From a virus (lineage: Duplodnaviria; Caudoviricetes), in IMG/VR virus record IMGVR_UViG_3300043173_000386, positions 7,344-71,343 of that record: DNA of 64,000 nt. One strand, 5' to 3'. A program made the position numbers and the translations under genes. Below the pieces are notes generated by a model. It saw only the letters and a program-made list of their open reading frames with translations, made no database searches and was not told the origin of the DNA. Numbering within the stretch: position 1 is the first letter of the stretch; each line of letters begins with the position of its first letter. Positions 1 to 64,000 of the stretch are shown piece by piece.

Positions 1-2
1 TT

Positions 3-3000
3 GCCAATATCAACCAAGGCGATCAGGTATTGGAGCCCTCTGCAGGAACAGGATCGCTCGTCGTACAAGCACAAGCGCAAGGCGCATCGGTCATTGCAAA
101 CGAACTCAGTCTCCGTCGCCAAACGCTGCTCGCACAGCTCGGCGTGAACCCGCGCTCTGAGGACGCTGAATTTATTAACTCTCACATCAAGGGCGACGAA
201 GCTCCGTCAGTGGTGTTAATGAATCCACCGTTCTCTGCTGCACCCCCATCAAGGGGTGGGGTAAAGAACAAGACAAGGCGTGGCGCACAACACGTTGAAG
301 CGGCGTTGAAATCACTGCGCCCAGGTGGCCGCCTCGTTGCCATTGTTGGCAAGGGTATGGAGATCGGCAAGCCTACGTTCCGCAAGTGGTGGGAGCGTAT
401 TGGAAACCAGTACACCGTCCGAGCTGCAATAAGAATCTCCGGTCGTGAGTACAGGAAGTTCGGGACCACCTTCGACAACGTACTAATCGTGATCGACAAG
501 GTTGCACCGGGCGGCGATGGCATATCCGGTCAAGTGACAACCGTGGAAACGGTAGCCGAGCTCGTTCCACTATTGCAGGAGATACGAAATGGCAGGCCTA
601 CGCTCGATAAACCAACACCCCGTCAATCGTCTATCGAAAGCGGCGATCTTGAAATTACGGATCCCGGTCGAGGCCGAAATGATCCACGCGATACAACTGA
701 TCGACCTGATGTTGGACAACGGGCAACACGGGCTAGTGACTCAGGATCAGGTGATCAAGCTACGTCAGAAACTCGACCTTCTACTCGCGGCGGCGACACC
801 AAAGCAACTGATGACGTACCTGGGGCTACAAGGAAGCGAGCAAACGATCAGTCCGACAACGCTGAGAAGAATAAAGGATCCGATAGAGAGGGGCCAAGTG
901 TTGATGAGGACGTTCCACCTACAGACAGCGGAGTTGGACGAGACATATCCGTAAGCGATCTTGCCAAAGCTATCGCCAAGGATGGCGTGAGCATGGCCGA
1001 TGAAACGCTCAAGGGATTAGTCGAGCTGTTCGGTGGCAACAAACTAAAGTCGTTCCCCGCCGGCTTCGATGAGGACTCCTACCAGAAGTCAAAGAAGCAC
1101 TTTAAGCAGGCAGCGGAGGACTACAGGAATGTAGTCGGTGGCATCAAGCAGCTCATCCGGCGCTTGGCTGAAGTCTTTGGTGATGGTGGCAAGCCAATCA
1201 TCGACCGTTTCCTGAATGACTTGAAAGAAGAACAAGGCTTAGAGGTTCGCGTTACTCAGCCCGTTGCTGATCCGAACACTGCCGATGGCATGGTCAACAG
1301 TCCAACCAAAGAGGAAACGAAAAACGTCGAGCCCACGAAGCCCGACGAGCTGACCGATGATAAATACACGGTATGGGAGCCGACCAACTCCATGCCGAAT
1401 GCCAAGCCTCATCCAGCAGAGATTGTTGAAACAGCTTCAATGTCTGCGATTGAGCTACCGGAAACTGACTACAGGCCGGTCGGTCTGGACAAACTGATCG
1501 AGGAAGGTGTGATTTCTGACGTTCAGTTGGAACCAATCATCCACGCCGGCGACGCGCACAGACAGTTGATGCCTGCAGAAAACCGTGAGGATCCTGATAT
1601 CCGTCGCGGCATACTCATTGGCGATGGCACCGGCTTGGGTAAGACGCGCGAGCTGCTTGGAATCATCCTCGATAACTTCAACCAGGGGCGAACCAAGGCG
1701 CTCTACATTACTAAGAACACAGGCCTGATAGAAAAACTGCTAGAAGATATGGAAGTCATGGGCATGGATAAAAAACTCCTGCTCAGGGCCAAGCACTTTG
1801 TTGTCAAGGATCCCATCGTCGCACAGAACGGCATCCTTGCTACGACCTACAGCACAATCGGTAACTCATTGCTTGACTCCGAACGCGGCGGCGCAACGGA
1901 ATTTAATAAAGGCCGAGAGGTTGTCGAGAAAACGACCGGCAAGCGCGGCGTGGTTACGTCACCGCCGACAGCAAAAAAAGCCTTCGTGAATGTAAAGTTT
2001 GAGGACGAGGCAACGGTTCGCAAGGATATGAGCCCCACTGCTTTGCAACCCATCGGAGAGAAAGTAGAACAGCGAACCAAGAACGAACAGATTATCGAGT
2101 GGCTCGGCCGAGACTTTGATGGCGTGATCGTTCTTGATGAAGCGCACTTAATGGGCAACTCGATCGAGGTTCAAAGCGGTCGGGGCATGACCAGCATTAG
2201 CGGCATGGCGCGGGCCGGAATGGATCTGGCAATGCAGCTTCCGAACGCCAGAGTTGTTTACGCTACCGCCACTGTTGCCAGCGAAGTACGGCAGATGGCT
2301 TACCTTGATCGGCTCGGCCTGTGGGGTCGCGGCACACCATACGCCGACAAGGCAAAGTTCATTGACGATTACATCACCCAAGGCCTGTCCTCGATGGAGC
2401 AGCTCGCTCGGGATATGAAGGGTCTTGGCGTGGGTTTGGCACGACGCATTAGTTTTAAGGGCGTGACCAACGAGCGACTTGTGCATGTGTTGACTGATGA
2501 GCAACGAGAGATCTACAACGAGATCGTGCGCGCATGGCAGTCGGTCCTGAATAATTTCAACAAGGCAAAATCGGAAGAAGTCACCGGCGCCGGCAAGAAT
2601 AAGAACGCCAACAGGAATATCCAAACGGTAATTTGGGGCTTCCAGAGTAGGTTCTTTAACAACATCGTAACCACGATGAAGATGCCGAGCGTCCTTGCTC
2701 ATGCTGATCAAAAGCTGGCAGACGGTGAGGCTGTCGTGTTTCAGCTCGTCAACACGGACGAGTCTCCACAAGGAAAGAACATCGCCGCCGGTCTAGCCGC
2801 GGGCATTGACTTCGTTGACATTGACCTGACCCACAAGCAACAGCTCATCACGTTGGTCGAGAAATATTTCCCGACGCAGCAGTACGTCGAAACGATTGAC
2901 GCCCAAGGCAAGAGCCAATGGTCGCCGGTGCAGGACTCAGAGGGTCGCCCGGTTGAGAATCCAGAGGCCGTCGCCATGCGCGAGCAGCTCATCCAAAACC

Positions 3001-6000
3001 TACGCGATATGCGTGTCCCGCCCGGCGCGTTGGATATGATCGTTCAGCATTTCGGTCACGAAAATGTGTCCGAGATTACGGGCCGAACAAAACAGAACAT
3101 CATCAACGATCAGGGTGAGCAAGCACAAATTAAAAAGCCATCGAACCCGGTGGCGGTGCAGAAGTTCCACGATGATGAGAAAAGGATTCTCGTTTTCTCC
3201 GGCGCCGGCGCCGTTGGTGCTGACTATCACGCTGATCTGAAATTCAAAAACCAGCGCAAGCGAAACCATTATGTTGCACAGCCTGGGTGGGAAGCCAAGG
3301 CGACGATGCAAGGCTTTGGCCGAACGCACCGCTCCAACCAGAAGCAACCGCCGCATGAGATTTTAGCCTCATCAAACATCAAGGCCGAGGCCCGGTTTAT
3401 GTCGTCCATTGCTAAACGATTGGATCAGCTCGGCTCACTCTCAGCCGGGTCGCGTGAATCGGGAGGGCAAGGGCTGTTTTCAGCAGAGGACAATCTTGAG
3501 AACGAGTACGGCGAGGCCGCAGTCAGAGACTTGTTCCGCGCGATCCTGAGTGGACGCATTGAAGGCATCACCGAGGAAAATCTTCAACTAGAAATGGGGC
3601 TTGAGAATCTTACCGATGATCTCAACCAGATTATCGAGAGCAAGCTGCCCGATGTGAAGCGGTTCCTGAATCGTTTGCTGTCAACCACACTGGAACGTCA
3701 AGACCTTTATTTTGATCACTTCTTTGAAATGTTGACCGCCAACGTCGAGGCTGCCATCGCCGCCGGCGACTATGACCAAGGCCTGCAAAATCTTCTCGCA
3801 GAATCCTTGGAGATTGTGCATGAGGAAGTCGTCTTTACTGACGAGCGCACCGGTGCCGAAACCAAGTACATGAAGCTGGAACTGACTGACCCCGTTACTT
3901 TTACGACCTTCCAAGAGATTGTGGATCTTGGTGTTACCAGTGGCCGGCAAATAATTAAGTTCGCCAAAAACATTCGCAGCGGCAAGCTGTATGCGTTTTA
4001 TGAGGCGCTCGATTTTGCAGACACTAAGACTGGCAACATCAAACAACGCTTCCGCCGGGTTGGCATCAACGGTCCCGGTGCGCTCGTACAAGCCGAGGAA
4101 ATTAGAACCTCGGACACTCAGTTCGGACGCAAGGCTAACTATGAAGCTCTCGATGTGCTTGCAGCGAAAGAGGAATGGCAAAAGCAAATTGACGAGGCGC
4201 CGACGCACCGGACTTGGCAGGAAAATATCATCAGTGGTCTGATGCACCCAATCAATGACAGGGTGGTTGGCAAGGCGCGCATCGTGCGTATGCTGACCAA
4301 CAGTGGTGAGCTCTTGATCGGTCGCATGATCGCGCAAAAAGATCTGGTTCAAACGCTTGGTAATCTGGAAGCCGCCGGCGCCAAGGTTAAGGCCGACAAC
4401 CAGCAGATTCTTGACCGTGTACTCAAGTCAAACTTTCGATACAAACTATCGAATGGCTGGTTCCTGCAGCGCGATGTGATCAACGGAGAGAGTCGCGTTT
4501 GGCTCAAGGGGCCATCCGGGTTTGGTGCCGAGGGCAACCAGCTCAAGAGCGATGGTGTCTTTACCGAAGTCGTCAACGGACAGACCCGGTTCTATATTCC
4601 AACGAAAAAAACGCTGGCCTCTCAAGTGCTGGAACGAGTGCTTGAAAGTCGCGATGTTGTGGACGAAATTCCACCGGACGTTGATCCACTCGGGGAGCGT
4701 GAAATTCCATACGATATGCGTCCGGATGCCACTGCTGGTACGCGCACGGCGGGCGCGGAACTGTTAAAGATCAGCGCCGACCGAGCTCGGGCAGCAGACC
4801 AACGGCCCGGCGAGATCACGACGCTGGCGACAGCCATCAACACTGAGCTGATTCAGGATCACAAGACCACGCTGATCGGTAAGACGGTCAAGACAGGCGA
4901 GGACTTGGCAACGCTCGCCCAGGTGTACCGGGATCCTCGATACGAAACGCTGCGTTATTTTGTGACCGACAAGGATGGCACGATCATCTATCAAACAGGC
5001 GTCAGCGCAAGGCTGCCCGGTTCAACCGCAGCATTCGCCGCCGGCAAAAACGTACTCGATCTCGCTATCGACATTAAAAAGGCTGTCGGCAGAGCCGGCC
5101 AACACCTGTGGATCATGCACAACCATCCATCGGGTGACTCAGCCCCATCGGCTGCTGATTTAGATATGACTCGCCAAATTTCAGAGGCATTGACCGGGCT
5201 TCGCCAGAGATTGACGGTCGATCATCTTGTTATCGACTCCAACGAATACTCCCACATTCAGGCTGTCATTCAGGAGAACGGCAGAGCGCAGATGAAAGTG
5301 CGCCCGAACATCAAACGTAACTTCGGTCGCGACCGGCTACTAGAGCCGGCGTTGCCTCACCCGTTGCTCAACACACAAGCGACCAGCGTGGGGGCGGTCG
5401 CAGACATTGGTGCTGCACTGCAACATGGTTCGGGGTGGGTCACTGTTGTTGGCGTCACGGCGCGCGGTGAAGTGCGGGCTTTAGGTGAAGTACATGAAAC
5501 GGAGCTCACCAAAACCGGCTCGTTGGCAAAACAGTTACGGAAATTTGGTCAGTCCACCGGCTCGGATAAGATCTACCTGGCTGGCGTCAATCCAGAAATG
5601 ATGTTCACGCGAAATATTTTTAAGAAGGCAGCGAAGTGGACAAAGGATCTCATCGAGCTCGGCTTCATCGAGGACGTTGTAGGCACGGACGGTATCTCTC
5701 TCCGGGTGTCAGATAGCGGCGTCGTGCCGTCAATCGACTTTGAGCTAGGCGTGAACGTAAAAGACCAGACTTTCGTTGTGCGAGAGCAAGGTGATGGCAA
5801 ATATGAATCTAACATAACGCAGAAGCAAACAGAGATCGTAGAAAAAACCCGAAAGGGCCAACCGCTCGACCGATTGCTGCGTTTCATGTTTACCGGCTTC
5901 GGCCTGTTTGAAGATCAATTTCTCAACAGCAAGGGCGAGTTCAAACTCGGCATCATCGCCCTTGAGCGAGTGAAAAGGCTGCTGACAACGGCTAAGTTCA

Positions 6001-8573
6001 GTGACACCGGCGCATTCCGCTGGATGAACGGATACATGGAACATGCGCGAGCTGGCCTGATTGATCGCTATGGCGTACCCGAGGAACTTATTCAGCGCGG
6101 CTTTGAGGCCACGGCACAGCAACGCGCGCTGCTGCGTGAAGGCTTGGAGTTCTTGAACCGGCTGTTTGAGGCCGGCGTAAGTTCACTGCAGGAGGCGGTT
6201 ATTATTCAGAAGATGCTGACCGGCGTTGATCTGGATGGCAACGAGGCGCTTATCACCAAAGCCGAATGGGCAGGCATAGCGGGAGAAATACGGGCCGCGG
6301 TTGATTCATTGGGTCTGGAAGCGGTCAGCTTGGGGCTAATCTCACGCGAGTCCTACGAGCGCAACCACGGCACCTATCTTCATCGCGTTTATGCAGAGCA
6401 TGAACTCGGCAAGGATCAAACGCTGTCACGCTTCATGGGGCGGCTGATGGCTGGCCGCAAACACGCGATCAAGGGCGATGCCTTGAAGGGCAGAGGTATT
6501 TTTCAGGAAGTGAGTCAGGAACGCTTGCTGAAAGATATTTCCAAAGCGGATCGCGAGACGTTTGAGCTTGGCCTTAAAAAGCGAAAGAGCCGCAAGCCTG
6601 ACGAATCACTGCTGACCAAGAAGTTCCGGATACTCGATCTGTTTGACGAGGGATCGTCACCGGACAATCAGACTCTCCGTGGCGTCGAAAACGTGGACAA
6701 CCCCAAGCGGCTCAAGAAGCGACTCATCATACCGGCCGACAAAGATATCCCGGCCCGACTGGCTAATTTCGAGGACCGCGGTGTTTACGAAGTCCGCAGA
6801 ATCAGCGGCAACAAGCTCGTTCTGTGGCGTGATTTCACCAAGGCCGAGCGTGTGCAGATGGGTGAGATTCTCGATGCGCGTTACACCATCGCCAAGACCT
6901 ATCACGTTCTCGCGCAAGACTTGGTTTCCGCTCGGTTCTTCAAGGACATTTCCGAAAATAAAGAATGGACTTGGCAAGGCACGACTGCCCCGCCTAACGA
7001 GATCGTTGCGCCAAAGAACACGGCCTTGCGCCACTATGTCGGCTTTGAATGGGTCTTGGTTCCGGGTGACACCATCGGCCCGAAAAGTAAAGTAAAAAAA
7101 TGGGGCGCTCTCGCCGGCAAGTACATTCGTGCTGAGATCTGGAAAGACCTCAACGAACTGGACGCGATGAATCAAAAGGGACCGTGGCAATTCCTCTTGA
7201 AACAGTGGAAGCTGAACAAGACCGCCCGGCATCCCGTTGTTCACATGAACAATGTAATTTCCAACCTGACGCTCATGGATATCATTGATGTCAGAGCGCG
7301 CGATCTCTGGCGCGGCATAAAGGAATACAACGATCGCGGCGAGCTGTACGAGTTGGCTAGACTTCATGGGGCTTTCGGTGCCTCTTATATTGATCAGGAA
7401 ATCAAGGATCAGATCTTGGAGCCGGTGCTTCGGGATATGTCAAAAGAAGCCAAAAAGGGCATGTACGAAGAAGGCTCGTTCCTGAAAAAACTACGATTTG
7501 TTGACCAGTATAGCCGAATGGCATCCGAGGGCATTCAGCGGCTTGGCAAGGCCATCGGGGACTTCGACCGCGCCAGCATCGAGTGGTATCGCACCGAGGA
7601 TGAGGTTTTCCGCATGGCGACCTTTATCCGCAAACTGGAACAGGGTGAGAGCCCACATGACGCGGCAGCCTTAGCCCGCGAACAGTTCCTAAATTACGAT
7701 ATCCGGGCTCCGTGGGTGAATACCGCGCGTAGATCGGTGCTGCCGTTCATTGCCTACACCTACCGGGCGGTGCCGGCGATTATCGACGCAATGGCTCGCA
7801 GGCCGTGGAAGTTCGCCAAATACGCACTGCTGGCCGAGCTGGCGAACGCCTTTGCCTACGCCGTTACGGATGCCGACGAGGAATGGGAGCGGGCGTCTCT
7901 GAGGCCCGAGGTACGGGGCTCAGTGTGGGTAGGCGGCGCTCCGCGAATGATGCGTCTGCCGGTCAACGACAAGCAGGGCAACCCCATATTCCTCGATATC
8001 CGGCGCTGGATCCCGGCCGGCGACGTATTCGATGTGGCACCCAATAATCCGCTGCCGATACCCGCCTGGTTGCACTTCGGCGGGCCGATAATGATTGCCG
8101 CTGAGTTTATGTTGAACAAACAGGCCTTTACCGGCGGCCAGATCGTTGACCCGTTGGTTGATACCTTGGGTGATAAAACACAGAAATACGGCGCATGGGC
8201 CTACCGCTCGTTCATGCCTTCCGCGCCGTGGATCTACGAATCATGGTATTGGCAGAAGATTGCTCGCGCCGCCACAGGCGGCCGGGACGCTCTCGGGCGG
8301 GACATTTCCGTACCGGGCGCATTGCTCTCGGCTACTGGTATCAAGGCCACCGGCCACGATGTTGAGCTCAATTTCGAGTATCGACGCCGGGAATTTGACA
8401 GAACCGAGCGCGCACTCCGCTATGCCATACGCCTGAATATCCGAGATCTGTCGCGCGGCCTCATAAACGCAAAAGAGCATGGCAAAATAGAGACTGATTT
8501 ACTCGACAAGCTACTCAAGCTCAACCAAAATCGCGCGCAGACCTTCGCTCCGTTGCTCAGGAGGCGTCAGTGA
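3..8573 (+). CDS. Giant polyvalent DarB-like virion/ejection protein (5'-truncated): N6-adenine MTase + Strawberry-notch-type SF2 helicase + RadC-like JAB domain + C-terminal large-polyvalent-protein-type region
   Basis: Frame is open from base 3 (ANINQGDQVLEPSAGTG), so the true start is upstream of the window. MTase motif I VLEPSAGTG and motif IV MNPPF; Sno motifs GDGTGLGKT, DEAH, QGFGRTHRSNQ; JAMM motif HNHPSGDSAPSAAD; directly followed by lysis genes. Confidence 0.9.
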   Translation, partial: ANINQGDQVLEPSAGTGSLVVQAQAQGASVIANELSLRRQTLLAQLGVNPRSEDAEFINSHIKGDEAPSVVLMNPPFSAAPPSRGGVKNKTRRGAQHVEAALKSLRPGGRLVAIVGKGMEIGKPTFRKWWERIGNQYTVRAAIRISGREYRKFGTTFDNVLIVIDKVAPGGDGISGQVTTVETVAELVPLLQEIRNGRPTLDKPTPRQSSIESGDLEITDPGRGRNDPRDTTDRPDVGQRATRASDSGSGDQATSETRPSTRGGDTKATDDVPGATRKRANDQSDNAEKNKGSDREGPSVDEDVPPTDSGVGRDISVSDLAKAIAKDGVSMADETLKGLVELFGGNKLKSFPAGFDEDSYQKSKKHFKQAAEDYRNVVGGIKQLIRRLAEVFGDGGKPIIDRFLNDLKEEQGLEVRVTQPVADPNTADGMVNSPTKEETKNVEPTKPDELTDDKYTVWEPTNSMPNAKPHPAEIVETASMSAIELPETDYRPVGLDKLIEEGVISDVQLEPIIHAGDAHRQLMPAENREDPDIRRGILIGDGTGLGKTRELLGIILDNFNQGRTKALYITKNTGLIEKLLEDMEVMGMDKKLLLRAKHFVVKDPIVAQNGILATTYSTIGNSLLDSERGGATEFNKGREVVEKTTGKRGVVTSPPTAKKAFVNVKFEDEATVRKDMSPTALQPIGEKVEQRTKNEQIIEWLGRDFDGVIVLDEAHLMGNSIEVQSGRGMTSISGMARAGMDLAMQLPNARVVYATATVASEVRQMAYLDRLGLWGRGTPYADKAKFIDDYITQGLSSMEQLARDMKGLGVGLARRISFKGVTNERLVHVLTDEQREIYNEIVRAWQSVLNNFNKAKSEEVTGAGKNKNANRNIQTVIWGFQSRFFNNIVTTMKMPSVLAHADQKLADGEAVVFQLVNTDESPQGKNIAAGLAAGIDFVDIDLTHKQQLITLVEKYFPTQQYVETIDAQGKSQWSPVQDSEGRPVENPEAVAMREQLIQNLRDMRVPPGALDMIVQHFGHENVSEITGRTKQNIINDQGEQAQIKKPSNPVAVQKFHDDEKRILVFSGAGAVGADYHADLKFKNQRKRNHYVAQPGWEAKATMQGFGRTHRSNQKQPPHEILASSNIKAEARFMSSIAKRLDQLGSLSAGSRESGGQGLFSAEDNLENEYGEAAVRDLFRAILSGRIEGITEENLQLEMGLENLTDDLNQIIESKLPDVKRFLNRLLSTTLERQDLYFDHFFEMLTANVEAAIAAGDYDQGLQNLLAESLEIVHEEVVFTDERTGAETKYMKLELTDPVTFTTFQEIVDLGVTSGRQIIKFAKNIRSGKLYAFYEALDFADTKTGNIKQRFRRVGINGPGALVQAEEIRTSDTQFGRKANYEALDVLAAKEEWQKQIDEAPTHRTWQENIISGLMHPINDRVVGKARIVRMLTNSGELLIGRMIAQKDLVQTLGNLEAAGAKVKADNQQILDRVLKSNFRYKLSNGWFLQRDVINGESRVWLKGPSGFGAEGNQLKSDGVFTEVVNGQTRFYIPTKKTLASQVLERVLESRDVVDEIPPDVDPLGEREIPYDMRPDATAGTRTAGAELLKISADRARAADQRPGEITTLATAINTELIQDHKTTLIGKTVKTGEDLATLAQVYRDPRYETLRYFVTDKDGTIIYQTGVSARLPGSTAAFAAGKNVLDLAIDIKKAVGRAGQHLWIMHNHPSGDSAPSAADLDMTRQISEALTGLRQRLTVDHLVIDSNEYSHIQAVIQENGRAQMKVRPNIKRNFGRDRLLEPALPHPLLNTQATSVGAVADIGAALQHGSGWVTVVGVTARGEVRALGEVHETELTKTGSLAKQLRKFGQSTGSDKIYLAGVNPEMMFTRNIFKKAAKWTKDLIELGFIEDVVGTDGISLRVSDSGVVPSIDFELGVNVKDQTFVVREQGDGKYESNITQKQTEIVEKTRKGQPLDRLLRFMFTGFGLFEDQFLNSKGEFKLGIIALERVKRLLTTAKFSDTGAFRWMNGYMEHARAGLIDRYGVPEELIQRGFEATAQQRALLREGLEFLNRLFEAGVSSLQEAVIIQKMLTGVDLDGNEALITKAEWAGIAGEIRAAVDSLGLEAVSLGLISRESYERNHGTYLHRVYAEHELGKDQTLSRFMGRLMAGRKHAIKGDALKGRGIFQEVSQERLLKDISKADRETFELGLKKRKSRKPDESLLTKKFRILDLFDEGSSPDNQTLRGVENVDNPKRLKKRLIIPADKDIPARLANFEDRGVYEVRRISGNKLVLWRDFTKAERVQMGEILDARYTIAKTYHVLAQDLVSARFFKDISENKEWTWQGTTAPPNEIVAPKNTALRHYVGFEWVLVPGDTIGPKSKVKKWGALAGKYIRAEIWKDLNELDAMNQKGPWQFLLKQWKLNKTARHPVVHMNNVISNLTLMDIIDVRARDLWRGIKEYNDRGELYELARLHGAFGASYIDQEIKDQILEPVLRDMSKEAKKGMYEEGSFLKKLRFVDQYSRMASEGIQRLGKAIGDFDRASIEWYRTEDEVFRMATFIRKLEQGESPHDAAALAREQFLNYDIRAPWVNTARRSVLPFIAYTYRAVPAIIDAMARRPWKFAKYALLAELANAFAYAVTDADEEWERASLRPEVRGSVWVGGAPRMMRLPVNDKQGNPIFLDIRRWIPAGDVFDVAPNNPLPIPAWLHFGGPIMIAAEFMLNKQAFTGGQIVDPLVDTLGDKTQKYGAWAYRSFMPSAPWIYESWYWQKIARAATGGRDALGRDISVPGALLSATGIKATGHDVELNFEYRRREFDRTERALRYAIRLNIRDLSRGLINAKEHGKIETDLLDKLLKLNQNRAQTFAPLLRRRQ

Positions 8574-8884
8574 ATGAAGGTAATCGTAAAAGTAGGGATG
8601 AGCTGATGGATTGGTTACTGCAATACCTTTGGGCGCCACTGGTGTTGGTTTGCGGATATTTCTGGCGAATGCTACACCGGCATGACAAAGAGATTGCCGA
8701 AGTCTCCGCTGCACACGAATCGACCGTTGCTGCTATAAACGACGCAAAGACCGGCCGCAAAGAGATCTACGATAAGATCGAAACCGTGCGAAAAGACCTC
8801 ACGGAGCAACACAACCAGCTCCGGAAAGACCAACGGGAAGATTTCAAAGATCTCCACAAAGCCATTGCAGGGATAGGTAAATGA
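8570..8884 (+). CDS. Membrane-anchored coiled-coil protein, putative holin/antiholin-type lysis protein
   Basis: One N-terminal hydrophobic segment (WLLQYLWAPLVLVCGYFW) then a charged coiled coil; GTGA overlap with the giant gene; immediately upstream of the endolysin. Confidence 0.6.
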   Translation: MNEGNRKSRDELMDWLLQYLWAPLVLVCGYFWRMLHRHDKEIAEVSAAHESTVAAINDAKTGRKEIYDKIETVRKDLTEQHNQLRKDQREDFKDLHKAIAGIGK

Positions 8885-9327
8885 GAGAAATTACCGATAT
8901 CATCGTCCATTGCAGCTTCACGAAGCCGAGGGAGAACCAAAGCCCGCGCATTGGGGTCGCGGAAATCAGACGATGGCACACAGATCCAAAGCCCAAGGGG
9001 CGTGGCTGGCGGGACATTGGCTATCATTATGTGATCAAACGCGATGGCACGTTGCAGCTCGGGCGGCCAATATCTCAGACCGGCGCCCATGTGAGGGGAC
9101 ACAATCTCACTTCCATCGGCATCTGCCTTGTTGGGGGGATGGACAAGCGTACCGGCAAAGCGGTCGATGATTACACCGACGAACAATGGCAGACGCTAAC
9201 TATGGTTGTTGGCGGACTGACCAATCAGTTTCATGGCTCCAAGGTGTCCGGTCACAACGACTGGACGAACGCGAAAACCTGTCCGAATTTCGATGTGAAA
9301 TTATGGTGGAAAACCATAGGAGGTTAG
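8881..9327 (+). CDS. Endolysin, N-acetylmuramoyl-L-alanine amidase (Amidase_2, T7-lysozyme-like)
   Basis: IIVHCS, GWRDIGYHYVIKRDG, GAHVRGHN, SIGICLVGG, GHND and KTCPNF zinc-amidase motifs. Confidence 0.95.
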   Translation: MREITDIIVHCSFTKPRENQSPRIGVAEIRRWHTDPKPKGRGWRDIGYHYVIKRDGTLQLGRPISQTGAHVRGHNLTSIGICLVGGMDKRTGKAVDDYTDEQWQTLTMVVGGLTNQFHGSKVSGHNDWTNAKTCPNFDVKLWWKTIGG

Positions 9328-9329
9328 CA

Positions 9330-9542
9330 ATGAACGGATCGACAAACGTGCAAATGAGCGCCTTGGCAACTTTTGCCTCGGTCACGCTTATATGGCTGGC
9401 GCGGTATTTTGCGCCGGATCTCATGGCAAGCGCACCTGAAATGTTTGGTGAGCTATTTACTGGCGCTCTGATTGTCCTAGCCGGCTTGTACTTCGCGCCG
9501 ACTGCTGGCATCAAGCAGCTACCAGGCACCGGGGGAGAATGA
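9330..9542 (+). CDS. Putative holin (two TM segments, 70 aa)
   Basis: ATG at 9330 after GGAGG; two hydrophobic helices; sits between endolysin and lipoprotein genes. Confidence 0.65.
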   Translation: MNGSTNVQMSALATFASVTLIWLARYFAPDLMASAPEMFGELFTGALIVLAGLYFAPTAGIKQLPGTGGE

Positions 9543-9919
9543 TGTTGCGAGCCCAACGAAATACGATTTATCTGCTGCTGTTCAGCTTGCTAATGATGCT
9601 GAGTGTCATTGGGGTTGTGTCCTGTTCGACGCTCGGCTACGAGAATGTTGACACCACGCGCAAGACCATTCTGGTCGCCAATGCCGAGGTACGTGCCGCC
9701 AATCTTCTGCTGCAGGATCTAGTGCAGCGGCGAGCGATCAGTCAGTCCGACGCGGCGGTGGCACTCAACTCATTGCAGACAGCCAAGAACCACTTGCAAA
9801 CGGCGCTCTCTGCAATCGACACGGCGGGCGATCCGGTGACAGCGGGCAGTAGCTTGAATAGGGCCAAGGTGTCAATATCTGTGGCAATGGCCTTACTCGC
9901 GCCATTAGTGGAGAACTGA
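9539..9919 (+). CDS. Lipoprotein, possible spanin component
   Basis: Signal peptide ending in lipobox VVSC, helical Ala/Leu-rich body, lysis-cassette position. Confidence 0.6.
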   Translation: MMLRAQRNTIYLLLFSLLMMLSVIGVVSCSTLGYENVDTTRKTILVANAEVRAANLLLQDLVQRRAISQSDAAVALNSLQTAKNHLQTALSAIDTAGDPVTAGSSLNRAKVSISVAMALLAPLVEN

Positions 9920-9920
9920 T

Positions 9921-10154
9921 ATGGAAGCCGTACTCATCCTGAAAATTATGAACATGGTGCAGGCCGGATTCGGTTGGCTTGCTGAACGTGGCATCCAAAA
10001 GGACAGGGTGCAATTCCTGATCGACCGGGCGGTACTCGAAAATCGCGATGTGACAACGGCCGAGGTACAGGTGGAACTTGACGCCACTCAGAAGGAGCTC
10101 GACGCGACCGCCGACGCTATCGCTGGCATGGAAGGTGGAGAGGAACCAACATGA
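9921..10154 (+). CDS. Hypothetical protein (77 aa), possible lysis accessory
   Basis: Tightly packed between neighbours; amphipathic N-terminus and acidic coiled C-terminus. Confidence 0.6.
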   Translation: MEAVLILKIMNMVQAGFGWLAERGIQKDRVQFLIDRAVLENRDVTTAEVQVELDATQKELDATADAIAGMEGGEEPT

Positions 10155-10531
10155 AATATCTGCTTCGCATATTTGCGCTGTTAGCCGTATCGACGCTGGT
10201 TTTTGCAGCCGGATCCAAGACGTTCACATGGATACCGCCAACCGAACGAGAGCCGGATCCGGACTCGGGGTTTGTGGCACCACTGCCGCAAGCCGAGATC
10301 GCTGAGTATCGGATCTACTGCGACGGTTCCGTAACACCCGTTCATGTGCAGCCCAACGAGCCGTTAAACACGGACACCTGGGAAGCGCCAAGCGGGACGT
10401 TTGCAACCGGCGTACATGATTGTGTGGCTACGACTGTTGATACGGAGGGGCAGGAATCCGATGTGTCGAATAGCGTAAATTTTATTGTCTCCCCGGAGCG
10501 CCCCAAAGCGCCTATTTTTGCGGTCCAGTAG
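10151..10531 (+). CDS. Secreted fibronectin-type-III-like protein
   Basis: Signal peptide MKYLLRIFALLAVSTLVFAA; FN3-like pattern TFTWIPP...EYRIYC...VATTVDTEGQESDVSNSV. Confidence 0.65.
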   Translation: MKYLLRIFALLAVSTLVFAAGSKTFTWIPPTEREPDPDSGFVAPLPQAEIAEYRIYCDGSVTPVHVQPNEPLNTDTWEAPSGTFATGVHDCVATTVDTEGQESDVSNSVNFIVSPERPKAPIFAVQ

Positions 10532-10560
10532 ATCCCGGCCCACCGGGCGGGCCACCGGGG

Positions 10561-10781
10561 AGGCCGCGTGGTAGCGGCTGTGCGATATTTAGATAAATTT
10601 GTTCCGGGGCCACAACCGGTAGCGGTAAGCTGCATCCGATGAGGTTGCGTGACTCTCCGTTTCGGTAATTCATCGGCGGTTGTTGAGGTCTAAATAAACT
10701 CGGCCGGGCAGGGTATTACACTTCGCTTGGATCGGAGTTTTGCGAAATTGCCTTTTCTAGTTGGCCCGGCCTCGGAACAAT
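10561..10781 (+). ncRNA. Candidate structured non-coding RNA (multi-branch with pseudoknot)
   Basis: Hand-derived helices: 10599-611/10768-780 (13 bp), 10612-618/10677-683, 10619-623/10629-633, 10636-642/10670-676, 10586-593/10689-696, 10706-709/10764-767, 10722-726/10742-746. G:U pairs favour the + strand. Confidence 0.5.
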
Positions 10782-10783
10782 CT

Positions 10784-11077
10784 TTACGGTTCAACCTTCT
10801 CGGTTGACATAGGATCACGCGGAACGCCTGTGATTCGCATGACCTCTCGGCACTTATCGAAGGCATCAAGTAGTTTCAGCAATCGTTCGACGCCATCACG
10901 CTTATCCTTGTCGGATATATCGGTTGCGGTGATTTTCTGAATCCACCGCTTGACCTCTTTCACTTCGATCAGGCGCAGCCCATGACTGAGCTGCACCAGC
11001 GCCCGGTACGCCGCCTCAAACTGTGGCCTGTCGTACTTGATCTCGGGGGTGTCTTTGTTGAATTGGGGTGTGTTCAC
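10784..11077 (-). CDS. Hypothetical protein
   Basis: Last gene of the leftward operon; 4-bp overlap with the SMC-like gene. Confidence 0.7.
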   Translation of the reverse strand: MNTPQFNKDTPEIKYDRPQFEAAYRALVQLSHGLRLIEVKEVKRWIQKITATDISDKDKRDGVERLLKLLDAFDKCREVMRITGVPRDPMSTEKVEP

Positions 11078-12480
11078 GTTACTTCCTCTCCGTTTTCAAG
11101 CCAATGCACCTTCACTGAATCCGGCAGTTTTGGCGGCTCTTTGAGTGTGCCAATCAACAGAATGTTGTTGTGTTCCTTGGCTACGCTGATCAACCATTTA
11201 ATCAGCTTGCCGCGGTTCGACAGATCGAGTACGTCCAGCCTGTCGAGTACCAGCAGACCGACCTCGGAAATGACGCTGATCGCTTCGGCAATGGTCGCTT
11301 GCGCCCGCCACTGGCTCGATTCAGACTGTAGGCCGAATGGGCGGTTATCCACCAATATATCCATCGTCGGTGTAACCACCGTCTGCGGCCATTGCGTCAG
11401 CATGGCGGTATTGCGGAGTCGGTCGTTCAGTGGTTTCAGCCTGTCGGCTACGATTTCACCGGGAATACCATCGGGCGCCAATGCCTCGGCAGCAGCAGCC
11501 CACGACGCCACAGAATGAGCGAAACCGGCCGCACGGTTGGCTACCGTGTCGGCGTGTTCGTTCCACTCCTGCTGGCGCTCAAGCAACTTCATGGCCTCTC
11601 CCGAGTTGTCGAAGGCCTCTTTGGCGTCAGTTACGGCCTGAGTCAGCTTTATCCGTTTCTTCTCGTCCTGCAGCGGGTGATCCTTGGTATCTTCCTCGCT
11701 GACCACGCGCACTGCGTTCTGCGTGTAATTCAGCCTGGCGCCGCAGCTCGGGCAATCGAATGATGTACCCATAGGCGAGCCCTTGAACGCCCCCATCGCC
11801 TGTTGTGCGGCAGCGTAGGCATCCTCGGCATCGTGACTCTCCTGTGTGACAGTCTTGAGCGTTTCCTCATCGACCTCTTTGTACTCGGGTTTCCAATCCT
11901 TTGCCTTCTCCGCGCCGTAGCGTTCGCCGGTCACGCCGGCCCACTCGCCTCTGGCTTCGGTCGCTTTCGACTTGGCCTCAGTGTGGGCGGCATCGAAGCC
12001 AGCGCGAAGGCTCGGCATGATCTTGTCGATCACAGGCTCAGGAATCTCCCGGTCCAACATTCGCTCTTTGACCAGCTCACGGTTCACGGTGATACCCAAC
12101 AGCCCGAACATGAACTTCCGGCGCTTCTTGGCATCCATCCAGCCATAACGGGTGGCATCGAGTAAATACTCGAGACTCACTGGCGGCTCAAGGCTCTCTG
12201 CCGTGCCTTTGGCAGTCGCCACATCACGCGCGTACATGCCAGTATCCATCACCACCTTGACCTGACCCTCTTTGGCGCCATCGGTAATCATCAGCTTGTA
12301 GTCACGCTTCATGCTGATCCGCTCAGTCTCACCCAACAGGCAATACCTCAAGGCTTCCTGCAGGGACGTTTTACCGGCCTCGTTGTGTCCAGCGAACAAG
12401 TGAACAATCGGCTCTTTCAGATCGACCTTTAATCGTCGCAGCCGCAGGAAGTTTGTTATTTCTATTCTTGTGATTTTCAA
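11074..12480 (-). CDS. SMC/Rad50-like ABC ATPase (recombination-associated)
   Basis: MKITRIEITNF start, Walker A AGHNEAGKTS, coiled coil with CPSCG hook, degenerate signature LQSESSQWR, Walker B LLVLDRLDVLD. Confidence 0.85.
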   Translation of the reverse strand: MKITRIEITNFLRLRRLKVDLKEPIVHLFAGHNEAGKTSLQEALRYCLLGETERISMKRDYKLMITDGAKEGQVKVVMDTGMYARDVATAKGTAESLEPPVSLEYLLDATRYGWMDAKKRRKFMFGLLGITVNRELVKERMLDREIPEPVIDKIMPSLRAGFDAAHTEAKSKATEARGEWAGVTGERYGAEKAKDWKPEYKEVDEETLKTVTQESHDAEDAYAAAQQAMGAFKGSPMGTSFDCPSCGARLNYTQNAVRVVSEEDTKDHPLQDEKKRIKLTQAVTDAKEAFDNSGEAMKLLERQQEWNEHADTVANRAAGFAHSVASWAAAAEALAPDGIPGEIVADRLKPLNDRLRNTAMLTQWPQTVVTPTMDILVDNRPFGLQSESSQWRAQATIAEAISVISEVGLLVLDRLDVLDLSNRGKLIKWLISVAKEHNNILLIGTLKEPPKLPDSVKVHWLENGEEVT

Positions 12481-12665
12481 GTTTGATCCTCGTAAAGTTC
12501 GTGGCGAAGAATGTCGATATCATCGTCTGCGTCAAAGCCAAGCCTGACCTCTTTCCCATGACCGGTATCCGGCAGGAACGCCAGCACGGAAATCCTGACC
12601 GGGTGCTTTCTTCCAGGCACGACGATATAAACTTCCTGACCGGGTTTTCTCCGTAGCGTCAGCAT
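12477..12665 (-). CDS. csrA: CsrA/RsmA-family translational regulator
   Basis: MLTLRRKPGQEVYI...VRISVL...EVRLGFDADDDIDILRHELY aligns with CsrA, retaining equivalents of L2, L4, R6, G9, R31, G33, A36, R44, E46, Y48. Confidence 0.85.
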   Translation of the reverse strand: MLTLRRKPGQEVYIVVPGRKHPVRISVLAFLPDTGHGKEVRLGFDADDDIDILRHELYEDQT

Positions 12666-12668
12666 TCC

Positions 12669-13760
12669 TTACTCCATTGAGAACTCGTTGTCCGTTGGGC
12701 CGGGATCACCGTCCGGTGGTGGAGGCGGGGAAGCAGAGGACTCTTTTTCCGACGCCGCTTGTGTGTCCTGGGCTGGCGCCGGCTGCTTGGGCTCGGACTC
12801 CGCTCCCCCACCAGTTGACTCTTTCTTGGCAGCGGTGCCACGCTTCTTTCGGAACGTGCCATCGTTGTTGAATACCGGGCCGTTCTCATTGGAAACGTGC
12901 GACTCCGGATCGTACTGCACTCCATTGGCATCGCGGATTACATCGGTAGAACCACCGCGGACCTCGGGTATGGCATCGTCAGTGTCCAGCACTTCGTAGT
13001 CGCCGGCGATAGCACGATCAAGCGATTGATCGGCACCACTGGCACCACGCTCGTCCAGATTGATACCGCGCGCCAGATCGACAGAGATTGGACAGTATTT
13101 TGCCAGCCGGCGCCATGCAGTCTTGCGTCCCATTTCGACAAAGTGATCTTTCCAAGGCCCGTACTCGCCCTTGGACTGCGACCGCTTCATGGTCAGCTCG
13201 ACAGCTTCGCGCGTCATTACCTCAAAGGCGTGGCCGCCATCTTTCATGTGTGCAACAGCGTAGAAGTGCGTTACCGGGCCTCGATCTCCGTCTGCCGGCT
13301 TGTGTTCCAACCGCTCGACCAATCCATACATATAATCGAAGTGATCGTTCTGGCAGACCTCATGCGCCGCGATGCTCACTATCTGACCGGAACGCCGCGC
13401 CAGATCAATCAGGCCTTTGTAGCCAATAATTACCTGAACGTCCGTGCGGTTCTTCTGCTTGTTGCGGAACGGAATCAGATAGGCGTGGCCGAGTACCGTG
13501 TTCGGCTCAAGTCCCATCATGGTGCATTGCATGATGCCGCCAATCAGAGAAGGCACGTAGCAGTTCTTCAATCCGGGCGTTGTGATTGCTACTTGGGTAG
13601 CCACTTGCAGCAGCCGTTCGGCTGACAAGTGTTTCGGCAACGCCGCCATGATCGCGTCTTTGTTTTGCTCAAGCAGATATTTCACCTGATCCTTGTGGTT
13701 CATTTGCGTGAGATCCTTCTTTCCCTCGGTTTTCTGTAGGTCTTTAATGTTTGTAGCCAT
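12669..13760 (-). CDS. recT: RecT-family single-strand annealing protein
   Basis: LPKHLSAERL, GLEPNTVLGHAYLIPF, QVIIGYKGLIDLARRSGQI, MGRKTAWRRLAKY; acidic disordered C-tail. Confidence 0.95.
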   Translation of the reverse strand: MATNIKDLQKTEGKKDLTQMNHKDQVKYLLEQNKDAIMAALPKHLSAERLLQVATQVAITTPGLKNCYVPSLIGGIMQCTMMGLEPNTVLGHAYLIPFRNKQKNRTDVQVIIGYKGLIDLARRSGQIVSIAAHEVCQNDHFDYMYGLVERLEHKPADGDRGPVTHFYAVAHMKDGGHAFEVMTREAVELTMKRSQSKGEYGPWKDHFVEMGRKTAWRRLAKYCPISVDLARGINLDERGASGADQSLDRAIAGDYEVLDTDDAIPEVRGGSTDVIRDANGVQYDPESHVSNENGPVFNNDGTFRKKRGTAAKKESTGGGAESEPKQPAPAQDTQAASEKESSASPPPPPDGDPGPTDNEFSME

Positions 13761-13771
13761 GACTTACTCCG

Positions 13772-14353
13772 TCAAAATGGAACGATGAAATTATCTGAAT
13801 CTGCTTCAACAGCTTCAATGATCGGTGCTTGCTTTTTCGTGCTGTGGTGACGCGCGTAAAGCGCATCGAGGTCGTGGTTAATGTATTCCTGTGGAACCCA
13901 AAACGCGGGCCGACCAGTTTTCTTTCTTACCGGTGGCGGTCTGTCGCTCCACCATTCCTCACGCCGGCCCTCTTTGCAGAGCATGTATCCTTGGATGCGC
14001 CATGTTGGCCCGATGCCTGTAACGAGGACGTAAATTCGATCACCCTTATCGACGCCTTCCGGGTGCAATCGCAACGGGTAGTTGTGGCCGGGCGTCGTTC
14101 GCACTTCCAACACACCAACATCGCTGGCGGTCACGATACCTACAGTTCCGTCCCACGGAATGCCGAGCCAGTTAGCGACACACTTCTCGCCGGATGCCCC
14201 GTTGATGTTCCAGAAAAACCCGACCTCAATCTTTTGTTCGCTGCCCAATCCGCGAGGATCAAAGCGTTTCTTCATTATTCCGTCCACATGACGCCGAGCG
14301 CCCTTTGCAGCGGCGAATGCCCAATCATCTTGGTCGAGTGTTATTTTTATCAT
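13772..14353 (-). CDS. Hypothetical protein, probable PD-(D/E)XK nuclease fold
   Basis: GASGEKCVANWLG...DVG.LEVRTT pattern; start taken at ATG 14353. Confidence 0.5.
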   Translation of the reverse strand: MIKITLDQDDWAFAAAKGARRHVDGIMKKRFDPRGLGSEQKIEVGFFWNINGASGEKCVANWLGIPWDGTVGIVTASDVGVLEVRTTPGHNYPLRLHPEGVDKGDRIYVLVTGIGPTWRIQGYMLCKEGRREEWWSDRPPPVRKKTGRPAFWVPQEYINHDLDALYARHHSTKKQAPIIEAVEADSDNFIVPF

Positions 14354-15195
14354 CGGAACAGACACCACTCATGCGCCGGGCAGTATTTCTCCGTACACAT
14401 GAAAGAGTTTGCGTTGCCGTAGAAGTCGCCGCTGGCGAGCATCGAGGCGATGTGATGCAGCAGTCCCTTTTGATGTTCGTTGCCAACCAGGGCGGCCGAA
14501 CAGTTCTCTACCTCTTTGACCGCGGCCTCGTAGTTGGAGCTCGTCTGCAGGGCGAGGATCTGGCCCGGCAGGGACAGCTTGATATCGAGCGTGTTGGTGG
14601 CGAGCAGCTCGTACACGCCCAACTGCGCTTTGTGCCGGCTGGCGGGCTGTGACACCGCTCTGGCGCCTGTTTTAACGTCAGATATGCCGTAGGCGACGTT
14701 GAACTGTGGCGTACCATCGGGCGCTTCGTATTCCTCTGCGATCTCGCGGATCCTGTCGAGCGTCCCGGTAAGCCTGATCGTGACCATCCGGCCATCGGCC
14801 AGCTCAATCTCGATTGGCATTTCGGTCAAGGTTTCTTCAACATGCGTATAGAATTGAAGCGGGGCAACGTCGAAGCAATAACGCGAGTGACAACCTATCC
14901 CGATTGCCTTTGCTTTCTCTTTCGTTACCCCGCCCCAATTCACTTCTTCTTGTTGGTCCCTTAGCACTTCTTCCACAATCTCCGCTGTGTCGTCGCAGGA
15001 CAGCCACCTTGCTTCGTTCTTGTCGAGGCGTGAGCGGTCAAACTCTGCTGTCGAGGCGTGTACCGCTGTGCCAATCACCGCCGGCGGCGTTGATGGCAAA
15101 CGGTTGCCCTCTATCTGCTTGATGAAAGCGCGTTGGGGACAATCAGCCCATTCCCAAAGGCCACTGGCCCTAATATGAAAATCAAGGTCAGTCAT
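14350..15195 (-). CDS. PD-(D/E)XK exonuclease, AddB/RecB-like (RecT partner)
   Basis: IRASGL..DCP, GTAVH, GTLDR, ISDVKTG, QLGVY, and C-terminal CTEKYCPAHEWC giving a 1+3 Cys Fe-S staple pattern. Confidence 0.85.
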   Translation of the reverse strand: MTDLDFHIRASGLWEWADCPQRAFIKQIEGNRLPSTPPAVIGTAVHASTAEFDRSRLDKNEARWLSCDDTAEIVEEVLRDQQEEVNWGGVTKEKAKAIGIGCHSRYCFDVAPLQFYTHVEETLTEMPIEIELADGRMVTIRLTGTLDRIREIAEEYEAPDGTPQFNVAYGISDVKTGARAVSQPASRHKAQLGVYELLATNTLDIKLSLPGQILALQTSSNYEAAVKEVENCSAALVGNEHQKGLLHHIASMLASGDFYGNANSFMCTEKYCPAHEWCLFR

Positions 15196-15548
15196 TCCCA
15201 CGGCATTCTCTTTGTGGTGTTCGCGGTGTTGTCCACCCAATAGCGGCGCAGCGTGACAGGCGGCATGTTTTTAACGAGACGCCACTGTTTAATATCTAGT
15301 TGCGACCCTGGCAACCGTTTCTGAATAATCTCGTACAATGAGTCGTCGCCATTACGCCGGTTCAGCTCGGCACAGGCCATCATGCGAATCAGGGAAGTGG
15401 CGGCATGACCACCACCCTTGGCGCCCTTCGTCGCGTAGTTCCAAAACCGTCGCCGGCCATGCCAATTCTGATACCACTTCGGCATCGCCATCTTGGTGTG
15501 CGCCCACCAGCGCGTGTACCACGGCAGCGCATCGAATACGGCGCTCAT
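15192..15548 (-). CDS. Hypothetical protein
   Basis: Coupled ORF in the leftward operon. Confidence 0.65.
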   Translation of the reverse strand: MSAVFDALPWYTRWWAHTKMAMPKWYQNWHGRRRFWNYATKGAKGGGHAATSLIRMMACAELNRRNGDDSLYEIIQKRLPGSQLDIKQWRLVKNMPPVTLRRYWVDNTANTTKRMPWE

Positions 15549-15549
15549 A

Positions 15550-15747
15550 TCACGCTACGTCCTCATCCTTCTTGCCGGGTGCCATCAGGAACGCGCCAAC
15601 AAGGAATATGCCGGCGCCTGGGTGAACCCAAAATGCGCCAACGGCCATCAGCACAACGCCAAAGCTCCGCATAATGAGGATGTGCTTGGCCTCTCTGCCG
15701 AGCTGGCCGCCCTTGTACCAGTTGTAGAGTTCACCTTTAAGTCCCAT
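15550..15747 (-). CDS. Small two-TM membrane protein
   Basis: ATG 15747 after AAGGAG; hydrophobic hairpin FGVVLMAVGAFWVHPGAGIFLVGAFLMA. Confidence 0.65.
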   Translation of the reverse strand: MGLKGELYNWYKGGQLGREAKHILIMRSFGVVLMAVGAFWVHPGAGIFLVGAFLMAPGKKDEDVA

Positions 15748-15907
15748 CGAATATCTCCTTAAATGCTGCCACTGCTGGCAATGATTTCCGCATACCCTCG
15801 CCCATGTGTTCAGAGCACCACCACGCGCCATTGACACCGCAAACAGATTGCTCGTCGCAACCTTCCCACTCGCAGATATGAGCCTCTGGCGTGTTTTCGA
15901 GGCTCAC
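15737..15907 (-). CDS. Small Cys/His zinc-binding-type protein
   Basis: GTG 15907 overlapping the upstream TGA; CEWEGC...C...CSEH. Confidence 0.55.
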   Translation of the reverse strand: MSLENTPEAHICEWEGCDEQSVCGVNGAWWCSEHMGEGMRKSLPAVAAFKEIFDGT

Positions 15908-15999
15908 GACAGCTCTGAAAAAAGTACGTAAAGCGTTACGAACAATCCCACCCAAAGCAGGATAAAAAAGACCTTCACGCCCCAACTCAGTCGCCTCAT
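15904..15999 (-). CDS. 31-aa single-TM peptide (not in ORF track)
   Basis: MRRLSWGVKVFFILLWVGLFVTLYVLFSELS; ATGA and GTGA overlaps with both neighbours. Confidence 0.6.
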   Translation of the reverse strand: MRRLSWGVKVFFILLWVGLFVTLYVLFSELS

Positions 16000-16466
16000 G
16001 TTAAATGCTCAAGCAGCGTCGGCATTTCGCCGCTCTCGTAGGCAATGGCAATCTGCGGCTTGGCGATCTGCCCCATCGTCTGCCCACCTGGCAGGACAAT
16101 GTGTGCGAGGAACTCATCCTCGAAATCGGTAATCTCACTCTCAACGGCTTCCAGCTTGGCCTTGATAACCAGCGCCAGCGCCCGCCATTTCTGCCGTATT
16201 GCTTGCTCGTACATTTTGCCGGCTGCCTCGGGGGTGCGCTCCCAACAACTACTGCCGCGCATGTACTCCGTGAACTCAGTGCTGTTGCGATCGGGCAGCG
16301 GTAAATTGAAGCGGATATTGCGGCCCATCATCTTGAAAGCGACGATGGCGCAGTCCGGACGCACACCGTATAGAAATTCCTCGGCACCGTAGCGAGTGAG
16401 AATCCGCTCGATCTCCTGCTTGGACTTCTCACTGCTAACCGTTGTTTTGCTGGCGAACTTAGCCAT
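15996..16466 (-). CDS. Conserved phage hypothetical protein
   Basis: Familiar prophage pattern EIERILTRYGA...WRALALVIKAKLEAVES...EFLAHIVLP. Confidence 0.75.
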   Translation of the reverse strand: MAKFASKTTVSSEKSKQEIERILTRYGAEEFLYGVRPDCAIVAFKMMGRNIRFNLPLPDRNSTEFTEYMRGSSCWERTPEAAGKMYEQAIRQKWRALALVIKAKLEAVESEITDFEDEFLAHIVLPGGQTMGQIAKPQIAIAYESGEMPTLLEHLT

Positions 16467-16638
16467 CGTCGGCATCCGGTGTCTGCAACTGCCGACGAAA
16501 CATATCGAACGTGTTCAGCACACCCGGCTCAAGCGCAATCTCATTGGTGACTTGCTCGCCGTTACTGGTTCTCAGCCAAATGTGGAAGCCATCAAAGCTG
16601 GCGTACACGGCATCGCCCAAATACATTTCAGTGACCAT
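16459..16638 (-). CDS. Conserved small phage protein
   Basis: YLGDAVYASFDG...IALEP pattern; TGATG coupling to the upstream gene. Confidence 0.65.
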   Translation of the reverse strand: MVTEMYLGDAVYASFDGFHIWLRTSNGEQVTNEIALEPGVLNTFDMFRRQLQTPDADDG

Positions 16639-17051
16639 CAGTTTGTTTTCCGGTGGTCGTCGGCGTTCGGACACGTAGCGAAGTGGCTGATGTGTCCGAG
16701 TTCAGGATCGAATAGGTGCGGATCTCCCTGCGTCCACGTATCGGCATCCACCGGCATGTTCTTGCCGGTCTTGGTCTTGACCCAAACAATTCCTGCTTGG
16801 CATGAGCGGCACTTGGTCAGTTGCAGCGGCTTGTGACCTTTATCGCCCTCGATCTTGGCTTCGTGCATTCGCATCAACGCCAGATAGGCGACACAGATGC
16901 GACGAAGGTTCGGCATTTCTACCGCCAGATCGGGCGGCAACGTCATTATGCCGCCGACAATGTATCGGTCGATGATCGGTAGGACTTGCTCGGCATCGTC
17001 GCCCGAAGGCATGGCCTCGGTTTTGTCGATAATGTTAATTCTTGAATCCAT
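16638..17051 (-). CDS. Hypothetical protein with C-terminal zinc-finger-like domain
   Basis: CRSCQAGIVWVKT..GKNMPVD...SHFATCP. Confidence 0.7.
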   Translation of the reverse strand: MDSRINIIDKTEAMPSGDDAEQVLPIIDRYIVGGIMTLPPDLAVEMPNLRRICVAYLALMRMHEAKIEGDKGHKPLQLTKCRSCQAGIVWVKTKTGKNMPVDADTWTQGDPHLFDPELGHISHFATCPNADDHRKTN

Positions 17052-17644
17052 CACTTACTCTCTTGGCAAGCCTCGAAAACACGGTTATTTGATTCGGTGC
17101 AGTCCAGCTTGGTCTTTTGAATTTGCTGGCGCAGTCGGTCGTTCTCTGCTGTGAGCTGCGTCACCATATCGGTCGCAGTGACCATGCCGGCACACAGCTC
17201 GCCAATGGCGTTAATGGCAGCTTCGGTCTGACAAGCGACAACCATCGCCATCCCTGTGTATCCGAAACCGTGAATCATCCGGGCCAGCTCGCGCTTATCA
17301 CATTCCTCATCGCGCGCGGCCTTGCCGCCACCGATGTTGAAGCCAGCACCGCCGACGCCGCCCGACCATGAATAAAAACACGGCGCAGTCGCAACCAGGT
17401 TAGGCACCCGCGCCGACACGGTATTCCTTACGGTTATGTCGTCGGGGCTGGTGAAGGTGACGTTCTGAGCGTTTGCTTGGCTTAGATCCGTTTGGACGTT
17501 CTGATCCTGATATTGGCCTTGATACTGCTCTTGATCCTGATACTGCCGCTGATCCTGTTCCTGCGTCGGATCGGGCTCGGTGGTGCCAGTGGCAAGGGCG
17601 ATGCTCGATAAACTCAAAATGATCGTGCCGATGATAATTTTCAT
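17051..17644 (-). CDS. Exported protein with Gln-rich repeats and Cys-containing domain
   Basis: Signal peptide MKIIIGTIILSLSSIALA; QEQDQRQYQDQEQYQGQYQDQ; PCF...GGGKAARDEECDKRELAR; C-terminal coiled coil. Confidence 0.75.
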   Translation of the reverse strand: MKIIIGTIILSLSSIALATGTTEPDPTQEQDQRQYQDQEQYQGQYQDQNVQTDLSQANAQNVTFTSPDDITVRNTVSARVPNLVATAPCFYSWSGGVGGAGFNIGGGKAARDEECDKRELARMIHGFGYTGMAMVVACQTEAAINAIGELCAGMVTATDMVTQLTAENDRLRQQIQKTKLDCTESNNRVFEACQESK

Positions 17645-18003
17645 GGTTCTTTCCCCGTAAAGTCGCTCTTAATCCAAGCGTTGTACTGCTCGCGAAAGAC
17701 CTCGATTGACTGTTTCGCCAGCATCGAGGCCGCTATTTCAGCCGGGAAGCGTTCGGGCGGGTCCATTCTGGAAATCCACTCGTTCTTGCCGGCATCGCGG
17801 ACAGGATATGCCCCTTTGCCTTCCATTAGTTCCCACTTGATCCACGCAAGCCACTTGTCGGTGTCCTCGTCTTGCAGGGTGATGAAGTCAAGTTTGAGCC
17901 AGGGGCGCCATTTGCCGGGCGCTGACATTGCTTTGAGCCGCGTCAGCTTGCCGTGAAACGCGGGTATCTGTTCGATCATTTCGTCCAACTTAAATCGGAT
18001 CAT
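17641..18003 (-). CDS. Hypothetical protein
   Basis: Coupled ORF, Trp-rich. Confidence 0.65.
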   Translation of the reverse strand: MIRFKLDEMIEQIPAFHGKLTRLKAMSAPGKWRPWLKLDFITLQDEDTDKWLAWIKWELMEGKGAYPVRDAGKNEWISRMDPPERFPAEIAASMLAKQSIEVFREQYNAWIKSDFTGKEP

Positions 18004-18154
18004 CTTCTTTCCCCGTTGCTGGTAACAGCCCGGCGACCATCATCACGACGCCGGCGAACATTACGATCCCGTAGCTTAAAAACAGACCCACTCCCAAAAA
18101 AGCCATGCCGAATGCAATTAAGCCCGCGCTTTCCTTATTTCTTTTTTTTGCCAT
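17990..18154 (-). CDS. 54-aa two-TM membrane protein (not in ORF track)
   Basis: MAKKRNKESAGLIAFGMAFLGVGLFLSYGIVMFAGVVMMVAGLLPATGKEDDPI fills the gap between neighbours. Confidence 0.6.
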   Translation of the reverse strand: MAKKRNKESAGLIAFGMAFLGVGLFLSYGIVMFAGVVMMVAGLLPATGKEDDPI

Positions 18155-18374
18155 CGAACCATCCTGTGTTGAGTAGCCAGCGCGTGAAGGGTCGAAACGC
18201 CGGGGTAATTTGGAAAACCTTGTCGTCGGCTCGCTGCACGATCATTTCATCGGGTGTACTTGGGTTGACGATATCGACCTTGAATACCGGGATGCGGAAC
18301 GAGTCGTCGCTGTTCTCGATCACCTTGCCGGCGCCATCGGTGCGGTGTCGTGCCATGAGCCGGGTGCGCTTCAT
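18135..18374 (-). CDS. Hypothetical protein
   Basis: ATG 18374 in ATGA overlap with the upstream stop. Confidence 0.6.
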   Translation of the reverse strand: MKRTRLMARHRTDGAGKVIENSDDSFRIPVFKVDIVNPSTPDEMIVQRADDKVFQITPAFRPFTRWLLNTGWFDGKKKK

Positions 18375-18592
18375 TCTCGATCTTCCATCGACTTGACCGC
18401 GTGGCCGGCGTCGTTCCGCTCGTAATATCCGACCGGCTCTATGGTTTGTGAATAGCTCCAATTTATGAGTTCAATCAGCGGCATTTGCAGAAATTCCGTT
18501 TGATCCTTGTGGTGCCGCATGTAATCGGCAAATAGCTCATCCAGCGACCTGTGCAGCTCGATGTGGCGTTGTTTGTGTTCGTCAGGCGTCAC
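18371..18592 (-). CDS. Hypothetical protein
   Basis: HKQRHIELHRSLDELFADY small helical phage protein; coupled. Confidence 0.65.
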   Translation of the reverse strand: MTPDEHKQRHIELHRSLDELFADYMRHHKDQTEFLQMPLIELINWSYSQTIEPVGYYERNDAGHAVKSMEDRE

Positions 18593-19004
18593 GGTTCAAT
18601 CCTTCGCTGGCGATCTCACGCACACCCTCGACCACATGGCGCATATTGCTGGCACTGATCGCCGTGAGGCTCAGGCCGGCAGCTTTCAGCACTTCCTCGG
18701 CCTTCTTGAAGTCGGGCTCAGGAAATACCGTCAGCGGATAGGCGTCGGCCCATTGCACGATGCGATAAAGCGCAGCCTGGTACTGTTCGATCTCATCGTC
18801 GGTGCTGCGGTGGTACGGCCCGGTAATGGTGCGGGACTCAAGCCAGCGCATCGGGTCAAGCTCTGTGTCGAACTTCACGCTGTACAGGCAGCCATTCATC
18901 GAGACAATGGGGATCGTGGCGTCCTCGTCCTTCTCGTCGCCGCAGAGGTACATTCCGGGGTTATCGAGCATGGCCTGAATATCGGGCGGTATCTGGTCAG
19001 TCAT
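18582..19004 (-). CDS. Hypothetical protein
   Basis: ATG 19004 in ATGA overlap; C-terminal WADAYPLTVFPEPD...ISASNMRHV pattern typical of phage early proteins. Confidence 0.65.
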   Translation of the reverse strand: MTDQIPPDIQAMLDNPGMYLCGDEKDEDATIPIVSMNGCLYSVKFDTELDPMRWLESRTITGPYHRSTDDEIEQYQAALYRIVQWADAYPLTVFPEPDFKKAEEVLKAAGLSLTAISASNMRHVVEGVREIASEGLNRDA

Positions 19005-19255
19005 TTGCCGTAATCCTCGACCTTCATTTCCAGCGCCTCGTCCAGCTTCTTCTCCCAATTTCGCTGACTCTTGATATCGTGGAGCAAATAGCGGGCGCAG
19101 GACTCGATCTGTCGCAGCCGGGACAGCTCACGGTAAAGCTCGGTTCTTATTTCGTTTCGCACCCCGCCGATTATGATTAGCAGCTCGACCTTATCATCCA
19201 GCCCGAGGCCTTCAACCAGCGCAAATAGCTGTTTGGTGTACTTGTCGTCGCTCAT
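19001..19255 (-). CDS. Hypothetical protein
   Basis: ATG 19255 in ATGA overlap. Confidence 0.6.
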   Translation of the reverse strand: MSDDKYTKQLFALVEGLGLDDKVELLIIIGGVRNEIRTELYRELSRLRQIESCARYLLHDIKSQRNWEKKLDEALEMKVEDYGK

Positions 19256-19566
19256 AGCTCGGCCCTTATTTTGCACACGCGCCACATCAGCTTGTCTTGG
19301 ATTTCCAGCTTGGCGACCTCAAGCCGCATGTAGTAGCAGGGCAGACCGTCAGCGGCATCAATCGGGTTGCCGGGGCTGAACTCGATCTGCGCCTGGTAGT
19401 GGCCGCGGTCGCAATAACTCGGCCGTGGATTGATCCACGCCAGCATGGTGTCGTCAATGTAGAGTTCCAGCAGACCGGGATAGGCCTCGTTCTCGCGCCA
19501 CTCGGCCCGCTCGATGTTGTCGCGCAGCCACGCCTCGGCGGCTAATCGCTCGATTGTCTCAGTCAC
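19252..19566 (-). CDS. Hypothetical protein
   Basis: Contains RPSYCDRGHY pattern; coupled. Confidence 0.65.
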   Translation of the reverse strand: MTETIERLAAEAWLRDNIERAEWRENEAYPGLLELYIDDTMLAWINPRPSYCDRGHYQAQIEFSPGNPIDAADGLPCYYMRLEVAKLEIQDKLMWRVCKIRAEL

Positions 19567-19987
19567 GCATCACCACCCCTGTTTGCTTGTAGAAGAACTC
19601 ATGCTGTGCCTGTTTCTCGAATTGATCGGCAAGCGCGCGCAGCGCCTCGGCTGGCGTGTGTTTCTGTTCATGGCTGTAGAGTGCGTACTCCTTGAATACG
19701 CCGCCCACTACTGCCGCTGTCCAAGCCCAACCGCTCTGACATTCCAGCGATATCTCAATGCTCGATTCGCCGTAAGTCGCGTATAGAGGCTCCCGGTTCT
19801 CATGCGTGGCGCGTTGGAGTTCTGAAAGCTGGCTGCCCCACCCGGAAAATATAAATAGGTCGTCCTCGCCGGTCAGTTCTTTGTACGCGGCTCGCACGGC
19901 ATCGCGCATGGGCTTATCAGCACCATCCGGCACCAATGCCCGCGCCACTTCGCCAATTTGGCAGTCCCACATTTTTAGTTGAGTCAT
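19559..19987 (-). CDS. Hypothetical protein
   Basis: Start at ATG 19987 (ATGA overlap); DKPMRDAV..AY...FIFSGWG pattern. Confidence 0.65.
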   Translation of the reverse strand: MTQLKMWDCQIGEVARALVPDGADKPMRDAVRAAYKELTGEDDLFIFSGWGSQLSELQRATHENREPLYATYGESSIEISLECQSGWAWTAAVVGGVFKEYALYSHEQKHTPAEALRALADQFEKQAQHEFFYKQTGVVMRD

Positions 19988-20196
19988 TGCAGCTCCAATG
20001 GCAGCCCTGCTCGGCCGCAGTAGCCCTTCGGTCCCGGCTCGGATAGGTAGGAATCCGGCCCCGTTGTGAGTGTCTCGGTCCAGCGCCAGCCCATACACAT
20101 ATTTGTGCAGCAATATCGGACGCCTTCTCTCTCGACGCCGCAGCCCTCGACGCAGCACTGCGTCATTTGGGCCTCTGCTTGGGTCACGGCGCTCAT
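19984..20196 (-). CDS. Small Cys-rich protein
   Basis: ATG 20196 in ATGA overlap; CCVEGC, CCTNMCMGWRW, GYCGRAG. Confidence 0.65.
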   Translation of the reverse strand: MSAVTQAEAQMTQCCVEGCGVEREGVRYCCTNMCMGWRWTETLTTGPDSYLSEPGPKGYCGRAGLPLELQ

Positions 20197-20561
20197 ACAA
20201 ATATCGCCGGCGGCACCGGTATCTCGGTGTCGTGTGGGCGCCAGATATGCAGCACGTTGTCGTGAATGTTGATGTGGCGCTCTGGTGGCAAATGGAGCTG
20301 CATCGCCGTTTCGTCGGCGTTGAAAAACAGCCGTTTGACGTACTCCATTTCCAGCCAAGTCGGAATCCGCTTGGGACAGGACACCGACACATGATCCCAA
20401 CCGGCGTCATTGGCGGCAACAACCTTCAACCGTTGTTTGCTCGGCGGTATCGCCGGCAGCAGGAAGGCGCCGCCATGCGCCGCTTCCTCGACAGTCTCAT
20501 TGACCGCAATCAAGTGTTCTTGGGGATGCCGGTGGTGATTTAGCTCGTTGAGATCGCGCAC
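20193..20561 (-). CDS. Conserved phage hypothetical protein
   Basis: GWDHVSVS...PTWLEM..VK.LFF..DE..MQLH...HIN.H...LHIWRP; GTG 20561 after a triple-GGA leader. Confidence 0.75.
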   Translation of the reverse strand: MRDLNELNHHRHPQEHLIAVNETVEEAAHGGAFLLPAIPPSKQRLKVVAANDAGWDHVSVSCPKRIPTWLEMEYVKRLFFNADETAMQLHLPPERHINIHDNVLHIWRPHDTEIPVPPAIFV

Positions 20562-20584
20562 CTGGTTGTCCTGTCCTGTTCCTG

Positions 20585-20734
20585 TCAAGTCTGTGGCGGG
20601 TCAATTTTAACGAGCCACCACTCGCCGCCACCGTTCAAATACTCGTCTGCGTACTCGGTGGCGGTGTTGCCATCATCAAACGGCCCAATGATACTCAGTC
20701 CGTCGATTGGATTACCGTGCAAAATAACATACAT
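20585..20734 (-). CDS. 49-aa hypothetical protein (not in ORF track)
   Basis: MYVILHGNPIDGLSIIGPFDD...; preceded by GAGGA. Confidence 0.6.
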   Translation of the reverse strand: MYVILHGNPIDGLSIIGPFDDGNTATEYADEYLNGGGEWWLVKIDPPQT

Positions 20735-20755
20735 TTCTTTTGTCCTCTACGTTAA

Positions 20756-21595
20756 TTAGGGGTGACTTGCCCTCTTTGCCTTGGCCTCATCGAGCCAGTT
20801 CAAAACGCTTGGCGCCGTTATAGTCCAAGGCTCGCGGGGCAATCCAGCGATAACCTGAAATTTGTAATCCTGATAAAACTGTTGGGTTTTGTCCTCGTCG
20901 TTCGTCACGTTGAATAAAATGGCATAGGCGAGCTGCGCCGGGCCTGATCCACCGTAGCCCCACGCGAACCCATCGGGGCTGTGATTCACTTTATCGAGGC
21001 ACTTGGGCAGCGGCGCGGTCAGGCGGCCTGTCTCCATCACCAATACGTCGCCCACATGCGGGTAATCGTCGCTTTCCGGGTTGTTGACATAGGTTCGGTC
21101 CATCACCCGCGCAAAGGCCTTGCGCTCTTTGTTTTCAATCGCCTCTTTGATGCGGCCGACCAGCCCATCGTCCAGATGAATCACCGGCAGATCGGACTTG
21201 CTGGCGCTCTCGGCCATTGCGTCGGTGTATTTCTGCGCCTGTTCCAGCGCACCCGCGGCATCGAGCCAGATCACTTTATCCATCACTGAGGTCGTCGTGA
21301 TACCGGCATCGAGGCTGGCGCTCTCGCCATCGACGGTACTGCCAACCATCACCATGCGGCCACAATACAGCGTGGGCGAATCAACCAGGGCGAACCATGC
21401 GTACTGCATCCAGTTGCCATTGTCGTCCAAGTAGCCGGTCGTTCCGCCGCCAAAATTCACGGTGCAGAACAGATCGCAGGGCCGATCGCCCTCGTCATTG
21501 CTAATCAGGCGTTGAATCTCCCGACAGTCGGCCTCGCTCTGTAGCTCGTAAACGCTGCGATCGTAAGGGTCAACTACTATTACTCGGTGTTCCAT
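20756..21595 (-). CDS. Two-domain hypothetical protein (DUF3846-like N-term + DUF6166-like C-term)
   Basis: VIVVDPY...YLDDNG...GRMVMVG; NHSPDGFAWGYGGSGPAQLAYAIL. Confidence 0.7.
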   Translation of the reverse strand: MEHRVIVVDPYDRSVYELQSEADCREIQRLISNDEGDRPCDLFCTVNFGGGTTGYLDDNGNWMQYAWFALVDSPTLYCGRMVMVGSTVDGESASLDAGITTTSVMDKVIWLDAAGALEQAQKYTDAMAESASKSDLPVIHLDDGLVGRIKEAIENKERKAFARVMDRTYVNNPESDDYPHVGDVLVMETGRLTAPLPKCLDKVNHSPDGFAWGYGGSGPAQLAYAILFNVTNDEDKTQQFYQDYKFQVIAGLPREPWTITAPSVLNWLDEAKAKRASHP

Positions 21596-21627
21596 GATTC
21601 CTCTCCTGTGTGTAAGTCGGTACTAAA

Positions 21628-21674
21628 TTGGGGCCAACCCGTAGGCACTCATGCGCCCCACCGGGCAGCCCCAA
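21628..21674 (-). promoter_or_regulatory. CGC-AUGA-GUG RNA hairpin on an extended stem (copy 1)
   Basis: UUGGGGC...GCCCG..GGGCGC AUGA GUGCCU.CGGGU.GCCCCAA on the minus strand, intergenic, upstream of the gene starting at 21595. Confidence 0.65.
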
Positions 21675-21721
21675 CCTGCTAACGACTCGTTGCAGTCTCC
21701 CAATCAGAGATATCGAGCCGT

Positions 21722-22336
21722 TCAACTCGCTTTCCGGTGCATCCGTGAGCGGCCCCGGTAGAAAATGCGCTTGAACTGTCCTTCTGGACTCTCGGCCAGT
21801 TCCAATTCCTGCGCCTTGCAATCAATCTCTTGCAGGGTGTCCATGCTCCAATCGTCGTCCTGTTCCATCGTTTTGAGCGTGAACTCAGCAAACTCAATTA
21901 GTCGCGCTTTCATGGTTGTCATGCCTTTATCCTCGATAGGTGTGGCGCTGATATCGAAATCCTCTAACACCTTGATTGGCACCGTTTCGTGAAAGTAATC
22001 AAGCGCGCTGCCGGGACTCTCGGCCTCAATGTCATACACGCCGACCACCCCTCGATCCAGTCCATGCAAATCCTCGGGCGCTCGGCCGCTTGTCACCTTG
22101 ACTCGATATTTCACGCGCGGCGCGATCTTGACCTCACAATCGGGCTGGTTCTCGACTGTTTCCAGCGGACACCCAACAGCCTCATTCCACTCGTCGCCGG
22201 GTCTGTCGCCTTCGCTTAGGTTGGCGATCCGCTTCAAAATGGCGGCGATCAACTCGGTTGGACTCGCCGGCCATTCGGCCGGTCTGTCCGTATCCAGGCT
22301 AAACGCGAACCCGTACAGGTGGTTGTACTTCTTCAC
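21722..22336 (-). CDS. Multi-domain hypothetical early protein
   Basis: GTG 22336 overlapping the upstream stop. Confidence 0.65.
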   Translation of the reverse strand: MKKYNHLYGFAFSLDTDRPAEWPASPTELIAAILKRIANLSEGDRPGDEWNEAVGCPLETVENQPDCEVKIAPRVKYRVKVTSGRAPEDLHGLDRGVVGVYDIEAESPGSALDYFHETVPIKVLEDFDISATPIEDKGMTTMKARLIEFAEFTLKTMEQDDDWSMDTLQEIDCKAQELELAESPEGQFKRIFYRGRSRMHRKAS

Positions 22337-22722
22337 AGCGCCGCCTCGGCCTTTTGCAAGGATTTGATTGCGTGTTCCGGCAGCTTGTATTTCTTGCCAT
22401 CGTCGCGTGTCGCAATGATCGGGAACTTGCGCGCCTTGGCGCTGATGCCGGCCAGCGTGTAGTGGTGGCCGTTGTAGTTGAAGGCCTCGCCGCGTTGATC
22501 CGCCTTGAGCCGGTAGAGCAAACACATTTGCTCGTATTCTTCCTTCTCCGGATCGTAGCCCTCGACCGCCACTTCCAGCTTGAACTTCACAGCATTGTCG
22601 GAATAGCTGGCGTTACCACAATGGATGGTGACGCCCAACTCCTTAGCCAGCGGCACAAGCGCCGCGTTCAGTTCGTCGCGCAGGGTTTTGCACAGTGCGC
22701 GTGTGATTTTCTCGATCTTCAT
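22333..22722 (-). CDS. Conserved phage early protein
   Basis: ATG 22722 after a triple-GGA leader; LRDELNAAL...FPIIATRDDGKKYK pattern. Confidence 0.75.
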   Translation of the reverse strand: MKIEKITRALCKTLRDELNAALVPLAKELGVTIHCGNASYSDNAVKFKLEVAVEGYDPEKEEYEQMCLLYRLKADQRGEAFNYNGHHYTLAGISAKARKFPIIATRDDGKKYKLPEHAIKSLQKAEAAL

Positions 22723-22787
22723 TCCTGTTCTCCTTTCCTTTGGTGTAAAGCAAGAAGGGCAACACTCGGAAGTGCTGCCCGTTTTGC

Positions 22788-23099
22788 TCACGCCAATTCG
22801 GGCGTGTATTTGAACGTGGCGCGGCTGTGCGGCTTGTTCATGGTCGCGGTCAGTTCGTTGGCCCTGATGCGGGCCTCATCCTCAGTAAACTCGCATTCCT
22901 CACCGTCTGCCTTGAGATAGGCTTGGTTGTAGCCAGTGATGCCGCCGCTTACCTCACACAAAATGCGCCAGTTCCGCACACCGTCGAAAATAGTCTCGCA
23001 TTCGACCACTTCCTCGTATTCGCCAAAGCGCGAAATTGGAACCTGGTGGACGATTTCGCCCGTTGATATGTGTCTGAATTGCTTGCTTGTGAATTGCAT
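22788..23099 (-). CDS. Hypothetical early protein
   Basis: Triple-GGA leader; WRILCEVSGGITG..AYLK pattern. Confidence 0.7.
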   Translation of the reverse strand: MQFTSKQFRHISTGEIVHQVPISRFGEYEEVVECETIFDGVRNWRILCEVSGGITGYNQAYLKADGEECEFTEDEARIRANELTATMNKPHSRATFKYTPELA

Positions 23100-23117
23100 T
23101 CCTGTACTCCTTTCCTG

Positions 23118-23471
23118 TCAGTGCCAATAGAGCGCGATCCACGTATCAGGGGCTAATTCCCTGACATACGCGATCGCTGCCCTGAGTTTGGGGTATTCGG
23201 CCACATAGGTCATGGCGGCAATGTCGCCGGCCTTGTAGATGCGAAACTCGTCGCCGTATGGGTCTGTGGTGCCTTCCATGTGGCCGTAGCCGGGCTCATC
23301 GTTGTCCAGCTTGCTCACATAGCTCGACCAGTTCACCGGCGGGTCATAGCCGCGTAGCTTCCGCAGTTCGTCGTGATATTCGTAATTGCTGCCTACATCA
23401 ATCAGCGTGTGGGCGTAATTGAAGTCCATCGAGCTAGTGCCTAGCACCAGAAATCCGAGGTCAACACTCAT
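23118..23471 (-). CDS. Hypothetical early protein
   Basis: Ends IALYWH; coupled. Confidence 0.7.
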   Translation of the reverse strand: MSVDLGFLVLGTSSMDFNYAHTLIDVGSNYEYHDELRKLRGYDPPVNWSSYVSKLDNDEPGYGHMEGTTDPYGDEFRIYKAGDIAAMTYVAEYPKLRAAIAYVRELAPDTWIALYWH

Positions 23472-23949
23472 GGCTGAAATCCTCGATAAACTTGTCGATT
23501 AACTCGTTGCGCCGGTCTTTGTCTTTCCAATCAGGCGGGCATTCGGGGATCAGGTCGGCAATGCGATCGCGCATGGTTGCGGTCAGCATGTTGTCACCCG
23601 AGGTCGTCGCGGCCAGATAGCCAATGCAGAACTTCACAAACTCCTTGTGATAGTTCCAAAATGTGTCGGTGTCGTCGGGATCGGTCAGCGCCAGATCGGC
23701 CACGCGCGTAATGAGTTGGTGTGCCATGTGGCGCAGTCCCATAGCGCGCTGTGCGTCTTTCCAGATACACGCTGCCGGGTGATTGTTGGCGGCGAAGGCC
23801 TCGACTGCGGCATGTGCGCCGCGGCCTCGCAAATAGACGCCATGATCGTCTGACATATCGGTGTACCAATCGAAGTGGTGTACCGCTAGGCAGAACTCCG
23901 CAAGGTCGCGGGGCGATTGTGGTAAGGCTTTGCTGCTTAATCTGCTCAT
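23461..23949 (-). CDS. Hypothetical early protein
   Basis: Triple-GGA leader; HHFDWYTDMSDDHGVY.RG pattern. Confidence 0.7.
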   Translation of the reverse strand: MSRLSSKALPQSPRDLAEFCLAVHHFDWYTDMSDDHGVYLRGRGAHAAVEAFAANNHPAACIWKDAQRAMGLRHMAHQLITRVADLALTDPDDTDTFWNYHKEFVKFCIGYLAATTSGDNMLTATMRDRIADLIPECPPDWKDKDRRNELIDKFIEDFSHEC

Positions 23950-23971
23950 TTCCTGTTCTCCTGTCCTGTGG

Positions 23972-24181
23972 TCAATCGTCTAGGGTTCGATCCTCAAACT
24001 TTAATTGCGCCTGAGCGTAAACAACTTCGGCCAGTTCCTCGGCCAGATCAGCGTCCCGCTCAGTGCTGAATACCGGGCCGGATGCCACGCTAATCAGCGG
24101 TATGTCTAAAATGGATTCGTCAAGGTCGTACACAACCACCTTGCAGCGCCACTTGCCTGTGATGTGGTCAAGCCGGCTCAT
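23972..24181 (-). CDS. Hypothetical early protein
   Basis: ATGA overlap with the upstream stop. Confidence 0.6.
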   Translation of the reverse strand: MSRLDHITGKWRCKVVVYDLDESILDIPLISVASGPVFSTERDADLAEELAEVVYAQAQLKFEDRTLDD

Positions 24182-24390
24182 TTCCTCGCCTCTTGTTTGA
24201 CCACCTTCGCCAGCACCTTGTAGATGGCGCGCTTGGTGGCCTTGATTGCGAAATCCTCGCCCTGCTCTCGCAGCACGTTATGGGCCGCATGTAGCGCAGT
24301 TGGGCCGGCATCCTCGATCGCCTCGACCAGCAACATCGCGCTGGCGGTGACAATCTGCTCCTGTTCTTTAATCGCTAATTCTCTGCTCAT
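24178..24390 (-). CDS. Hypothetical early protein
   Basis: ATG 24390 directly after the upstream stop. Confidence 0.6.
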   Translation of the reverse strand: MSRELAIKEQEQIVTASAMLLVEAIEDAGPTALHAAHNVLREQGEDFAIKATKRAIYKVLAKVVKQEARK

Positions 24391-24391
24391 A

Positions 24392-24733
24392 TCAGTATCC
24401 CGCGGCTTCGGCCGCATAGTCTCGTTGGCTGGCGTCTTTCACTTGCCAGTTGGGCCAGCCATCGGCGCTGATTTCTTCCAACCTGGCGGTGAGGTCGGTG
24501 TGCTGCGTCAGTCGTCCGTCGCAGTCGGTTCCGTCCGTAGTGATTGCCATGAGTAGCTCGCCGCGATCGAGGCTCCACGTATAGCCGGTGTGCGTCCAAC
24601 CTTCGTCATGGGCCTCGCCAAAACCCCAAGACAGGGATTGGCCCGGTTTGAGCGTTAGCGTTACCTCGCCCTCGTCTGGTCGGAATTTGAAGCGCGCATT
24701 GGGTGTGCCGGCTACCTGAGAAATAAGATTCAT
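24392..24733 (-). CDS. Conserved phage early protein
   Basis: NARF...LTLKPGQSL.W...DEGW...DGTDCDGR...QRDYAAEAAGY; AGGAGA RBS. Confidence 0.75.
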   Translation of the reverse strand: MNLISQVAGTPNARFKFRPDEGEVTLTLKPGQSLSWGFGEAHDEGWTHTGYTWSLDRGELLMAITTDGTDCDGRLTQHTDLTARLEEISADGWPNWQVKDASQRDYAAEAAGY

Positions 24734-24743
24734 TTTGTTTCTC

Positions 24744-25676
24744 CTAGACAAGTGTGAGCTGATGTGCTGTCGCGGCCCGGCCCCATTGATTAGCAAAGGC
24801 GGCGGCGATCCCGAGGTAGGTTCTGGCTCGATCCATCCAACGGGTATCGGATGGGCCTAGCTTGTTGTATCCGTTATCGGTCTGATTGGCCCAACGGGGC
24901 TTACCATCCACATAGCGGGGTTTGACGTATTCGGTGGGCTGTAGCAATGGCAAATTCTCAAGCCACAGGCCTGTGTTCTTGCTGGCATCCTCACCAAACT
25001 CGTTGGGTTGTATCCACTGGTCGGCCGGGCGTATGCGGGTGCCGATAACGCCGCGCGGGTTCTCAAGGCATTTGCGCCTGATCTTGGCGCCTAGCAACTC
25101 GCGCACAAAGTCCAGTGCTTCCTCGCGCGCTGCCCTGCGTTCTGCGCCTATCAGGGTGCCGGCCGCTATCTTCTTGGTCTGTACGTCGCGGTAGCACCAT
25201 TCGGCCGAACTGGTGAGGTAGGTGCAGTCGGGAAAGGCCAGCATGGTGTCCCAACCGTCGTTAATAATGTCGCGAACGTCGCCGCGATAATGGGGGCCGG
25301 GCTGTTCACTCTCCAACAGGTCGCAACTCAGAGCATCATGGCCCAATGCCAAGAACTCGTCGCGTACCCTGCCTGAGAACTCACAGGCGACCAGCACTCG
25401 GGATAAGGCATACTGCGCCACCCTTGCCCGGCCCCACGCTTCTGTGACCGCTGGCTCGATATCCGCCCACGAATCAACGTGTGGCATCTGCTTGTGAACG
25501 GCCGACTCCATCCATGCGTGTGCGTCGTCAAAATCAAATACATGGTCGATTTGAGGATCATGCTCTGCCACGTTCCTCAAATTGATCTGTGTCAGTTGGC
25601 TGCTGGTATGCGCTACCCGAACAGCCGCCGAGAAATCAGCGGCCAGCCGGGTAACGTCGAGCCCATGCGAGTGCAT
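24744..25676 (-). CDS. C5-cytosine-methyltransferase-like protein with N-terminal fused domain
   Basis: RVLVACEFSGRVRD...SCDL...GDV...WD.M.AFPDCTYL...LENPRG...IQP.EFG..ASK.TGLWL..LP.L; extra ~90-aa N-terminal domain. Confidence 0.75.
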   Translation of the reverse strand: MHSHGLDVTRLAADFSAAVRVAHTSSQLTQINLRNVAEHDPQIDHVFDFDDAHAWMESAVHKQMPHVDSWADIEPAVTEAWGRARVAQYALSRVLVACEFSGRVRDEFLALGHDALSCDLLESEQPGPHYRGDVRDIINDGWDTMLAFPDCTYLTSSAEWCYRDVQTKKIAAGTLIGAERRAAREEALDFVRELLGAKIRRKCLENPRGVIGTRIRPADQWIQPNEFGEDASKNTGLWLENLPLLQPTEYVKPRYVDGKPRWANQTDNGYNKLGPSDTRWMDRARTYLGIAAAFANQWGRAATAHQLTLV

Positions 25677-25678
25677 GT

Positions 25679-26032
25679 TCACGCGGCAGCGGCTCTCTTG
25701 TAGCCAGCGGCCCACTTGACCACGGCATCCTTGAGCGCCTTCTGCATGTTGGTCATTGGCCGGTATCCGTACTCGGCCATGCTCAGGTCGTCGCGACCAA
25801 TGGCCTCAAGCGCCGCCGTGACATTCATCAATTTCATTTCGATGCTGCCTTTGGATCGTGCGACCAGTGCGCCAAATTCGCCGCCGGGCTGTTGCAGTTC
25901 CTCGCCTCTGGCGTGTCGGATCATTGCGGCCTTGTTGTAATCCTCGCCGTGGGTGGAGTGCCACCACATGCTGCGATACAGGATTAGCGTGTGTCCGATT
26001 TCGTCGGCAGTCCAAGGGCCGGCGCCTTTCAT
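25679..26032 (-). CDS. Stand-alone domain resembling the N-terminal domain of HNH/restriction-type nucleases
   Basis: WT.DE...Y..M...G..YNK...RSKGSIEMKLMNV.A.L...G...GYRP..N.Q..L; ATG 26032 in ATGA overlap. Confidence 0.55.
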   Translation of the reverse strand: MKGAGPWTADEIGHTLILYRSMWWHSTHGEDYNKAAMIRHARGEELQQPGGEFGALVARSKGSIEMKLMNVTAALEAIGRDDLSMAEYGYRPMTNMQKALKDAVVKWAAGYKRAAAA

Positions 26033-26355
26033 GGGCAACACCCACAACACGGTGCATCTTCGCAACGTGGCCCTGATTTGCCGAGGAACGTGCCATCGGG
26101 TGAATAGGCGCCAGTGGGATCATAGTGGCTGGCGATACGGCCGGGCGACCAGTTCTCGCTTTCCTCTTGGGTGAGGGCTCGGGGGCTGTCATTGCCGTTG
26201 CGCTTGGCATTGGTGTTGACATACGGCTTTTGCTCATGGCACTCAAGGCCATAGATATGTTTCGGCCCGTAGTACCGGGCGCGAGCGCCGGCCGGCAAGG
26301 TGGCGCCACAATCGGCACATACCGCCTCGCGTTTAAGGGTGAGTGTCTTAGCCAT
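26029..26355 (-). CDS. Cys-rich early protein (CEDAPCCGCC family)
   Basis: N-terminal CADCG...CH and C-terminal RCEDAPCCGCC. Confidence 0.75.
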   Translation of the reverse strand: MAKTLTLKREAVCADCGATLPAGARARYYGPKHIYGLECHEQKPYVNTNAKRNGNDSPRALTQEESENWSPGRIASHYDPTGAYSPDGTFLGKSGPRCEDAPCCGCCP

Positions 26356-26386
26356 CGGTTTCTCCTGTCCTGTTGTGAAAGCAATA

Positions 26387-26410
26387 AAGAGCCTCGGCAA
26401 GCGGGGCTCT
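26387..26410 (-). terminator. Possible intrinsic terminator/attenuator inside the early operon
   Basis: Minus strand AGAGCCCCG-CUUGC-CGAGGCUCU (one mismatch) followed by UUAUUGCUUU. Confidence 0.4.
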
Positions 26411-26419
26411 GTGCTGCTC

Positions 26420-26620
26420 TCAGGGGCCGGCAAATATCACCGAATCCTGAGCGTCCAGAACTCGCCAGAACTCCACTGCTGTCCAGCGGCTAAACAAGTC
26501 CTGCGCCGCGGCCTTGGCATCGTCGGCAGTCTCAAAGGTCACGGCGTTGCCGGTAAAGACGCCATCGCGATCGCCATAGGTGTTGACCTGATATCGAAAG
26601 GGTTTGGGTTTGGTGTTCAT
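26420..26620 (-). CDS. Small conserved early protein
   Basis: GNAVTFETADDA..AAQDLFSRW..V..WRV; triple-GGA leader. Confidence 0.7.
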   Translation of the reverse strand: MNTKPKPFRYQVNTYGDRDGVFTGNAVTFETADDAKAAAQDLFSRWTAVEFWRVLDAQDSVIFAGP

Positions 26621-26715
26621 TCCTGTACTCCTGTCCTGTGGTGGTGAATCCGAATCAATATGATGAATAGAAAGTGCGCCAAGAAAAGCAGTTCTGTTGT
26701 CGCCATTACGTCCAT
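26617..26715 (-). CDS. Possible 32-aa hydrophobic peptide
   Basis: MDVMATTELLFLAHFLFIILIRIHHHRTGVQE fills the gap; weak RBS. Confidence 0.3.
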   Translation of the reverse strand: MDVMATTELLFLAHFLFIILIRIHHHRTGVQE

Positions 26716-26719
26716 GCCG

Positions 26720-26974
26720 TTAGTCCTGTGGGTTTGCGTATTCGGGGTCATTGAAGAAGGGATCGTCGGGGCCGTTCTCGTTTTCGTACACTGAACCGCG
26801 GCGCGTGAACGCGGCAACGGCTTCGTCAATCTGACGCAGGGCCGGCGAGGGTACGTGCTGTTTGAGTATGTCGCGGAGTAGCGATTCCAGTACCAGCCAA
26901 TCGAGCTTGCGGTCTGGTCGATCCCATAGAGCGTCGATGCGCTCGTTGATCGTCGGGCGGGGTTCTTCGGCCAC
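26720..26974 (-). CDS. First gene of the leftward early transcript, hypothetical
   Basis: GTG 26974 preceded by ACAGGAUAAGGAGAACAGGAUA. Confidence 0.65.
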   Translation of the reverse strand: MAEEPRPTINERIDALWDRPDRKLDWLVLESLLRDILKQHVPSPALRQIDEAVAAFTRRGSVYENENGPDDPFFNDPEYANPQD

Positions 26975-27019
26975 TATCCTGTTCTCCTTATCCTGTACCT
27001 GAATAATAGGCCCAAACTG

Positions 27020-27048
27020 TTGCAATTACCACACTTTGAGGCTAAATT
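27020..27048 (+). promoter_or_regulatory. Sigma70-type rightward promoter TTGCAA-N17-TAAATT
   Basis: Exact 17-nt spacer; upstream of the Cro-like gene; same architecture recurs at 34161 and 34772. Confidence 0.6.
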
Positions 27049-27072
27049 TCACGGCTCACTTGGGGTTCAATA

Positions 27073-27318
27073 ATGACAAAAAATAGCGGCCCAATTCGCG
27101 AGCTGGCCGACAATCAACTGATTGACGAGGCGGCCGATTTCCTGCGAGACAATAAGGGGACTCTGACAGCTATTTCCGATGATATCGGCATACCTGTACG
27201 GTTCTTCTATGATCTGGTCGCTGGCCGGGTCAAGAATCCCGGCGTCAGGCCGATTGAGAAAATACTGAGGTACAAGCGCCTGACCGGCGAAGAACTCCAA
27301 TCTGGTCTGCTATCGTGA
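27073..27318 (+). CDS. Cro-like helix-turn-helix regulator
   Basis: LTAISDDIGIPVRFFYDLVAGRVKNPGVRPIEKIL HTH pattern; first gene at the divergence point. Confidence 0.75.
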   Translation: MTKNSGPIRELADNQLIDEAADFLRDNKGTLTAISDDIGIPVRFFYDLVAGRVKNPGVRPIEKILRYKRLTGEELQSGLLS

Positions 27319-27866
27319 TTCGCAAGGTCGTGGATCTGGTGCCGACCGGACTCAAGGCCAAGGCCAAAAAGCTAGGCCGACCAACGGTTGATAGATCCAA
27401 GGGCAAATATCCGTGGTTCAAGTTCTACCCTGCTGATTGGCTCTCGGACTCATCCCTGCAATCCTGCTCGTTTATCAGCAAAGGCCTGTGGATTGACACG
27501 CTGGCTCACATTCACAAGGAAAGCGAAGGCGGCAGCATCACGCGATCGGTGGGCCAGTTCGCCCGCCTCTACAATCTCAGCAACAAGGCATTGATCGAGA
27601 TATTTGACGAGCTGGCCGAGACTGGCACGGCCGAGGTCAAGTACACCCGAGTCCACCCTGAAACCGGTGAGTTTCTTGTGGATAAGCCTGTGGACAAATT
27701 CACCGAGGACGTAATTAAATCGAATTTGTCACAAATGTCACAAACGGGCGATCTTAATTCCTTCGCTAATTCCGTATTTGTCACGCTTTTGTCACGGCGC
27801 ATGAAACGGGATCAGGTCAAGCGGGATAGTGACCGGCTGAGAAAAAGAAAGAGCCGCGACCAATAG
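27315..27866 (+). CDS. Replication initiator/replisome-organizer-like protein (N-terminal domain only)
   Basis: PWFKFYPADWLSD...KGLWID.L N-terminal pattern; ends RRMKRD...RKRKSRDQ; followed by iteron-like repeats. Confidence 0.7.
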   Translation: MIRKVVDLVPTGLKAKAKKLGRPTVDRSKGKYPWFKFYPADWLSDSSLQSCSFISKGLWIDTLAHIHKESEGGSITRSVGQFARLYNLSNKALIEIFDELAETGTAEVKYTRVHPETGEFLVDKPVDKFTEDVIKSNLSQMSQTGDLNSFANSVFVTLLSRRMKRDQVKRDSDRLRKRKSRDQ

Positions 27867-28037
27867 CTGAGAACCGCATACCTACGTCAGAATTAGGGGA
27901 TACCAAGGCAAGGGGTATCTATTCTAAATCGCCTGAGCGGCCTGTGAGGCGGTCTGAGAATCATCCAGCGCAATACCTTTGTCACACTTTGTCCGTAAAT
28001 GTCACAGTGGACTCACGCGCTATTTTTCTTTTGTCAC
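27727..28037 (+). repeat. TGTCAC iteron-like repeats, putative replication origin
   Basis: TGTCAC at 27727, 27736, 27779, 27790, 27980, 28000, 28032, mostly preceded by T- or A-runs. Confidence 0.55.
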
Positions 28038-28129
28038 GGGGTAGAGTCAGAAGTCAGAGGTCAGATATCTCTTTTGAGTTCGCTGGTGCCTGTTAGTAAG
28101 TAGGGCGGCAAGCGGATAGAATCGCGCTC

Positions 28130-28285
28130 ATGGCAGACCGGCTTGGAAGGAATCAGTTCGATAGGTTGGTGAAGAAATTCACGCAGCAAGGGTTCACGCC
28201 GGCACAAGCAAGACAAAGAGCCAGAACAGCCACAGCACCCAAGCTGACACCGCCACCGGGCGTCCGACAACAACCTAATGGCTGA
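28130..28285 (+). CDS. 51-aa basic Pro/Arg-rich protein (not in ORF track)
   Basis: MADRLGRNQFDRLVKKFTQQGFTPAQARQRARTATAPKLTPPPGVRQQPNG; 8-bp overlap with the next gene; TAGTAA-N17-TAGAAT upstream. Confidence 0.5.
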   Translation: MADRLGRNQFDRLVKKFTQQGFTPAQARQRARTATAPKLTPPPGVRQQPNG

Positions 28286-28643
28286 GACAATCAGACTGGT
28301 ACTGGCCGGCAACAGGCTTCTCAGTCGCAACCAACTCGATAAGATGAAATGGCCCGCGCGTCACCGACTGTCGAAGCGGCTCAAGCGCGAAGTGGGTCTG
28401 CTTATCCTTTCGTCCAGGCTGAAAAAATCTCTGTATCCCTTACAGCGCGCGGTCGTCAGCATCACAAGCTACCGCAAGGCACTACTTGACCCCGATAACC
28501 TGACCGCCGGCGCAAAGTCCTACATTGATGCGCTTGTGACCAACGGCCTACTGATTGACGACAAGCCCGAGAACATTAAATTAACCGTCAATCAAGTCCG
28601 TGCCGGCAAATATGAGACTGTGATCGAAGTGCAAACTGAATAG
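28278..28643 (+). CDS. rusA: RusA-like Holliday junction resolvase
   Basis: LDPDNL...KSYIDALV.NGLLIDD acidic triad. Confidence 0.75.
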   Translation: MAETIRLVLAGNRLLSRNQLDKMKWPARHRLSKRLKREVGLLILSSRLKKSLYPLQRAVVSITSYRKALLDPDNLTAGAKSYIDALVTNGLLIDDKPENIKLTVNQVRAGKYETVIEVQTE

Positions 28644-28687
28644 CCCTGTTGTACTCTCAGGCCGGCACGGATCAGGGAAATAACCGC

Positions 28688-29332
28688 ATGGCATCGCTAC
28701 CCGTTGGCTGGCAGAACCCGTACCCGGAATTAACGGATAAACAAGGGCGCTTCGTTGTTCTTGTATCCCTTGATAGCAATGCCTCTCAGGCTGCTCGGGA
28801 CGCCGGCTTTAGTGTGAAGTCTGCCGGAACAACGGCTGCAAAACTGCTAAAGAATGGGCGCGTGGTGGCGAGGATTGAAGAACTCCGGGCCGAACTTCGC
28901 GATCGCCACAGTGCCACGGCCGACAATATCATTGAGAGATACCGCCAAATGGCTATGGGTGATCCTGTATCCCTTGTGGTTGTTGACTCTGAGAGTGGGC
29001 TGTCACGCTTCAAGACACCGGATGAGCTGACCCCTGATGAGCGGGGGATGATAGCTGACGTATCCATACGCACGTACACACACAGGCTCATGGATGGCAG
29101 CGAGGTGCAGCGTCAGCAGTTCAGCTACAAGCTGGTCAATGTGAAGGATAGCCTTGACTCATTAAGTAGAACCTTCGGATTGTTCCGAGACAAGATAGAG
29201 CATGAGCACACACACAAAATAACGCAGCTATTTCAGTTCGTGCAGGATAATCCACAAAATAGCGAAACGGTCGCAATGTTGGACGCCAAGCACAAGGGCG
29301 TGACGATCGAAGGAAAGGCCGACCATGTTTGA
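28688..29332 (+). CDS. terS: Terminase small subunit
   Basis: LTDKQGRFV...NASQAARDAGFSVKSA...AAKLLKN.RV.ARIEEL; VKDSLDSLSRTFGLF. Confidence 0.9.
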   Translation: MASLPVGWQNPYPELTDKQGRFVVLVSLDSNASQAARDAGFSVKSAGTTAAKLLKNGRVVARIEELRAELRDRHSATADNIIERYRQMAMGDPVSLVVVDSESGLSRFKTPDELTPDERGMIADVSIRTYTHRLMDGSEVQRQQFSYKLVNVKDSLDSLSRTFGLFRDKIEHEHTHKITQLFQFVQDNPQNSETVAMLDAKHKGVTIEGKADHV

Positions 29333-29402
29333 GGGTGCAGGGGGCCGGGTACGTGGGGGATGCGGGGTATGGATAGGTCGATGGGTGGTCGGGGCGGGCG
29401 GG
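29333..29402 (+). other. G-tract-rich intergenic segment after terS (possible packaging site / G-quadruplex)
   Basis: Nine runs of at least 3 G in 70 bp, followed by an A/T-rich stretch. Confidence 0.4.
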
Positions 29403-29513
29403 CCTATGCCCGATCTGATCGCGCCGGGCGCAGATGATCTTATATACATCACATAGGAATGAGAGCCCCAAAAAGCCTATTTTTTTATTTTCAAGGATTT
29501 GGAGTTAATTAAG

Positions 29514-29900
29514 ATGAAGGCATTCAAGCTATTTATTATTTCGTTATTTTTATTTTCCGCTTTTTCAGTTCAGGCCACTTACCGGTCTTTCGAGCTTCAC
29601 GCATCGTCAGTTGAGACGCTCACAGGGGCCGACACTGCCGGGGTTGTGCATCGGGATGGTGGGGATATCAGGTGTTATCTTGATGTGACCGCAGCCGGCA
29701 CAGGCGACACCCTGGACGTTGATCTGATTGGTGTTGTGCGTGGTGCGCGCTTCGTCATTGCTTCTTTCACTCAAGTCGCCGGGATCACAACCGAATCCGT
29801 CTTATTTACTCAGGCGCCTAATTTACTGAGTTTGGATTGGACGATTGCGGGCGATGGCGGCGAGACATTTACATTCAGCGTGGTCTGCGCTTCTGACTGA
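29514..29900 (+). CDS. Beta-sandwich decoration/spike-like protein with signal-peptide-like N-terminus
   Basis: MKAFKLFIISLFLFSAFSVQA; YLDVTAAG..DTLDV...FTQV...W...G..ETFTFSV. Confidence 0.6.
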   Translation: MKAFKLFIISLFLFSAFSVQATYRSFELHASSVETLTGADTAGVVHRDGGDIRCYLDVTAAGTGDTLDVDLIGVVRGARFVIASFTQVAGITTESVLFTQAPNLLSLDWTIAGDGGETFTFSVVCASD

Positions 29901-30065
29901 TTTTCTTATTTTAAGGGCTATTTTATCGTGGTTTTCCCTTCCGGTTAATGCGTTGGTTCGCTCGTAAAACATCTGCAGCCGGGAGAGTAGCGGACATATT
30001 CTGCAGCCGTGGTGATCACAAAGAGAGCCACGTTCAAATAGTCTTTTCACAGGGGAGAGTTAATT

Positions 30066-30278
30066 ATGGGACAAGTAACAGTTAAATTTAGCGGTAGTTT
30101 CGGGGATTCCGAGGCTTCTTATTCCGCGGAGGAAGGCGGCCACGCTTACGCTATTTCGCGGGCCTTCTATTTTCTGCTGTCGGGCATGGCGAAAGCCATC
30201 AAGGTCGATCACGACTTGCACAGCCAGAACGTCCATCCAGATCGGTCGGCGTTCGGGACTAAAGCGCCGAAGCAATAA
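30066..30278 (+). CDS. Hypothetical protein
   Basis: GGGGAG RBS; TAATG coupling downstream. Confidence 0.6.
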   Translation: MGQVTVKFSGSFGDSEASYSAEEGGHAYAISRAFYFLLSGMAKAIKVDHDLHSQNVHPDRSAFGTKAPKQ

Positions 30279-30406
30279 TGGCTGGTCGCGGTTACAGGCA
30301 GCGCCAGAAGGCCTATAAGCGAGCTCGCAGGAAGGCCGAGCGCGATCAGCTCTTGGAGTTGGCGCGGCGCAGGGCGCAGCAACGCAGCCTCTCGGAGCCG
30401 CTGTGA
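30278..30406 (+). CDS. 42-aa Arg-rich peptide (not in ORF track)
   Basis: MAGRGYRQRQKAYKRARRKAERDQLLELARRRAQQRSLSEPL; coupled at both ends. Confidence 0.55.
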   Translation: MAGRGYRQRQKAYKRARRKAERDQLLELARRRAQQRSLSEPL

Positions 30407-30672
30407 CAGGCAAGGCAAATAGCCATGACGATGATTATTGGGATCGCTTGAAGAAGCAGTTCCGGACCTGTCAGTACGACCATTCCGGCGCCTATGCCGC
30501 TCAGAACCGCACCAAGAGCTCGGATATGAAGAACTTTGAACGGAACCTCGAAAATACTGAGAGAAACGTGCAGAGCGCCAGTTACCAGCATTTGCGAAAA
30601 AGCGGCTATTTTCACCCGCGGCCTTCGGATCGGTTGCTGCCCTTGACCAGATTAAAGGTAAATACCGGCTGA
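30403..30672 (+). CDS. Hypothetical protein
   Basis: GTGA and TGATG overlaps with neighbours. Confidence 0.5.
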   Translation: MTGKANSHDDDYWDRLKKQFRTCQYDHSGAYAAQNRTKSSDMKNFERNLENTERNVQSASYQHLRKSGYFHPRPSDRLLPLTRLKVNTG

Positions 30673-30764
30673 TGGAGTGGGAATCTATTTTATCCGGTAT
30701 TTTTGCCGTGCTGGCGTTCGCCTGGTTGCTGTGGGTTGTGTTCCGCAAGGACGGTGAGGACTGA
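30672..30764 (+). CDS. 30-aa single-TM peptide (not in ORF track)
   Basis: MEWESILSGIFAVLAFAWLLWVVFRKDGED; TGATG coupling at both ends. Confidence 0.6.
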   Translation: MEWESILSGIFAVLAFAWLLWVVFRKDGED

Positions 30765-31291
30765 TGTTCGTATTTATCGCCAGCGTTCACCACACCGGGA
30801 CGCAGTTCGCTCAGAAGCTATTTGAGGACTTGGGTTACATCGGCACCGATAAAACACCGAAAGAGGCCGGAAATAGCGTTAATTACTTCCATCGCAGTCA
30901 TATTGCGCCGTCAATTCTGACCGAATTAAAAATGTGGCTGGAAATAGGCGTTCCGATTGTCGTGCCAATGCGCCATCCCTGGGCGGTGGTGCAGAGCTGG
31001 CTTGCCCGGAAAAAGGCTCTTAAACAGCTCATGGAACAGTACGAGCTGCTATTTCGGCTGGTCGATACCTACCCGGTGCTGTATTTGCCGCTGGATACGA
31101 TGGACCGCGAGGTTTATCTGCATCATTTACGGCTGGAATGCGATCCCCTGCTGACGACCAACTGGCCGGTAATCGGTTCCGACGCGAAATTAGAGCGCGT
31201 ACCGATTGATGATGAAGGCGCCGCGATTCTGGTCGATCTCATTGACGAGCCGCTGATGCAGCGTTTTTACCCCGGAGCATGGACGCTGTGA
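30764..31291 (+). CDS. Sulfotransferase-fold (P-loop) protein
   Basis: FIASVHHTGTQFAQKLF resembles the 5'-phosphosulfate loop; VPMRHPWAVVQSW resembles the 3'-phosphate-binding motif. Confidence 0.55.
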   Translation: MFVFIASVHHTGTQFAQKLFEDLGYIGTDKTPKEAGNSVNYFHRSHIAPSILTELKMWLEIGVPIVVPMRHPWAVVQSWLARKKALKQLMEQYELLFRLVDTYPVLYLPLDTMDREVYLHHLRLECDPLLTTNWPVIGSDAKLERVPIDDEGAAILVDLIDEPLMQRFYPGAWTL

Positions 31292-31321
31292 TGATCGCGC
31301 CGAACTCGGAGGACGTTCCAC

Positions 31322-32911
31322 ATGGAACATAGTGTCGCTCACGACATTTTCTCGGGTGAGATCCCGATTGACCCGGCGATTGCGCGGGCCACCGATCTCG
31401 CGTCCAAGTACCCGAAAGACGTTGAGCAATGGGATAACCAGCTCTGGCGGCTGCACAATATCTACTTCATCGTGGACAAGCGCGGCGACAAAGTGCGCTT
31501 CACGCCGAATTGGGCGCAGATCGAGCTTCTCGATGAGTTCTGGTATCTGAACATCATTTTGAAGGCCCGCCAGCTCGGATTCACGACCTTTATCGACTTG
31601 CTGTTCCTCGACAACTGCGTGTGGCAGGAAAATAAACGCGCCGGCATCATCTGTCACAACCGCGACGACGCCACCACTATTTTCCGCGATAAGGTCAAAT
31701 ACCCGTTCGACCATCTGCCGGATCAGATCAGATCCAGCATGAACCCCAACACCGACTCGGCCCGCGAGCTCCTGTTCCCGAACAACTCATCCATTCGCGT
31801 CGGCACCAGTTTGCGGTCGGGAACCTTGAATTACTTACATATCTCGGAATACGGAAAGCTCTGCGCGCAAACGCCGCTGAAAGCCAAAGAAGTCAAATCT
31901 GGTGCGCTGAACACGGTTGAGGCCGGGCAGATCATCTGCATCGAATCGACCGCAGAAGGTAGGTCCGGTCATTTTTACGATCTCTGTCAGGACTCGCAGA
32001 AGGACGCTCAGGCGCAAAAGACCCTGACGCCGCTGGATTACAAGTTCCACTTCTTCCCCTGGTGGCGTCACCCGCAGTACGCGCTCGATGGGCCTGACTA
32101 CGCCGATATCGTGATCCCGAAGGAGTTTCTCGAGTATTTCGATGAGATCGAGGACACCATTGGCCGCAAGATCAGTCGCGGCCAACGCCTCTGGTATCTG
32201 AAAAAGGCCAAGATTCAGGGCGAGGAAATGAAGCGCGAATACCCCTCGACGCCCGAGGAAGCCTTCTACGCCTCAATCGCCGGCGCCTACTACAAGAAGC
32301 AGATGGCGGCAATTCGGCTCGAAAAGCGCATCCGGATCGTGCCGTATCTGCCCTCGCACCCGGTCAACACGTTTTGGGACTTCGGGCTAAATGACGAAAA
32401 CTGGATCCTATTTCACCAGCAAGTAGGGCTTGAACACCGCTTCATCAACGCCTACGGCAACTCAGGCGAATATCTGCCGCATTACGTTGGCAAGATGCAG
32501 AGCTTCGGCTACGAGCTGTGGGGCCGCCACTATCTGCCGTGGGACGCCGACGCTCACACCCTGCAAGGCGGCGGCAAGAACAATTACGACATTCTGTGGG
32601 ATCTCGGCCTCAGACAAATGACGGTCGTGGATCGCATTGATGCCGAAGCCGATGGCGTCGAGGCAGTGCGACAGATCCTTTCGTCGTGCTGGTTTGACGA
32701 GGAAAACTGCGGCGGGCTCGTTGACGGACTCGACCATTACCGCAAGGAATGGGACGACCGCCACGGCACTTGGAAAGACACCCCCCTACATGATTGGGCT
32801 TCGCATCCGTGCAAGGCAATGGAGTGCTTCGCCCGCGGCTACCGAAAAGCGGTGCGCCAGGGCGTAGGCAAGAAAAGACGCAGGCGTAGCAACAGCTACA
32901 TGACGATGTAA
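31322..32911 (+). CDS. terL: Terminase large subunit
   Basis: ILKARQLGFTT, RSGTLNYLHISEYG, IESTAEG, HFFPWW, REYP..EEAF, FWDFG, HDWASH. Confidence 0.95.
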   Translation: MEHSVAHDIFSGEIPIDPAIARATDLASKYPKDVEQWDNQLWRLHNIYFIVDKRGDKVRFTPNWAQIELLDEFWYLNIILKARQLGFTTFIDLLFLDNCVWQENKRAGIICHNRDDATTIFRDKVKYPFDHLPDQIRSSMNPNTDSARELLFPNNSSIRVGTSLRSGTLNYLHISEYGKLCAQTPLKAKEVKSGALNTVEAGQIICIESTAEGRSGHFYDLCQDSQKDAQAQKTLTPLDYKFHFFPWWRHPQYALDGPDYADIVIPKEFLEYFDEIEDTIGRKISRGQRLWYLKKAKIQGEEMKREYPSTPEEAFYASIAGAYYKKQMAAIRLEKRIRIVPYLPSHPVNTFWDFGLNDENWILFHQQVGLEHRFINAYGNSGEYLPHYVGKMQSFGYELWGRHYLPWDADAHTLQGGGKNNYDILWDLGLRQMTVVDRIDAEADGVEAVRQILSSCWFDEENCGGLVDGLDHYRKEWDDRHGTWKDTPLHDWASHPCKAMECFARGYRKAVRQGVGKKRRRRSNSYMTM

Positions 32912-32921
32912 GGAGAAAACC

Positions 32922-33065
32922 ATGTCCAGCGATAGAAAACACGCGCCGAAAGGTCGCAAACGATCCGCTCCCAAAACCAAGGGCAAGGGTGTTTCACACA
33001 CGGCGAGAAAAAACGCCCGGCCCGGAGGTAAGCCAGCCCGAACTAACCCTCGCAAACGGGGCTGA
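32922..33065 (+). CDS. 47-aa highly basic (protamine-like) peptide (not in ORF track)
   Basis: MSSDRKHAPKGRKRSAPKTKGKGVSHTARKNARPGGKPARTNPRKRG; strong AAGGAG RBS. Confidence 0.65.
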   Translation: MSSDRKHAPKGRKRSAPKTKGKGVSHTARKNARPGGKPARTNPRKRG

Positions 33066-33067
33066 CA

Positions 33068-33259
33068 ATGGCAGTGCTGGAATCCGCGATTCTCGGGATT
33101 CTGGCAGTGCTGCTTACCGGCGTAGTCGCCGTGAAGTCGATTCACTCGGACATAATGCGTACTATCTGCATGGCCGCGACAATGGCGGCGTTTTGGATAC
33201 TGGTGGTGGTCGCCGGCGAACAAATAATTTCGTGGGTGATTGCCGATATCTTTGGATAG
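33068..33259 (+). CDS. Small two-TM membrane protein
   Basis: Two hydrophobic helices in 63 aa. Confidence 0.65.
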   Translation: MAVLESAILGILAVLLTGVVAVKSIHSDIMRTICMAATMAAFWILVVVAGEQIISWVIADIFG

Positions 33260-33269
33260 GGGAGGATTT

Positions 33270-33581
33270 ATGAGTAACGGAAGTGGAGCAGAACGAGTAA
33301 CCGGCAGTGACGCACCGGAGCGCGCGTCGTCTTTTTTCGACAAAACCGAAAACAACTACCGCAATGTGGAAACTCGCGCGTTTGAGGCCAGAGATCGTAT
33401 CGACCGTCTTTGCGACAGTCTCAACGGCGGCCAACCAAGAGAGGCGGCGCTCAACAAGGGCGAACAAGACCGCCATCCGGCGGCGTTCGATCGCTGCAAT
33501 GCCGCCGAAGCAAATATGTACGCCGCCATGAACGCACTTGAGGAATCAATCGTCAGGCTGGAACAGATCGGCCTTACCTAA
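33270..33581 (+). CDS. Hypothetical coiled-coil protein
   Basis: ATG 33270 after GGGGAGGA. Confidence 0.65.
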   Translation: MSNGSGAERVTGSDAPERASSFFDKTENNYRNVETRAFEARDRIDRLCDSLNGGQPREAALNKGEQDRHPAAFDRCNAAEANMYAAMNALEESIVRLEQIGLT

Positions 33582-33594
33582 CGGAGAAATCAGC

Positions 33595-33936
33595 ATGAAG
33601 TGTAAATTTTGCGAAATGCTCAATCAGCAGCCGGAAACTGCGTGTACCCATTGCGGGCGCATGTTGCCGGCATTGCCGGGTCCAATGACCACCACGGAGT
33701 CAGAGAATGACGAGAACGCCGAGTCACAGGCCGAATCGGGACAGGCCGAAACCACCCAGGAAGGCCAAGAAACACCAGAATCCGGGGTCGAGGCCGGTGC
33801 TGAGTCCGGTGACGGTGGCGGTGAAGCGGTCGCTGCCGAGGGCGAAGCGGAAGGCAATGCGGAACAAGTTACGCCGGAAGATGGACACGTTGACAACGTA
33901 GGCGATGAATCAGAAAAGGAAACGGTTCTTCCCTAA
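33595..33936 (+). CDS. Zinc-ribbon protein with acidic disordered tail
   Basis: CKFC...CTHCG then E/A/G-rich tail; GGAGA RBS. Confidence 0.65.
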   Translation: MKCKFCEMLNQQPETACTHCGRMLPALPGPMTTTESENDENAESQAESGQAETTQEGQETPESGVEAGAESGDGGGEAVAAEGEAEGNAEQVTPEDGHVDNVGDESEKETVLP

Positions 33937-34156
33937 CATCATCGTTAAATCGGTGGTCGAGGAAAAGATCGGCCGCTTTGTGTTGACGATCAATGAAATG
34001 GAGAAGGTCGTCTATGTGCGGCATCACGGTAATGGCCCGAGTCCCGAAGAACGGGCCAATATCGAGAAGTTTTTGCGCTACAAGCGCCCGGATATCGTCA
34101 ATCCGGGCGAAGTAACAGGATGGGGGATTCAGTTCGCGCTCGATCTCCCGATGTAG
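33905..34156 (+). CDS. Hypothetical protein
   Basis: Overlaps the upstream gene; ends at the duplicated promoter. Confidence 0.55.
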   Translation: MNQKRKRFFPNIIVKSVVEEKIGRFVLTINEMEKVVYVRHHGNGPSPEERANIEKFLRYKRPDIVNPGEVTGWGIQFALDLPM

Positions 34157-34204
34157 TTCCGTGCAATAACCGTTTCCCCGGTGTAAATTCGGGCAAAATT
34201 TAGG
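34153..34204 (+). promoter_or_regulatory. Duplicated late promoter element, copy A (GTGCAA-N17-TAAATT)
   Basis: gtagttccGTGCAAt-N-cggtgTAAATTcgggcaaaatttagg; matches copy B except within the spacer and one downstream base. Confidence 0.65.
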
Positions 34205-34212
34205 AGTGTTCA

Positions 34213-34506
34213 GTGGCTATTGCAGGCCTAGCGCGTGACTTTAGGAACCAGCAAAATTTTTCCGGGCCAGTAGCATTGCCCGGTAGTGAAAGAGAACACG
34301 CCCGACAATTACAACTGGTGCAGGCTGGCCTTGGTGTGCAGCCCAATAGAACGCCGAGTGCAGGCCTTCGTGGTCGTTTGAACAACCCCATTCCCGGCAG
34401 TCCCGGCGCCGCTGGTGCAGCAGGCCCGAATCCTTTGTCATTTAACCCACCGCCAACCTTGAAAAAGAAGCGGGCCGGGGCAAACCTTCAATCGTTCCTT
34501 GGGTAA
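34213..34506 (+). CDS. Small Gly/Pro/Ala-rich protein, paralog of 35044-35445
   Basis: Shares GVQPNRTPS.GL..RL..PIPGSPGA and terminal L.SFL. Confidence 0.7.
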   Translation: MAIAGLARDFRNQQNFSGPVALPGSEREHARQLQLVQAGLGVQPNRTPSAGLRGRLNNPIPGSPGAAGAAGPNPLSFNPPPTLKKKRAGANLQSFLG

Positions 34507-34512
34507 TTTTTA

Positions 34513-34767
34513 ATGGCCGTAAACGATCCATTTGATTTCAAATTCCGGGCCGATGATTTCCAAGGGGCGCCGATCAGGGCGACACCTACAGCGGACTTTG
34601 GTTCTCCAATTTCCAGTTTCGGCAGTGATCTATTCAAAAATAAGCCGCCACCCAGGCAAGCGACTCGCGGGCAAAAAAACAGAGCCTTGAGCCAAGTCGC
34701 GCGAGCTTTAGTTGCTGAACGGCGAAAGCGATTACAGGAAAGCACCGCAAGGCGCAGGGTCAGGTAG
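34513..34767 (+). CDS. Small basic protein
   Basis: Arg-rich C-terminus. Confidence 0.65.
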   Translation: MAVNDPFDFKFRADDFQGAPIRATPTADFGSPISSFGSDLFKNKPPPRQATRGQKNRALSQVARALVAERRKRLQESTARRRVR

Positions 34768-34815
34768 TTCCGTGCAATCAATACGATCGCGGTGTAAATT
34801 CGGGCGAAATTTAGG
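34764..34815 (+). promoter_or_regulatory. Duplicated late promoter element, copy B
   Basis: gtagttccGTGCAAtcaatacgatcgcggtgTAAATTcgggcgaaatttagg. Confidence 0.65.
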
Positions 34816-34823
34816 GATCATTC

Positions 34824-35033
34824 ATGGCTGATCAAGAGGAAAATGTTAAACGTATATTGGACAATCCCTTGTTCAGTCTCAGGAACAACGCGCCGCCAGC
34901 CGCCCCGCCGGCCAAACTGACAGCGGCGCAACGCGGCGAACAACGCCGCCGGGCCGCCATCAAGCGCGGTGAGGATCGTCGCAAGGCAGCGATAAAACGC
35001 GGCGAGGAAGGCAGGGCGAAAGCCAACAAATAG
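34824..35033 (+). CDS. Small basic protein with three 11-aa repeats
   Basis: AQRGEQRRRAA / IKRGEDRRKAA / IKRGEEGRAKA. Confidence 0.65.
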   Translation: MADQEENVKRILDNPLFSLRNNAPPAAPPAKLTAAQRGEQRRRAAIKRGEDRRKAAIKRGEEGRAKANK

Positions 35034-35043
35034 GAGCAAGGTA

Positions 35044-35445
35044 ATGGCGGTCACTGCAATACATAGCGATTTTGGCCGGCAAGCGTTTATTAACGCCGCC
35101 GGCGCACAACAAGCGCAGCGCAGACACGAAATACAACTGGCGCAGATCAGAGCAGGCGTTCAGCCTAACCGTACCCCGAGTTCAGGCCTGCTGCAGCGTT
35201 TGGGCGAGCCTATTCCCGGCAGCCCCGGAGCTGGCGGTGGTGGTGGTGGTGACTTTACCCCGTTACCGGCGCCACCTGGCGTTCAGCCTCGTTCCGCCGC
35301 TGGTGGGGGAACACCCGTTGCCGCGCAAGGATCCAGTATCGGTACTAACGCACCGCCCACGGCGGCTGTCGCGGCGCCGGGCCGGGCGCGGACAAATTCT
35401 GCCGCGGGTGCATTACGGTCCTTCCTTGACGCACAGAGAGGCTAA
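35044..35445 (+). CDS. Small Gly/Pro/Ala-rich protein, paralog of 34213-34506
   Basis: AGGAG RBS; shared QPNRTPS/PIPGSPG core. Confidence 0.7.
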   Translation: MAVTAIHSDFGRQAFINAAGAQQAQRRHEIQLAQIRAGVQPNRTPSSGLLQRLGEPIPGSPGAGGGGGGDFTPLPAPPGVQPRSAAGGGTPVAAQGSSIGTNAPPTAAVAAPGRARTNSAAGALRSFLDAQRG

Positions 35446-35447
35446 TC

Positions 35448-35699
35448 ATGCCGGCCAAAAGTAAAGATCTTCTACTCGCCAACGCGCCGCCGGACCAAGA
35501 GAGCGTCAGAGGCGTAGATTCCATAGTTGCTCAGAGAACACCGCGGGCCAGAAACAAACCGACACCCCAAGGGGCTGCTGCTGGCGCCGTTGCGAGTGTT
35601 TCTGCGGGTCGTAAATTACGTCAAGCGCGCATCCAAAGATCTATCGCCGGCGCCGCCGACGACCAGATAAACGAGAAGCGCAGACGGAATCGACGCTGA
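35448..35699 (+). CDS. Small basic protein
   Basis: Arg-rich end KRRRNRR. Confidence 0.65.
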   Translation: MPAKSKDLLLANAPPDQESVRGVDSIVAQRTPRARNKPTPQGAAAGAVASVSAGRKLRQARIQRSIAGAADDQINEKRRRNRR

Positions 35700-35869
35700 T
35701 GCCGTGCGCTGGCTGCCAAAGGAGACGGAAAAAGATTGTGGCGGCCATTACCGCTGTCAAACAGGGCATCGCGCAAGTCGGTCACAGTTACCGGATGCAG
35801 ACCGCGCCGCTGCAAAAGAAAGATCCCAAGCGAGCGATACCGCCACAGACCATTGATATCCGACAATGA
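35699..35869 (+). CDS. 56-aa basic protein with CAGC motif (not in ORF track)
   Basis: MPCAGCQRRRKKIVAA...; TGATG and ATGA coupling. Confidence 0.6.
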   Translation: MPCAGCQRRRKKIVAAITAVKQGIAQVGHSYRMQTAPLQKKDPKRAIPPQTIDIRQ

Positions 35870-36279
35870 AAAACACTATTGCCAAAACCCGCGACTACGG
35901 TGAATTTGTCATTCGCCAGCAGTACGTGGACACCAAGGATTCCGAGCTCAGTTCGGATTACCAGCCTGCCCTGGTTATCTGCCGTGCGAAGCGCATACAG
36001 TCGCGTTGCGCGTGGATTATCATGCTGTCGAGCGCATTCAAGTACGTTGACGACCCGCAAAAGGGCGGTCACTCGTACTACATGCAAGCCGCCAGCCTGC
36101 AGATCTGCAAGATGCTAGGACTATCGGAAACGAGAGAGCAAGCGTTCAGAATAGCCGAGGCTATCTTGGGAAATCTCGAGGATTTGATCAACATGCCGCC
36201 GGTGGACTTCCAGCCGGATCCGATCGCGGATATTTCGGCCAATATTGACGGCACACATATCGAGGCGACGATTCACTGA
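35866..36279 (+). CDS. Conserved pre-portal hypothetical protein
   Basis: Coupled to the portal gene; LEDLINMPP pattern. Confidence 0.7.
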   Translation: MKNTIAKTRDYGEFVIRQQYVDTKDSELSSDYQPALVICRAKRIQSRCAWIIMLSSAFKYVDDPQKGGHSYYMQAASLQICKMLGLSETREQAFRIAEAILGNLEDLINMPPVDFQPDPIADISANIDGTHIEATIH

Positions 36280-38543
36280 TGGTAGCTTCTGTAGAAAATA
36301 TGCGGAACTTGAAGCGTGGCGTTCAACCGCTGGATGCCCGCTTTGAACAGTTTGACGACGAGCCCGAGGAATCCACAGTTCACCCGTTGGACACGCCCGA
36401 GAGCGTCACGCTGCTGAAAAAGCTGCAGGAATGGTGGAACGAAGCCCGCACAGCTCATTCTGAAAACCGGTTTCAACAGTCAATCGACGCCGATTTTTAC
36501 GATGGTCTGCAATGGGACGACCGGGACGCCGAGATCTTGCGAGAGCGCGGCCAGGCGCCGCTGGTGTTCAACAAAACCGCGCAGCACATAAACTGGCTGC
36601 TTGGCACCGAACGCCGCACCCGCGTCGATTTCAAGGTACTGCCGCGCAAAGACCACCACGAACAAGTAGCCAAGTCCAAAACCAAGCTGCTGAAATACGT
36701 CTCCGATGTGAATAAATCGCAGTTCTCGCGCTCACGCGCGTTTGCGGATTCGATGAAAGTGGGTGTTGGCTGGCTTGAGGACGGTATTCGCTCGGACCCA
36801 CGCGAGGAACCGTTATTCAGCCGCTACGAGCACTGGCGAAATATGTGGTGGGATGCGCTCGCCAAAGAGCCGCATCTGCAGGACGGTCGCTATATTTTCC
36901 GCGTCAAGTGGACAGATTCGGACGTTGCCGAGGCGATGTTCCCTGAGCGAAAGAACGTACTGCAGCGCACCGCCCGGCATTCAGATCTGAACTTTTTTGA
37001 GGACGACGACGAGTTTATCTTCACTTCGTTGTATCACGATCATCGTGGCAACAACCCGGTCTTTGCCCGAGGCCGGTCTTTCTTGGATACGAGTTTCAAC
37101 ATAGGTAATCGCCGCAGGCGAAATAAGTTAATTGAGTGCTGGTATCGAAAGCCGGTCAGCGGGCAATTTCTTCGCTCCAAACCCCACGCACTGATGCAGC
37201 CTGAGTTGCTTGATCGCCTCGATGCAGTCAACGGACTGCCGTTTGAGGCCGGCGATATCGACCAGAAATTCCTCATGGATCAAAACCTTGTATCGACATT
37301 TGATGCCGTGGATATGCAAGTGTGGGTTGCCATTTGGAGCGGCGATCACTTGCTGCAGAACGTCCAGAGTCCGTACAACCACAACCGTTTTCCGTTCACT
37401 CCGATTTGGGCTTTCCGACGCGACCGGGACGGAATGCCATACGGCCCGATTCGCAACATGCGGGACGCTCAGGAAGATCTGAACAAACGCAAATCCAAAG
37501 CCCTGTTTATCCTCTCCACCAACCAGCTCATCGGTGACGAGGACGCTTTCGAGGATTGGGACGAAGCGATTGACGAAGCCGCGCGCCCTGATGGCGTTCT
37601 CAAACACAAGCGCGGTGCGTCTTTCGAGATCAACCGAAACATCGACTTGGCCGAGGAACACGTTCAACTGATGCGCGACGATATCGCGTTCCTTGAGTCG
37701 GCATCCGGCGTTACCGAGGAAAACCTGGGCGAAGTGACCAACACCAACTCGGGTACGGCGATCAATCTCAGGCAGACACAGGGATCGGTGGTTACTGCCC
37801 TGCTGTTTGACAATCTGCGTGAGTCGATCCAGCTCCAAGGCGAGATCGACCTGTCGCTGGTGGAACAGTTCTACGCCGAGCCCAAGATGGTTCGTATCGT
37901 GGACGATAGCGGTCGCACCGATTTCTTAGAGGTCAACACGGCGCAACGCGACGATGATGGCAACCTGAGCGTGTTGAATGCAATCACCGAGTCACAGGCT
38001 GATTTCATCGTGGATACACAGGATTTCCGCGAAACCATACGCCTCGCCATGTTCGATCAGCTCATGGAAATGACGACCAGGCTGGATCCGGAAATCACCA
38101 TGCAGCTCCTTGACCTGATTATTGATATGTCCGATCTGCCAGAGAAGGATGAGATTGTTCGCCGCATCCGAAAGATCAACGGCATGACAGATCCGGACGA
38201 TCCGAACCGCGACCAGATTGAGGCCGACGCGGCGGCAGAGGATAAAGCCGACAAGGATCGTGTGCGTAGAGGCGAGGATGCCAAGACCGCCAAGGATGAG
38301 GCAATGAGTGATAAAGTCGCCGCCGAGGCGGCCGGCACTCGGGCCGAAACCATCCAGCAAGCTCTGGAAATCGTCGCCGCACTCAAGGGCGATTCAAATT
38401 TAGCAACGGCAGTCGATATTATGATGGCTTCCGTTGAGGAACCGGGGACTGGTTCAGCAGCGCAAGCCTTATTGGCTGGCCCGCCGAGTCAGACCTTGGA
38501 AATTGAAACCCCGTTTGATGTTGAAACGGATACTCAGCAATAG
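36279..38543 (+). CDS. Portal protein (P22-like/podoviral)
   Basis: DADFYDGLQW, ERGQAPLVFN, PYGPIRNMRDAQEDLNKRKSK, SGTAINLRQTQG; position after terL. Confidence 0.9.
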   Translation: MVASVENMRNLKRGVQPLDARFEQFDDEPEESTVHPLDTPESVTLLKKLQEWWNEARTAHSENRFQQSIDADFYDGLQWDDRDAEILRERGQAPLVFNKTAQHINWLLGTERRTRVDFKVLPRKDHHEQVAKSKTKLLKYVSDVNKSQFSRSRAFADSMKVGVGWLEDGIRSDPREEPLFSRYEHWRNMWWDALAKEPHLQDGRYIFRVKWTDSDVAEAMFPERKNVLQRTARHSDLNFFEDDDEFIFTSLYHDHRGNNPVFARGRSFLDTSFNIGNRRRRNKLIECWYRKPVSGQFLRSKPHALMQPELLDRLDAVNGLPFEAGDIDQKFLMDQNLVSTFDAVDMQVWVAIWSGDHLLQNVQSPYNHNRFPFTPIWAFRRDRDGMPYGPIRNMRDAQEDLNKRKSKALFILSTNQLIGDEDAFEDWDEAIDEAARPDGVLKHKRGASFEINRNIDLAEEHVQLMRDDIAFLESASGVTEENLGEVTNTNSGTAINLRQTQGSVVTALLFDNLRESIQLQGEIDLSLVEQFYAEPKMVRIVDDSGRTDFLEVNTAQRDDDGNLSVLNAITESQADFIVDTQDFRETIRLAMFDQLMEMTTRLDPEITMQLLDLIIDMSDLPEKDEIVRRIRKINGMTDPDDPNRDQIEADAAAEDKADKDRVRRGEDAKTAKDEAMSDKVAAEAAGTRAETIQQALEIVAALKGDSNLATAVDIMMASVEEPGTGSAAQALLAGPPSQTLEIETPFDVETDTQQ

Positions 38544-38564
38544 CTTCGCATGAGTGAAGGAGTA
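38531..38564 (+). promoter_or_regulatory. CGC-AUGA-GUG hairpin (copy 2) sequestering the scaffold RBS
   Basis: UACUC...CUUCGC AUGA GUGAAG GAGUA; the AAGGAG SD lies in the 3' strand. Confidence 0.65.
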
Positions 38565-38569
38565 GGAAA

Positions 38570-39508
38570 ATGAGCAAAGACGCCGCTGCGGTAGCAGCAA
38601 CCGATACGCCGACCGACGATGAGCAGGCAGCAGCAAAACCCGGCCTGTCTGACGAGGAAAAGGCCGCTTTAGCCGCCGAAGATGATCAAGCCGGTGGCGG
38701 CACAAAAGACGATAAGGCTGCAGACGCGGCAAATCCTCCCCTGGATGCGGCTGACGCCGATTCAACTGCTGATGCCGCTGCCGGCGCTTCTGACGACAAA
38801 CCAGACGCACCGCCCGAAATACCGCGTGGTGCCGCGGCCAACGTAAATCTGCAACCGTCGCGAGCTGTCGATTTGAACCTTGTCAATGAGCGATTGGGAA
38901 CCCTTACCGACCTACAGGCCGATTTGGACAAGAAGTACGACGATGAGGATTTGACCGCTAAGGACTATCTGGCCCAATCTCGCGATATCACACAGGAAAC
39001 CGCCGATCTCAACGCAGACATACGTGAGGCGCATTTCGTTTCCAGTGCCAACGCAACGCTCGCAGTGACCGATTGGCAGCGGTCGGTCAACGATTTTGTT
39101 GACAGCAACGCCGAGTTCAGCAGCAGCATCATGCAGGGCGCACTGAACGCTGCACTGAATGAGCTGTACACAGAGGAAGCTAATTTCGGCTCGTCGCACA
39201 ACTGGTATTTGCAAACGGCGAAACGTGCCGTGCTTGAACAAATTTCGCCGGCCGACGCGGCTGCCGCTAATCCATCGGACGCGGATCCCAATGCCAAAGC
39301 AGTCGCCGCAGCCAAGGGCGCTGCTGATAAAGCCGCCGACGCCAAGGGCAAGTTGCCGAAAACACTGAGCGACGTACCCGCGGCTGACGACGCCGGCACC
39401 GGCAAGGATAAGTTTGCCGATATCGACAATCTTGAGGGCGTCGAGCTGGAAGCCGCCTTGGCAAATATGACCACCGAGCAAGAACAAGAGTATTTGCGGG
39501 CCGAATGA
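38570..39508 (+). CDS. Putative capsid scaffolding protein
   Basis: Acidic Ala/Asp-rich, coiled, between portal and capsid; C-terminal LEAALANMT.EQ..YL. Confidence 0.75.
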   Translation: MSKDAAAVAATDTPTDDEQAAAKPGLSDEEKAALAAEDDQAGGGTKDDKAADAANPPLDAADADSTADAAAGASDDKPDAPPEIPRGAAANVNLQPSRAVDLNLVNERLGTLTDLQADLDKKYDDEDLTAKDYLAQSRDITQETADLNADIREAHFVSSANATLAVTDWQRSVNDFVDSNAEFSSSIMQGALNAALNELYTEEANFGSSHNWYLQTAKRAVLEQISPADAAAANPSDADPNAKAVAAAKGAADKAADAKGKLPKTLSDVPAADDAGTGKDKFADIDNLEGVELEAALANMTTEQEQEYLRAE

Positions 39509-39726
39509 TGGCTCGCGTTTTTTTAACCGTAAAAACCGGGAAAACGCTCTACATTGACGTAGCCAAGCTATTTCCCGAACTCGTTCTGAATGGTGCGGGG
39601 CAAGTGTCTCTCACCCTAAGAGCAAAGAAAGGAAGATCGGCCCGCTTTGAAGTTGTTGCAGATGAGAGGGTGTTCATAGACTTGCACCCCCAAAGTAGTG
39701 TAAAACTCGCAGCGGATACTCAGTAA
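39505..39726 (+). CDS. Divergent CsrA-fold protein
   Basis: LTVKTGKTLYI...VSLTL..K.GRSARFEVVADERVFI follows the CsrA beta-strand pattern but lacks the HREE (R44) motif. Confidence 0.55.
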   Translation: MMARVFLTVKTGKTLYIDVAKLFPELVLNGAGQVSLTLRAKKGRSARFEVVADERVFIDLHPQSSVKLAADTQ

Positions 39727-39733
39727 AAAAGTA

Positions 39734-39761
39734 GGTTCCGGGTCGCATGAGTGACTGAACT
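39734..39761 (+). promoter_or_regulatory. CGC-AUGA-GUG hairpin (copy 3) in the major capsid leader
   Basis: GGUUC-cg-GGUCGC AUGA GUGACU-GAACU. Confidence 0.65.
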
Positions 39762-39787
39762 CTCCCCACCACCGGAGGTAGTTACTC

Positions 39788-40915
39788 ATGGCGCGCACAA
39801 TCATTGGGTTAAATGATCCCAAGGCCGTAAAAAGATTCAGTGCGTTTCTGGCAGTCGATACCGCTCGAATCAGTTATTTCAATCGCAAGTTCATGGGGGT
39901 CGGTCCCGAGAGCGGGATGCCGATTCAAATGCTACCCGAGCTGGAAAACGACGCGGGCGAGCAAATCACTTTTGATCTGATCATGCAGCTCAGGCAGCAA
40001 CCGATTGAAGGCGACGACGTTCAGGAAGGCACCGAAGAAGATCTCAAGTTCTACACTGATCAGGTTTTTATAGATCAGATGCGCGGCGGCGTAAATGTCG
40101 GCGGTCGCATGACGCGGAAACGTACCATTCACGACTTGCGACGGATCTCTCGTCGCAGACAGTCCGAATGGTGGGGCCGGGTATTCGATGAGTTGTTTTT
40201 CATCTACCTTTCCGGCGAACGCGGCGAGAACACCGAGTTCATCTTCCCCACGACCTACGCCGGGTTCGCAAACAACCCGTTGCAGACTCCCGACGCCGAT
40301 CACAGGCTGTACGGTGGTGACGCCACTTCCAAGGCAACGGTTGACGCTGCCGACATAATGGACACCGATGTTATCGACCGCAGCAAGACGCGGGCGGTGA
40401 TGATGGGTGGCGGTACGCAGGGAACACCGCAGATTCAGCCCATTATGATCGACGGTGAGGAACACTACGTTCTTCTGATGAGCCCCTGGCAGGAGTTCGA
40501 TCTCCGCACCGCGGCCGGCGCGTCCAACTGGCTTGAAATCCAGAAAGCCGCTGCCACCGCCGAAGGCCGTAAGTCCCCGATTTTTAAGGGCGGCCTTGGG
40601 ATGCACAATAATGTCGTACTTCAGAGTCACAAAGGAGTGCTTCGTTTCACAGACTACGGTGCAGGAACCGATGTAGCTGCCGCCAGAGCCTTGTTCATGG
40701 GCGCACAAGCTGGCGTAGTCGCGTTTGGCTCACCCGGCACCGGGCTCCGTTTCGACTGGCACGAAGAAAGCCGCGATAACGGCAACCAGGTGGTAATCTC
40801 CACTTCCTCAATCTACGGATTGAAGAAAACGAGGTTTACCATCGAAGGCACAGCGAAGGACTTTGGCATCTTGGCGGTTGATACCGCGGCTGCTGATCCG
40901 GCGCCTGTCACTTAA
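39788..40915 (+). CDS. Major capsid protein (N4-gp56/DUF4043-like)
   Basis: ELENDAGEQITFDL...EGDD..EG.EE.L..Y.D...IDQ.RGGV..GGRMTRKRT; NPIFKGGLG-like and AARALFMGAQA motifs. Confidence 0.9.
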   Translation: MARTIIGLNDPKAVKRFSAFLAVDTARISYFNRKFMGVGPESGMPIQMLPELENDAGEQITFDLIMQLRQQPIEGDDVQEGTEEDLKFYTDQVFIDQMRGGVNVGGRMTRKRTIHDLRRISRRRQSEWWGRVFDELFFIYLSGERGENTEFIFPTTYAGFANNPLQTPDADHRLYGGDATSKATVDAADIMDTDVIDRSKTRAVMMGGGTQGTPQIQPIMIDGEEHYVLLMSPWQEFDLRTAAGASNWLEIQKAAATAEGRKSPIFKGGLGMHNNVVLQSHKGVLRFTDYGAGTDVAAARALFMGAQAGVVAFGSPGTGLRFDWHEESRDNGNQVVISTSSIYGLKKTRFTIEGTAKDFGILAVDTAAADPAPVT

Positions 40916-40927
40916 TCGGAGGACGAA

Positions 40928-41410
40928 ATGGCTACCAAATCAAGTGTCTTAGGTTCCAATTCCGGCCCTGCGGTTCAAACGTCTCAGGCTGGACAGGTAT
41001 CTGTCGTTCGCGGCAGCTACGATCTACTCGCAACGGATTCGGAAGATTCCACGCTTCAACTGCGAGTTGTCAAACTGCCGGCACAGCACAGGATCATTGA
41101 TCTTGTGCTGGACAATGACGATCTCGACGGTGTTACGGCTGGCGCCATTGATATCGGCCTTGAGGATTCGATTCAGGATCCGGCCGATACCACCGATCTG
41201 CTGTTGTTCGCTACGGCGGTTGATGTGCAGACAGCAGCAAACCGGCAGAATGTAATGTCGTTTGCTGCGGCTCGGCTTGCCGTTCAGAACTACGACAGGT
41301 TCGTTGTCGTGACAATAGAGACAGTATCAACCACCGGTCTTGTCGGTCGGCTTGGTCTGACTCTGACCAGTGTTCCTGAGCTCGGCCCGCAGTTCGACGG
41401 TAACGCTTAA
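40928..41410 (+). CDS. Capsid decoration/cement protein (putative)
   Basis: Follows MCP; beta-rich, VVKLPAQHRIID...DDLD..IDIG pattern. Confidence 0.65.
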   Translation: MATKSSVLGSNSGPAVQTSQAGQVSVVRGSYDLLATDSEDSTLQLRVVKLPAQHRIIDLVLDNDDLDGVTAGAIDIGLEDSIQDPADTTDLLLFATAVDVQTAANRQNVMSFAAARLAVQNYDRFVVVTIETVSTTGLVGRLGLTLTSVPELGPQFDGNA

Positions 41411-41422
41411 AATCCATGAGTG

Positions 41423-41447
41423 GCCCGCCCTTCGGGGCGGGCTCTTA
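41423..41447 (+). terminator. Intrinsic terminator-like hairpin after the capsid genes
   Basis: GCCCGCCC-TTCG-GGGCGGGC then TCTTA. Confidence 0.7.
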
Positions 41448-41469
41448 CAGGCCTGGGGAGGACGACGAA

Positions 41470-42045
41470 ATGCTGATTGAGTGCAGACAGCGCCGCGATG
41501 CGCGGCCAAGTAAACGTGTCGGTCGCAAAGACCTTGATCTTGGCACGAAATCCAAAGTACACGGCAAACGCTACTGGTTCAGACCGCAACCCGATCTGAT
41601 CAGCAATGGCGGTGATCCACTCGCGCATGTGTGCGAGGTTGAAGATCCGAAAGCCATTGAACGCTATTTGTCGATTGCCGAGGCATACAACGAATTTGGC
41701 AAGCCGCCGCGGGTAGCGCCAGAAGGCCGGGAGTTTGCCAGTGGCGGTCAGCCTGAAATCGAAACCTTGTTGCTCGATGCGGACGATGCTCTCGGCAAGC
41801 GCGATTCCAAACCTTTTACCTCGGATCCGCTTGAACGTGCGCGTGAGCTGCAGGGCGAGTGGGTTCAGGATATGCTCGACAAGTCCGTGCATGATATCGT
41901 TAAAACCGTGCCGGGCCTGCAGGACAGTGAGGTTGCTTTACTGCTTAACGGCGAGAATAAAGGCCAGCAACGATCTGAGCTATTACAAGCCTTAGATCCT
42001 GCTTTTGTTGCACCAGGGGAGACAACAGACATTCAGATGGAGTAG
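41470..42045 (+). CDS. Hypothetical head-associated protein
   Basis: ATG 41470 after GGGGAGGA; Y.F.P...HVCEV.D..AIERYLSI.EAY pattern. Confidence 0.7.
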   Translation: MLIECRQRRDARPSKRVGRKDLDLGTKSKVHGKRYWFRPQPDLISNGGDPLAHVCEVEDPKAIERYLSIAEAYNEFGKPPRVAPEGREFASGGQPEIETLLLDADDALGKRDSKPFTSDPLERARELQGEWVQDMLDKSVHDIVKTVPGLQDSEVALLLNGENKGQQRSELLQALDPAFVAPGETTDIQME

Positions 42046-42048
42046 TTG

Positions 42049-42825
42049 ATGGCGGTTACTGGCGAGAACAAACCACCCCTGTCGCTTTTACAACTCGCCA
42101 CGATTTTCCGTGAGAATGTGGATGATCTGCCCGGCGATATCGTTGATACCTCGACGCCGTGGCACAATGACGATACCGGTCTGCTGTGGTCGAACAGCGA
42201 GATTTGTCGATATGCTGACGAAGCTCAACAAGAAGTAGCTCGCCGCATCGGCGGGATTCTCGACCAGCACACCAGCATTGCCATCAATCACATTACCGTC
42301 ACGGCCGGCACTCAAAGCTACGGCTATGACAAGCGAATCCTCAAAATCGAGCGCATCAAATACGTCAAGGACGCATCCAAAGACGAGTTTGTGCTTGACC
42401 GAAAAACGCCGTTTTGGATGGACGCTAATCACCGGGAATGGGAGCTGGAAGGCAACGCTACCGGTGAGGGCGTAGTTCAGCATTACGTCGAGTACACCGA
42501 GGAACGCGAAATCAAATTGTGGCGTGTTCCGGATGCCGCCGGCGTCCTTCATCTAACGACTTATCGCCTACCCCTATCTCGATTGTCGTGGACTCTGCGA
42601 CATAGATTGCTTGAGATACCGGAAGAAAATCAGCTCGATATGGTGGACTGGATGATGTTTCGCGCCTATTTGAAACGCGATGCCGAGACTGAGAACCCCG
42701 ACCTTGCAGCAGTCCACAAAGGTCTATTTGATGAACGCCTGGGTGAGCGGCCTTCCGCTGCCCTTGAAACAGTACGTCGCCGCGAGCACAAGATGGGCCG
42801 GCGCGTCACCGCGCATTTTTTCTAG
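42049..42825 (+). CDS. Putative head-tail adaptor protein
   Basis: LWSNSEICRYADEAQQEV, YRLPL, DWMMFRAYLKRDAET pattern at the usual adaptor position. Confidence 0.7.
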   Translation: MAVTGENKPPLSLLQLATIFRENVDDLPGDIVDTSTPWHNDDTGLLWSNSEICRYADEAQQEVARRIGGILDQHTSIAINHITVTAGTQSYGYDKRILKIERIKYVKDASKDEFVLDRKTPFWMDANHREWELEGNATGEGVVQHYVEYTEEREIKLWRVPDAAGVLHLTTYRLPLSRLSWTLRHRLLEIPEENQLDMVDWMMFRAYLKRDAETENPDLAAVHKGLFDERLGERPSAALETVRRREHKMGRRVTAHFF

Positions 42826-42834
42826 GAGCAAACG

Positions 42835-43125
42835 ATGGCTAACAAACTGAGAGCAACCGTAAACGTCACGCTGGCGAAAACAGTCACCGCCGATCTGGCC
42901 TTGAACGCGACGATCGTTACTGTGACCACCAACGTCGCCGTACCGGGCGCGAAAGCGGGACAGTTCTATCTGGTGGCGATGGCGAACGCCGATCTGACTG
43001 CCAACCTGTTGATGCAGCCTGTGATTTACTGTGAGGCTGACGGTATTCTGATCGTTCGGACAGTGAATCCGACTGCCGGCTCGCTCAATCCGACCGCCGC
43101 GGATATGCACGTTATCGGGCTCTGA
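42835..43125 (+). CDS. Small beta-rich virion protein
   Basis: AGGAG RBS; VAVPGAKAG...NPTAGSLNP. Confidence 0.7.
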   Translation: MANKLRATVNVTLAKTVTADLALNATIVTVTTNVAVPGAKAGQFYLVAMANADLTANLLMQPVIYCEADGILIVRTVNPTAGSLNPTAADMHVIGL

Positions 43126-43135
43126 GATCGTCGGC

Positions 43136-43510
43136 ATGACCAGCAAGGTCACTATTACCGCCGTACTCATCACCATCGGCGCGGTCGCGGGTGCGGCTAC
43201 CGCAACCACAAAGTTTTGGGGCGACTACGGCTGGATCACCCAATCTGACTACCGCGAGGATCATCTGGTGGTCGCCAGTGCGGAGCAAATTCAGGACATT
43301 GCGGATTTGCTAGGCGATCTCAAAGAAGATCAGGACACCAATCACCGGCAATGGGAATGCGACGAGCTGGACGAGGAAATTCCAGAATTGGAACTGTTAC
43401 TCCTTGAGGCACAGACCAACGCCGAGAAGGTTGCGCTTAATCGCACATTGGAGAAAAAACGAGAGCAGTGGGATAAACTCGATTGTTCCGAATTTACCGA
43501 TCTGGATTAG
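43136..43510 (+). CDS. Membrane-anchored coiled-coil protein
   Basis: N-terminal hydrophobic segment; acidic coiled coil bracketed by two Cys. Confidence 0.65.
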   Translation: MTSKVTITAVLITIGAVAGAATATTKFWGDYGWITQSDYREDHLVVASAEQIQDIADLLGDLKEDQDTNHRQWECDELDEEIPELELLLLEAQTNAEKVALNRTLEKKREQWDKLDCSEFTDLD

Positions 43511-43513
43511 CGC

Positions 43514-44548
43514 GTGACGATCCTGTTCACAGAGGGATTTGAGAACTACAACGCCGTTGAAGATATGGCCGGCATGTGGGCTGAAACTGGCGTCAACGCT
43601 TTCCAGCAGCCGGGCAGAGATCCATCCGGATCCTCTATTGCACTATCGACTACAACAAATTCGATAGATCGAGCAATCGTCAATTCCGTCAGTGGTGTTA
43701 TCGGTTTCGCTTTCAAATTCACTTCTACACCAGTCGCAGAGGATTATTTTCTGGATTTGAGGGAAGCCAGCATCGGCCGGCACATGAGCATGTGGCTGAC
43801 TACATCGCATCAATTACAGGTCAGACTCGGCCTGACAGCGCCCAATATCTTGCAAACTTCATCAAGAACTCTCGCCGCGAATGTTTGGCATTACTTAGAG
43901 GTCAAATGGCTGATTGACGACACCACTGGAAGCGTAGAGGTCTTTGTCAATAACAAGAAAGGTGGCTGGATCGACTTTAGCGGTGATACTCAGCAGGGCG
44001 GCAATGCGTATCTTGATTCTCTGATGCTCAGATCCGGCAACAATTTAAGCGGCCAGCCGTTCAATTTTGATGATGTTTACATACTGGATTTACTCGGCGG
44101 TGCGCCGGGCAACGACAGGCTTGGTGATTCGATTGTCGAAACACTCAATCCGAGCGGCGTCGGCGCCGAGGCTCAATGGTTGCCCTCTGCCGGCAGTAAT
44201 TTCCAGAATGTTGACGAGGCAACACCGGATGGCGACACTACTTTCAATTCCTCGGCGGTGGTTGACGACGATGATCGGTTCGCAATGGACAACCTGGTTA
44301 ATGTACCGTCCACTGTGTTCGCGGTTCAGGTGCAGGGCGCGTTCAGGCTCGAAAATTCGGGCAACCGCGATGTGCGTCTGAAAGTTACCGATGGCGTTAC
44401 CGAGGGTCAGAGTGACGACAAACAACCATCTTTCGATCCAGCCTACGTGATGCAGTCTTTCATGTTTGAGGATCACCCAACCGGCGCTGCGCCGTGGTCA
44501 ACCGCCGAGGTTAATGCGATGGAAGCCGGCTACAGGATTCAGGCATGA
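43514..44548 (+). CDS. Lectin (LamG/ConA)-like tail appendage protein, paralog 1
   Basis: EGFENY start, WHYLEVK, D.Y..D...LGD..VETL.P, DP...W...VNA.EAGY. Confidence 0.75.
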   Translation: MTILFTEGFENYNAVEDMAGMWAETGVNAFQQPGRDPSGSSIALSTTTNSIDRAIVNSVSGVIGFAFKFTSTPVAEDYFLDLREASIGRHMSMWLTTSHQLQVRLGLTAPNILQTSSRTLAANVWHYLEVKWLIDDTTGSVEVFVNNKKGGWIDFSGDTQQGGNAYLDSLMLRSGNNLSGQPFNFDDVYILDLLGGAPGNDRLGDSIVETLNPSGVGAEAQWLPSAGSNFQNVDEATPDGDTTFNSSAVVDDDDRFAMDNLVNVPSTVFAVQVQGAFRLENSGNRDVRLKVTDGVTEGQSDDKQPSFDPAYVMQSFMFEDHPTGAAPWSTAEVNAMEAGYRIQA

Positions 44549-45579
44549 CTATCCTATTCATGGAAGGCTTTGAAAATTACAACAAGGATTCCGATGTAGC
44601 CGGCGTTTGGAACAAGGGCGCGCAGACGCCTGTTTATCAGGCGGCCACCCGAGGCAGTCCCGGCGCTGCCATTGAACTTGGCTCAAGCCGAACCCTAAAC
44701 CACGCCATTACAGAAAATCCGGCAACTTGCACGGTTGGGTTTGCGTTCAAACACGACAACGCCATGACCTCAGCATTTGCGTTTTTGCAGTTCAGAGAAG
44801 CCGCTGCGGCTGGTGGCTTCCACATTGAGATCCGCGTTAATACTAGCGGACAGATCGAGGCCCGCCGATTCGTCACAATCGTAGATACATCGAACAAATC
44901 ACTCAGCCAAGGTGTCTGGTACTACATCGAGGCCAAATTATTTGTTAGTGATGGCGCAGGAACGTGTGAGGTTTGGGTCAACGGCAAGAAAGGCGGCTGG
45001 ATAGATTTCAGCGGCGACACACAAAACGGTGGTAACGCATTTGTTGATGCTATTCAATTACAGGGATTGTCTGCTGGTGCTGGTGGGCCTTTTACCTTTG
45101 ACGATCTATATGTCCTCGATGATAGCGGTGGCGCTCCCGGCAACGACAGGCTTGGTGATTCGATTGTCGAAACCCTGAATCCAAGTGGTGCTGGCTTAGA
45201 GGCACAATGGAGTCCTTCTGCCGGCTCCAACTTCCAGAATGTTGACGAGCCTACCCCTGACGACGATACGACCTTCAATTCCTCTCAGGTGGTTGACGAC
45301 GACGACCGGTTCGCTATGGATAATCTTGTCAACGTGCCATCGACCGTGTTTGGTGTTCAGGTCAACGGCATGTTCAGGCTGGAAAACTCAGGCGCGCGAG
45401 ACATTCGTTTGAAGGTTCACGATGGCGTAACCGAAGGCCAGAGCGTTGATAAGACGCCGAGTTTTGATCCTAATTATTCCTACGAATTTGAAGTGTTTGA
45501 GGATCATCCAACCGGTGCTGCGCCGTGGTCAACCGCCGAGGTTAATGCGATGGAAGCCGGCTATCGGATTCAGGCATGA
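44545..45579 (+). CDS. Lectin-like tail appendage protein, paralog 2 (tandem duplicate)
   Basis: Same architecture; C-terminal half nearly identical to paralog 1. Confidence 0.75.
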   Translation: MTILFMEGFENYNKDSDVAGVWNKGAQTPVYQAATRGSPGAAIELGSSRTLNHAITENPATCTVGFAFKHDNAMTSAFAFLQFREAAAAGGFHIEIRVNTSGQIEARRFVTIVDTSNKSLSQGVWYYIEAKLFVSDGAGTCEVWVNGKKGGWIDFSGDTQNGGNAFVDAIQLQGLSAGAGGPFTFDDLYVLDDSGGAPGNDRLGDSIVETLNPSGAGLEAQWSPSAGSNFQNVDEPTPDDDTTFNSSQVVDDDDRFAMDNLVNVPSTVFGVQVNGMFRLENSGARDIRLKVHDGVTEGQSVDKTPSFDPNYSYEFEVFEDHPTGAAPWSTAEVNAMEAGYRIQA

Positions 45580-45953
45580 CCGCGTTCCGGATTTACTACG
45601 GCGACTTTTCGATCTACGAGGGCGAGCCCGAGGGTGCGCCATTTCAAAACGTAATTGCAATCGCGTGGAACGACCCGACGAAGGGCGCCCGCGATCTCGG
45701 CCGCGTGGTGCTGCACGAATGGGATATCTATATTTATTCCGACGACATTGGCTGGCACGGCACGAACAAATACATGGATCTGCTACAGCATCTTGGGCGA
45801 AAGGGTTGCGGCCCAGGTGGTGTGCGCGCGGTGCTGACCGGGCGCTGGATTGACTTCGACAACTACAAGAAAATTCTCGAGCAAGCCAAAACCGAACCGG
45901 GCTTTGACCACAAATCTGCAAGCAGGCCGGTGCTTGAGGATGGGCGCGAATGA
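45576..45953 (+). CDS. Hypothetical protein
   Basis: ATGA coupling both sides. Confidence 0.7.
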   Translation: MTAFRIYYGDFSIYEGEPEGAPFQNVIAIAWNDPTKGARDLGRVVLHEWDIYIYSDDIGWHGTNKYMDLLQHLGRKGCGPGGVRAVLTGRWIDFDNYKKILEQAKTEPGFDHKSASRPVLEDGRE

Positions 45954-46561
45954 GTTCCGCAGCCGCCCCTAGTGTCCGACACTGGCAGATTGTTGGTGGA
46001 TCTGCGTCAGCGGTGCCTATTGACCAAGCCTCGCATGAGCTGTGGACGCTGCTCGGCAGTGAAGATACGACCATCGAGCTTGAACTCGATGAGGACTACG
46101 CGATCATCTTCAAGGTAGGCAATACCGGTGATATGCAGGCTGCCGGTGATATGCAGTTCCAATACGAGGTCAACGGCGCCGGCGGCATGGTCGATGTAAA
46201 CGCGACCAGTTCAAACCTTCGCAGCGCCGCCTCTGGCGATACCGAGGATGCCACCAGCGCCACCGAGCGGCTTGGCACCAGTGCCGAATCATTTACAAGC
46301 TCGGTACTCGATGAAGTCGATGGCTTAATTGCAACAAACATCACCGGCCACGAAGAATTTGAGTTGTATTTCACTTTCAATTTGCGTAGCGCCGAGCTGA
46401 CCGAGGGCGGCGAATCCATTGAGCTGCGCCTTACCACCGGCGGCGCCGACTTTGATCACACGGCGGTCGAGCCTATCCTGATTACCTTACCGAGCTTTGC
46501 CGAGCCGCCACCGGCCTACATTCCGGTTCAACAACTCACACACAGGAACCGCTCGATATGA
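45950..46561 (+). CDS. Beta-sandwich virion protein (putative)
   Basis: Acidic, beta-rich; Pro-containing tail. Confidence 0.65.
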   Translation: MSSAAAPSVRHWQIVGGSASAVPIDQASHELWTLLGSEDTTIELELDEDYAIIFKVGNTGDMQAAGDMQFQYEVNGAGGMVDVNATSSNLRSAASGDTEDATSATERLGTSAESFTSSVLDEVDGLIATNITGHEEFELYFTFNLRSAELTEGGESIELRLTTGGADFDHTAVEPILITLPSFAEPPPAYIPVQQLTHRNRSI

Positions 46562-47034
46562 GTGACTACTACTTCAAGATAGGTGAGATCTCACAGGAGA
46601 CTCGCGCTGAAATAATCGTGATTTGCCGCGGTCTTGATCACGATTGGCAACCGTCCGTAGGGGAAAAACGAAACTACACCGCCAATATGGAGGGCAAAGC
46701 AGCCCTGCAGAAGATTACCGAGCTCACAGATCGGTGGCCTGTGGATATCTGGCAATCAGCTTTTTTTCTTAATATCCCGCCTGGCGGGCAAGTCCACAAG
46801 CACGTTGATGAAGCCCATCCGTGGAACACCTACCATATCGTCCTGCTGACCAACGATCAGTGCATCAATCGGGTTTGGGAAGGTGAGCGCGAGCACGATT
46901 TTCGGCTTCAACCGAACGGAATTTACCGGATCGACCGCAGCATCCCGCATGAATCGTTCAATCATGGTGAGACAGAGCGAATCCACCTACTAATGGAAGT
47001 TCACGAAGGTAAATTCGATCCCGGCCCACAGTAA
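46558..47034 (+). CDS. Fe(II)/2-oxoglutarate dioxygenase (Asp/Asn beta-hydroxylase-like)
   Basis: IPPGGQVHKHVD (HxD), YHIVL.TN, PHESFN.G..ERIHL (distal His and Arg). Confidence 0.85.
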   Translation: MSDYYFKIGEISQETRAEIIVICRGLDHDWQPSVGEKRNYTANMEGKAALQKITELTDRWPVDIWQSAFFLNIPPGGQVHKHVDEAHPWNTYHIVLLTNDQCINRVWEGEREHDFRLQPNGIYRIDRSIPHESFNHGETERIHLLMEVHEGKFDPGPQ

Positions 47035-47046
47035 GGAGCTTAAATT

Positions 47047-47445
47047 ATGAAAACCACTCTCATTTTGTTCGCTCTGCTCGTTTGCCTGCCCGCCGGCGCC
47101 GACACGCTGCGGCTTGATGAGCCTTGCTTTCAGGTCAACATCGAGGTCGATCCGGCCTATGTGGTGGAGCTGCGCGCCTTTCACGAAGGCCAGCTCGTTG
47201 TTGTTGATCGCACTGGCTTTCCGGTGGCGATCTCAGAGAAGTTCTGCGGCTTAGGCGACTGGCTGGTGGAGCTGCGAACCGGCGCCGAGTGCATCGAACT
47301 GCTTGAATATCGGAGCGTTACTGGCGAGCCGTGTTTGTGGTCTGATTGGGAGGAAGCGGTAACGGCCAACGTGCAACACGGTAGCCTGCCGAATCCACCA
47401 ATTTTTCTGGTCCGCATCGACAGAGATACACGATGGAGCCGGTAA
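47047..47445 (+). CDS. Secreted beta-sandwich protein with Cys residues
   Basis: Signal peptide MKTTLILFALLVCLPAGA; AAGGAG RBS; ends PNPPIF like 10151-10531. Confidence 0.65.
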   Translation: MKTTLILFALLVCLPAGADTLRLDEPCFQVNIEVDPAYVVELRAFHEGQLVVVDRTGFPVAISEKFCGLGDWLVELRTGAECIELLEYRSVTGEPCLWSDWEEAVTANVQHGSLPNPPIFLVRIDRDTRWSR

Positions 47446-47846
47446 TCAAGCTGCTTCATCCGGAAGTCGAGGAATCAACCGACAAGCGAGCGATCCGAAC
47501 GTACCCCGCTCCCGACAACACCATGAAAACCTTTTTGAAACGCTACAATCCGAGCGATTCGCCAATGGGTTTTGTGATCGCGGTACGTGCATCCGGACCC
47601 TTGGTTGTGGTATTCATTGACGGCGCCGGATTGCCCTTTTTGACAACTACTGTTCACCCGGTCGGGTTCAAAATGGTCAAGCTGGCGCAGCAAGCCGAAA
47701 AGGGTGACGTAGTTGTTATGAATATCAATGGCACTGATATAGGCTTGCCGCCCAATAACGCACGACAGGTCGGCGCCGCGCTTTTGCGAAAGTCCGACAC
47801 CGCTGATGATTGGCAATTAAAGCACCGCAGGAGAGCAGCACAATGA
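47433..47846 (+). CDS. Hypothetical protein
   Basis: Coupled ORF; ARQVGAALLRKSD.ADDWQL. Confidence 0.6.
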   Translation: MEPVIKLLHPEVEESTDKRAIRTYPAPDNTMKTFLKRYNPSDSPMGFVIAVRASGPLVVVFIDGAGLPFLTTTVHPVGFKMVKLAQQAEKGDVVVMNINGTDIGLPPNNARQVGAALLRKSDTADDWQLKHRRRAAQ

Positions 47847-48310
47847 TGGGACGACTTTACAGCGCATCAATTCCTAATGAAGCGCAGACAACCGCAAAGA
47901 CGCTTGTTGAGATCGCTGCGGCAGCAGACCTGATCGTTACGCTTGAGCGTATGTGGATCAGCCAGAGCGATTTCGATACCTCTGAAAACCTCGGCGTGAA
48001 AGTCGAGGACGAAACCACGACCGGTACGGGTACGACCTTTACCGCGCCATTGCCATTCCCGTTGGTCACAAGTGATACGCCAAGTACCGCTGTGGTCAAG
48101 ACCAACTTCACGATTGAGCCAACGTATTCTGGCGGCATCTATCTAACCCAAGGCTTCAACGTGCTGTCCGGTTGGCTGTGGACGCCGGCGAATGACGATG
48201 AGGTTATCGTTATTTCTCCGTCGCAGCTCGCAGGCATACGCCTCGATGTGGCACCTTCGGGTTCGATGAACTTTAGCTACGGCCTGATCTACCGCGAAAT
48301 CGGCGGTTAA
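47843..48310 (+). CDS. Putative virion structural protein (jelly-roll-like)
   Basis: ATG 47843 after AGGAGA; GFNVLSGWLWTP...IVISP pattern. Confidence 0.7.
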   Translation: MMGRLYSASIPNEAQTTAKTLVEIAAAADLIVTLERMWISQSDFDTSENLGVKVEDETTTGTGTTFTAPLPFPLVTSDTPSTAVVKTNFTIEPTYSGGIYLTQGFNVLSGWLWTPANDDEVIVISPSQLAGIRLDVAPSGSMNFSYGLIYREIGG

Positions 48311-48329
48311 TCAGTTCGTCTGATGCGGG

Positions 48330-50168
48330 GTGGCTTCTCGATTTAGTATTTGGTGGCGCCGTGGCCGCCAATTAGCGAAGCTACCCCCGCTCGACCGTTT
48401 TGCACCACCACCGCCACCGGGGCAACCGGTGTCGGCGTTTACGCCGCATTTCCAGCAGACGCAAAACACCACTCACCGGCGAACGCCGGAAGAAAGCCCG
48501 CACAATCCCGAGCATCCCGCGACTCCTGAGCCGCCGTTTGCGTTCGGTGCGGTAACGCCCGCGACTTCGATCAAGCGCCGCGAGACTCGTCGCCAGCGCA
48601 TACCTGATCCGTTCCATTACGACAAGCCATTAACCACGCGGATCACGCATCTGACCGCGATGGCCTTGTACGGCCAAGGTCCGCCGACTACGCGGATCAC
48701 TCACCTGACCGCAATGGTCTTGTATCGAAATCCAACCTCTCAGGGCCATCCTGAGACGACACCGCCCAAGAAGGGCAAAAAGCGCAAAAACACATTCCCG
48801 TTTGGTACTTCTGCTGGTCGCAGCAGACGCCAGCTACCACGACTTGACACATTCGCGCCGACACCGCCCGGCTTTTTTGCTGGTCAAATTCCGTCATTCG
48901 TACCGTCAGGCTTCTTCAAGAGCTCGTTCACGCGCACCTTGCAGCAGCCGCTTGAGCTCGATCAGCGGCCACCTACGCCGCCACCGCCTGTATCGGTTGT
49001 TGCCGAGACACCAGCACTTAAAGCCAATTTCAGCCGCTTCACGCGCAAGTTACTGACTCCGCTTGAGCTGAATGAACACCCGGCAACGCCGCCCTCAGTA
49101 ATCCCGCCAGCCGCGCTAGATCTGCTGCTTGAGGCCAACCTGGTTGAGTTCAAACGGCAGATCCAGAAGCTACCGCAGCTCGATCAACGACCACCCACGC
49201 CACCACGATTCTTTGAAGGCTTCTGGCCTGCGTCAGATCCATTCCCGACCTTCAAGGTATCGTTTGATCGTAAGCTGCTGACACCGGCAGAGATTGACGA
49301 GTACCCGCCGCCGCCGCCATCGGCTGATCTTTACTCGGCCATTCACAAGTCGCCGGCGGCCATCAGAAGTGAGTTCAAGCGAACGCTGCAAACGCTTGGC
49401 AACCCACACGTTTATCCGGCGACACCGCCCGGCTTTAGGTGGCCGCGTCCACCGATGCCGACGCACAAGGTTGCGTTCGATCGCAAGCTGCAAACGCTGG
49501 CGCATAACGAGGAATACCCGGCGACACCGCCCGGCTTCTTTGAGGGGCAGTGGCCGTCGCACAAGCCACCACCAACGCTAAAGGCATCGTTCGCCCGCCA
49601 GCTCAAGCTGCCGCCAGAACACAACGTCTATCCGCTGCCGCCAGTATCGGCAGACGACTATGCCGGCTATACGCCTGTTCCGAAGTTCACTCAGTCGTTC
49701 ACCAGACAACTGCAGGCGCTTGGTAATCCGCATGTGTATCCGGCAACACCGCCTGGATTCAGATGGCCGCGGCCACCGATGCCAACGCACAAGGTTGCGT
49801 TCGCACGGCATTTGCAGCAATTACCGCAGCTCGATGAGCGTCCGTTGGCGGCGGCAATACAACCACCGCAGCCTGCGGTCGAGTCGTTCAATGTCAGCTT
49901 TACTCGAGATCGACAAGAGCTCGCACACAACTCAGCCTATCCACCGACGCCGCCGAGCATCATCGAGGGCATGGCGCCGTGGGCGGCTCGATCCATCCGG
50001 CGCCGTGAAACACGCCGCAAACTGCAGCCGGTATGGGATCCATCTTCAAACATACCGGAACTGTTTGTACCGGGGCTCACTATTTGCTGGCGAGCTGATC
50101 CTATCAATCTTGTCTGGAAGGCCTGCGCTGACGGTACAACTTGGTTCGCAGATCCACTGTGCGATTAA
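48330..50168 (+). CDS. Proline-rich tandem-repeat protein 1
   Basis: About 10 units of (S/E/A)F.R.LQ...(E/V)YP.TPP.F..WP; variation is mostly synonymous in this frame; C-terminal CW.AD...W.A motif. Confidence 0.75.
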   Translation: MASRFSIWWRRGRQLAKLPPLDRFAPPPPPGQPVSAFTPHFQQTQNTTHRRTPEESPHNPEHPATPEPPFAFGAVTPATSIKRRETRRQRIPDPFHYDKPLTTRITHLTAMALYGQGPPTTRITHLTAMVLYRNPTSQGHPETTPPKKGKKRKNTFPFGTSAGRSRRQLPRLDTFAPTPPGFFAGQIPSFVPSGFFKSSFTRTLQQPLELDQRPPTPPPPVSVVAETPALKANFSRFTRKLLTPLELNEHPATPPSVIPPAALDLLLEANLVEFKRQIQKLPQLDQRPPTPPRFFEGFWPASDPFPTFKVSFDRKLLTPAEIDEYPPPPPSADLYSAIHKSPAAIRSEFKRTLQTLGNPHVYPATPPGFRWPRPPMPTHKVAFDRKLQTLAHNEEYPATPPGFFEGQWPSHKPPPTLKASFARQLKLPPEHNVYPLPPVSADDYAGYTPVPKFTQSFTRQLQALGNPHVYPATPPGFRWPRPPMPTHKVAFARHLQQLPQLDERPLAAAIQPPQPAVESFNVSFTRDRQELAHNSAYPPTPPSIIEGMAPWAARSIRRRETRRKLQPVWDPSSNIPELFVPGLTICWRADPINLVWKACADGTTWFADPLCD

Positions 50169-50179
50169 GAGGATGAACG

Positions 50180-51211
50180 ATGGCACTTTTACTGATCGAA
50201 GGGTTTGAGCAATACACGATAGGCGATTCGCCAGAATTGGCTCGGGGTGGTTGGGCAGCCAACACCACACTCAACAACAGTTTTTACATTTTGAAAGCAG
50301 GGCGACACGCTGGCGGGCAAGGGATTGAACTCGCTCTTAACGGCGGCAATCTGTTTCACCCCATACCGGCAACCGATGTTGTAACGGTTGGCTTTGCTTA
50401 CCGCATGGTCGATGCCGGTCCTTCTGCTCAAACTTTCTTGAATTTGCGAAATGGTCTTATTGATCACTTGGGTTTGGTTGCCACCGTTGGCGGTGAACTT
50501 CGATTGAATCGTGGCGTTACTCAGATCGACATTACGAGCGGCCTGGGTCTGACGCAGAACATTTGGTATTACTTTGAGATTGACGCCACAATCCACAACA
50601 GCACAGGTGCCTACGAAGTTCGTTTAGACGGTGCCACGATATTGAGCGATACCGGTGTTGATACGCAAAATGCCGGTGACGCTGTAGTGGACAATATCGA
50701 GTTTTTGGGCAACTCCGCGACTGATAATGAATTTGACGATATCTATGTCCTCGATGATGCCGGCACTGACAATACTGGCCTACTTGGTGATTGCCGGGTT
50801 GAAACTGTTTTTCCAGATGCGCTTGGCAATGAGAATGACTTCACGGCATCGCCGGCAGTAGATCAACACTTAAACGTCGATGATGGCGTCACGCCTGACG
50901 ACGACACGACCTATAACTGGTCTGCAACAGCGACAGACAGAGAACTCTATGGATTCGCTGCACTGACCGGAAATGTCGGCACTGTCTTTGGTGTTGATGC
51001 AAAAATGCTGTGCAGAAAAGAAGATGCCGGCTTTCGTGAGGTTCGCGTGATTGCCCGCAGCAACATAACCGAAGTCGAGAGCGGCAATCTGACGCTTGGC
51101 GTTGACTATATCTACAAGAACAACATTTACGAAAATGATCCCAACGGTGGAATAAACTGGACTGAAACATCGGTCAACGCGGCGCAGTTCGGAATAGATC
51201 TGCAAACGTGA
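50180..51211 (+). CDS. Lectin-like tail appendage protein, paralog 3
   Basis: EGFEQY, WYYFEI, DDIYVLDD...LGDCRVET.FP, DPNGG.NWT...VNAAQFG. Confidence 0.75.
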   Translation: MALLLIEGFEQYTIGDSPELARGGWAANTTLNNSFYILKAGRHAGGQGIELALNGGNLFHPIPATDVVTVGFAYRMVDAGPSAQTFLNLRNGLIDHLGLVATVGGELRLNRGVTQIDITSGLGLTQNIWYYFEIDATIHNSTGAYEVRLDGATILSDTGVDTQNAGDAVVDNIEFLGNSATDNEFDDIYVLDDAGTDNTGLLGDCRVETVFPDALGNENDFTASPAVDQHLNVDDGVTPDDDTTYNWSATATDRELYGFAALTGNVGTVFGVDAKMLCRKEDAGFREVRVIARSNITEVESGNLTLGVDYIYKNNIYENDPNGGINWTETSVNAAQFGIDLQT

Positions 51212-51219
51212 TGTAGGTC

Positions 51220-54200
51220 GTGACCACCTACACAGAAGATTGGTCTGGTGAAGCAGACGGTGTTTATCCGTCAGGTCTGACAAAACGATGGACAACCACC
51301 AATGAAACAGTCGTTGCGGCCAACTCACTTGCGGAGGCCGAAGATAATTTCACGTTTGAGCAAGAATGGTCGTCCACTTCGGTTCGCAGGCTCAACAGTT
51401 TTAACGCAATAGATGGCGATGCCAACCGCGATGATCTCGACCTCGTAGTACGGTTCCGAATAAACGAAACACCCGGCGATTACCAGTACGGACTTACGGT
51501 TCGTGCATCTGGCACCGCGGGCTCGGAAACCGCGTATGACTTTTGGGTGGTTGAATCAGTCGCCAATACCTTTTTCGTCCAGTTGATCGAGCGCAACTCC
51601 GGCGTAAACGGAGCAGTGGTTTCCGGTGCGGATCAAGTCTCTGATGTAGCCAACGGTGATTGGCTCTACATGCGGGTGCGATGCAATGGCACCACCTTAC
51701 AAGGCAGGCTGTGGAAACCCGATGAAACGGAACCGACGACTTGGAGCCTCGACACGACCGATGCGACGATCACCGCAGCCGGTTGGGGCGGCATCCTCGG
51801 TTTCACGACTGGCTCAAATGCGGAAACAGATTATATAGCCGCCGGTACAGCCGGCGACACCGCACCGATAGATGCGTCAACGAATACCGTTCTTCGGATC
51901 ACTGCCGGTTACGGCGCAGCCCTCGTAACAGATGCCAGCGTTCCGGTGCGCCTCACAGCGGCCTACGCGGCAGCTCTGGTCAAAGACGACACGACGCCGG
52001 TACGGATCACGGCCGCTTACGCGGCAGTCTTATATTCCGGCGCCGTCGATGTGTTGCCAGCGTCAGCCTATATACCGGCGCCACTGCCCTTCAAAACGAG
52101 CTTTGCCCGGAAACTCCAAGTCCCTGCCGAGTTGGATGAACACCCGCCGACACCTATCTCGGTTGCCGCTGAAACGCCAGCCTTGCAGGCGAACCGTGTC
52201 TCATTTGAACGCGATCTCCAACAACCGCTGCAACTGGACACGCGACCGAAAACACCCATACCGCCAGCCGCCTTCATTCCTGTACCCAAGGCGAACCTGA
52301 CTTCGTTCAAGCGCGTTCGCCAGGTAGTCCTCAATCCTCATGTTTACCCGCCAACACCGGCAGGATTTTTCGACGGTTTCTGGCCCGGCTCCAAGCGCGT
52401 CGAGGCGATCCTTGCCGAATTTGAGCGTGAACTGCAGAAGCTACCGCAGCTTGACGAATTTGAGGTAACACCGCCGGGCTTCTTCGCTGGTCAGTTCCCG
52501 GCAGCGGTCAGGCTCAAGCGGATCCCGAGCGCCTATCATCGCGAGGCGAAAGCTCCGCTTGAACTGAACGAGCGCCCGCCGACGCCACCGGGCTTTTTCG
52601 AGGGTCACTGGCCGGCGCCGATCCCTGATCCAACGCATCGAACGTCCTTCAAGCGGACGCTGCAAACCCTTGCAATTCCACCGGTTTACCCGAAAACGCC
52701 GGTATCTGCGGAGGACTACGGCGGCTATACTAAATTTCCGGCTGAAAACCGGATTGAATTTAACCGGCAAATTCAGCCGGTCCTCAATCCGCATGTGTAT
52801 CCAGAGACACCGTTCGGCTTCCAGTGGGGTTTCTACCCCGGATCGAAGGCGGTCGAGTCCTTCAAGGTTGAGTTCAAGCGAACCCGGCGAGATCTCCCGC
52901 ACAACCCTGAATATCCCCCGACGCCAGCCGGTTTCTTTGATGGCTTCTGGCCCGGATCGAAGGCAGTTGAATCGTTCAATGTCTCGTTTACTCGGGTCGC
53001 TCAGAAGCTACCTGAGCTCGATGAGTTTGAGCCCACGCCGCCACGATTCTTTGAGGGCTTCTTCCCCGCGCCATTCAGGATCAAGCGGATCCCGAGCTCA
53101 TACCATCGGCAAGCGCAGCGCGTTCTCGATCCGCATGTGTACCCGACCACTCCTGTCGGATTCTTTGACGGTTTCTACCCCGGATCTAAACGGGTTGAGA
53201 GCTTTGTATCGTCATTCAAGCGGACAGTTCAGAAGTTACCTGAGCTTGATCGTTATAAGCCCACACCGCCGCGGTTCTTTGAGGGCTTCTTCCCGGCTCC
53301 TTTCCGCGTCAAGCGGATCCCGAGCTCCTACCATCGTGAGGCACAGCGCGTTCTCAACCCGCATGTGTATCCGGCTACGCCTGTCGAACACTGGCCGGCT
53401 CACAAGCGCGTCGAGGTCAACCGGACAGCGTTCACACGGCGTTTGCAGACACCACTTGAGATCGACCGCTATCCGGAAACTCCGAAATCCGCGGTTGCCT
53501 ACGCCGGGCATACGCCTGTACCGACGCTCAAGGCCTCGTTCACGCGCCGGCTGCAGAGCCTCGGCAACCCGCATGTGTATCCACCGACGCCAGCAGGCTT
53601 TTTCGATGGCTTCTGGCCTGGATCTAAGCGTGTAGAACCACTGCGTAGTGCATACGAGCGCCGCCTTGCAAAACTGCCGCAGCTCGATGAGCGTCCACCG
53701 CCGCTGCCTGTGGTGCTGGCGCTGCCGCAGCCGGCGAAACGAGTCAAATTTACACGTAGCGTCCAGACGGTAATTCACCCCGAGCTGCCAACGCCAACCC
53801 CGCCGGGCTTCCGTTGGCCGAGGCCGCCGCCACCTGTTCTCAGGAGTGAGTTCACGCGCGAGCTGGCGAAGCTGCCGCAGCACGATCAATGGACGCCGAC
53901 CCCGCCGCGCTTCTTTGAGGGCCAGTATCCGGCTGCCTTCCGGGTAGAGACTCACAAGGTATCGTTCAAGCGAACGCCGCAACCGGTTGTGTTAAGCAGA
54001 TTCCGACCGGTTGCGATAGTGACCGCTTATCGGGCTGTCACTACCATTCGTCGGCGGGCCACCACCTTCAAAGCCTTTGCGCCACCGCTGCTGCAGCTCA
54101 GTCGTATTTTCCCGCCATCGTTCATTATTGGTGACGCCAGATGGCAGATGCGGGCTATTTACCGACGCGACATTCAGCGGGTCATTCAGCCAGTGTGGAA

Positions 54201-54309
54201 CGCATCGCCTATTGTTGCAGAGGGTTTCCGTCCTTCGGATCCGGACTGCATCTGGCTCGCGGATTGTGCGCCTACCGTGTGGTTAGCTCAGGATGAGTCC
54301 TGTATTTGA
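51220..54309 (+). CDS. Lectin-domain + proline-rich tandem-repeat protein 2
   Basis: ConA-like N-terminal domain, three R(I/L)TA motifs, about 18 Pro-rich units of the same type as 48330-50168, C-terminal CIWLADC..VWLA. Confidence 0.8.
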   Translation: MTTYTEDWSGEADGVYPSGLTKRWTTTNETVVAANSLAEAEDNFTFEQEWSSTSVRRLNSFNAIDGDANRDDLDLVVRFRINETPGDYQYGLTVRASGTAGSETAYDFWVVESVANTFFVQLIERNSGVNGAVVSGADQVSDVANGDWLYMRVRCNGTTLQGRLWKPDETEPTTWSLDTTDATITAAGWGGILGFTTGSNAETDYIAAGTAGDTAPIDASTNTVLRITAGYGAALVTDASVPVRLTAAYAAALVKDDTTPVRITAAYAAVLYSGAVDVLPASAYIPAPLPFKTSFARKLQVPAELDEHPPTPISVAAETPALQANRVSFERDLQQPLQLDTRPKTPIPPAAFIPVPKANLTSFKRVRQVVLNPHVYPPTPAGFFDGFWPGSKRVEAILAEFERELQKLPQLDEFEVTPPGFFAGQFPAAVRLKRIPSAYHREAKAPLELNERPPTPPGFFEGHWPAPIPDPTHRTSFKRTLQTLAIPPVYPKTPVSAEDYGGYTKFPAENRIEFNRQIQPVLNPHVYPETPFGFQWGFYPGSKAVESFKVEFKRTRRDLPHNPEYPPTPAGFFDGFWPGSKAVESFNVSFTRVAQKLPELDEFEPTPPRFFEGFFPAPFRIKRIPSSYHRQAQRVLDPHVYPTTPVGFFDGFYPGSKRVESFVSSFKRTVQKLPELDRYKPTPPRFFEGFFPAPFRVKRIPSSYHREAQRVLNPHVYPATPVEHWPAHKRVEVNRTAFTRRLQTPLEIDRYPETPKSAVAYAGHTPVPTLKASFTRRLQSLGNPHVYPPTPAGFFDGFWPGSKRVEPLRSAYERRLAKLPQLDERPPPLPVVLALPQPAKRVKFTRSVQTVIHPELPTPTPPGFRWPRPPPPVLRSEFTRELAKLPQHDQWTPTPPRFFEGQYPAAFRVETHKVSFKRTPQPVVLSRFRPVAIVTAYRAVTTIRRRATTFKAFAPPLLQLSRIFPPSFIIGDARWQMRAIYRRDIQRVIQPVWNASPIVAEGFRPSDPDCIWLADCAPTVWLAQDESCI

Positions 54310-54328
54310 GCGGTGTTTTCGGGTATAA

Positions 54329-54366
54329 GATCGGCATTGGGTCGCATGAGTGACCGCCAACTGATC
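54329..54366 (+). promoter_or_regulatory. CGC-AUGA-GUG hairpin (copy 4) on an extended stem
   Basis: GAUCGG-ca-UUG-GGUCGC AUGA GUGACC-gc-CAA-CUGAUC; 16-nt exact match to copy 3. Confidence 0.65.
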
Positions 54367-54431
54367 AGCGAATCAGGGAGCGTCACCGTGAATCAACTCA
54401 ACCTCACCGACTCGGCCAATTCGATGTCCTG

Positions 54432-54746
54432 ATGGCCGACACGCTCACCAAACAACCGTCCGAGTCCCGACTCTATGATATGGACTTTTCGCCGCGCCTG
54501 GCCGTTGGCGAAAACCTCACTGGCACCCCTACGGTTACGGAAAAGACGGTCGATCAAGAAACCGGCCTCAAAACCGTGAGCACGGACCTGACCTTTGGGA
54601 TTCCAACATCGAGCGGTCAGATTGCTCAGGTGCGGATCTCTGTGGGCCTTGATGGAGTTCTTTACGAGGTTACGTTCGTCAGCAATACGACGCTCGGAAA
54701 CATCGTTGAGGCAGAAGGTCTGATGCTGGTGCTGGATACGGTTTAA
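54432..54746 (+). CDS. Putative fibre-tail adaptor protein
   Basis: KQPSE...Y.MDF...L..GE.L...G.DG..Y.VT.V..T..G...EAEG pattern. Confidence 0.65.
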   Translation: MADTLTKQPSESRLYDMDFSPRLAVGENLTGTPTVTEKTVDQETGLKTVSTDLTFGIPTSSGQIAQVRISVGLDGVLYEVTFVSNTTLGNIVEAEGLMLVLDTV

Positions 54747-56008
54747 TGCCTACGCCAGTCAAAATGGAAGGATGGGCGGAAGGCCTCAACACGATTCTTC
54801 GTGCTGACTCCCTGCCGACCGATGCCTTGCGGCGCTGCGTGAACTTTGACGTTGACGATGCTGGCAAGCTGTCGCTGCGGCAAGGCTCCACAAAGGTCTA
54901 TAGCGGTACGATCACCAAGGGTACGTTGTGGTCGAGCGAAGATTTCTCGCGCACCCTGTTTGTCGAAGCCGGTAGCCTTTTTGAGCTCATCGAATGGCCC
55001 ATCGGCACCTACACCGGGCGCCTAGTTCGCACCGGTGTTGGCTCAAACCGCATGGCCTATCTGGATCTCAACGGCCGCACGTATTACAGCAACGGCGTGA
55101 TTACCGGCCAGATGGAACCCGATGGCAGCGACATTGCTTGGGGGATCCCCGGTCCCGGTACACAACCGAATCTCGCGCAAGCGACTTCCGGCGAGCTCCC
55201 GGCTGGCAGCTATCAGGTTGCGACTACATGGATTTCCGATACTGGCGAGGAATCAGGCACAGGCCTGGCTGCCAACATCGAGGTTGTGAACGATGGCAGC
55301 TCGATCCTGCTGAGTGATTTTGCACCGCCACCTTTGTCCGTGGCGTTTATCCGTGTGTACGTGTCGCATGGCGATGGCGTAGGCCTGTATCGGATTGCCG
55401 ATCTGCACCCGGCAGCGCCGAGCTATGAGATCGACAAGGTTTCAAACACCGCGGCATTCCGCTTGCAAACGCAATTCGGTATGCCACCACCGCCAGCCGA
55501 GATCCTTGAGTACCACAATGGCCGGATCTACATGGTGAACAACAACATTCTCTGGTTCACGGAGCCGCTGCGCTATGGCTTGGTCAAGCCGATGAAGGGC
55601 TGGATACAGTTTCCGAAACGCATAACGATTGTCAAAGCCGTGGACGATGGGATCTACGTTTGCTCTGACCGTACCTATTGGGTTTCAGGTGTCGATACGC
55701 CGCAGTTTCACCAGCGAGAAGTGCTGCCCTACGGCGGCGTCTTTGGCACCGGGATCAATCTTCCAAACTTCGATGCAGTGGCGTGGTTCTCCAACCGCGG
55801 CATCATCTTTGGTGGAGAAAACGGCGAGGTATTGAACATCATGGAGGATCGCGTGGCGGTAGCCGAGCATGGCTACGGCGCGATGCTCTGGCGTGAACAC
55901 AAAGGCTTGCGGCAGATGGTCGCAAACTTGTGGGACGGTGAGCTGAATCTTTATTCAGCAGCCGATTATGTTGCTCTCGAAACCGCTCGGGGCGGCGTAT
56001 TTATTTAA
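54746..56008 (+). CDS. Tail tubular/stabilization protein (putative beta-propeller)
   Basis: GLN...NFDVDDAGKLSLRQG, LNGRTYYSNG, HNGRIY...LWFTEP..YG. Confidence 0.7.
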   Translation: MPTPVKMEGWAEGLNTILRADSLPTDALRRCVNFDVDDAGKLSLRQGSTKVYSGTITKGTLWSSEDFSRTLFVEAGSLFELIEWPIGTYTGRLVRTGVGSNRMAYLDLNGRTYYSNGVITGQMEPDGSDIAWGIPGPGTQPNLAQATSGELPAGSYQVATTWISDTGEESGTGLAANIEVVNDGSSILLSDFAPPPLSVAFIRVYVSHGDGVGLYRIADLHPAAPSYEIDKVSNTAAFRLQTQFGMPPPPAEILEYHNGRIYMVNNNILWFTEPLRYGLVKPMKGWIQFPKRITIVKAVDDGIYVCSDRTYWVSGVDTPQFHQREVLPYGGVFGTGINLPNFDAVAWFSNRGIIFGGENGEVLNIMEDRVAVAEHGYGAMLWREHKGLRQMVANLWDGELNLYSAADYVALETARGGVFI

Positions 56009-56020
56009 CGAGGTAAAGTT

Positions 56021-56803
56021 ATGGCTAATTTGGCTGATTTTTTAGTAAGGCTCTCGGGCGGCGCCGCGCAAACGGACCCGCTTCTGGCGCTTGGTGGTGT
56101 GATGAGCACTGTCACCGGCGGCAAGGTTCTGTCGCAGACGTTCACCGGGTTGACAATCACAGGCGTCACGATTGACGACGCAATGGGCAACACGCCCGGC
56201 TCAGGCTCGCTGTTCTTTGACCAGAGCGCGAACACTCTGCGCTGGACGCCCCCAGGTGGCACCGCCGGTACGCCGGTCGATGTAACCGGCGACGGTGTGT
56301 ATGCCATTCAAGGCGGCGCCGATGGTGGCGTATTGCTGGTGGATATCGTCAACGCTTCGCTGCCGAGCTCGGATGCAACCAACACGATTGCGATTGCCAA
56401 CCGGGTGCTGAACATTTTCGATGATGTGACCAAGGCCGAGGCGAAAGCCGGCGTCTTTGATTACCGTGGGCTTTATTTCGAGAATGCACACGCTTCCGAA
56501 TCCATGACTGACGCACGATTTTGGGTGGAGAACAACACCCCAGGTCAGGACGTAGTGAACATTGCCGATGGTGACGAGGCGGTGAATGTCGCGCTTGAAG
56601 TCATTGGCGATCAGAACACCGCGCCCGCGGGTCCGGATTTTGATACGGCAAACCCGGTGGATTATGCGTCCGGTATCGTACTGCCAACACCCTTGGCCTT
56701 TAGTGACTTCAAAGGCTGGTGGATCAGGCGCACGGTGCCTGCAGATGTTTCGGCAGCAGAGGACAACAACACGTTCCGCGTTGGCTTCCGCATCTTTGTA
56801 TGA
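56021..56803 (+). CDS. Putative tail structural protein
   Basis: LSGGA...DP..ALGG.MS, NIFDDV...EA.AG..DYRGLY, WWIRRTVP. Confidence 0.7.
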   Translation: MANLADFLVRLSGGAAQTDPLLALGGVMSTVTGGKVLSQTFTGLTITGVTIDDAMGNTPGSGSLFFDQSANTLRWTPPGGTAGTPVDVTGDGVYAIQGGADGGVLLVDIVNASLPSSDATNTIAIANRVLNIFDDVTKAEAKAGVFDYRGLYFENAHASESMTDARFWVENNTPGQDVVNIADGDEAVNVALEVIGDQNTAPAGPDFDTANPVDYASGIVLPTPLAFSDFKGWWIRRTVPADVSAAEDNNTFRVGFRIFV

Positions 56804-56815
56804 CGGGGGCGCTCT

Positions 56816-57889
56816 GTGTCGCACATTTGGTCAGATGGCTTTACTGCCTACGAGCTGCTGTCGGACCTCGATAGCCTGTACACCCGCGAGGGCGTGAGTA
56901 GCAATCTGAGGTTGGTACAGGCTGGTGGTCCGAACGAAAACGGCTCGATACGCTTAGGTGGCGTCAATCGAAGTGAGGCCGGGTTTTATCGTGATCTTGG
57001 CACTGCGATAACGACCGGCTTCATCGGCTTCTGGTTCAGGTTTAACGCCTTCGATCCGACCGACGATCTGGACGATATGATCATGTATCTGGCGTCCACC
57101 ACCACTGCGCGGGCGTCAATGCGGATCAGTGAGGATGGCAGTATCCAGATCCGGCGCAGCACCACCGGCACTGAGCATTTCGATTCGTCAGACATTACCG
57201 ACACTGCAGACGGTCAACAGCACTTCCTGTTCCGGGGAACCGAATACAAGATCGAACTCAAAATCGTGGGCGTCAATACCTCGGGCGCTCTTGAATTGCG
57301 AGTCAACGATGAAGTGTGGGGTTTGCTGGACAGTAAGGATTTCGACGGCACTTACAACCGCATCTATTTCAAGACCGGGCAGACCGGCTCGGGTGCGGAT
57401 TTCGAGATCTGCGATCTGTATGTCATGGACGATCAAGGGACGATTGGTGAGAACGCGAGATTCCTTGGGTCAACGTGGAAGATTGAGCTCATCCGGCCCG
57501 ATGCGGAAGCAGCCGGTATTGCGTTCACTCCGGAGAGCGGCGTCGATAACTCGGCAATGGTGGATGATGCGCCGCGCAACAATCAGGACACCGACTGGAA
57601 TGACTCAACCGGTGATGCCCAGGTGGACCGCTTCACCAGCACCGACGCGCTCGATGGTGGTCTGGTTCACAGCGTATCGTTGTTGAATGTCGCGCGACAT
57701 TTGGGCGCGGCTCAGAACTTTCGCGCTGTGATCTTTGAGGGGGCCACTGCCGGCAACGGTGCCGACGAGGCCTTGGCCGAGACATTCGCGGTGTTCATGG
57801 AAGATTTTGAAATCAATCCCGACACCAGCCTGCCGTGGACAGTCACCGAAATTGAGGCCTCTGAGTTCGGCTACGAGTCTAGGGCGTAA
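56816..57889 (+). CDS. Lectin-like tail appendage protein, paralog 4
   Basis: DGFTAY, EYKIELK, ICDLYVMDD...FLG, INPDT..PWT..EI.A.EFGY. Confidence 0.75.
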   Translation: MSHIWSDGFTAYELLSDLDSLYTREGVSSNLRLVQAGGPNENGSIRLGGVNRSEAGFYRDLGTAITTGFIGFWFRFNAFDPTDDLDDMIMYLASTTTARASMRISEDGSIQIRRSTTGTEHFDSSDITDTADGQQHFLFRGTEYKIELKIVGVNTSGALELRVNDEVWGLLDSKDFDGTYNRIYFKTGQTGSGADFEICDLYVMDDQGTIGENARFLGSTWKIELIRPDAEAAGIAFTPESGVDNSAMVDDAPRNNQDTDWNDSTGDAQVDRFTSTDALDGGLVHSVSLLNVARHLGAAQNFRAVIFEGATAGNGADEALAETFAVFMEDFEINPDTSLPWTVTEIEASEFGYESRA

Positions 57890-59277
57890 TGGTCGCTCGC
57901 GTCACACAAACATACCTTGAGGTCTTAACGACCTCGGGTGTCGCCTTGACCGGATATCTGGACGCCGCCTACACGCACGATTATGTGGCGCCGCAAGGCT
58001 GGCTCGACGGCGAATATGAACTGCCTGCGGTTTTCCCGGCCACCGGCTTTATCGACAGTGAAAATTTCCTGCCCGGTACGAGCTCGCCAATCGGCTTCTT
58101 GGATGATCAGTACACCCTTGTCGATGCTGGCGGTTCCACCGGTTACGTCGATGGTGAATATCTCATCGACGTTACGCTGCAGCTTACCGGCTGGCTCGAT
58201 AGCGAATACACGCTCGATGTGTTCGGTTCGCCAACCGGATATGTCGATGGCGAGTATTCGATTGAGATTGAGCTTGCGCTGACCAGCTATGTCGATGGCG
58301 AGTATTCGATACCAGAATCAATTCGTGCGACCGGCTGGCTCGACTCAAACTACATTCTGGAATCCGGCGCAGGCCTGGGTGGCTGGCTGGATAGTGAATA
58401 CCAGCTCGACGCCTTTACACAACTGACCTCGGCCCTCGATGCCGGCTACTTGCTGCCGAAGGGCATCCTCGATCAGTTAAGCGGCTGGCTGGACGGTGAA
58501 TACACGCTCAATGCCCTGTTTGCGCTAAACAGCTTCCTCGACGGTCAGTTCCAGTTACAGGTATTCAAGCAGCTCACCGGCTGGACTGACGAGCAGTACA
58601 ACATTGAGATCGAGACGATCCTCAATGGCTTCCTCGACGCGGAGTTCGTGCTCAATGCGTATCTGCCGGCGACCGGCTATCTCGATGAAGAATATGCGCT
58701 GCAGATTTACGCCTCGCCAATCGGTTATCTGGATGGTCAGTACAACCTCATGCAGTTGGCGCAGCGCACCGGATGGCTGGACGCGATGTATATGCTGGAT
58801 GCCACTGAGGAAGTGACAACCTGGGTATCCAATCAGAACACCGGCGCACCGTCGCGATACGAGGGCCACGACTTCCATTCATTCGCCCGCATTGGCAATG
58901 ATTACATCGGTGCGAAAACTGACGGTATCTATCTGCTGGATGGCGCCGACGACGCCGGCGTGGACATTGACGCCATTGCCACGACCGGTCGGCTGGACTT
59001 CGGTTCATCGAATGCAAAACGGATTCTCGCGGCTTACATCGGCTTGGCATCGAGCGGGCAGTTACACTTGACGCTACGCACAGACGCCGGCCGATCGACC
59101 GGTCCATTCCAGTTACGTGTTGCCAGCACCGGCGCCCAGGTTGAGCGTACCAAGCTGCAGAAGGGTATTCAGTCTCGCTATTGGGAGTTCGACATTGAGA
59201 ATTTCGAGGGCTCTGCTTTGGAGCTGGACGATATCGAGTTTGATGTAGTGGAGTTGGCCCGCCGACTGAAACGCTAA
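57889..59277 (+). CDS. Tail protein with 18 short beta-repeats and conserved C-terminal domain
   Basis: G(W/Y/F)LD.EY.L repeats; C-terminal DFHSFARIG...DGIYLL.G.DD.G...TG..DFGS...KR. Confidence 0.75.
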   Translation: MVARVTQTYLEVLTTSGVALTGYLDAAYTHDYVAPQGWLDGEYELPAVFPATGFIDSENFLPGTSSPIGFLDDQYTLVDAGGSTGYVDGEYLIDVTLQLTGWLDSEYTLDVFGSPTGYVDGEYSIEIELALTSYVDGEYSIPESIRATGWLDSNYILESGAGLGGWLDSEYQLDAFTQLTSALDAGYLLPKGILDQLSGWLDGEYTLNALFALNSFLDGQFQLQVFKQLTGWTDEQYNIEIETILNGFLDAEFVLNAYLPATGYLDEEYALQIYASPIGYLDGQYNLMQLAQRTGWLDAMYMLDATEEVTTWVSNQNTGAPSRYEGHDFHSFARIGNDYIGAKTDGIYLLDGADDAGVDIDAIATTGRLDFGSSNAKRILAAYIGLASSGQLHLTLRTDAGRSTGPFQLRVASTGAQVERTKLQKGIQSRYWEFDIENFEGSALELDDIEFDVVELARRLKR

Positions 59278-61241
59278 TGACGGTTATCGCATCCGGGTCA
59301 GGTGTCCCGTACAACACTTCATATTCGTTTGAAGATCCTCTCCTGCACCCCTATCAGCGCCGCGCTGACAAGCGGCTCAACTTCATTCTCGATCAGCTCG
59401 ACTTAGGCTCTGACGCCAATCTCGGCTACACCAAAGTAACGTGGCTGCCTGACGAGATTGTACGTGTCCGGTATTGGGCGCAGGAAGGCATCACGCAACC
59501 GATCATTGTGGTGCGCGTGGAGTTCCAAGAGGATTTCCGAAACAAATTTCAGCAGGAAAAGCTCGCAGAATTACTCGAGGAAATCGAGGATGAGGACGAC
59601 GACGATGTGCCGCCACCAAGGAAATACATACCGTTCATGTGGGTTGGCATTGCGGCCATTGAGCATAGCTTGGCAGGCGGCTTCCCCGATAATCCGAACT
59701 GTGGATTTTGGGGCTATCCAATAGACCCGCGCTTGTGTGGCTTCGATCCGAGGCAGGCTGGCGCGCAACAGGTAGATTACGATTTTGAGCATAGTTGCGA
59801 AAGTTTTCCGGGCCTCTTGGCTATCGGAGGGAGTTGGGCCTCGCGCGTCGGCAACAACGCAGCCCAACAACGGTTTTTTCGGGTCAATGGCGGGCAGACC
59901 TACGTTTACAACCAGTTCGGCATAGAACAAGGCACCTTTCAGGACACTGATTGGCTGCTGACGGCAAATGGGTTGGTACAGGCCACGCACACCAACATGA
60001 TTGCGCTTGAGCACGTTGATACTCAGGTCACACAGCCGGTCGCCGCACTTGGCACTGGACTTAGCAAACTTCCGGATGGCTATTGGAAACGATCAATTAT
60101 CGTCGCACCGGGAGGCATCGAATTTCCAAATGGATCTTTCGGCTATGTCAACGAGCTCGGCGGTGGCGTTGCGGCAACCATGAGCGCGACCTATAGCGGC
60201 GGCACCATCGTAAGTGAACTGATACCCGGCAAATATGAAATCCAAGCGTTCAGCCAAACCTTCCAGTGCGAATGCACCCAGGCGCGGATACATATTCGAT
60301 TTGTCATGGGCGATGGAGCCGGCGAGGTGACCGTAACGGACTTCTTTCCGGCCAGCATCGGCACCCCACCAATAAATAATCGCATGTTTTACTTGCGGGA
60401 TCTGGTGTTGGGTGGCAATCCACCCTGCGGGGAAGCCAATGAGGAAACAGTGTTTGGGCCTAATGACGGTGGCCTTGGCTGGTGGGAGTTCTCGGTTCAG
60501 GCCGATGTTCAAAACGGCGTCCTCTCGGATGCCGACACAGCGCATCGTGATGCACCGTTTTTTGGGAGCGGCTGCGCGGCCACGCCTAAGAAGGGACCAG
60601 ATTTTCCGGCCTGCAGAAGTTGTTCCGGCGAGACAACTGTGGCGCCCGCTAACAATCTTGACTACCCGAACGGTATTCACTGGCTTACCTTTAACGCGCC
60701 CGGTGGACAGTCCACGTTAGATCTCCGCGGCGGTGTGCTGTGGCACATGGCTCGGGTCGCTCAGGTTGATGGCGATGGTCATATTTGCAGGATTGTTCTG
60801 CTTGGCAATGATGGCGCTGCAGGCGCTTGCGCCTGTACCCCTTTCAGCTATGGGACCAACATGCCGGCGCTTGGCGTGAGTGCGGATATCCCACTCGGCA
60901 GCAATTTGACTGAGTTGTGTGGTGCCGAACAGTGTCAAGTGGCTTTTGGCGTTGGCGAACAGGTCGTCGTCGTCGGCTGGACAAACTTCTTCGGAGTTCC
61001 CTGCGGCGTTCTCGGTGGTGACTGGAAATTGATTGTGACCAAGCCGCATGGTGGACACGGCGAAGATTTTACCTCGTTGTTCTGGTCAGATCTCCGATGC
61101 GGAGAAGCGAAAGCGGTTGAGGAATTTTTTGCTAAGGTCGAGCAAGCGTTCAAGTTACGCTCGGAATGTAGTGGCCCGCCAATCGGTGTGACCTGTGCTG
61201 CCGGTAACGACTGTACCGGTCAGTTGACTTGCACAGAGTAG
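59277..61241 (+). CDS. Cys-rich tail/receptor-binding-type protein
   Basis: About 20 Cys, Gly-rich beta regions, acidic linker EEIEDEDDDD. Confidence 0.7.
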   Translation: MTVIASGSGVPYNTSYSFEDPLLHPYQRRADKRLNFILDQLDLGSDANLGYTKVTWLPDEIVRVRYWAQEGITQPIIVVRVEFQEDFRNKFQQEKLAELLEEIEDEDDDDVPPPRKYIPFMWVGIAAIEHSLAGGFPDNPNCGFWGYPIDPRLCGFDPRQAGAQQVDYDFEHSCESFPGLLAIGGSWASRVGNNAAQQRFFRVNGGQTYVYNQFGIEQGTFQDTDWLLTANGLVQATHTNMIALEHVDTQVTQPVAALGTGLSKLPDGYWKRSIIVAPGGIEFPNGSFGYVNELGGGVAATMSATYSGGTIVSELIPGKYEIQAFSQTFQCECTQARIHIRFVMGDGAGEVTVTDFFPASIGTPPINNRMFYLRDLVLGGNPPCGEANEETVFGPNDGGLGWWEFSVQADVQNGVLSDADTAHRDAPFFGSGCAATPKKGPDFPACRSCSGETTVAPANNLDYPNGIHWLTFNAPGGQSTLDLRGGVLWHMARVAQVDGDGHICRIVLLGNDGAAGACACTPFSYGTNMPALGVSADIPLGSNLTELCGAEQCQVAFGVGEQVVVVGWTNFFGVPCGVLGGDWKLIVTKPHGGHGEDFTSLFWSDLRCGEAKAVEEFFAKVEQAFKLRSECSGPPIGVTCAAGNDCTGQLTCTE

Positions 61242-61290
61242 TTCCTAGCACCGCTACCGGATTTGAGGGTAGAATCGGCCGGAATCTTGG
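61238..61290 (+). promoter_or_regulatory. Possible divergent third copy of the late promoter element
   Basis: gtagttccTAGCAC-N18-TAGAATcggccggaatcttgg resembles copies A/B. Confidence 0.4.
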
Positions 61291-61310
61291 GGAGGGTTTA
61301 GAGGCTTGGT

Positions 61311-63533
61311 ATGGCTGAAACAATCTTCCAATCGAATCTAACCGAAGATTCCCAACCATCGGCAACGATTCTTACGCCTGACAAAATTGGCGATCCCAAT
61401 TTTCTCGTAAATATCAATGAGACTCTCACTCCTGACTCAACCCTGCTGATTTTGGAGACTGCGCTTGCGTCTTTTGAAAGAATCACGGTAGAGACTGAAC
61501 CATTACCGGGCTGCCCGGCCATTCGGGACTTCCCCTTGCCGGTATTTGGTGCGGATCCTGTTCTTATTCCGCTGCCGCCGATCGCTCCGGAGCTCGACCC
61601 GCTACCGCCGCTGGCGGATCTGACAGCCCCGCTATTTACCGGCACCCCCTTCTCTGCTCAGTTATTTGATGGCGTGGCTCCGGTTACACCGGACTTTCCG
61701 ATATCTCCGAATGCGCCGGCGCTCAATACAATCATCCCGTTTGCGTTGGATGGAACGCCGGTATTAGGTGGCAGTGATCCGGATATCGTGTTCCCGCTCG
61801 CCCCGGCTGATTTTGCGGGCGTCATTCCCCTAAGCCCGGTACTTGCTGAACCGTTGATACCGCCCACACCGGACGACACCCTGCCGGCGGCGCCGCTGCT
61901 TGCGGACGTTACTCTGCCGACAGCGCCTACCATCTTCATTCCTTCGTTCTTGGCGACCCTGAGCGATGGGCCTATCGCGCCTACAGATACATTCTCGTAC
62001 AACGAAGTGCCGTACACCGATGATCTGCTTGATGATTTGACAGACAAACTAGAGTTCTTCTTGGGTGCTAACACCACCGGTCTGTCGGCCCTGATCTGGC
62101 AACAGATTTGGGACCGGGCAACCGAGCGTGAGGATTTTCTGGCGATCAAGGCGCGGGACGAGGGCAGCATGGAGTTTGCAGCCCGCGGCTTCTCGCTGCC
62201 GCCGGGCGCCCAGGTGGCCCGCGATCAGGAAATCCTGCAGGGCAATCAAGATATCGCCTCAAGCCTGTCCCGCGAACAGGCCATCGAGGAAGCGCGACTT
62301 GAGGTTGAGAACGTCCGCTTTGCGATCACCAGCACCATCGAGCTGCAAATTGCCCTGATCCGTAATCATTCCGAGATCAACGCGCGAGCTCTGGAAGTAG
62401 CGCGGCTGACCGTCGAGCTGCCAATCACGCTATTCAGGGCAGAGGTTGATGCCCACAACGTCGAAGTACAGGCGTTCCGGGCTCAGGTGGACGTATTTAC
62501 GGCGCTCCTGCAGGCCGAGATCACCAAGATTGAGATATTCAAAGCGGAGATCGACGCACAACGTCTGATCACCGAGATCAATTCAGCGCAGATCGCTAAT
62601 TACCGGGCGCAGATCGACGCCGTGATAGCCACCTTTGACCTGTTCCGGGCGCAGCTTGAGGCCGCGCGCTTTACGCTGGATCAGAACCGGCTACGCATTG
62701 AGGAATTTCAATCGCTTGTGGCTGCTTTCGAGGCCGAGGCGAGGGTACAGGTGGCGACCGCTCAGATATTTGAGTCGAAGATCAACGCCGAACGCCTGAA
62801 AGTCGATGTTCGACGTACCGAAGTCGATGCGTTTGCCGCACAGGTACAGTCTTTCGCGGCAGTAAACAACGCCAAGCAGGCCAGCAAGCAGCAGGAAATT
62901 GACGTTGAGCGATTCAAGATCGAGAATTTCCAAGCCGAGGTTCAGGCAGTAACCGCTCAGATCGCGGCGAAAACGGCAGAACTGACCGCAGACGTTGATG
63001 TATTCAACTCATTCATTGCCAAGTTCGGCTCTCAAACTGACGCCGAATCCCGGCGCGTCACGGCTGATACCGCAGTGTTCTCAGGTGAAATCGAGGCATT
63101 CAGCGCCACATCGAGGCGTGATACTGACCTGGCTTCGGCCAGCGCGTCACGATCACAGGCTGTAGCCACACTGTTTGGTGCCGAAGTACAGGCGTTCGGC
63201 GCCGAGGCGCTTGCAGAATCGGCCCGCTTTGAGGCCGAGGTAGGCAAGTACGGCACGGACGTTACCGGCTACTCCGCTCGCATTACTCGGGATCTCGGTG
63301 AGGCTCGCGTGTGTGTCGATCAGCTCGTCGCGCAGCTTTCTCTGTTGCAGGAGAAAATCATTGCCGAGGCTCGCATTGCCGGTCAGATTGCAGCCGCAAC
63401 CATATCGCAGCAATCATTCAGTACCGTATTTTCCAACACCAACTCCGCTTCGACCAGCCACTCGGTAAGCCTGAACAGCACCGGTGGCGGTCAGGAGTTC
63501 CGTAACTATTCCTTTGCATGTGACTGTCCATAA
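61311..63533 (+). CDS. Putative internal virion/tail protein (Pro-rich N-term, long coiled-coil C-term)
   Basis: QQIWDRATERE, FAARGFSLPPG, EQAIEEARLE...RFAI followed by Ala/Glu heptads. Confidence 0.75.
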   Translation: MAETIFQSNLTEDSQPSATILTPDKIGDPNFLVNINETLTPDSTLLILETALASFERITVETEPLPGCPAIRDFPLPVFGADPVLIPLPPIAPELDPLPPLADLTAPLFTGTPFSAQLFDGVAPVTPDFPISPNAPALNTIIPFALDGTPVLGGSDPDIVFPLAPADFAGVIPLSPVLAEPLIPPTPDDTLPAAPLLADVTLPTAPTIFIPSFLATLSDGPIAPTDTFSYNEVPYTDDLLDDLTDKLEFFLGANTTGLSALIWQQIWDRATEREDFLAIKARDEGSMEFAARGFSLPPGAQVARDQEILQGNQDIASSLSREQAIEEARLEVENVRFAITSTIELQIALIRNHSEINARALEVARLTVELPITLFRAEVDAHNVEVQAFRAQVDVFTALLQAEITKIEIFKAEIDAQRLITEINSAQIANYRAQIDAVIATFDLFRAQLEAARFTLDQNRLRIEEFQSLVAAFEAEARVQVATAQIFESKINAERLKVDVRRTEVDAFAAQVQSFAAVNNAKQASKQQEIDVERFKIENFQAEVQAVTAQIAAKTAELTADVDVFNSFIAKFGSQTDAESRRVTADTAVFSGEIEAFSATSRRDTDLASASASRSQAVATLFGAEVQAFGAEALAESARFEAEVGKYGTDVTGYSARITRDLGEARVCVDQLVAQLSLLQEKIIAEARIAGQIAAATISQQSFSTVFSNTNSASTSHSVSLNSTGGGQEFRNYSFACDCP

Positions 63534-64000
63534 TGGCTGCTGAATTTGAAGAACTGACGGAAGAAGAACGCCTTCGTCAAGAAAGGTTGATTCTTGAGAA
63601 GGCTGGCCCACCGCTTAAACTGGCGCTACCGCCCGAGCTGCGCTTTGAAGGCCAGCCGTTTGCGATACCCGGCGCACCCGATCAGGCCGCAGTAGCCGAG
63701 CATGATCAGATCCGGATTGACGTTGCGCGGGAACAACTCGCTAAACCCTTTGGCGACGAAACACCAGAGGAACTCGCCAAGCTGCGCCGTGAGGCCAAGC
63801 TGGAACCGGAGAATGTGGCAGCGCCGGCGAACAATTTCCCGACCTTCACACCGCCGCCGCAAGTCTCAGGCAACGCCACAGAGCCTTTGTTTACGGCCTT
63901 TGGCACCGAGGAACCGGCGCCAGTGCCGACCGAACAGCCAGAGATTGATCTGGCAACTGTGTCGGATGCGGCCTTCAATGCCCCGTTACAGCCCGGCAGG
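63533..64000 (+). CDS. 3'-truncated protein, probable ejection/internal virion protein (not in ORF track)
   Basis: TAATG coupling; MAAEFEELTEEERLRQER... open to the window end. Confidence 0.7.
   Translation, partial: MAAEFEELTEEERLRQERLILEKAGPPLKLALPPELRFEGQPFAIPGAPDQAAVAEHDQIRIDVAREQLAKPFGDETPEELAKLRREAKLEPENVAAPANNFPTFTPPPQVSGNATEPLFTAFGTEEPAPVPTEQPEIDLATVSDAAFNAPLQPGR

Follow-up and report, generated by a model that had tools for sequence, protein, structure and literature searches.

A short RNA hairpin with the apex CGC-AUGA-GUG, here called P1, recurs in late-gene leaders of a Bcep22-like podophage, and the question raised by this locus is which molecule reads the hairpin and what that reading does to the genes downstream. 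The window (the whole stretch of DNA that was analyzed) comprises 64,000 nt of the 71-kb phage genome. The apical 10-mer, CGCATGAGTG, has five exact matches in the window where 0.29 are expected, a number reached in none of 100 shuffles; a sixth, outside the window at genome position 6036 (+), lies within a giant virion-protein ORF and lacks the lower stem, bringing the count in the 71-kb genome to six, all of them sense relative to the local genes. A first-pass annotation of this DNA had described four hairpins with compensated lower stems, an invariant 10-nt apex that includes a G:U pair, and a common sense orientation, and the sequences of the four 16-nt hairpins read exactly so (lower stems GGG/CCU, CUU/AAG, GGU/ACU and GGU/ACC; CGCATGAGTG exact at all four). 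It had also placed a stemless apex upstream of ATG 14353, which is present there with no lower stem, and had all copies extending into longer stems, a description that is clear for copy 1, holds moderately for copies 3 and 4 and is weak for copy 2. The same four sites rank top, at 22-28 bits, when a covariance model of P1 is run on the window (Table 1).

Table 1. Positions in the window of the P1 hairpins, associated leader elements and the wedge gene
Feature	Position	Strand	CGCATGAGTG match	Remarks
P1 copy 1	21643-21658	-	21646-21655	23.3 bits; tip of ~22-bp stem (21625-21677); 48 nt upstream of DUF6166 gene start at 21595
P1 copy 2, scaffold-gene leader	38544-38559	+	38547-38556	22.1 bits (covariance model)
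P1 copy 3, major-capsid-gene leader	39741-39756	+	39744-39753	24.9 bits; orthologous hairpins covary, 48 distinct sequences
P1 copy 4, leader of adaptor/head-closure operon	54340-54355	+	54343-54352	27.8 bits
Stemless copy, candidate element	14366-14375	-	14366-14375	13 nt upstream of ATG 14353; only 10.2 bits in the covariance model
Wedge gene, 73 aa, diverged CsrA fold	39505-39726	+		start overlaps scaffold stop codon; between scaffold and capsid genes and between P1 copies 2 and 3
P2 hairpin, capsid leader	39761-39778	+		from folds; 3' arm is the SD GGAGG (39774-39778)
Anti-P1, spacer and capsid AUG	39779-39790	+		complement of P1 loop and 3' arm, 39746-39757
Rest of copy 4 leader	54361-54390	+		P2 54361-54376; SD GGGAG 54376-54380; anti-P1 GUCAC 54382-54386; GUG start 54388
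14-codon uORF	54388-54432	+		stop overlaps adaptor start (TGATG); read from sequence

A fifth covariance-model match (41616-41641, loop AUGU, inside ORF 41416-42045) is not counted as a P1 copy, as its stem is not maintained in four relatives and its conservation tracks the peptide. The AUG of the loop was considered as a start codon and is treated as incidental, since it is in the upstream-ORF frame at copy 4 but not in the relative L178, and is missing from AGGA and AAGA loops. The sequence CGGATACTCAG, which the first-pass annotation had seen ahead of copies 2 and 3, is indeed there; it was rejected as a second operator, since it forms the final codons of two ORFs, portal and CsrA-like, and is kept only in the closest relatives. 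Rfam gives no gathering-score match anywhere in the window, nor any at E<=5 within 38450-39850, a tRNA scan found none, and the head region has no megablast match in the phage collection.

P1 is a genuine RNA element and relatives retain it, as is found with a covariance model of the kind that the first-pass annotation had proposed for related phages. In 80 uncultured relatives, as in Bcep22, GP4, Itty13, SopranoGao, POI1126 and Atu_ph08, it precedes the major capsid gene, its core starting 31-53 nt before the start codon. Among 48 distinct sequences, 90% of P1 cells are paired vs 70% after shuffling, and covariation scores 0.508 vs 0.151 for shuffled sequences, a level that none of 500 shuffles attained. 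Five pair types occur at each of two stem pairs that are 100% paired, and the apex G.U pair is retained in 47 of the 48 sequences; the apical C-G/G.U/C-G pairs and the loop A-N-G-A are fixed across the family. The hairpin follows the capsid gene where that gene has been relocated (Atu_ph08, POI1126), and is still with it in L061, in which a homing endonuclease is inserted upstream. Nearer relatives keep the scaffold-leader P1, its loop being AUGA, AGGA or AAGA (one clade has the loop AGGAG, which doubles as the SD), and copy 4 is conserved in L178/L147 and L154; for the DUF6166 gene downstream of copy 1, no relatives were found. A collection scan for the 15-mer GGTCGCATGAGTGAC gave 72 matches, approximately the chance level by a rough estimate for the collection size, and these were used only for extra copies in contigs already known as relatives.

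A short fixed-loop hairpin that is intergenic in long operons could be an antitermination (nut/boxB-like) site, as the first-pass annotation had allowed, or a DNA-level protein-binding site. However, the G.U pair is conserved, 53 of 53 covariance-model matches in 49 relatives are on the sense strand, the distance to the start codon is fixed, Rfam has no match, and no terminator-like site (GC-rich stem plus U tract) is found at any P1 copy, nor are there flanking promoters. Lambda boxB/nut is moreover a GNRA-like pentaloop by boxA, just downstream of early promoters, whereas P1 is an ANGA tetraloop inside a late operon. These explanations are exceedingly improbable, and the fixed distance to start codons, combined with the alternative pairing to the initiation region described below, points instead to control of translation.

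In the scaffold leader, where the first-pass annotation had the stem burying the SD, the AAG of AAGGAG (38557-38562; start codon 38570) lies within the 3' arm of copy 2. In the capsid leader, P1 is followed by the hairpin P2 and by an anti-P1 segment that can pair with it. The predicted minimum free energy of this leader is -27.4 kcal/mol, with a 12-bp P1/anti-P1 helix formed, and -16.4 with P1 enforced; the corresponding means for leaders are -22.1 and -16.3, the start-hiding fold being the predicted ground state. P2-like hairpins are present in the leaders of relatives, where the P1/anti-P1 module also precedes other late genes. New here are the complementarity between the P1 3' half and the SD-to-start spacer and the covariation of this complementarity. 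Duplexes between the P1 half and the initiation region have a native mean of -9.0 kcal/mol vs -6.5 +/- 0.29 when permuted between genomes (the native mean is reached by none of 500 permutations), and matched P1/anti-P1 variants are seen in GAAGUG/CACUUC, GAAAGU/ACUUUC and AGGUGC/GCAUCU, as well as in GGAUGUGC/GCACAUCC of Bcep22 and GGAGUGUG/CACACUCC of GP4. With the 5' arm unavailable, 50 of 55 leaders pair the P1 half to the initiation region over 5 nt or more.

Such helices bear on the first-pass suggestion of an RNase III-type site. In this reading late mRNAs would be matured or stabilised by cleavage within the long copy 1 stem or within the alternative helix where it stacks on P2. It might apply to the ~22-bp stem topped by copy 1 and to the capsid alternative helix, which with P2 reaches ~17 bp, a site calling for ~20 bp or more of dsRNA. 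P1 alone, however, has only 6-7 bp, the enzyme does not need the fixed apex sequence, which would be left unexplained, and the ties to start codons and SD spacers indicate translation, so that a role of P1 in marking processing or stability sites is very unlikely.

A candidate reader is encoded between the scaffold and capsid genes, in the ORF here called wedge. Judged from sequence and modeled fold, its product is homologous to CsrA: it matches the Bcep22 gp54 'CsrA-like regulator' in BLASTP (2e-8), a profile of 34 wedge homologues matches CsrA/RsmE structures (1.6e-7 to 8.8e-7), 14 of these 34 match Pfam CsrA (PF02599), and the top 10 PDB matches of its AlphaFold model are all CsrA/RsmA (probability 0.96-1.0, E 0.09-0.4). 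The window's own wedge protein, taken alone, falls below the Pfam CsrA cut-off, and the RNA-binding residue set of CsrA (Arg44, Arg6/Arg7, Leu2/Leu4) is incomplete, with Leu and Lys equivalents partly kept in strand 1 and Leu in place of Arg44, at a position that varies across the family. A basic residue at this position goes with GGA loops in a raw Fisher test (odds ratio 6, p=0.008), a link that fails under phylogeny control, with only 7 independent pairs and a median p of 0.5. All 80 relatives and the six phages named above carry the wedge gene, which adjoins the scaffold gene; in capsid relatives lacking it (Vibrio K249, douglas 12A4, 933W, KPP25, Y7) no P1-type hairpin is found in the capsid leader, and a covariance-model scan of K249 finds no P1 anywhere. 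Shared ancestry could explain this co-distribution of gene and hairpin, since there are no independent losses and all 80 relatives keep both.

The hairpin also resembles a CsrA site. SELEX with CsrA gave the consensus RUACARGGAUGU, whose GGA sits in a hairpin loop (PMC7652899); P1 of Bcep22 reads CAGGAUGU, the loop AGGAU matching the SELEX core, and the invariant GCA-N-GA-GUG of the family contains the CA...GU loop-closing flanks of the consensus. CsrA/RsmA/RsmE operators such as those of glgC and hcnA are likewise short hairpins with a purine-rich loop flanked by CA...GU and a second GGA in the SD at bridging distance, and the candidate reader here likewise has a CsrA fold; in the P1 leaders the GGA-containing SD follows P1 by ~25-35 nt, or is overlapped by it in the scaffold leader, which is a weak test as any SD has GGA. 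Unlike those operators, P1 has a loop of 4 nt and a stem of 6-7 bp with an invariant C-G/G.U/C-G platform beneath the loop, and its targets are the phage's own virion genes; unlike CsrA, the wedge protein has no residue equivalent to Arg44 and has ~14 aa inserted in a loop. Many relatives have AGGA within the family-wide A-N-G-A, and all window copies have AUGA. The specificity of the wedge protein would therefore have to be new, given a loop without GGA, a protein below the Pfam cut-off and Leu at Arg44.

Among the functions proposed in the first-pass annotation, a protein-binding operator is favoured, P1 having the look of a CsrA-type site (a short hairpin presenting A-N-G-A) with a CsrA-fold gene between copies 2 and 3. 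A small CsrA-like RNA-binding protein encoded by the phage most likely docks on P1. We infer that P1 is probably the operator of the wedge protein itself, which would repress scaffold and keep the capsid and adaptor leaders open. Made by translation alongside scaffold, the wedge protein would hold P1 by the A-N-G-A loop at its apex, presented on the fixed C-G/G.U/C-G platform. Where P1 overlaps the SD, in the scaffold leader, bound protein would block ribosomes and impose negative feedback on both scaffold and the regulator. In the capsid and adaptor-operon leaders a more stable fold would compete with P1, the loop and 3' arm pairing with anti-P1 in a helix that, stacked on P2, would bury the ribosome-binding site. 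P1 would fold first during transcription, and with protein on its loop anti-P1 could not invade and the start site would stay open, such that capsid translation is licensed only after scaffold and regulator have been made. For the capsid leader, the predicted energies suggest this sign of regulation, open when bound. In phage Mu Com/mom and in the lambda cIII/RNase III leaders, closed and open states of a start likewise alternate and a small protein shifts the balance, as proposed for P1, but these are single-gene targets and their protein families are unrelated to wedge.

The classical bridging geometry of CsrA (hairpin site to SD, about 25-35 nt) is present in the capsid leader too, and the wedge protein might instead be a repressor only, one dimer bridging the P1 loop and the SD GGA in every leader, in the manner of glgC and hcnA, and holding down the late proteins. 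Bridging is the canonical CsrA mechanism (PMC7652899), GGA occurs in the SD of every leader about 25-35 nt from the P1 loop, and P1 either overlaps the scaffold SD or forms it. We nevertheless regard this as unlikely, since it leaves the covarying, conserved anti-P1 complementarity unexplained and would turn off the most abundant virion protein in both RNA states.

The two-state fold exists without protein, and P1/anti-P1 might therefore be an RNA-only device that tunes or delays translation, or be read by another protein: host CsrA, the scaffold or coat protein, or the second, canonical CsrA that the phage encodes at 12477-12665. Synthesis of the P22 scaffold is controlled by the scaffold itself after transcription, which counts in favour of such a reader. 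Against an RNA-only device, free covariation of the apex would be expected, yet C-G/G.U/C-G and A-N-G-A are fixed; the canonical CsrA gene is found in only some relatives and is missing from most that keep P1, and AUGA offers that protein no GGA; and some hosts are reported to be without csrA, among them B. cepacia and B. cenocepacia, which reportedly have no chromosomal copy (PMC7366521). These readings are together distinctly unlikely.

Were the wedge protein to operate P1, phage 'CsrA-like regulator' genes would have a function in the assembly program of the phage itself. Such genes are widely annotated and are treated in the literature as host-directed 'moron' genes of unknown role, a cargo that manipulates the host (PMC9144972, PMC7366521, PMC8310193); in the literature on them no description of a cis target, or of the present reading of P1, was found. 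Those of Bcep22 (gp54), JC1 (gp47), GP4 and SopranoGao belong to the wedge family and also adjoin the scaffold gene. With a conserved cis target lying in leaders of the phage itself, those of capsid, scaffold and tail adaptor, the concrete hypothesis arises that CsrA-like proteins control virion-protein translation, which would also explain the retention of wedge in 80 of 80 relatives. More tentatively, wedge may be a morphogenesis checkpoint and not a moron: made with scaffold, feeding back on it, and licensing translation of capsid and tail adaptor through the P1 lock with a new A-N-G-A specificity that needs no GGA. If so, a protein-gated RNA switch would order head-protein synthesis across a whole podophage lineage. 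The two-state leader, if it works as proposed, would be a compact protein-gated translational switch with an operator unlike the canonical GGA site, and could serve as an orthogonal regulatory part.

Control through P1 may be a new form of CsrA-type regulation, with partial precedents in bacteria. In E. coli, a hairpin of the ymdA leader can sequester the ribosome-binding site, and CsrA binding favours the open form (PMC7492729, PMC7652899). The P1 leaders are predicted to hide this site too, but CsrA melts the ymdA hairpin from inside, whereas the wedge protein would act upstream, stabilising a rival hairpin against strand invasion. In iraD, CsrA represses through a translationally coupled upstream ORF (PMC5574718), and copy 4 similarly precedes the uORF coupled by overlap to the adaptor gene; its putative operator is P1 and not GGA sites, and control at copy 4 may run in either direction. 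Counterparts of this uORF, of 13 codons and with TAATG overlaps, are present in two relatives.

P1, the repeated CGC-AUGA-GUG hairpin of this genome (record IMGVR_UViG_3300043173_000386, 71,343 bp, of which the window covers bases 7344-71343), is an RNA-level element. The uncultured phage that carries it is a Bcep22/GP4-like podophage. The 10-mer CGCATGAGTG of P1 matches the window five times (0.29 expected) and the whole genome six times, in the sense orientation in all six cases; two copies have no lower stem and lie within an ORF or at an ORF end, and the four intergenic copies have compensated lower stems with three extra base pairs per side, as described in the first-pass annotation. A covariance model returned these four as its top hits in the window. 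When the search was extended to related phages, as that annotation had proposed, 53 hits were obtained in 49 relatives, all 53 on the sense strand. A fully paired 7-bp hairpin inside an ORF, with AUGU as its loop, also received 20.8 bits from the model; relatives do not keep the stem, and the hairpin probably arises from conservation of the peptide DPLAHVC.

Features of the phage (window coordinates unless marked genome)
Feature	Position	Strand	Remarks
Virion or polyvalent protein ORF, 4,827 aa	genome 1433-15916 (window up to 8573)		stemless 10-mer copy at genome position 6036
Canonical CsrA gene, 62 aa	12477-12665	-	Pfam CsrA 38.4 bits; LRHELY motif kept; leftward operon
P1 copy 1	21643-21658	-	tip of 22-bp stem, ahead of DUF6166 gene
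P22-type portal gene	36279-38543
P1 copy 2	38544-38559	+	scaffold leader
Scaffold-position gene	38570-39508
Terminator-like hairpin, then T7	39495-39517	+	spans scaffold stop and CsrA-like ORF start, ATG in loop
CsrA-like ORF, 73 aa	39505-39726	+	start overlaps scaffold stop
P1 copy 3	39741-39756	+	capsid leader
Major capsid gene	39788-40915
Rejected hairpin	41616-41641	+	inside ORF 41416-42045
P1 copy 4	54340-54355	+	ahead of upstream ORF (uORF)
uORF, 14 codons	54388-54432	+	stop overlaps adaptor-gene start
Adaptor gene, GP4 gp77-like	54432-54746

Conservation was evaluated in 80 IMG/VR loci around relatives of the capsid gene (61-99% identity). P1 was found in almost all of them, its core beginning 31-53 nt upstream of the capsid start codon. 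Across 48 distinct sequences, the apex is fixed as three pairs (C-G, G.U, C-G), the loop is A-N-G-A, and the two pairs beneath the apex are formed in every sequence, with five pair types each; 90% of cells are paired, versus 70% after shuffling. The covariation score of 0.508 (0.151 shuffled) was attained in 0 of 500 shuffles, and slid controls drop to 0.03-0.20. Rfam contains no match for P1. In relatives, the covariance model finds a capsid-leader site everywhere, a scaffold-leader site in nearer clades, and occasional sites ahead of other late genes. Such an element could also serve as an antitermination site or an RNase III processing site, both less likely than a protein-bound regulatory site; no promoters or terminators were found flanking the P1 copies.

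The Bcep22 gene that directly precedes the capsid gene carries the annotation "CsrA-like regulator", and the 73-aa ORF of the window is its homologue (2e-8). With a profile built from 34 such ORFs, solved CsrA/RsmE structures are matched along the entire domain at about 1e-7; 14 of the 34 match Pfam CsrA individually, and the window's own ORF has no Pfam CsrA match. The ten best PDB matches of an AlphaFold model of the protein (pLDDT 79.5) are CsrA/RsmA chains only, with probabilities of 0.96-1.0 and E-values that are weak for so small a fold. The terminator-like hairpin at the start of this ORF could attenuate transcription entering the genes for regulator and capsid, or conceal the regulator's own start.

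The distribution of gene and hairpin suggests the P1 loop as the binding site of the CsrA-like protein. The gene was found in 80/80 relatives. In Atu_ph08 and POI1126, where the capsid gene has a separate location, the CsrA-like gene remains beside the scaffold gene and P1 moves with the capsid gene; in another relative (L061) the CsrA-like and capsid genes are separated by an inserted homing-endonuclease gene (3330-3998; phrog_314, 5e-15), and P1 is still directly next to the capsid gene, overlapping the 3' end of the insertion. Five more distant capsid relatives without the CsrA-like gene (Vibrio K249, douglas 12A4, 933W, KPP25 and Y7) have no P1-type hairpin in the capsid leader, and a covariance-model scan of Vibrio K249 found no P1 anywhere. 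The capsid-leader hairpin is likewise absent from the F116-like BR208a, in which other CsrA genes are present. It is less likely that P1 is read by something other than the CsrA-like protein. The canonical CsrA paralogue occurs in some relatives only and is missing from most that keep P1, and chromosomal csrA is reported absent from B. cepacia and B. cenocepacia (PMC7366521); the scaffold-adjacent gene is thus the consistent partner of P1.

P1 was compared with the CsrA SELEX site, in whose consensus, RUACARGGAUGU, GGA occupies the loop of a hairpin with AC/GU closure (PMC7652899). The corresponding sequence is CAGGAUGU in Bcep22, CAGGAGUG in many relatives and CAUGAGUG in the window phage; the P1 family therefore places no constraint on the first G of GGA. 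This is in keeping with the varying equivalent of Arg44 in the CsrA-like proteins, which is Leu in the window protein. A basic residue at this position is associated with GGA loops (raw odds ratio 6, p=0.008), an association that is not significant with phylogeny controlled.

The leaders themselves appear able to adopt two states. The P1 loop and 3' arm are complementary to the spacer between Shine-Dalgarno (SD) sequence and start codon (anti-P1), and often to the AUG too. Native pairing of the P1 half with the initiation region averages -9.0 kcal/mol, versus -6.5 +/- 0.29 when permuted between genomes (0/500), and variant loops are paired with matching variant spacers, including those of Bcep22, GP4 and POI1126. 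P1 and the SD are separated by a further hairpin, P2, whose 3' arm usually extends over part of the SD. For the window capsid leader, the predicted minimum-free-energy fold (-27.4 kcal/mol) has a 12-bp alternative helix stacked on P2 and buries SD and AUG, versus -16.4 kcal/mol with P1 enforced; the corresponding predicted averages for 55 leaders are -22.1 and -16.3. This layout recurs at copy 4, ahead of its uORF. A uORF of 13-14 codons keeps its position in three genomes (the window, L178 at about 845-886, and L154), its stop overlapping the adaptor start as TGATG or TAATG; the 13-codon counterparts in the two relatives share the layout in another register of complementarity. Folding of this kind might tune expression through RNA only, a less likely reading than control by a bound protein.

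In the capsid and adaptor leaders, the bound CsrA-like protein would prevent anti-P1 from invading P1, so that the start site stays open. An activator is proposed because, without one, it is difficult to see why the most abundant virion protein should have a ribosome-binding site so strongly sequestered by its own leader; ymdA provides a precedent for CsrA-mediated activation through prevented SD sequestration (PMC7492729), and iraD for CsrA control through a coupled uORF (PMC5574718). In the scaffold leader, binding would instead repress translation, and the regulator would be repressed with the scaffold because the two ORFs are coupled. The burial of the scaffold SD noted at first reading is borne out, in that P1 and SD overlap, and in one clade the AGGAG loop of this P1 is the SD itself. 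The main rival to activation is plain repression, in which the protein would bridge P1 and SD.

Phage CsrA-like genes have been treated as "moron" genes or host modulators, or their role was left untested (PMC9144972, PMC8310193, PMC7366521, PMC11879866), and the literature searched on these genes contains no description of P1. The window contributes four copies, in one genome, of a GGA-free operator form with AUGA, a canonical CsrA alongside the CsrA-like gene, a coupled uORF at the adaptor operon, and covariation quantified for both P1 and anti-P1.

The Atu_ph08 genome (L170) has six candidate sites by covariance model. About 110 nt upstream of the capsid start, a divergent intergenic region of this genome contains the P1 core as its reverse complement (GCACTCATGCG); this copy is thus sense-oriented with respect to the DUF847 gene, which is transcribed in the opposite direction. 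Hairpins of a second type, with no G.U pair and perfect G-C stems around GCAUGAGC, are seen in L034, L036, L045 and L055 and at the second site of G003 (L165); in the capsid leaders of relatives they are often found 20-35 nt upstream of P1, and they could act as a stabiliser or as an additional docking site.
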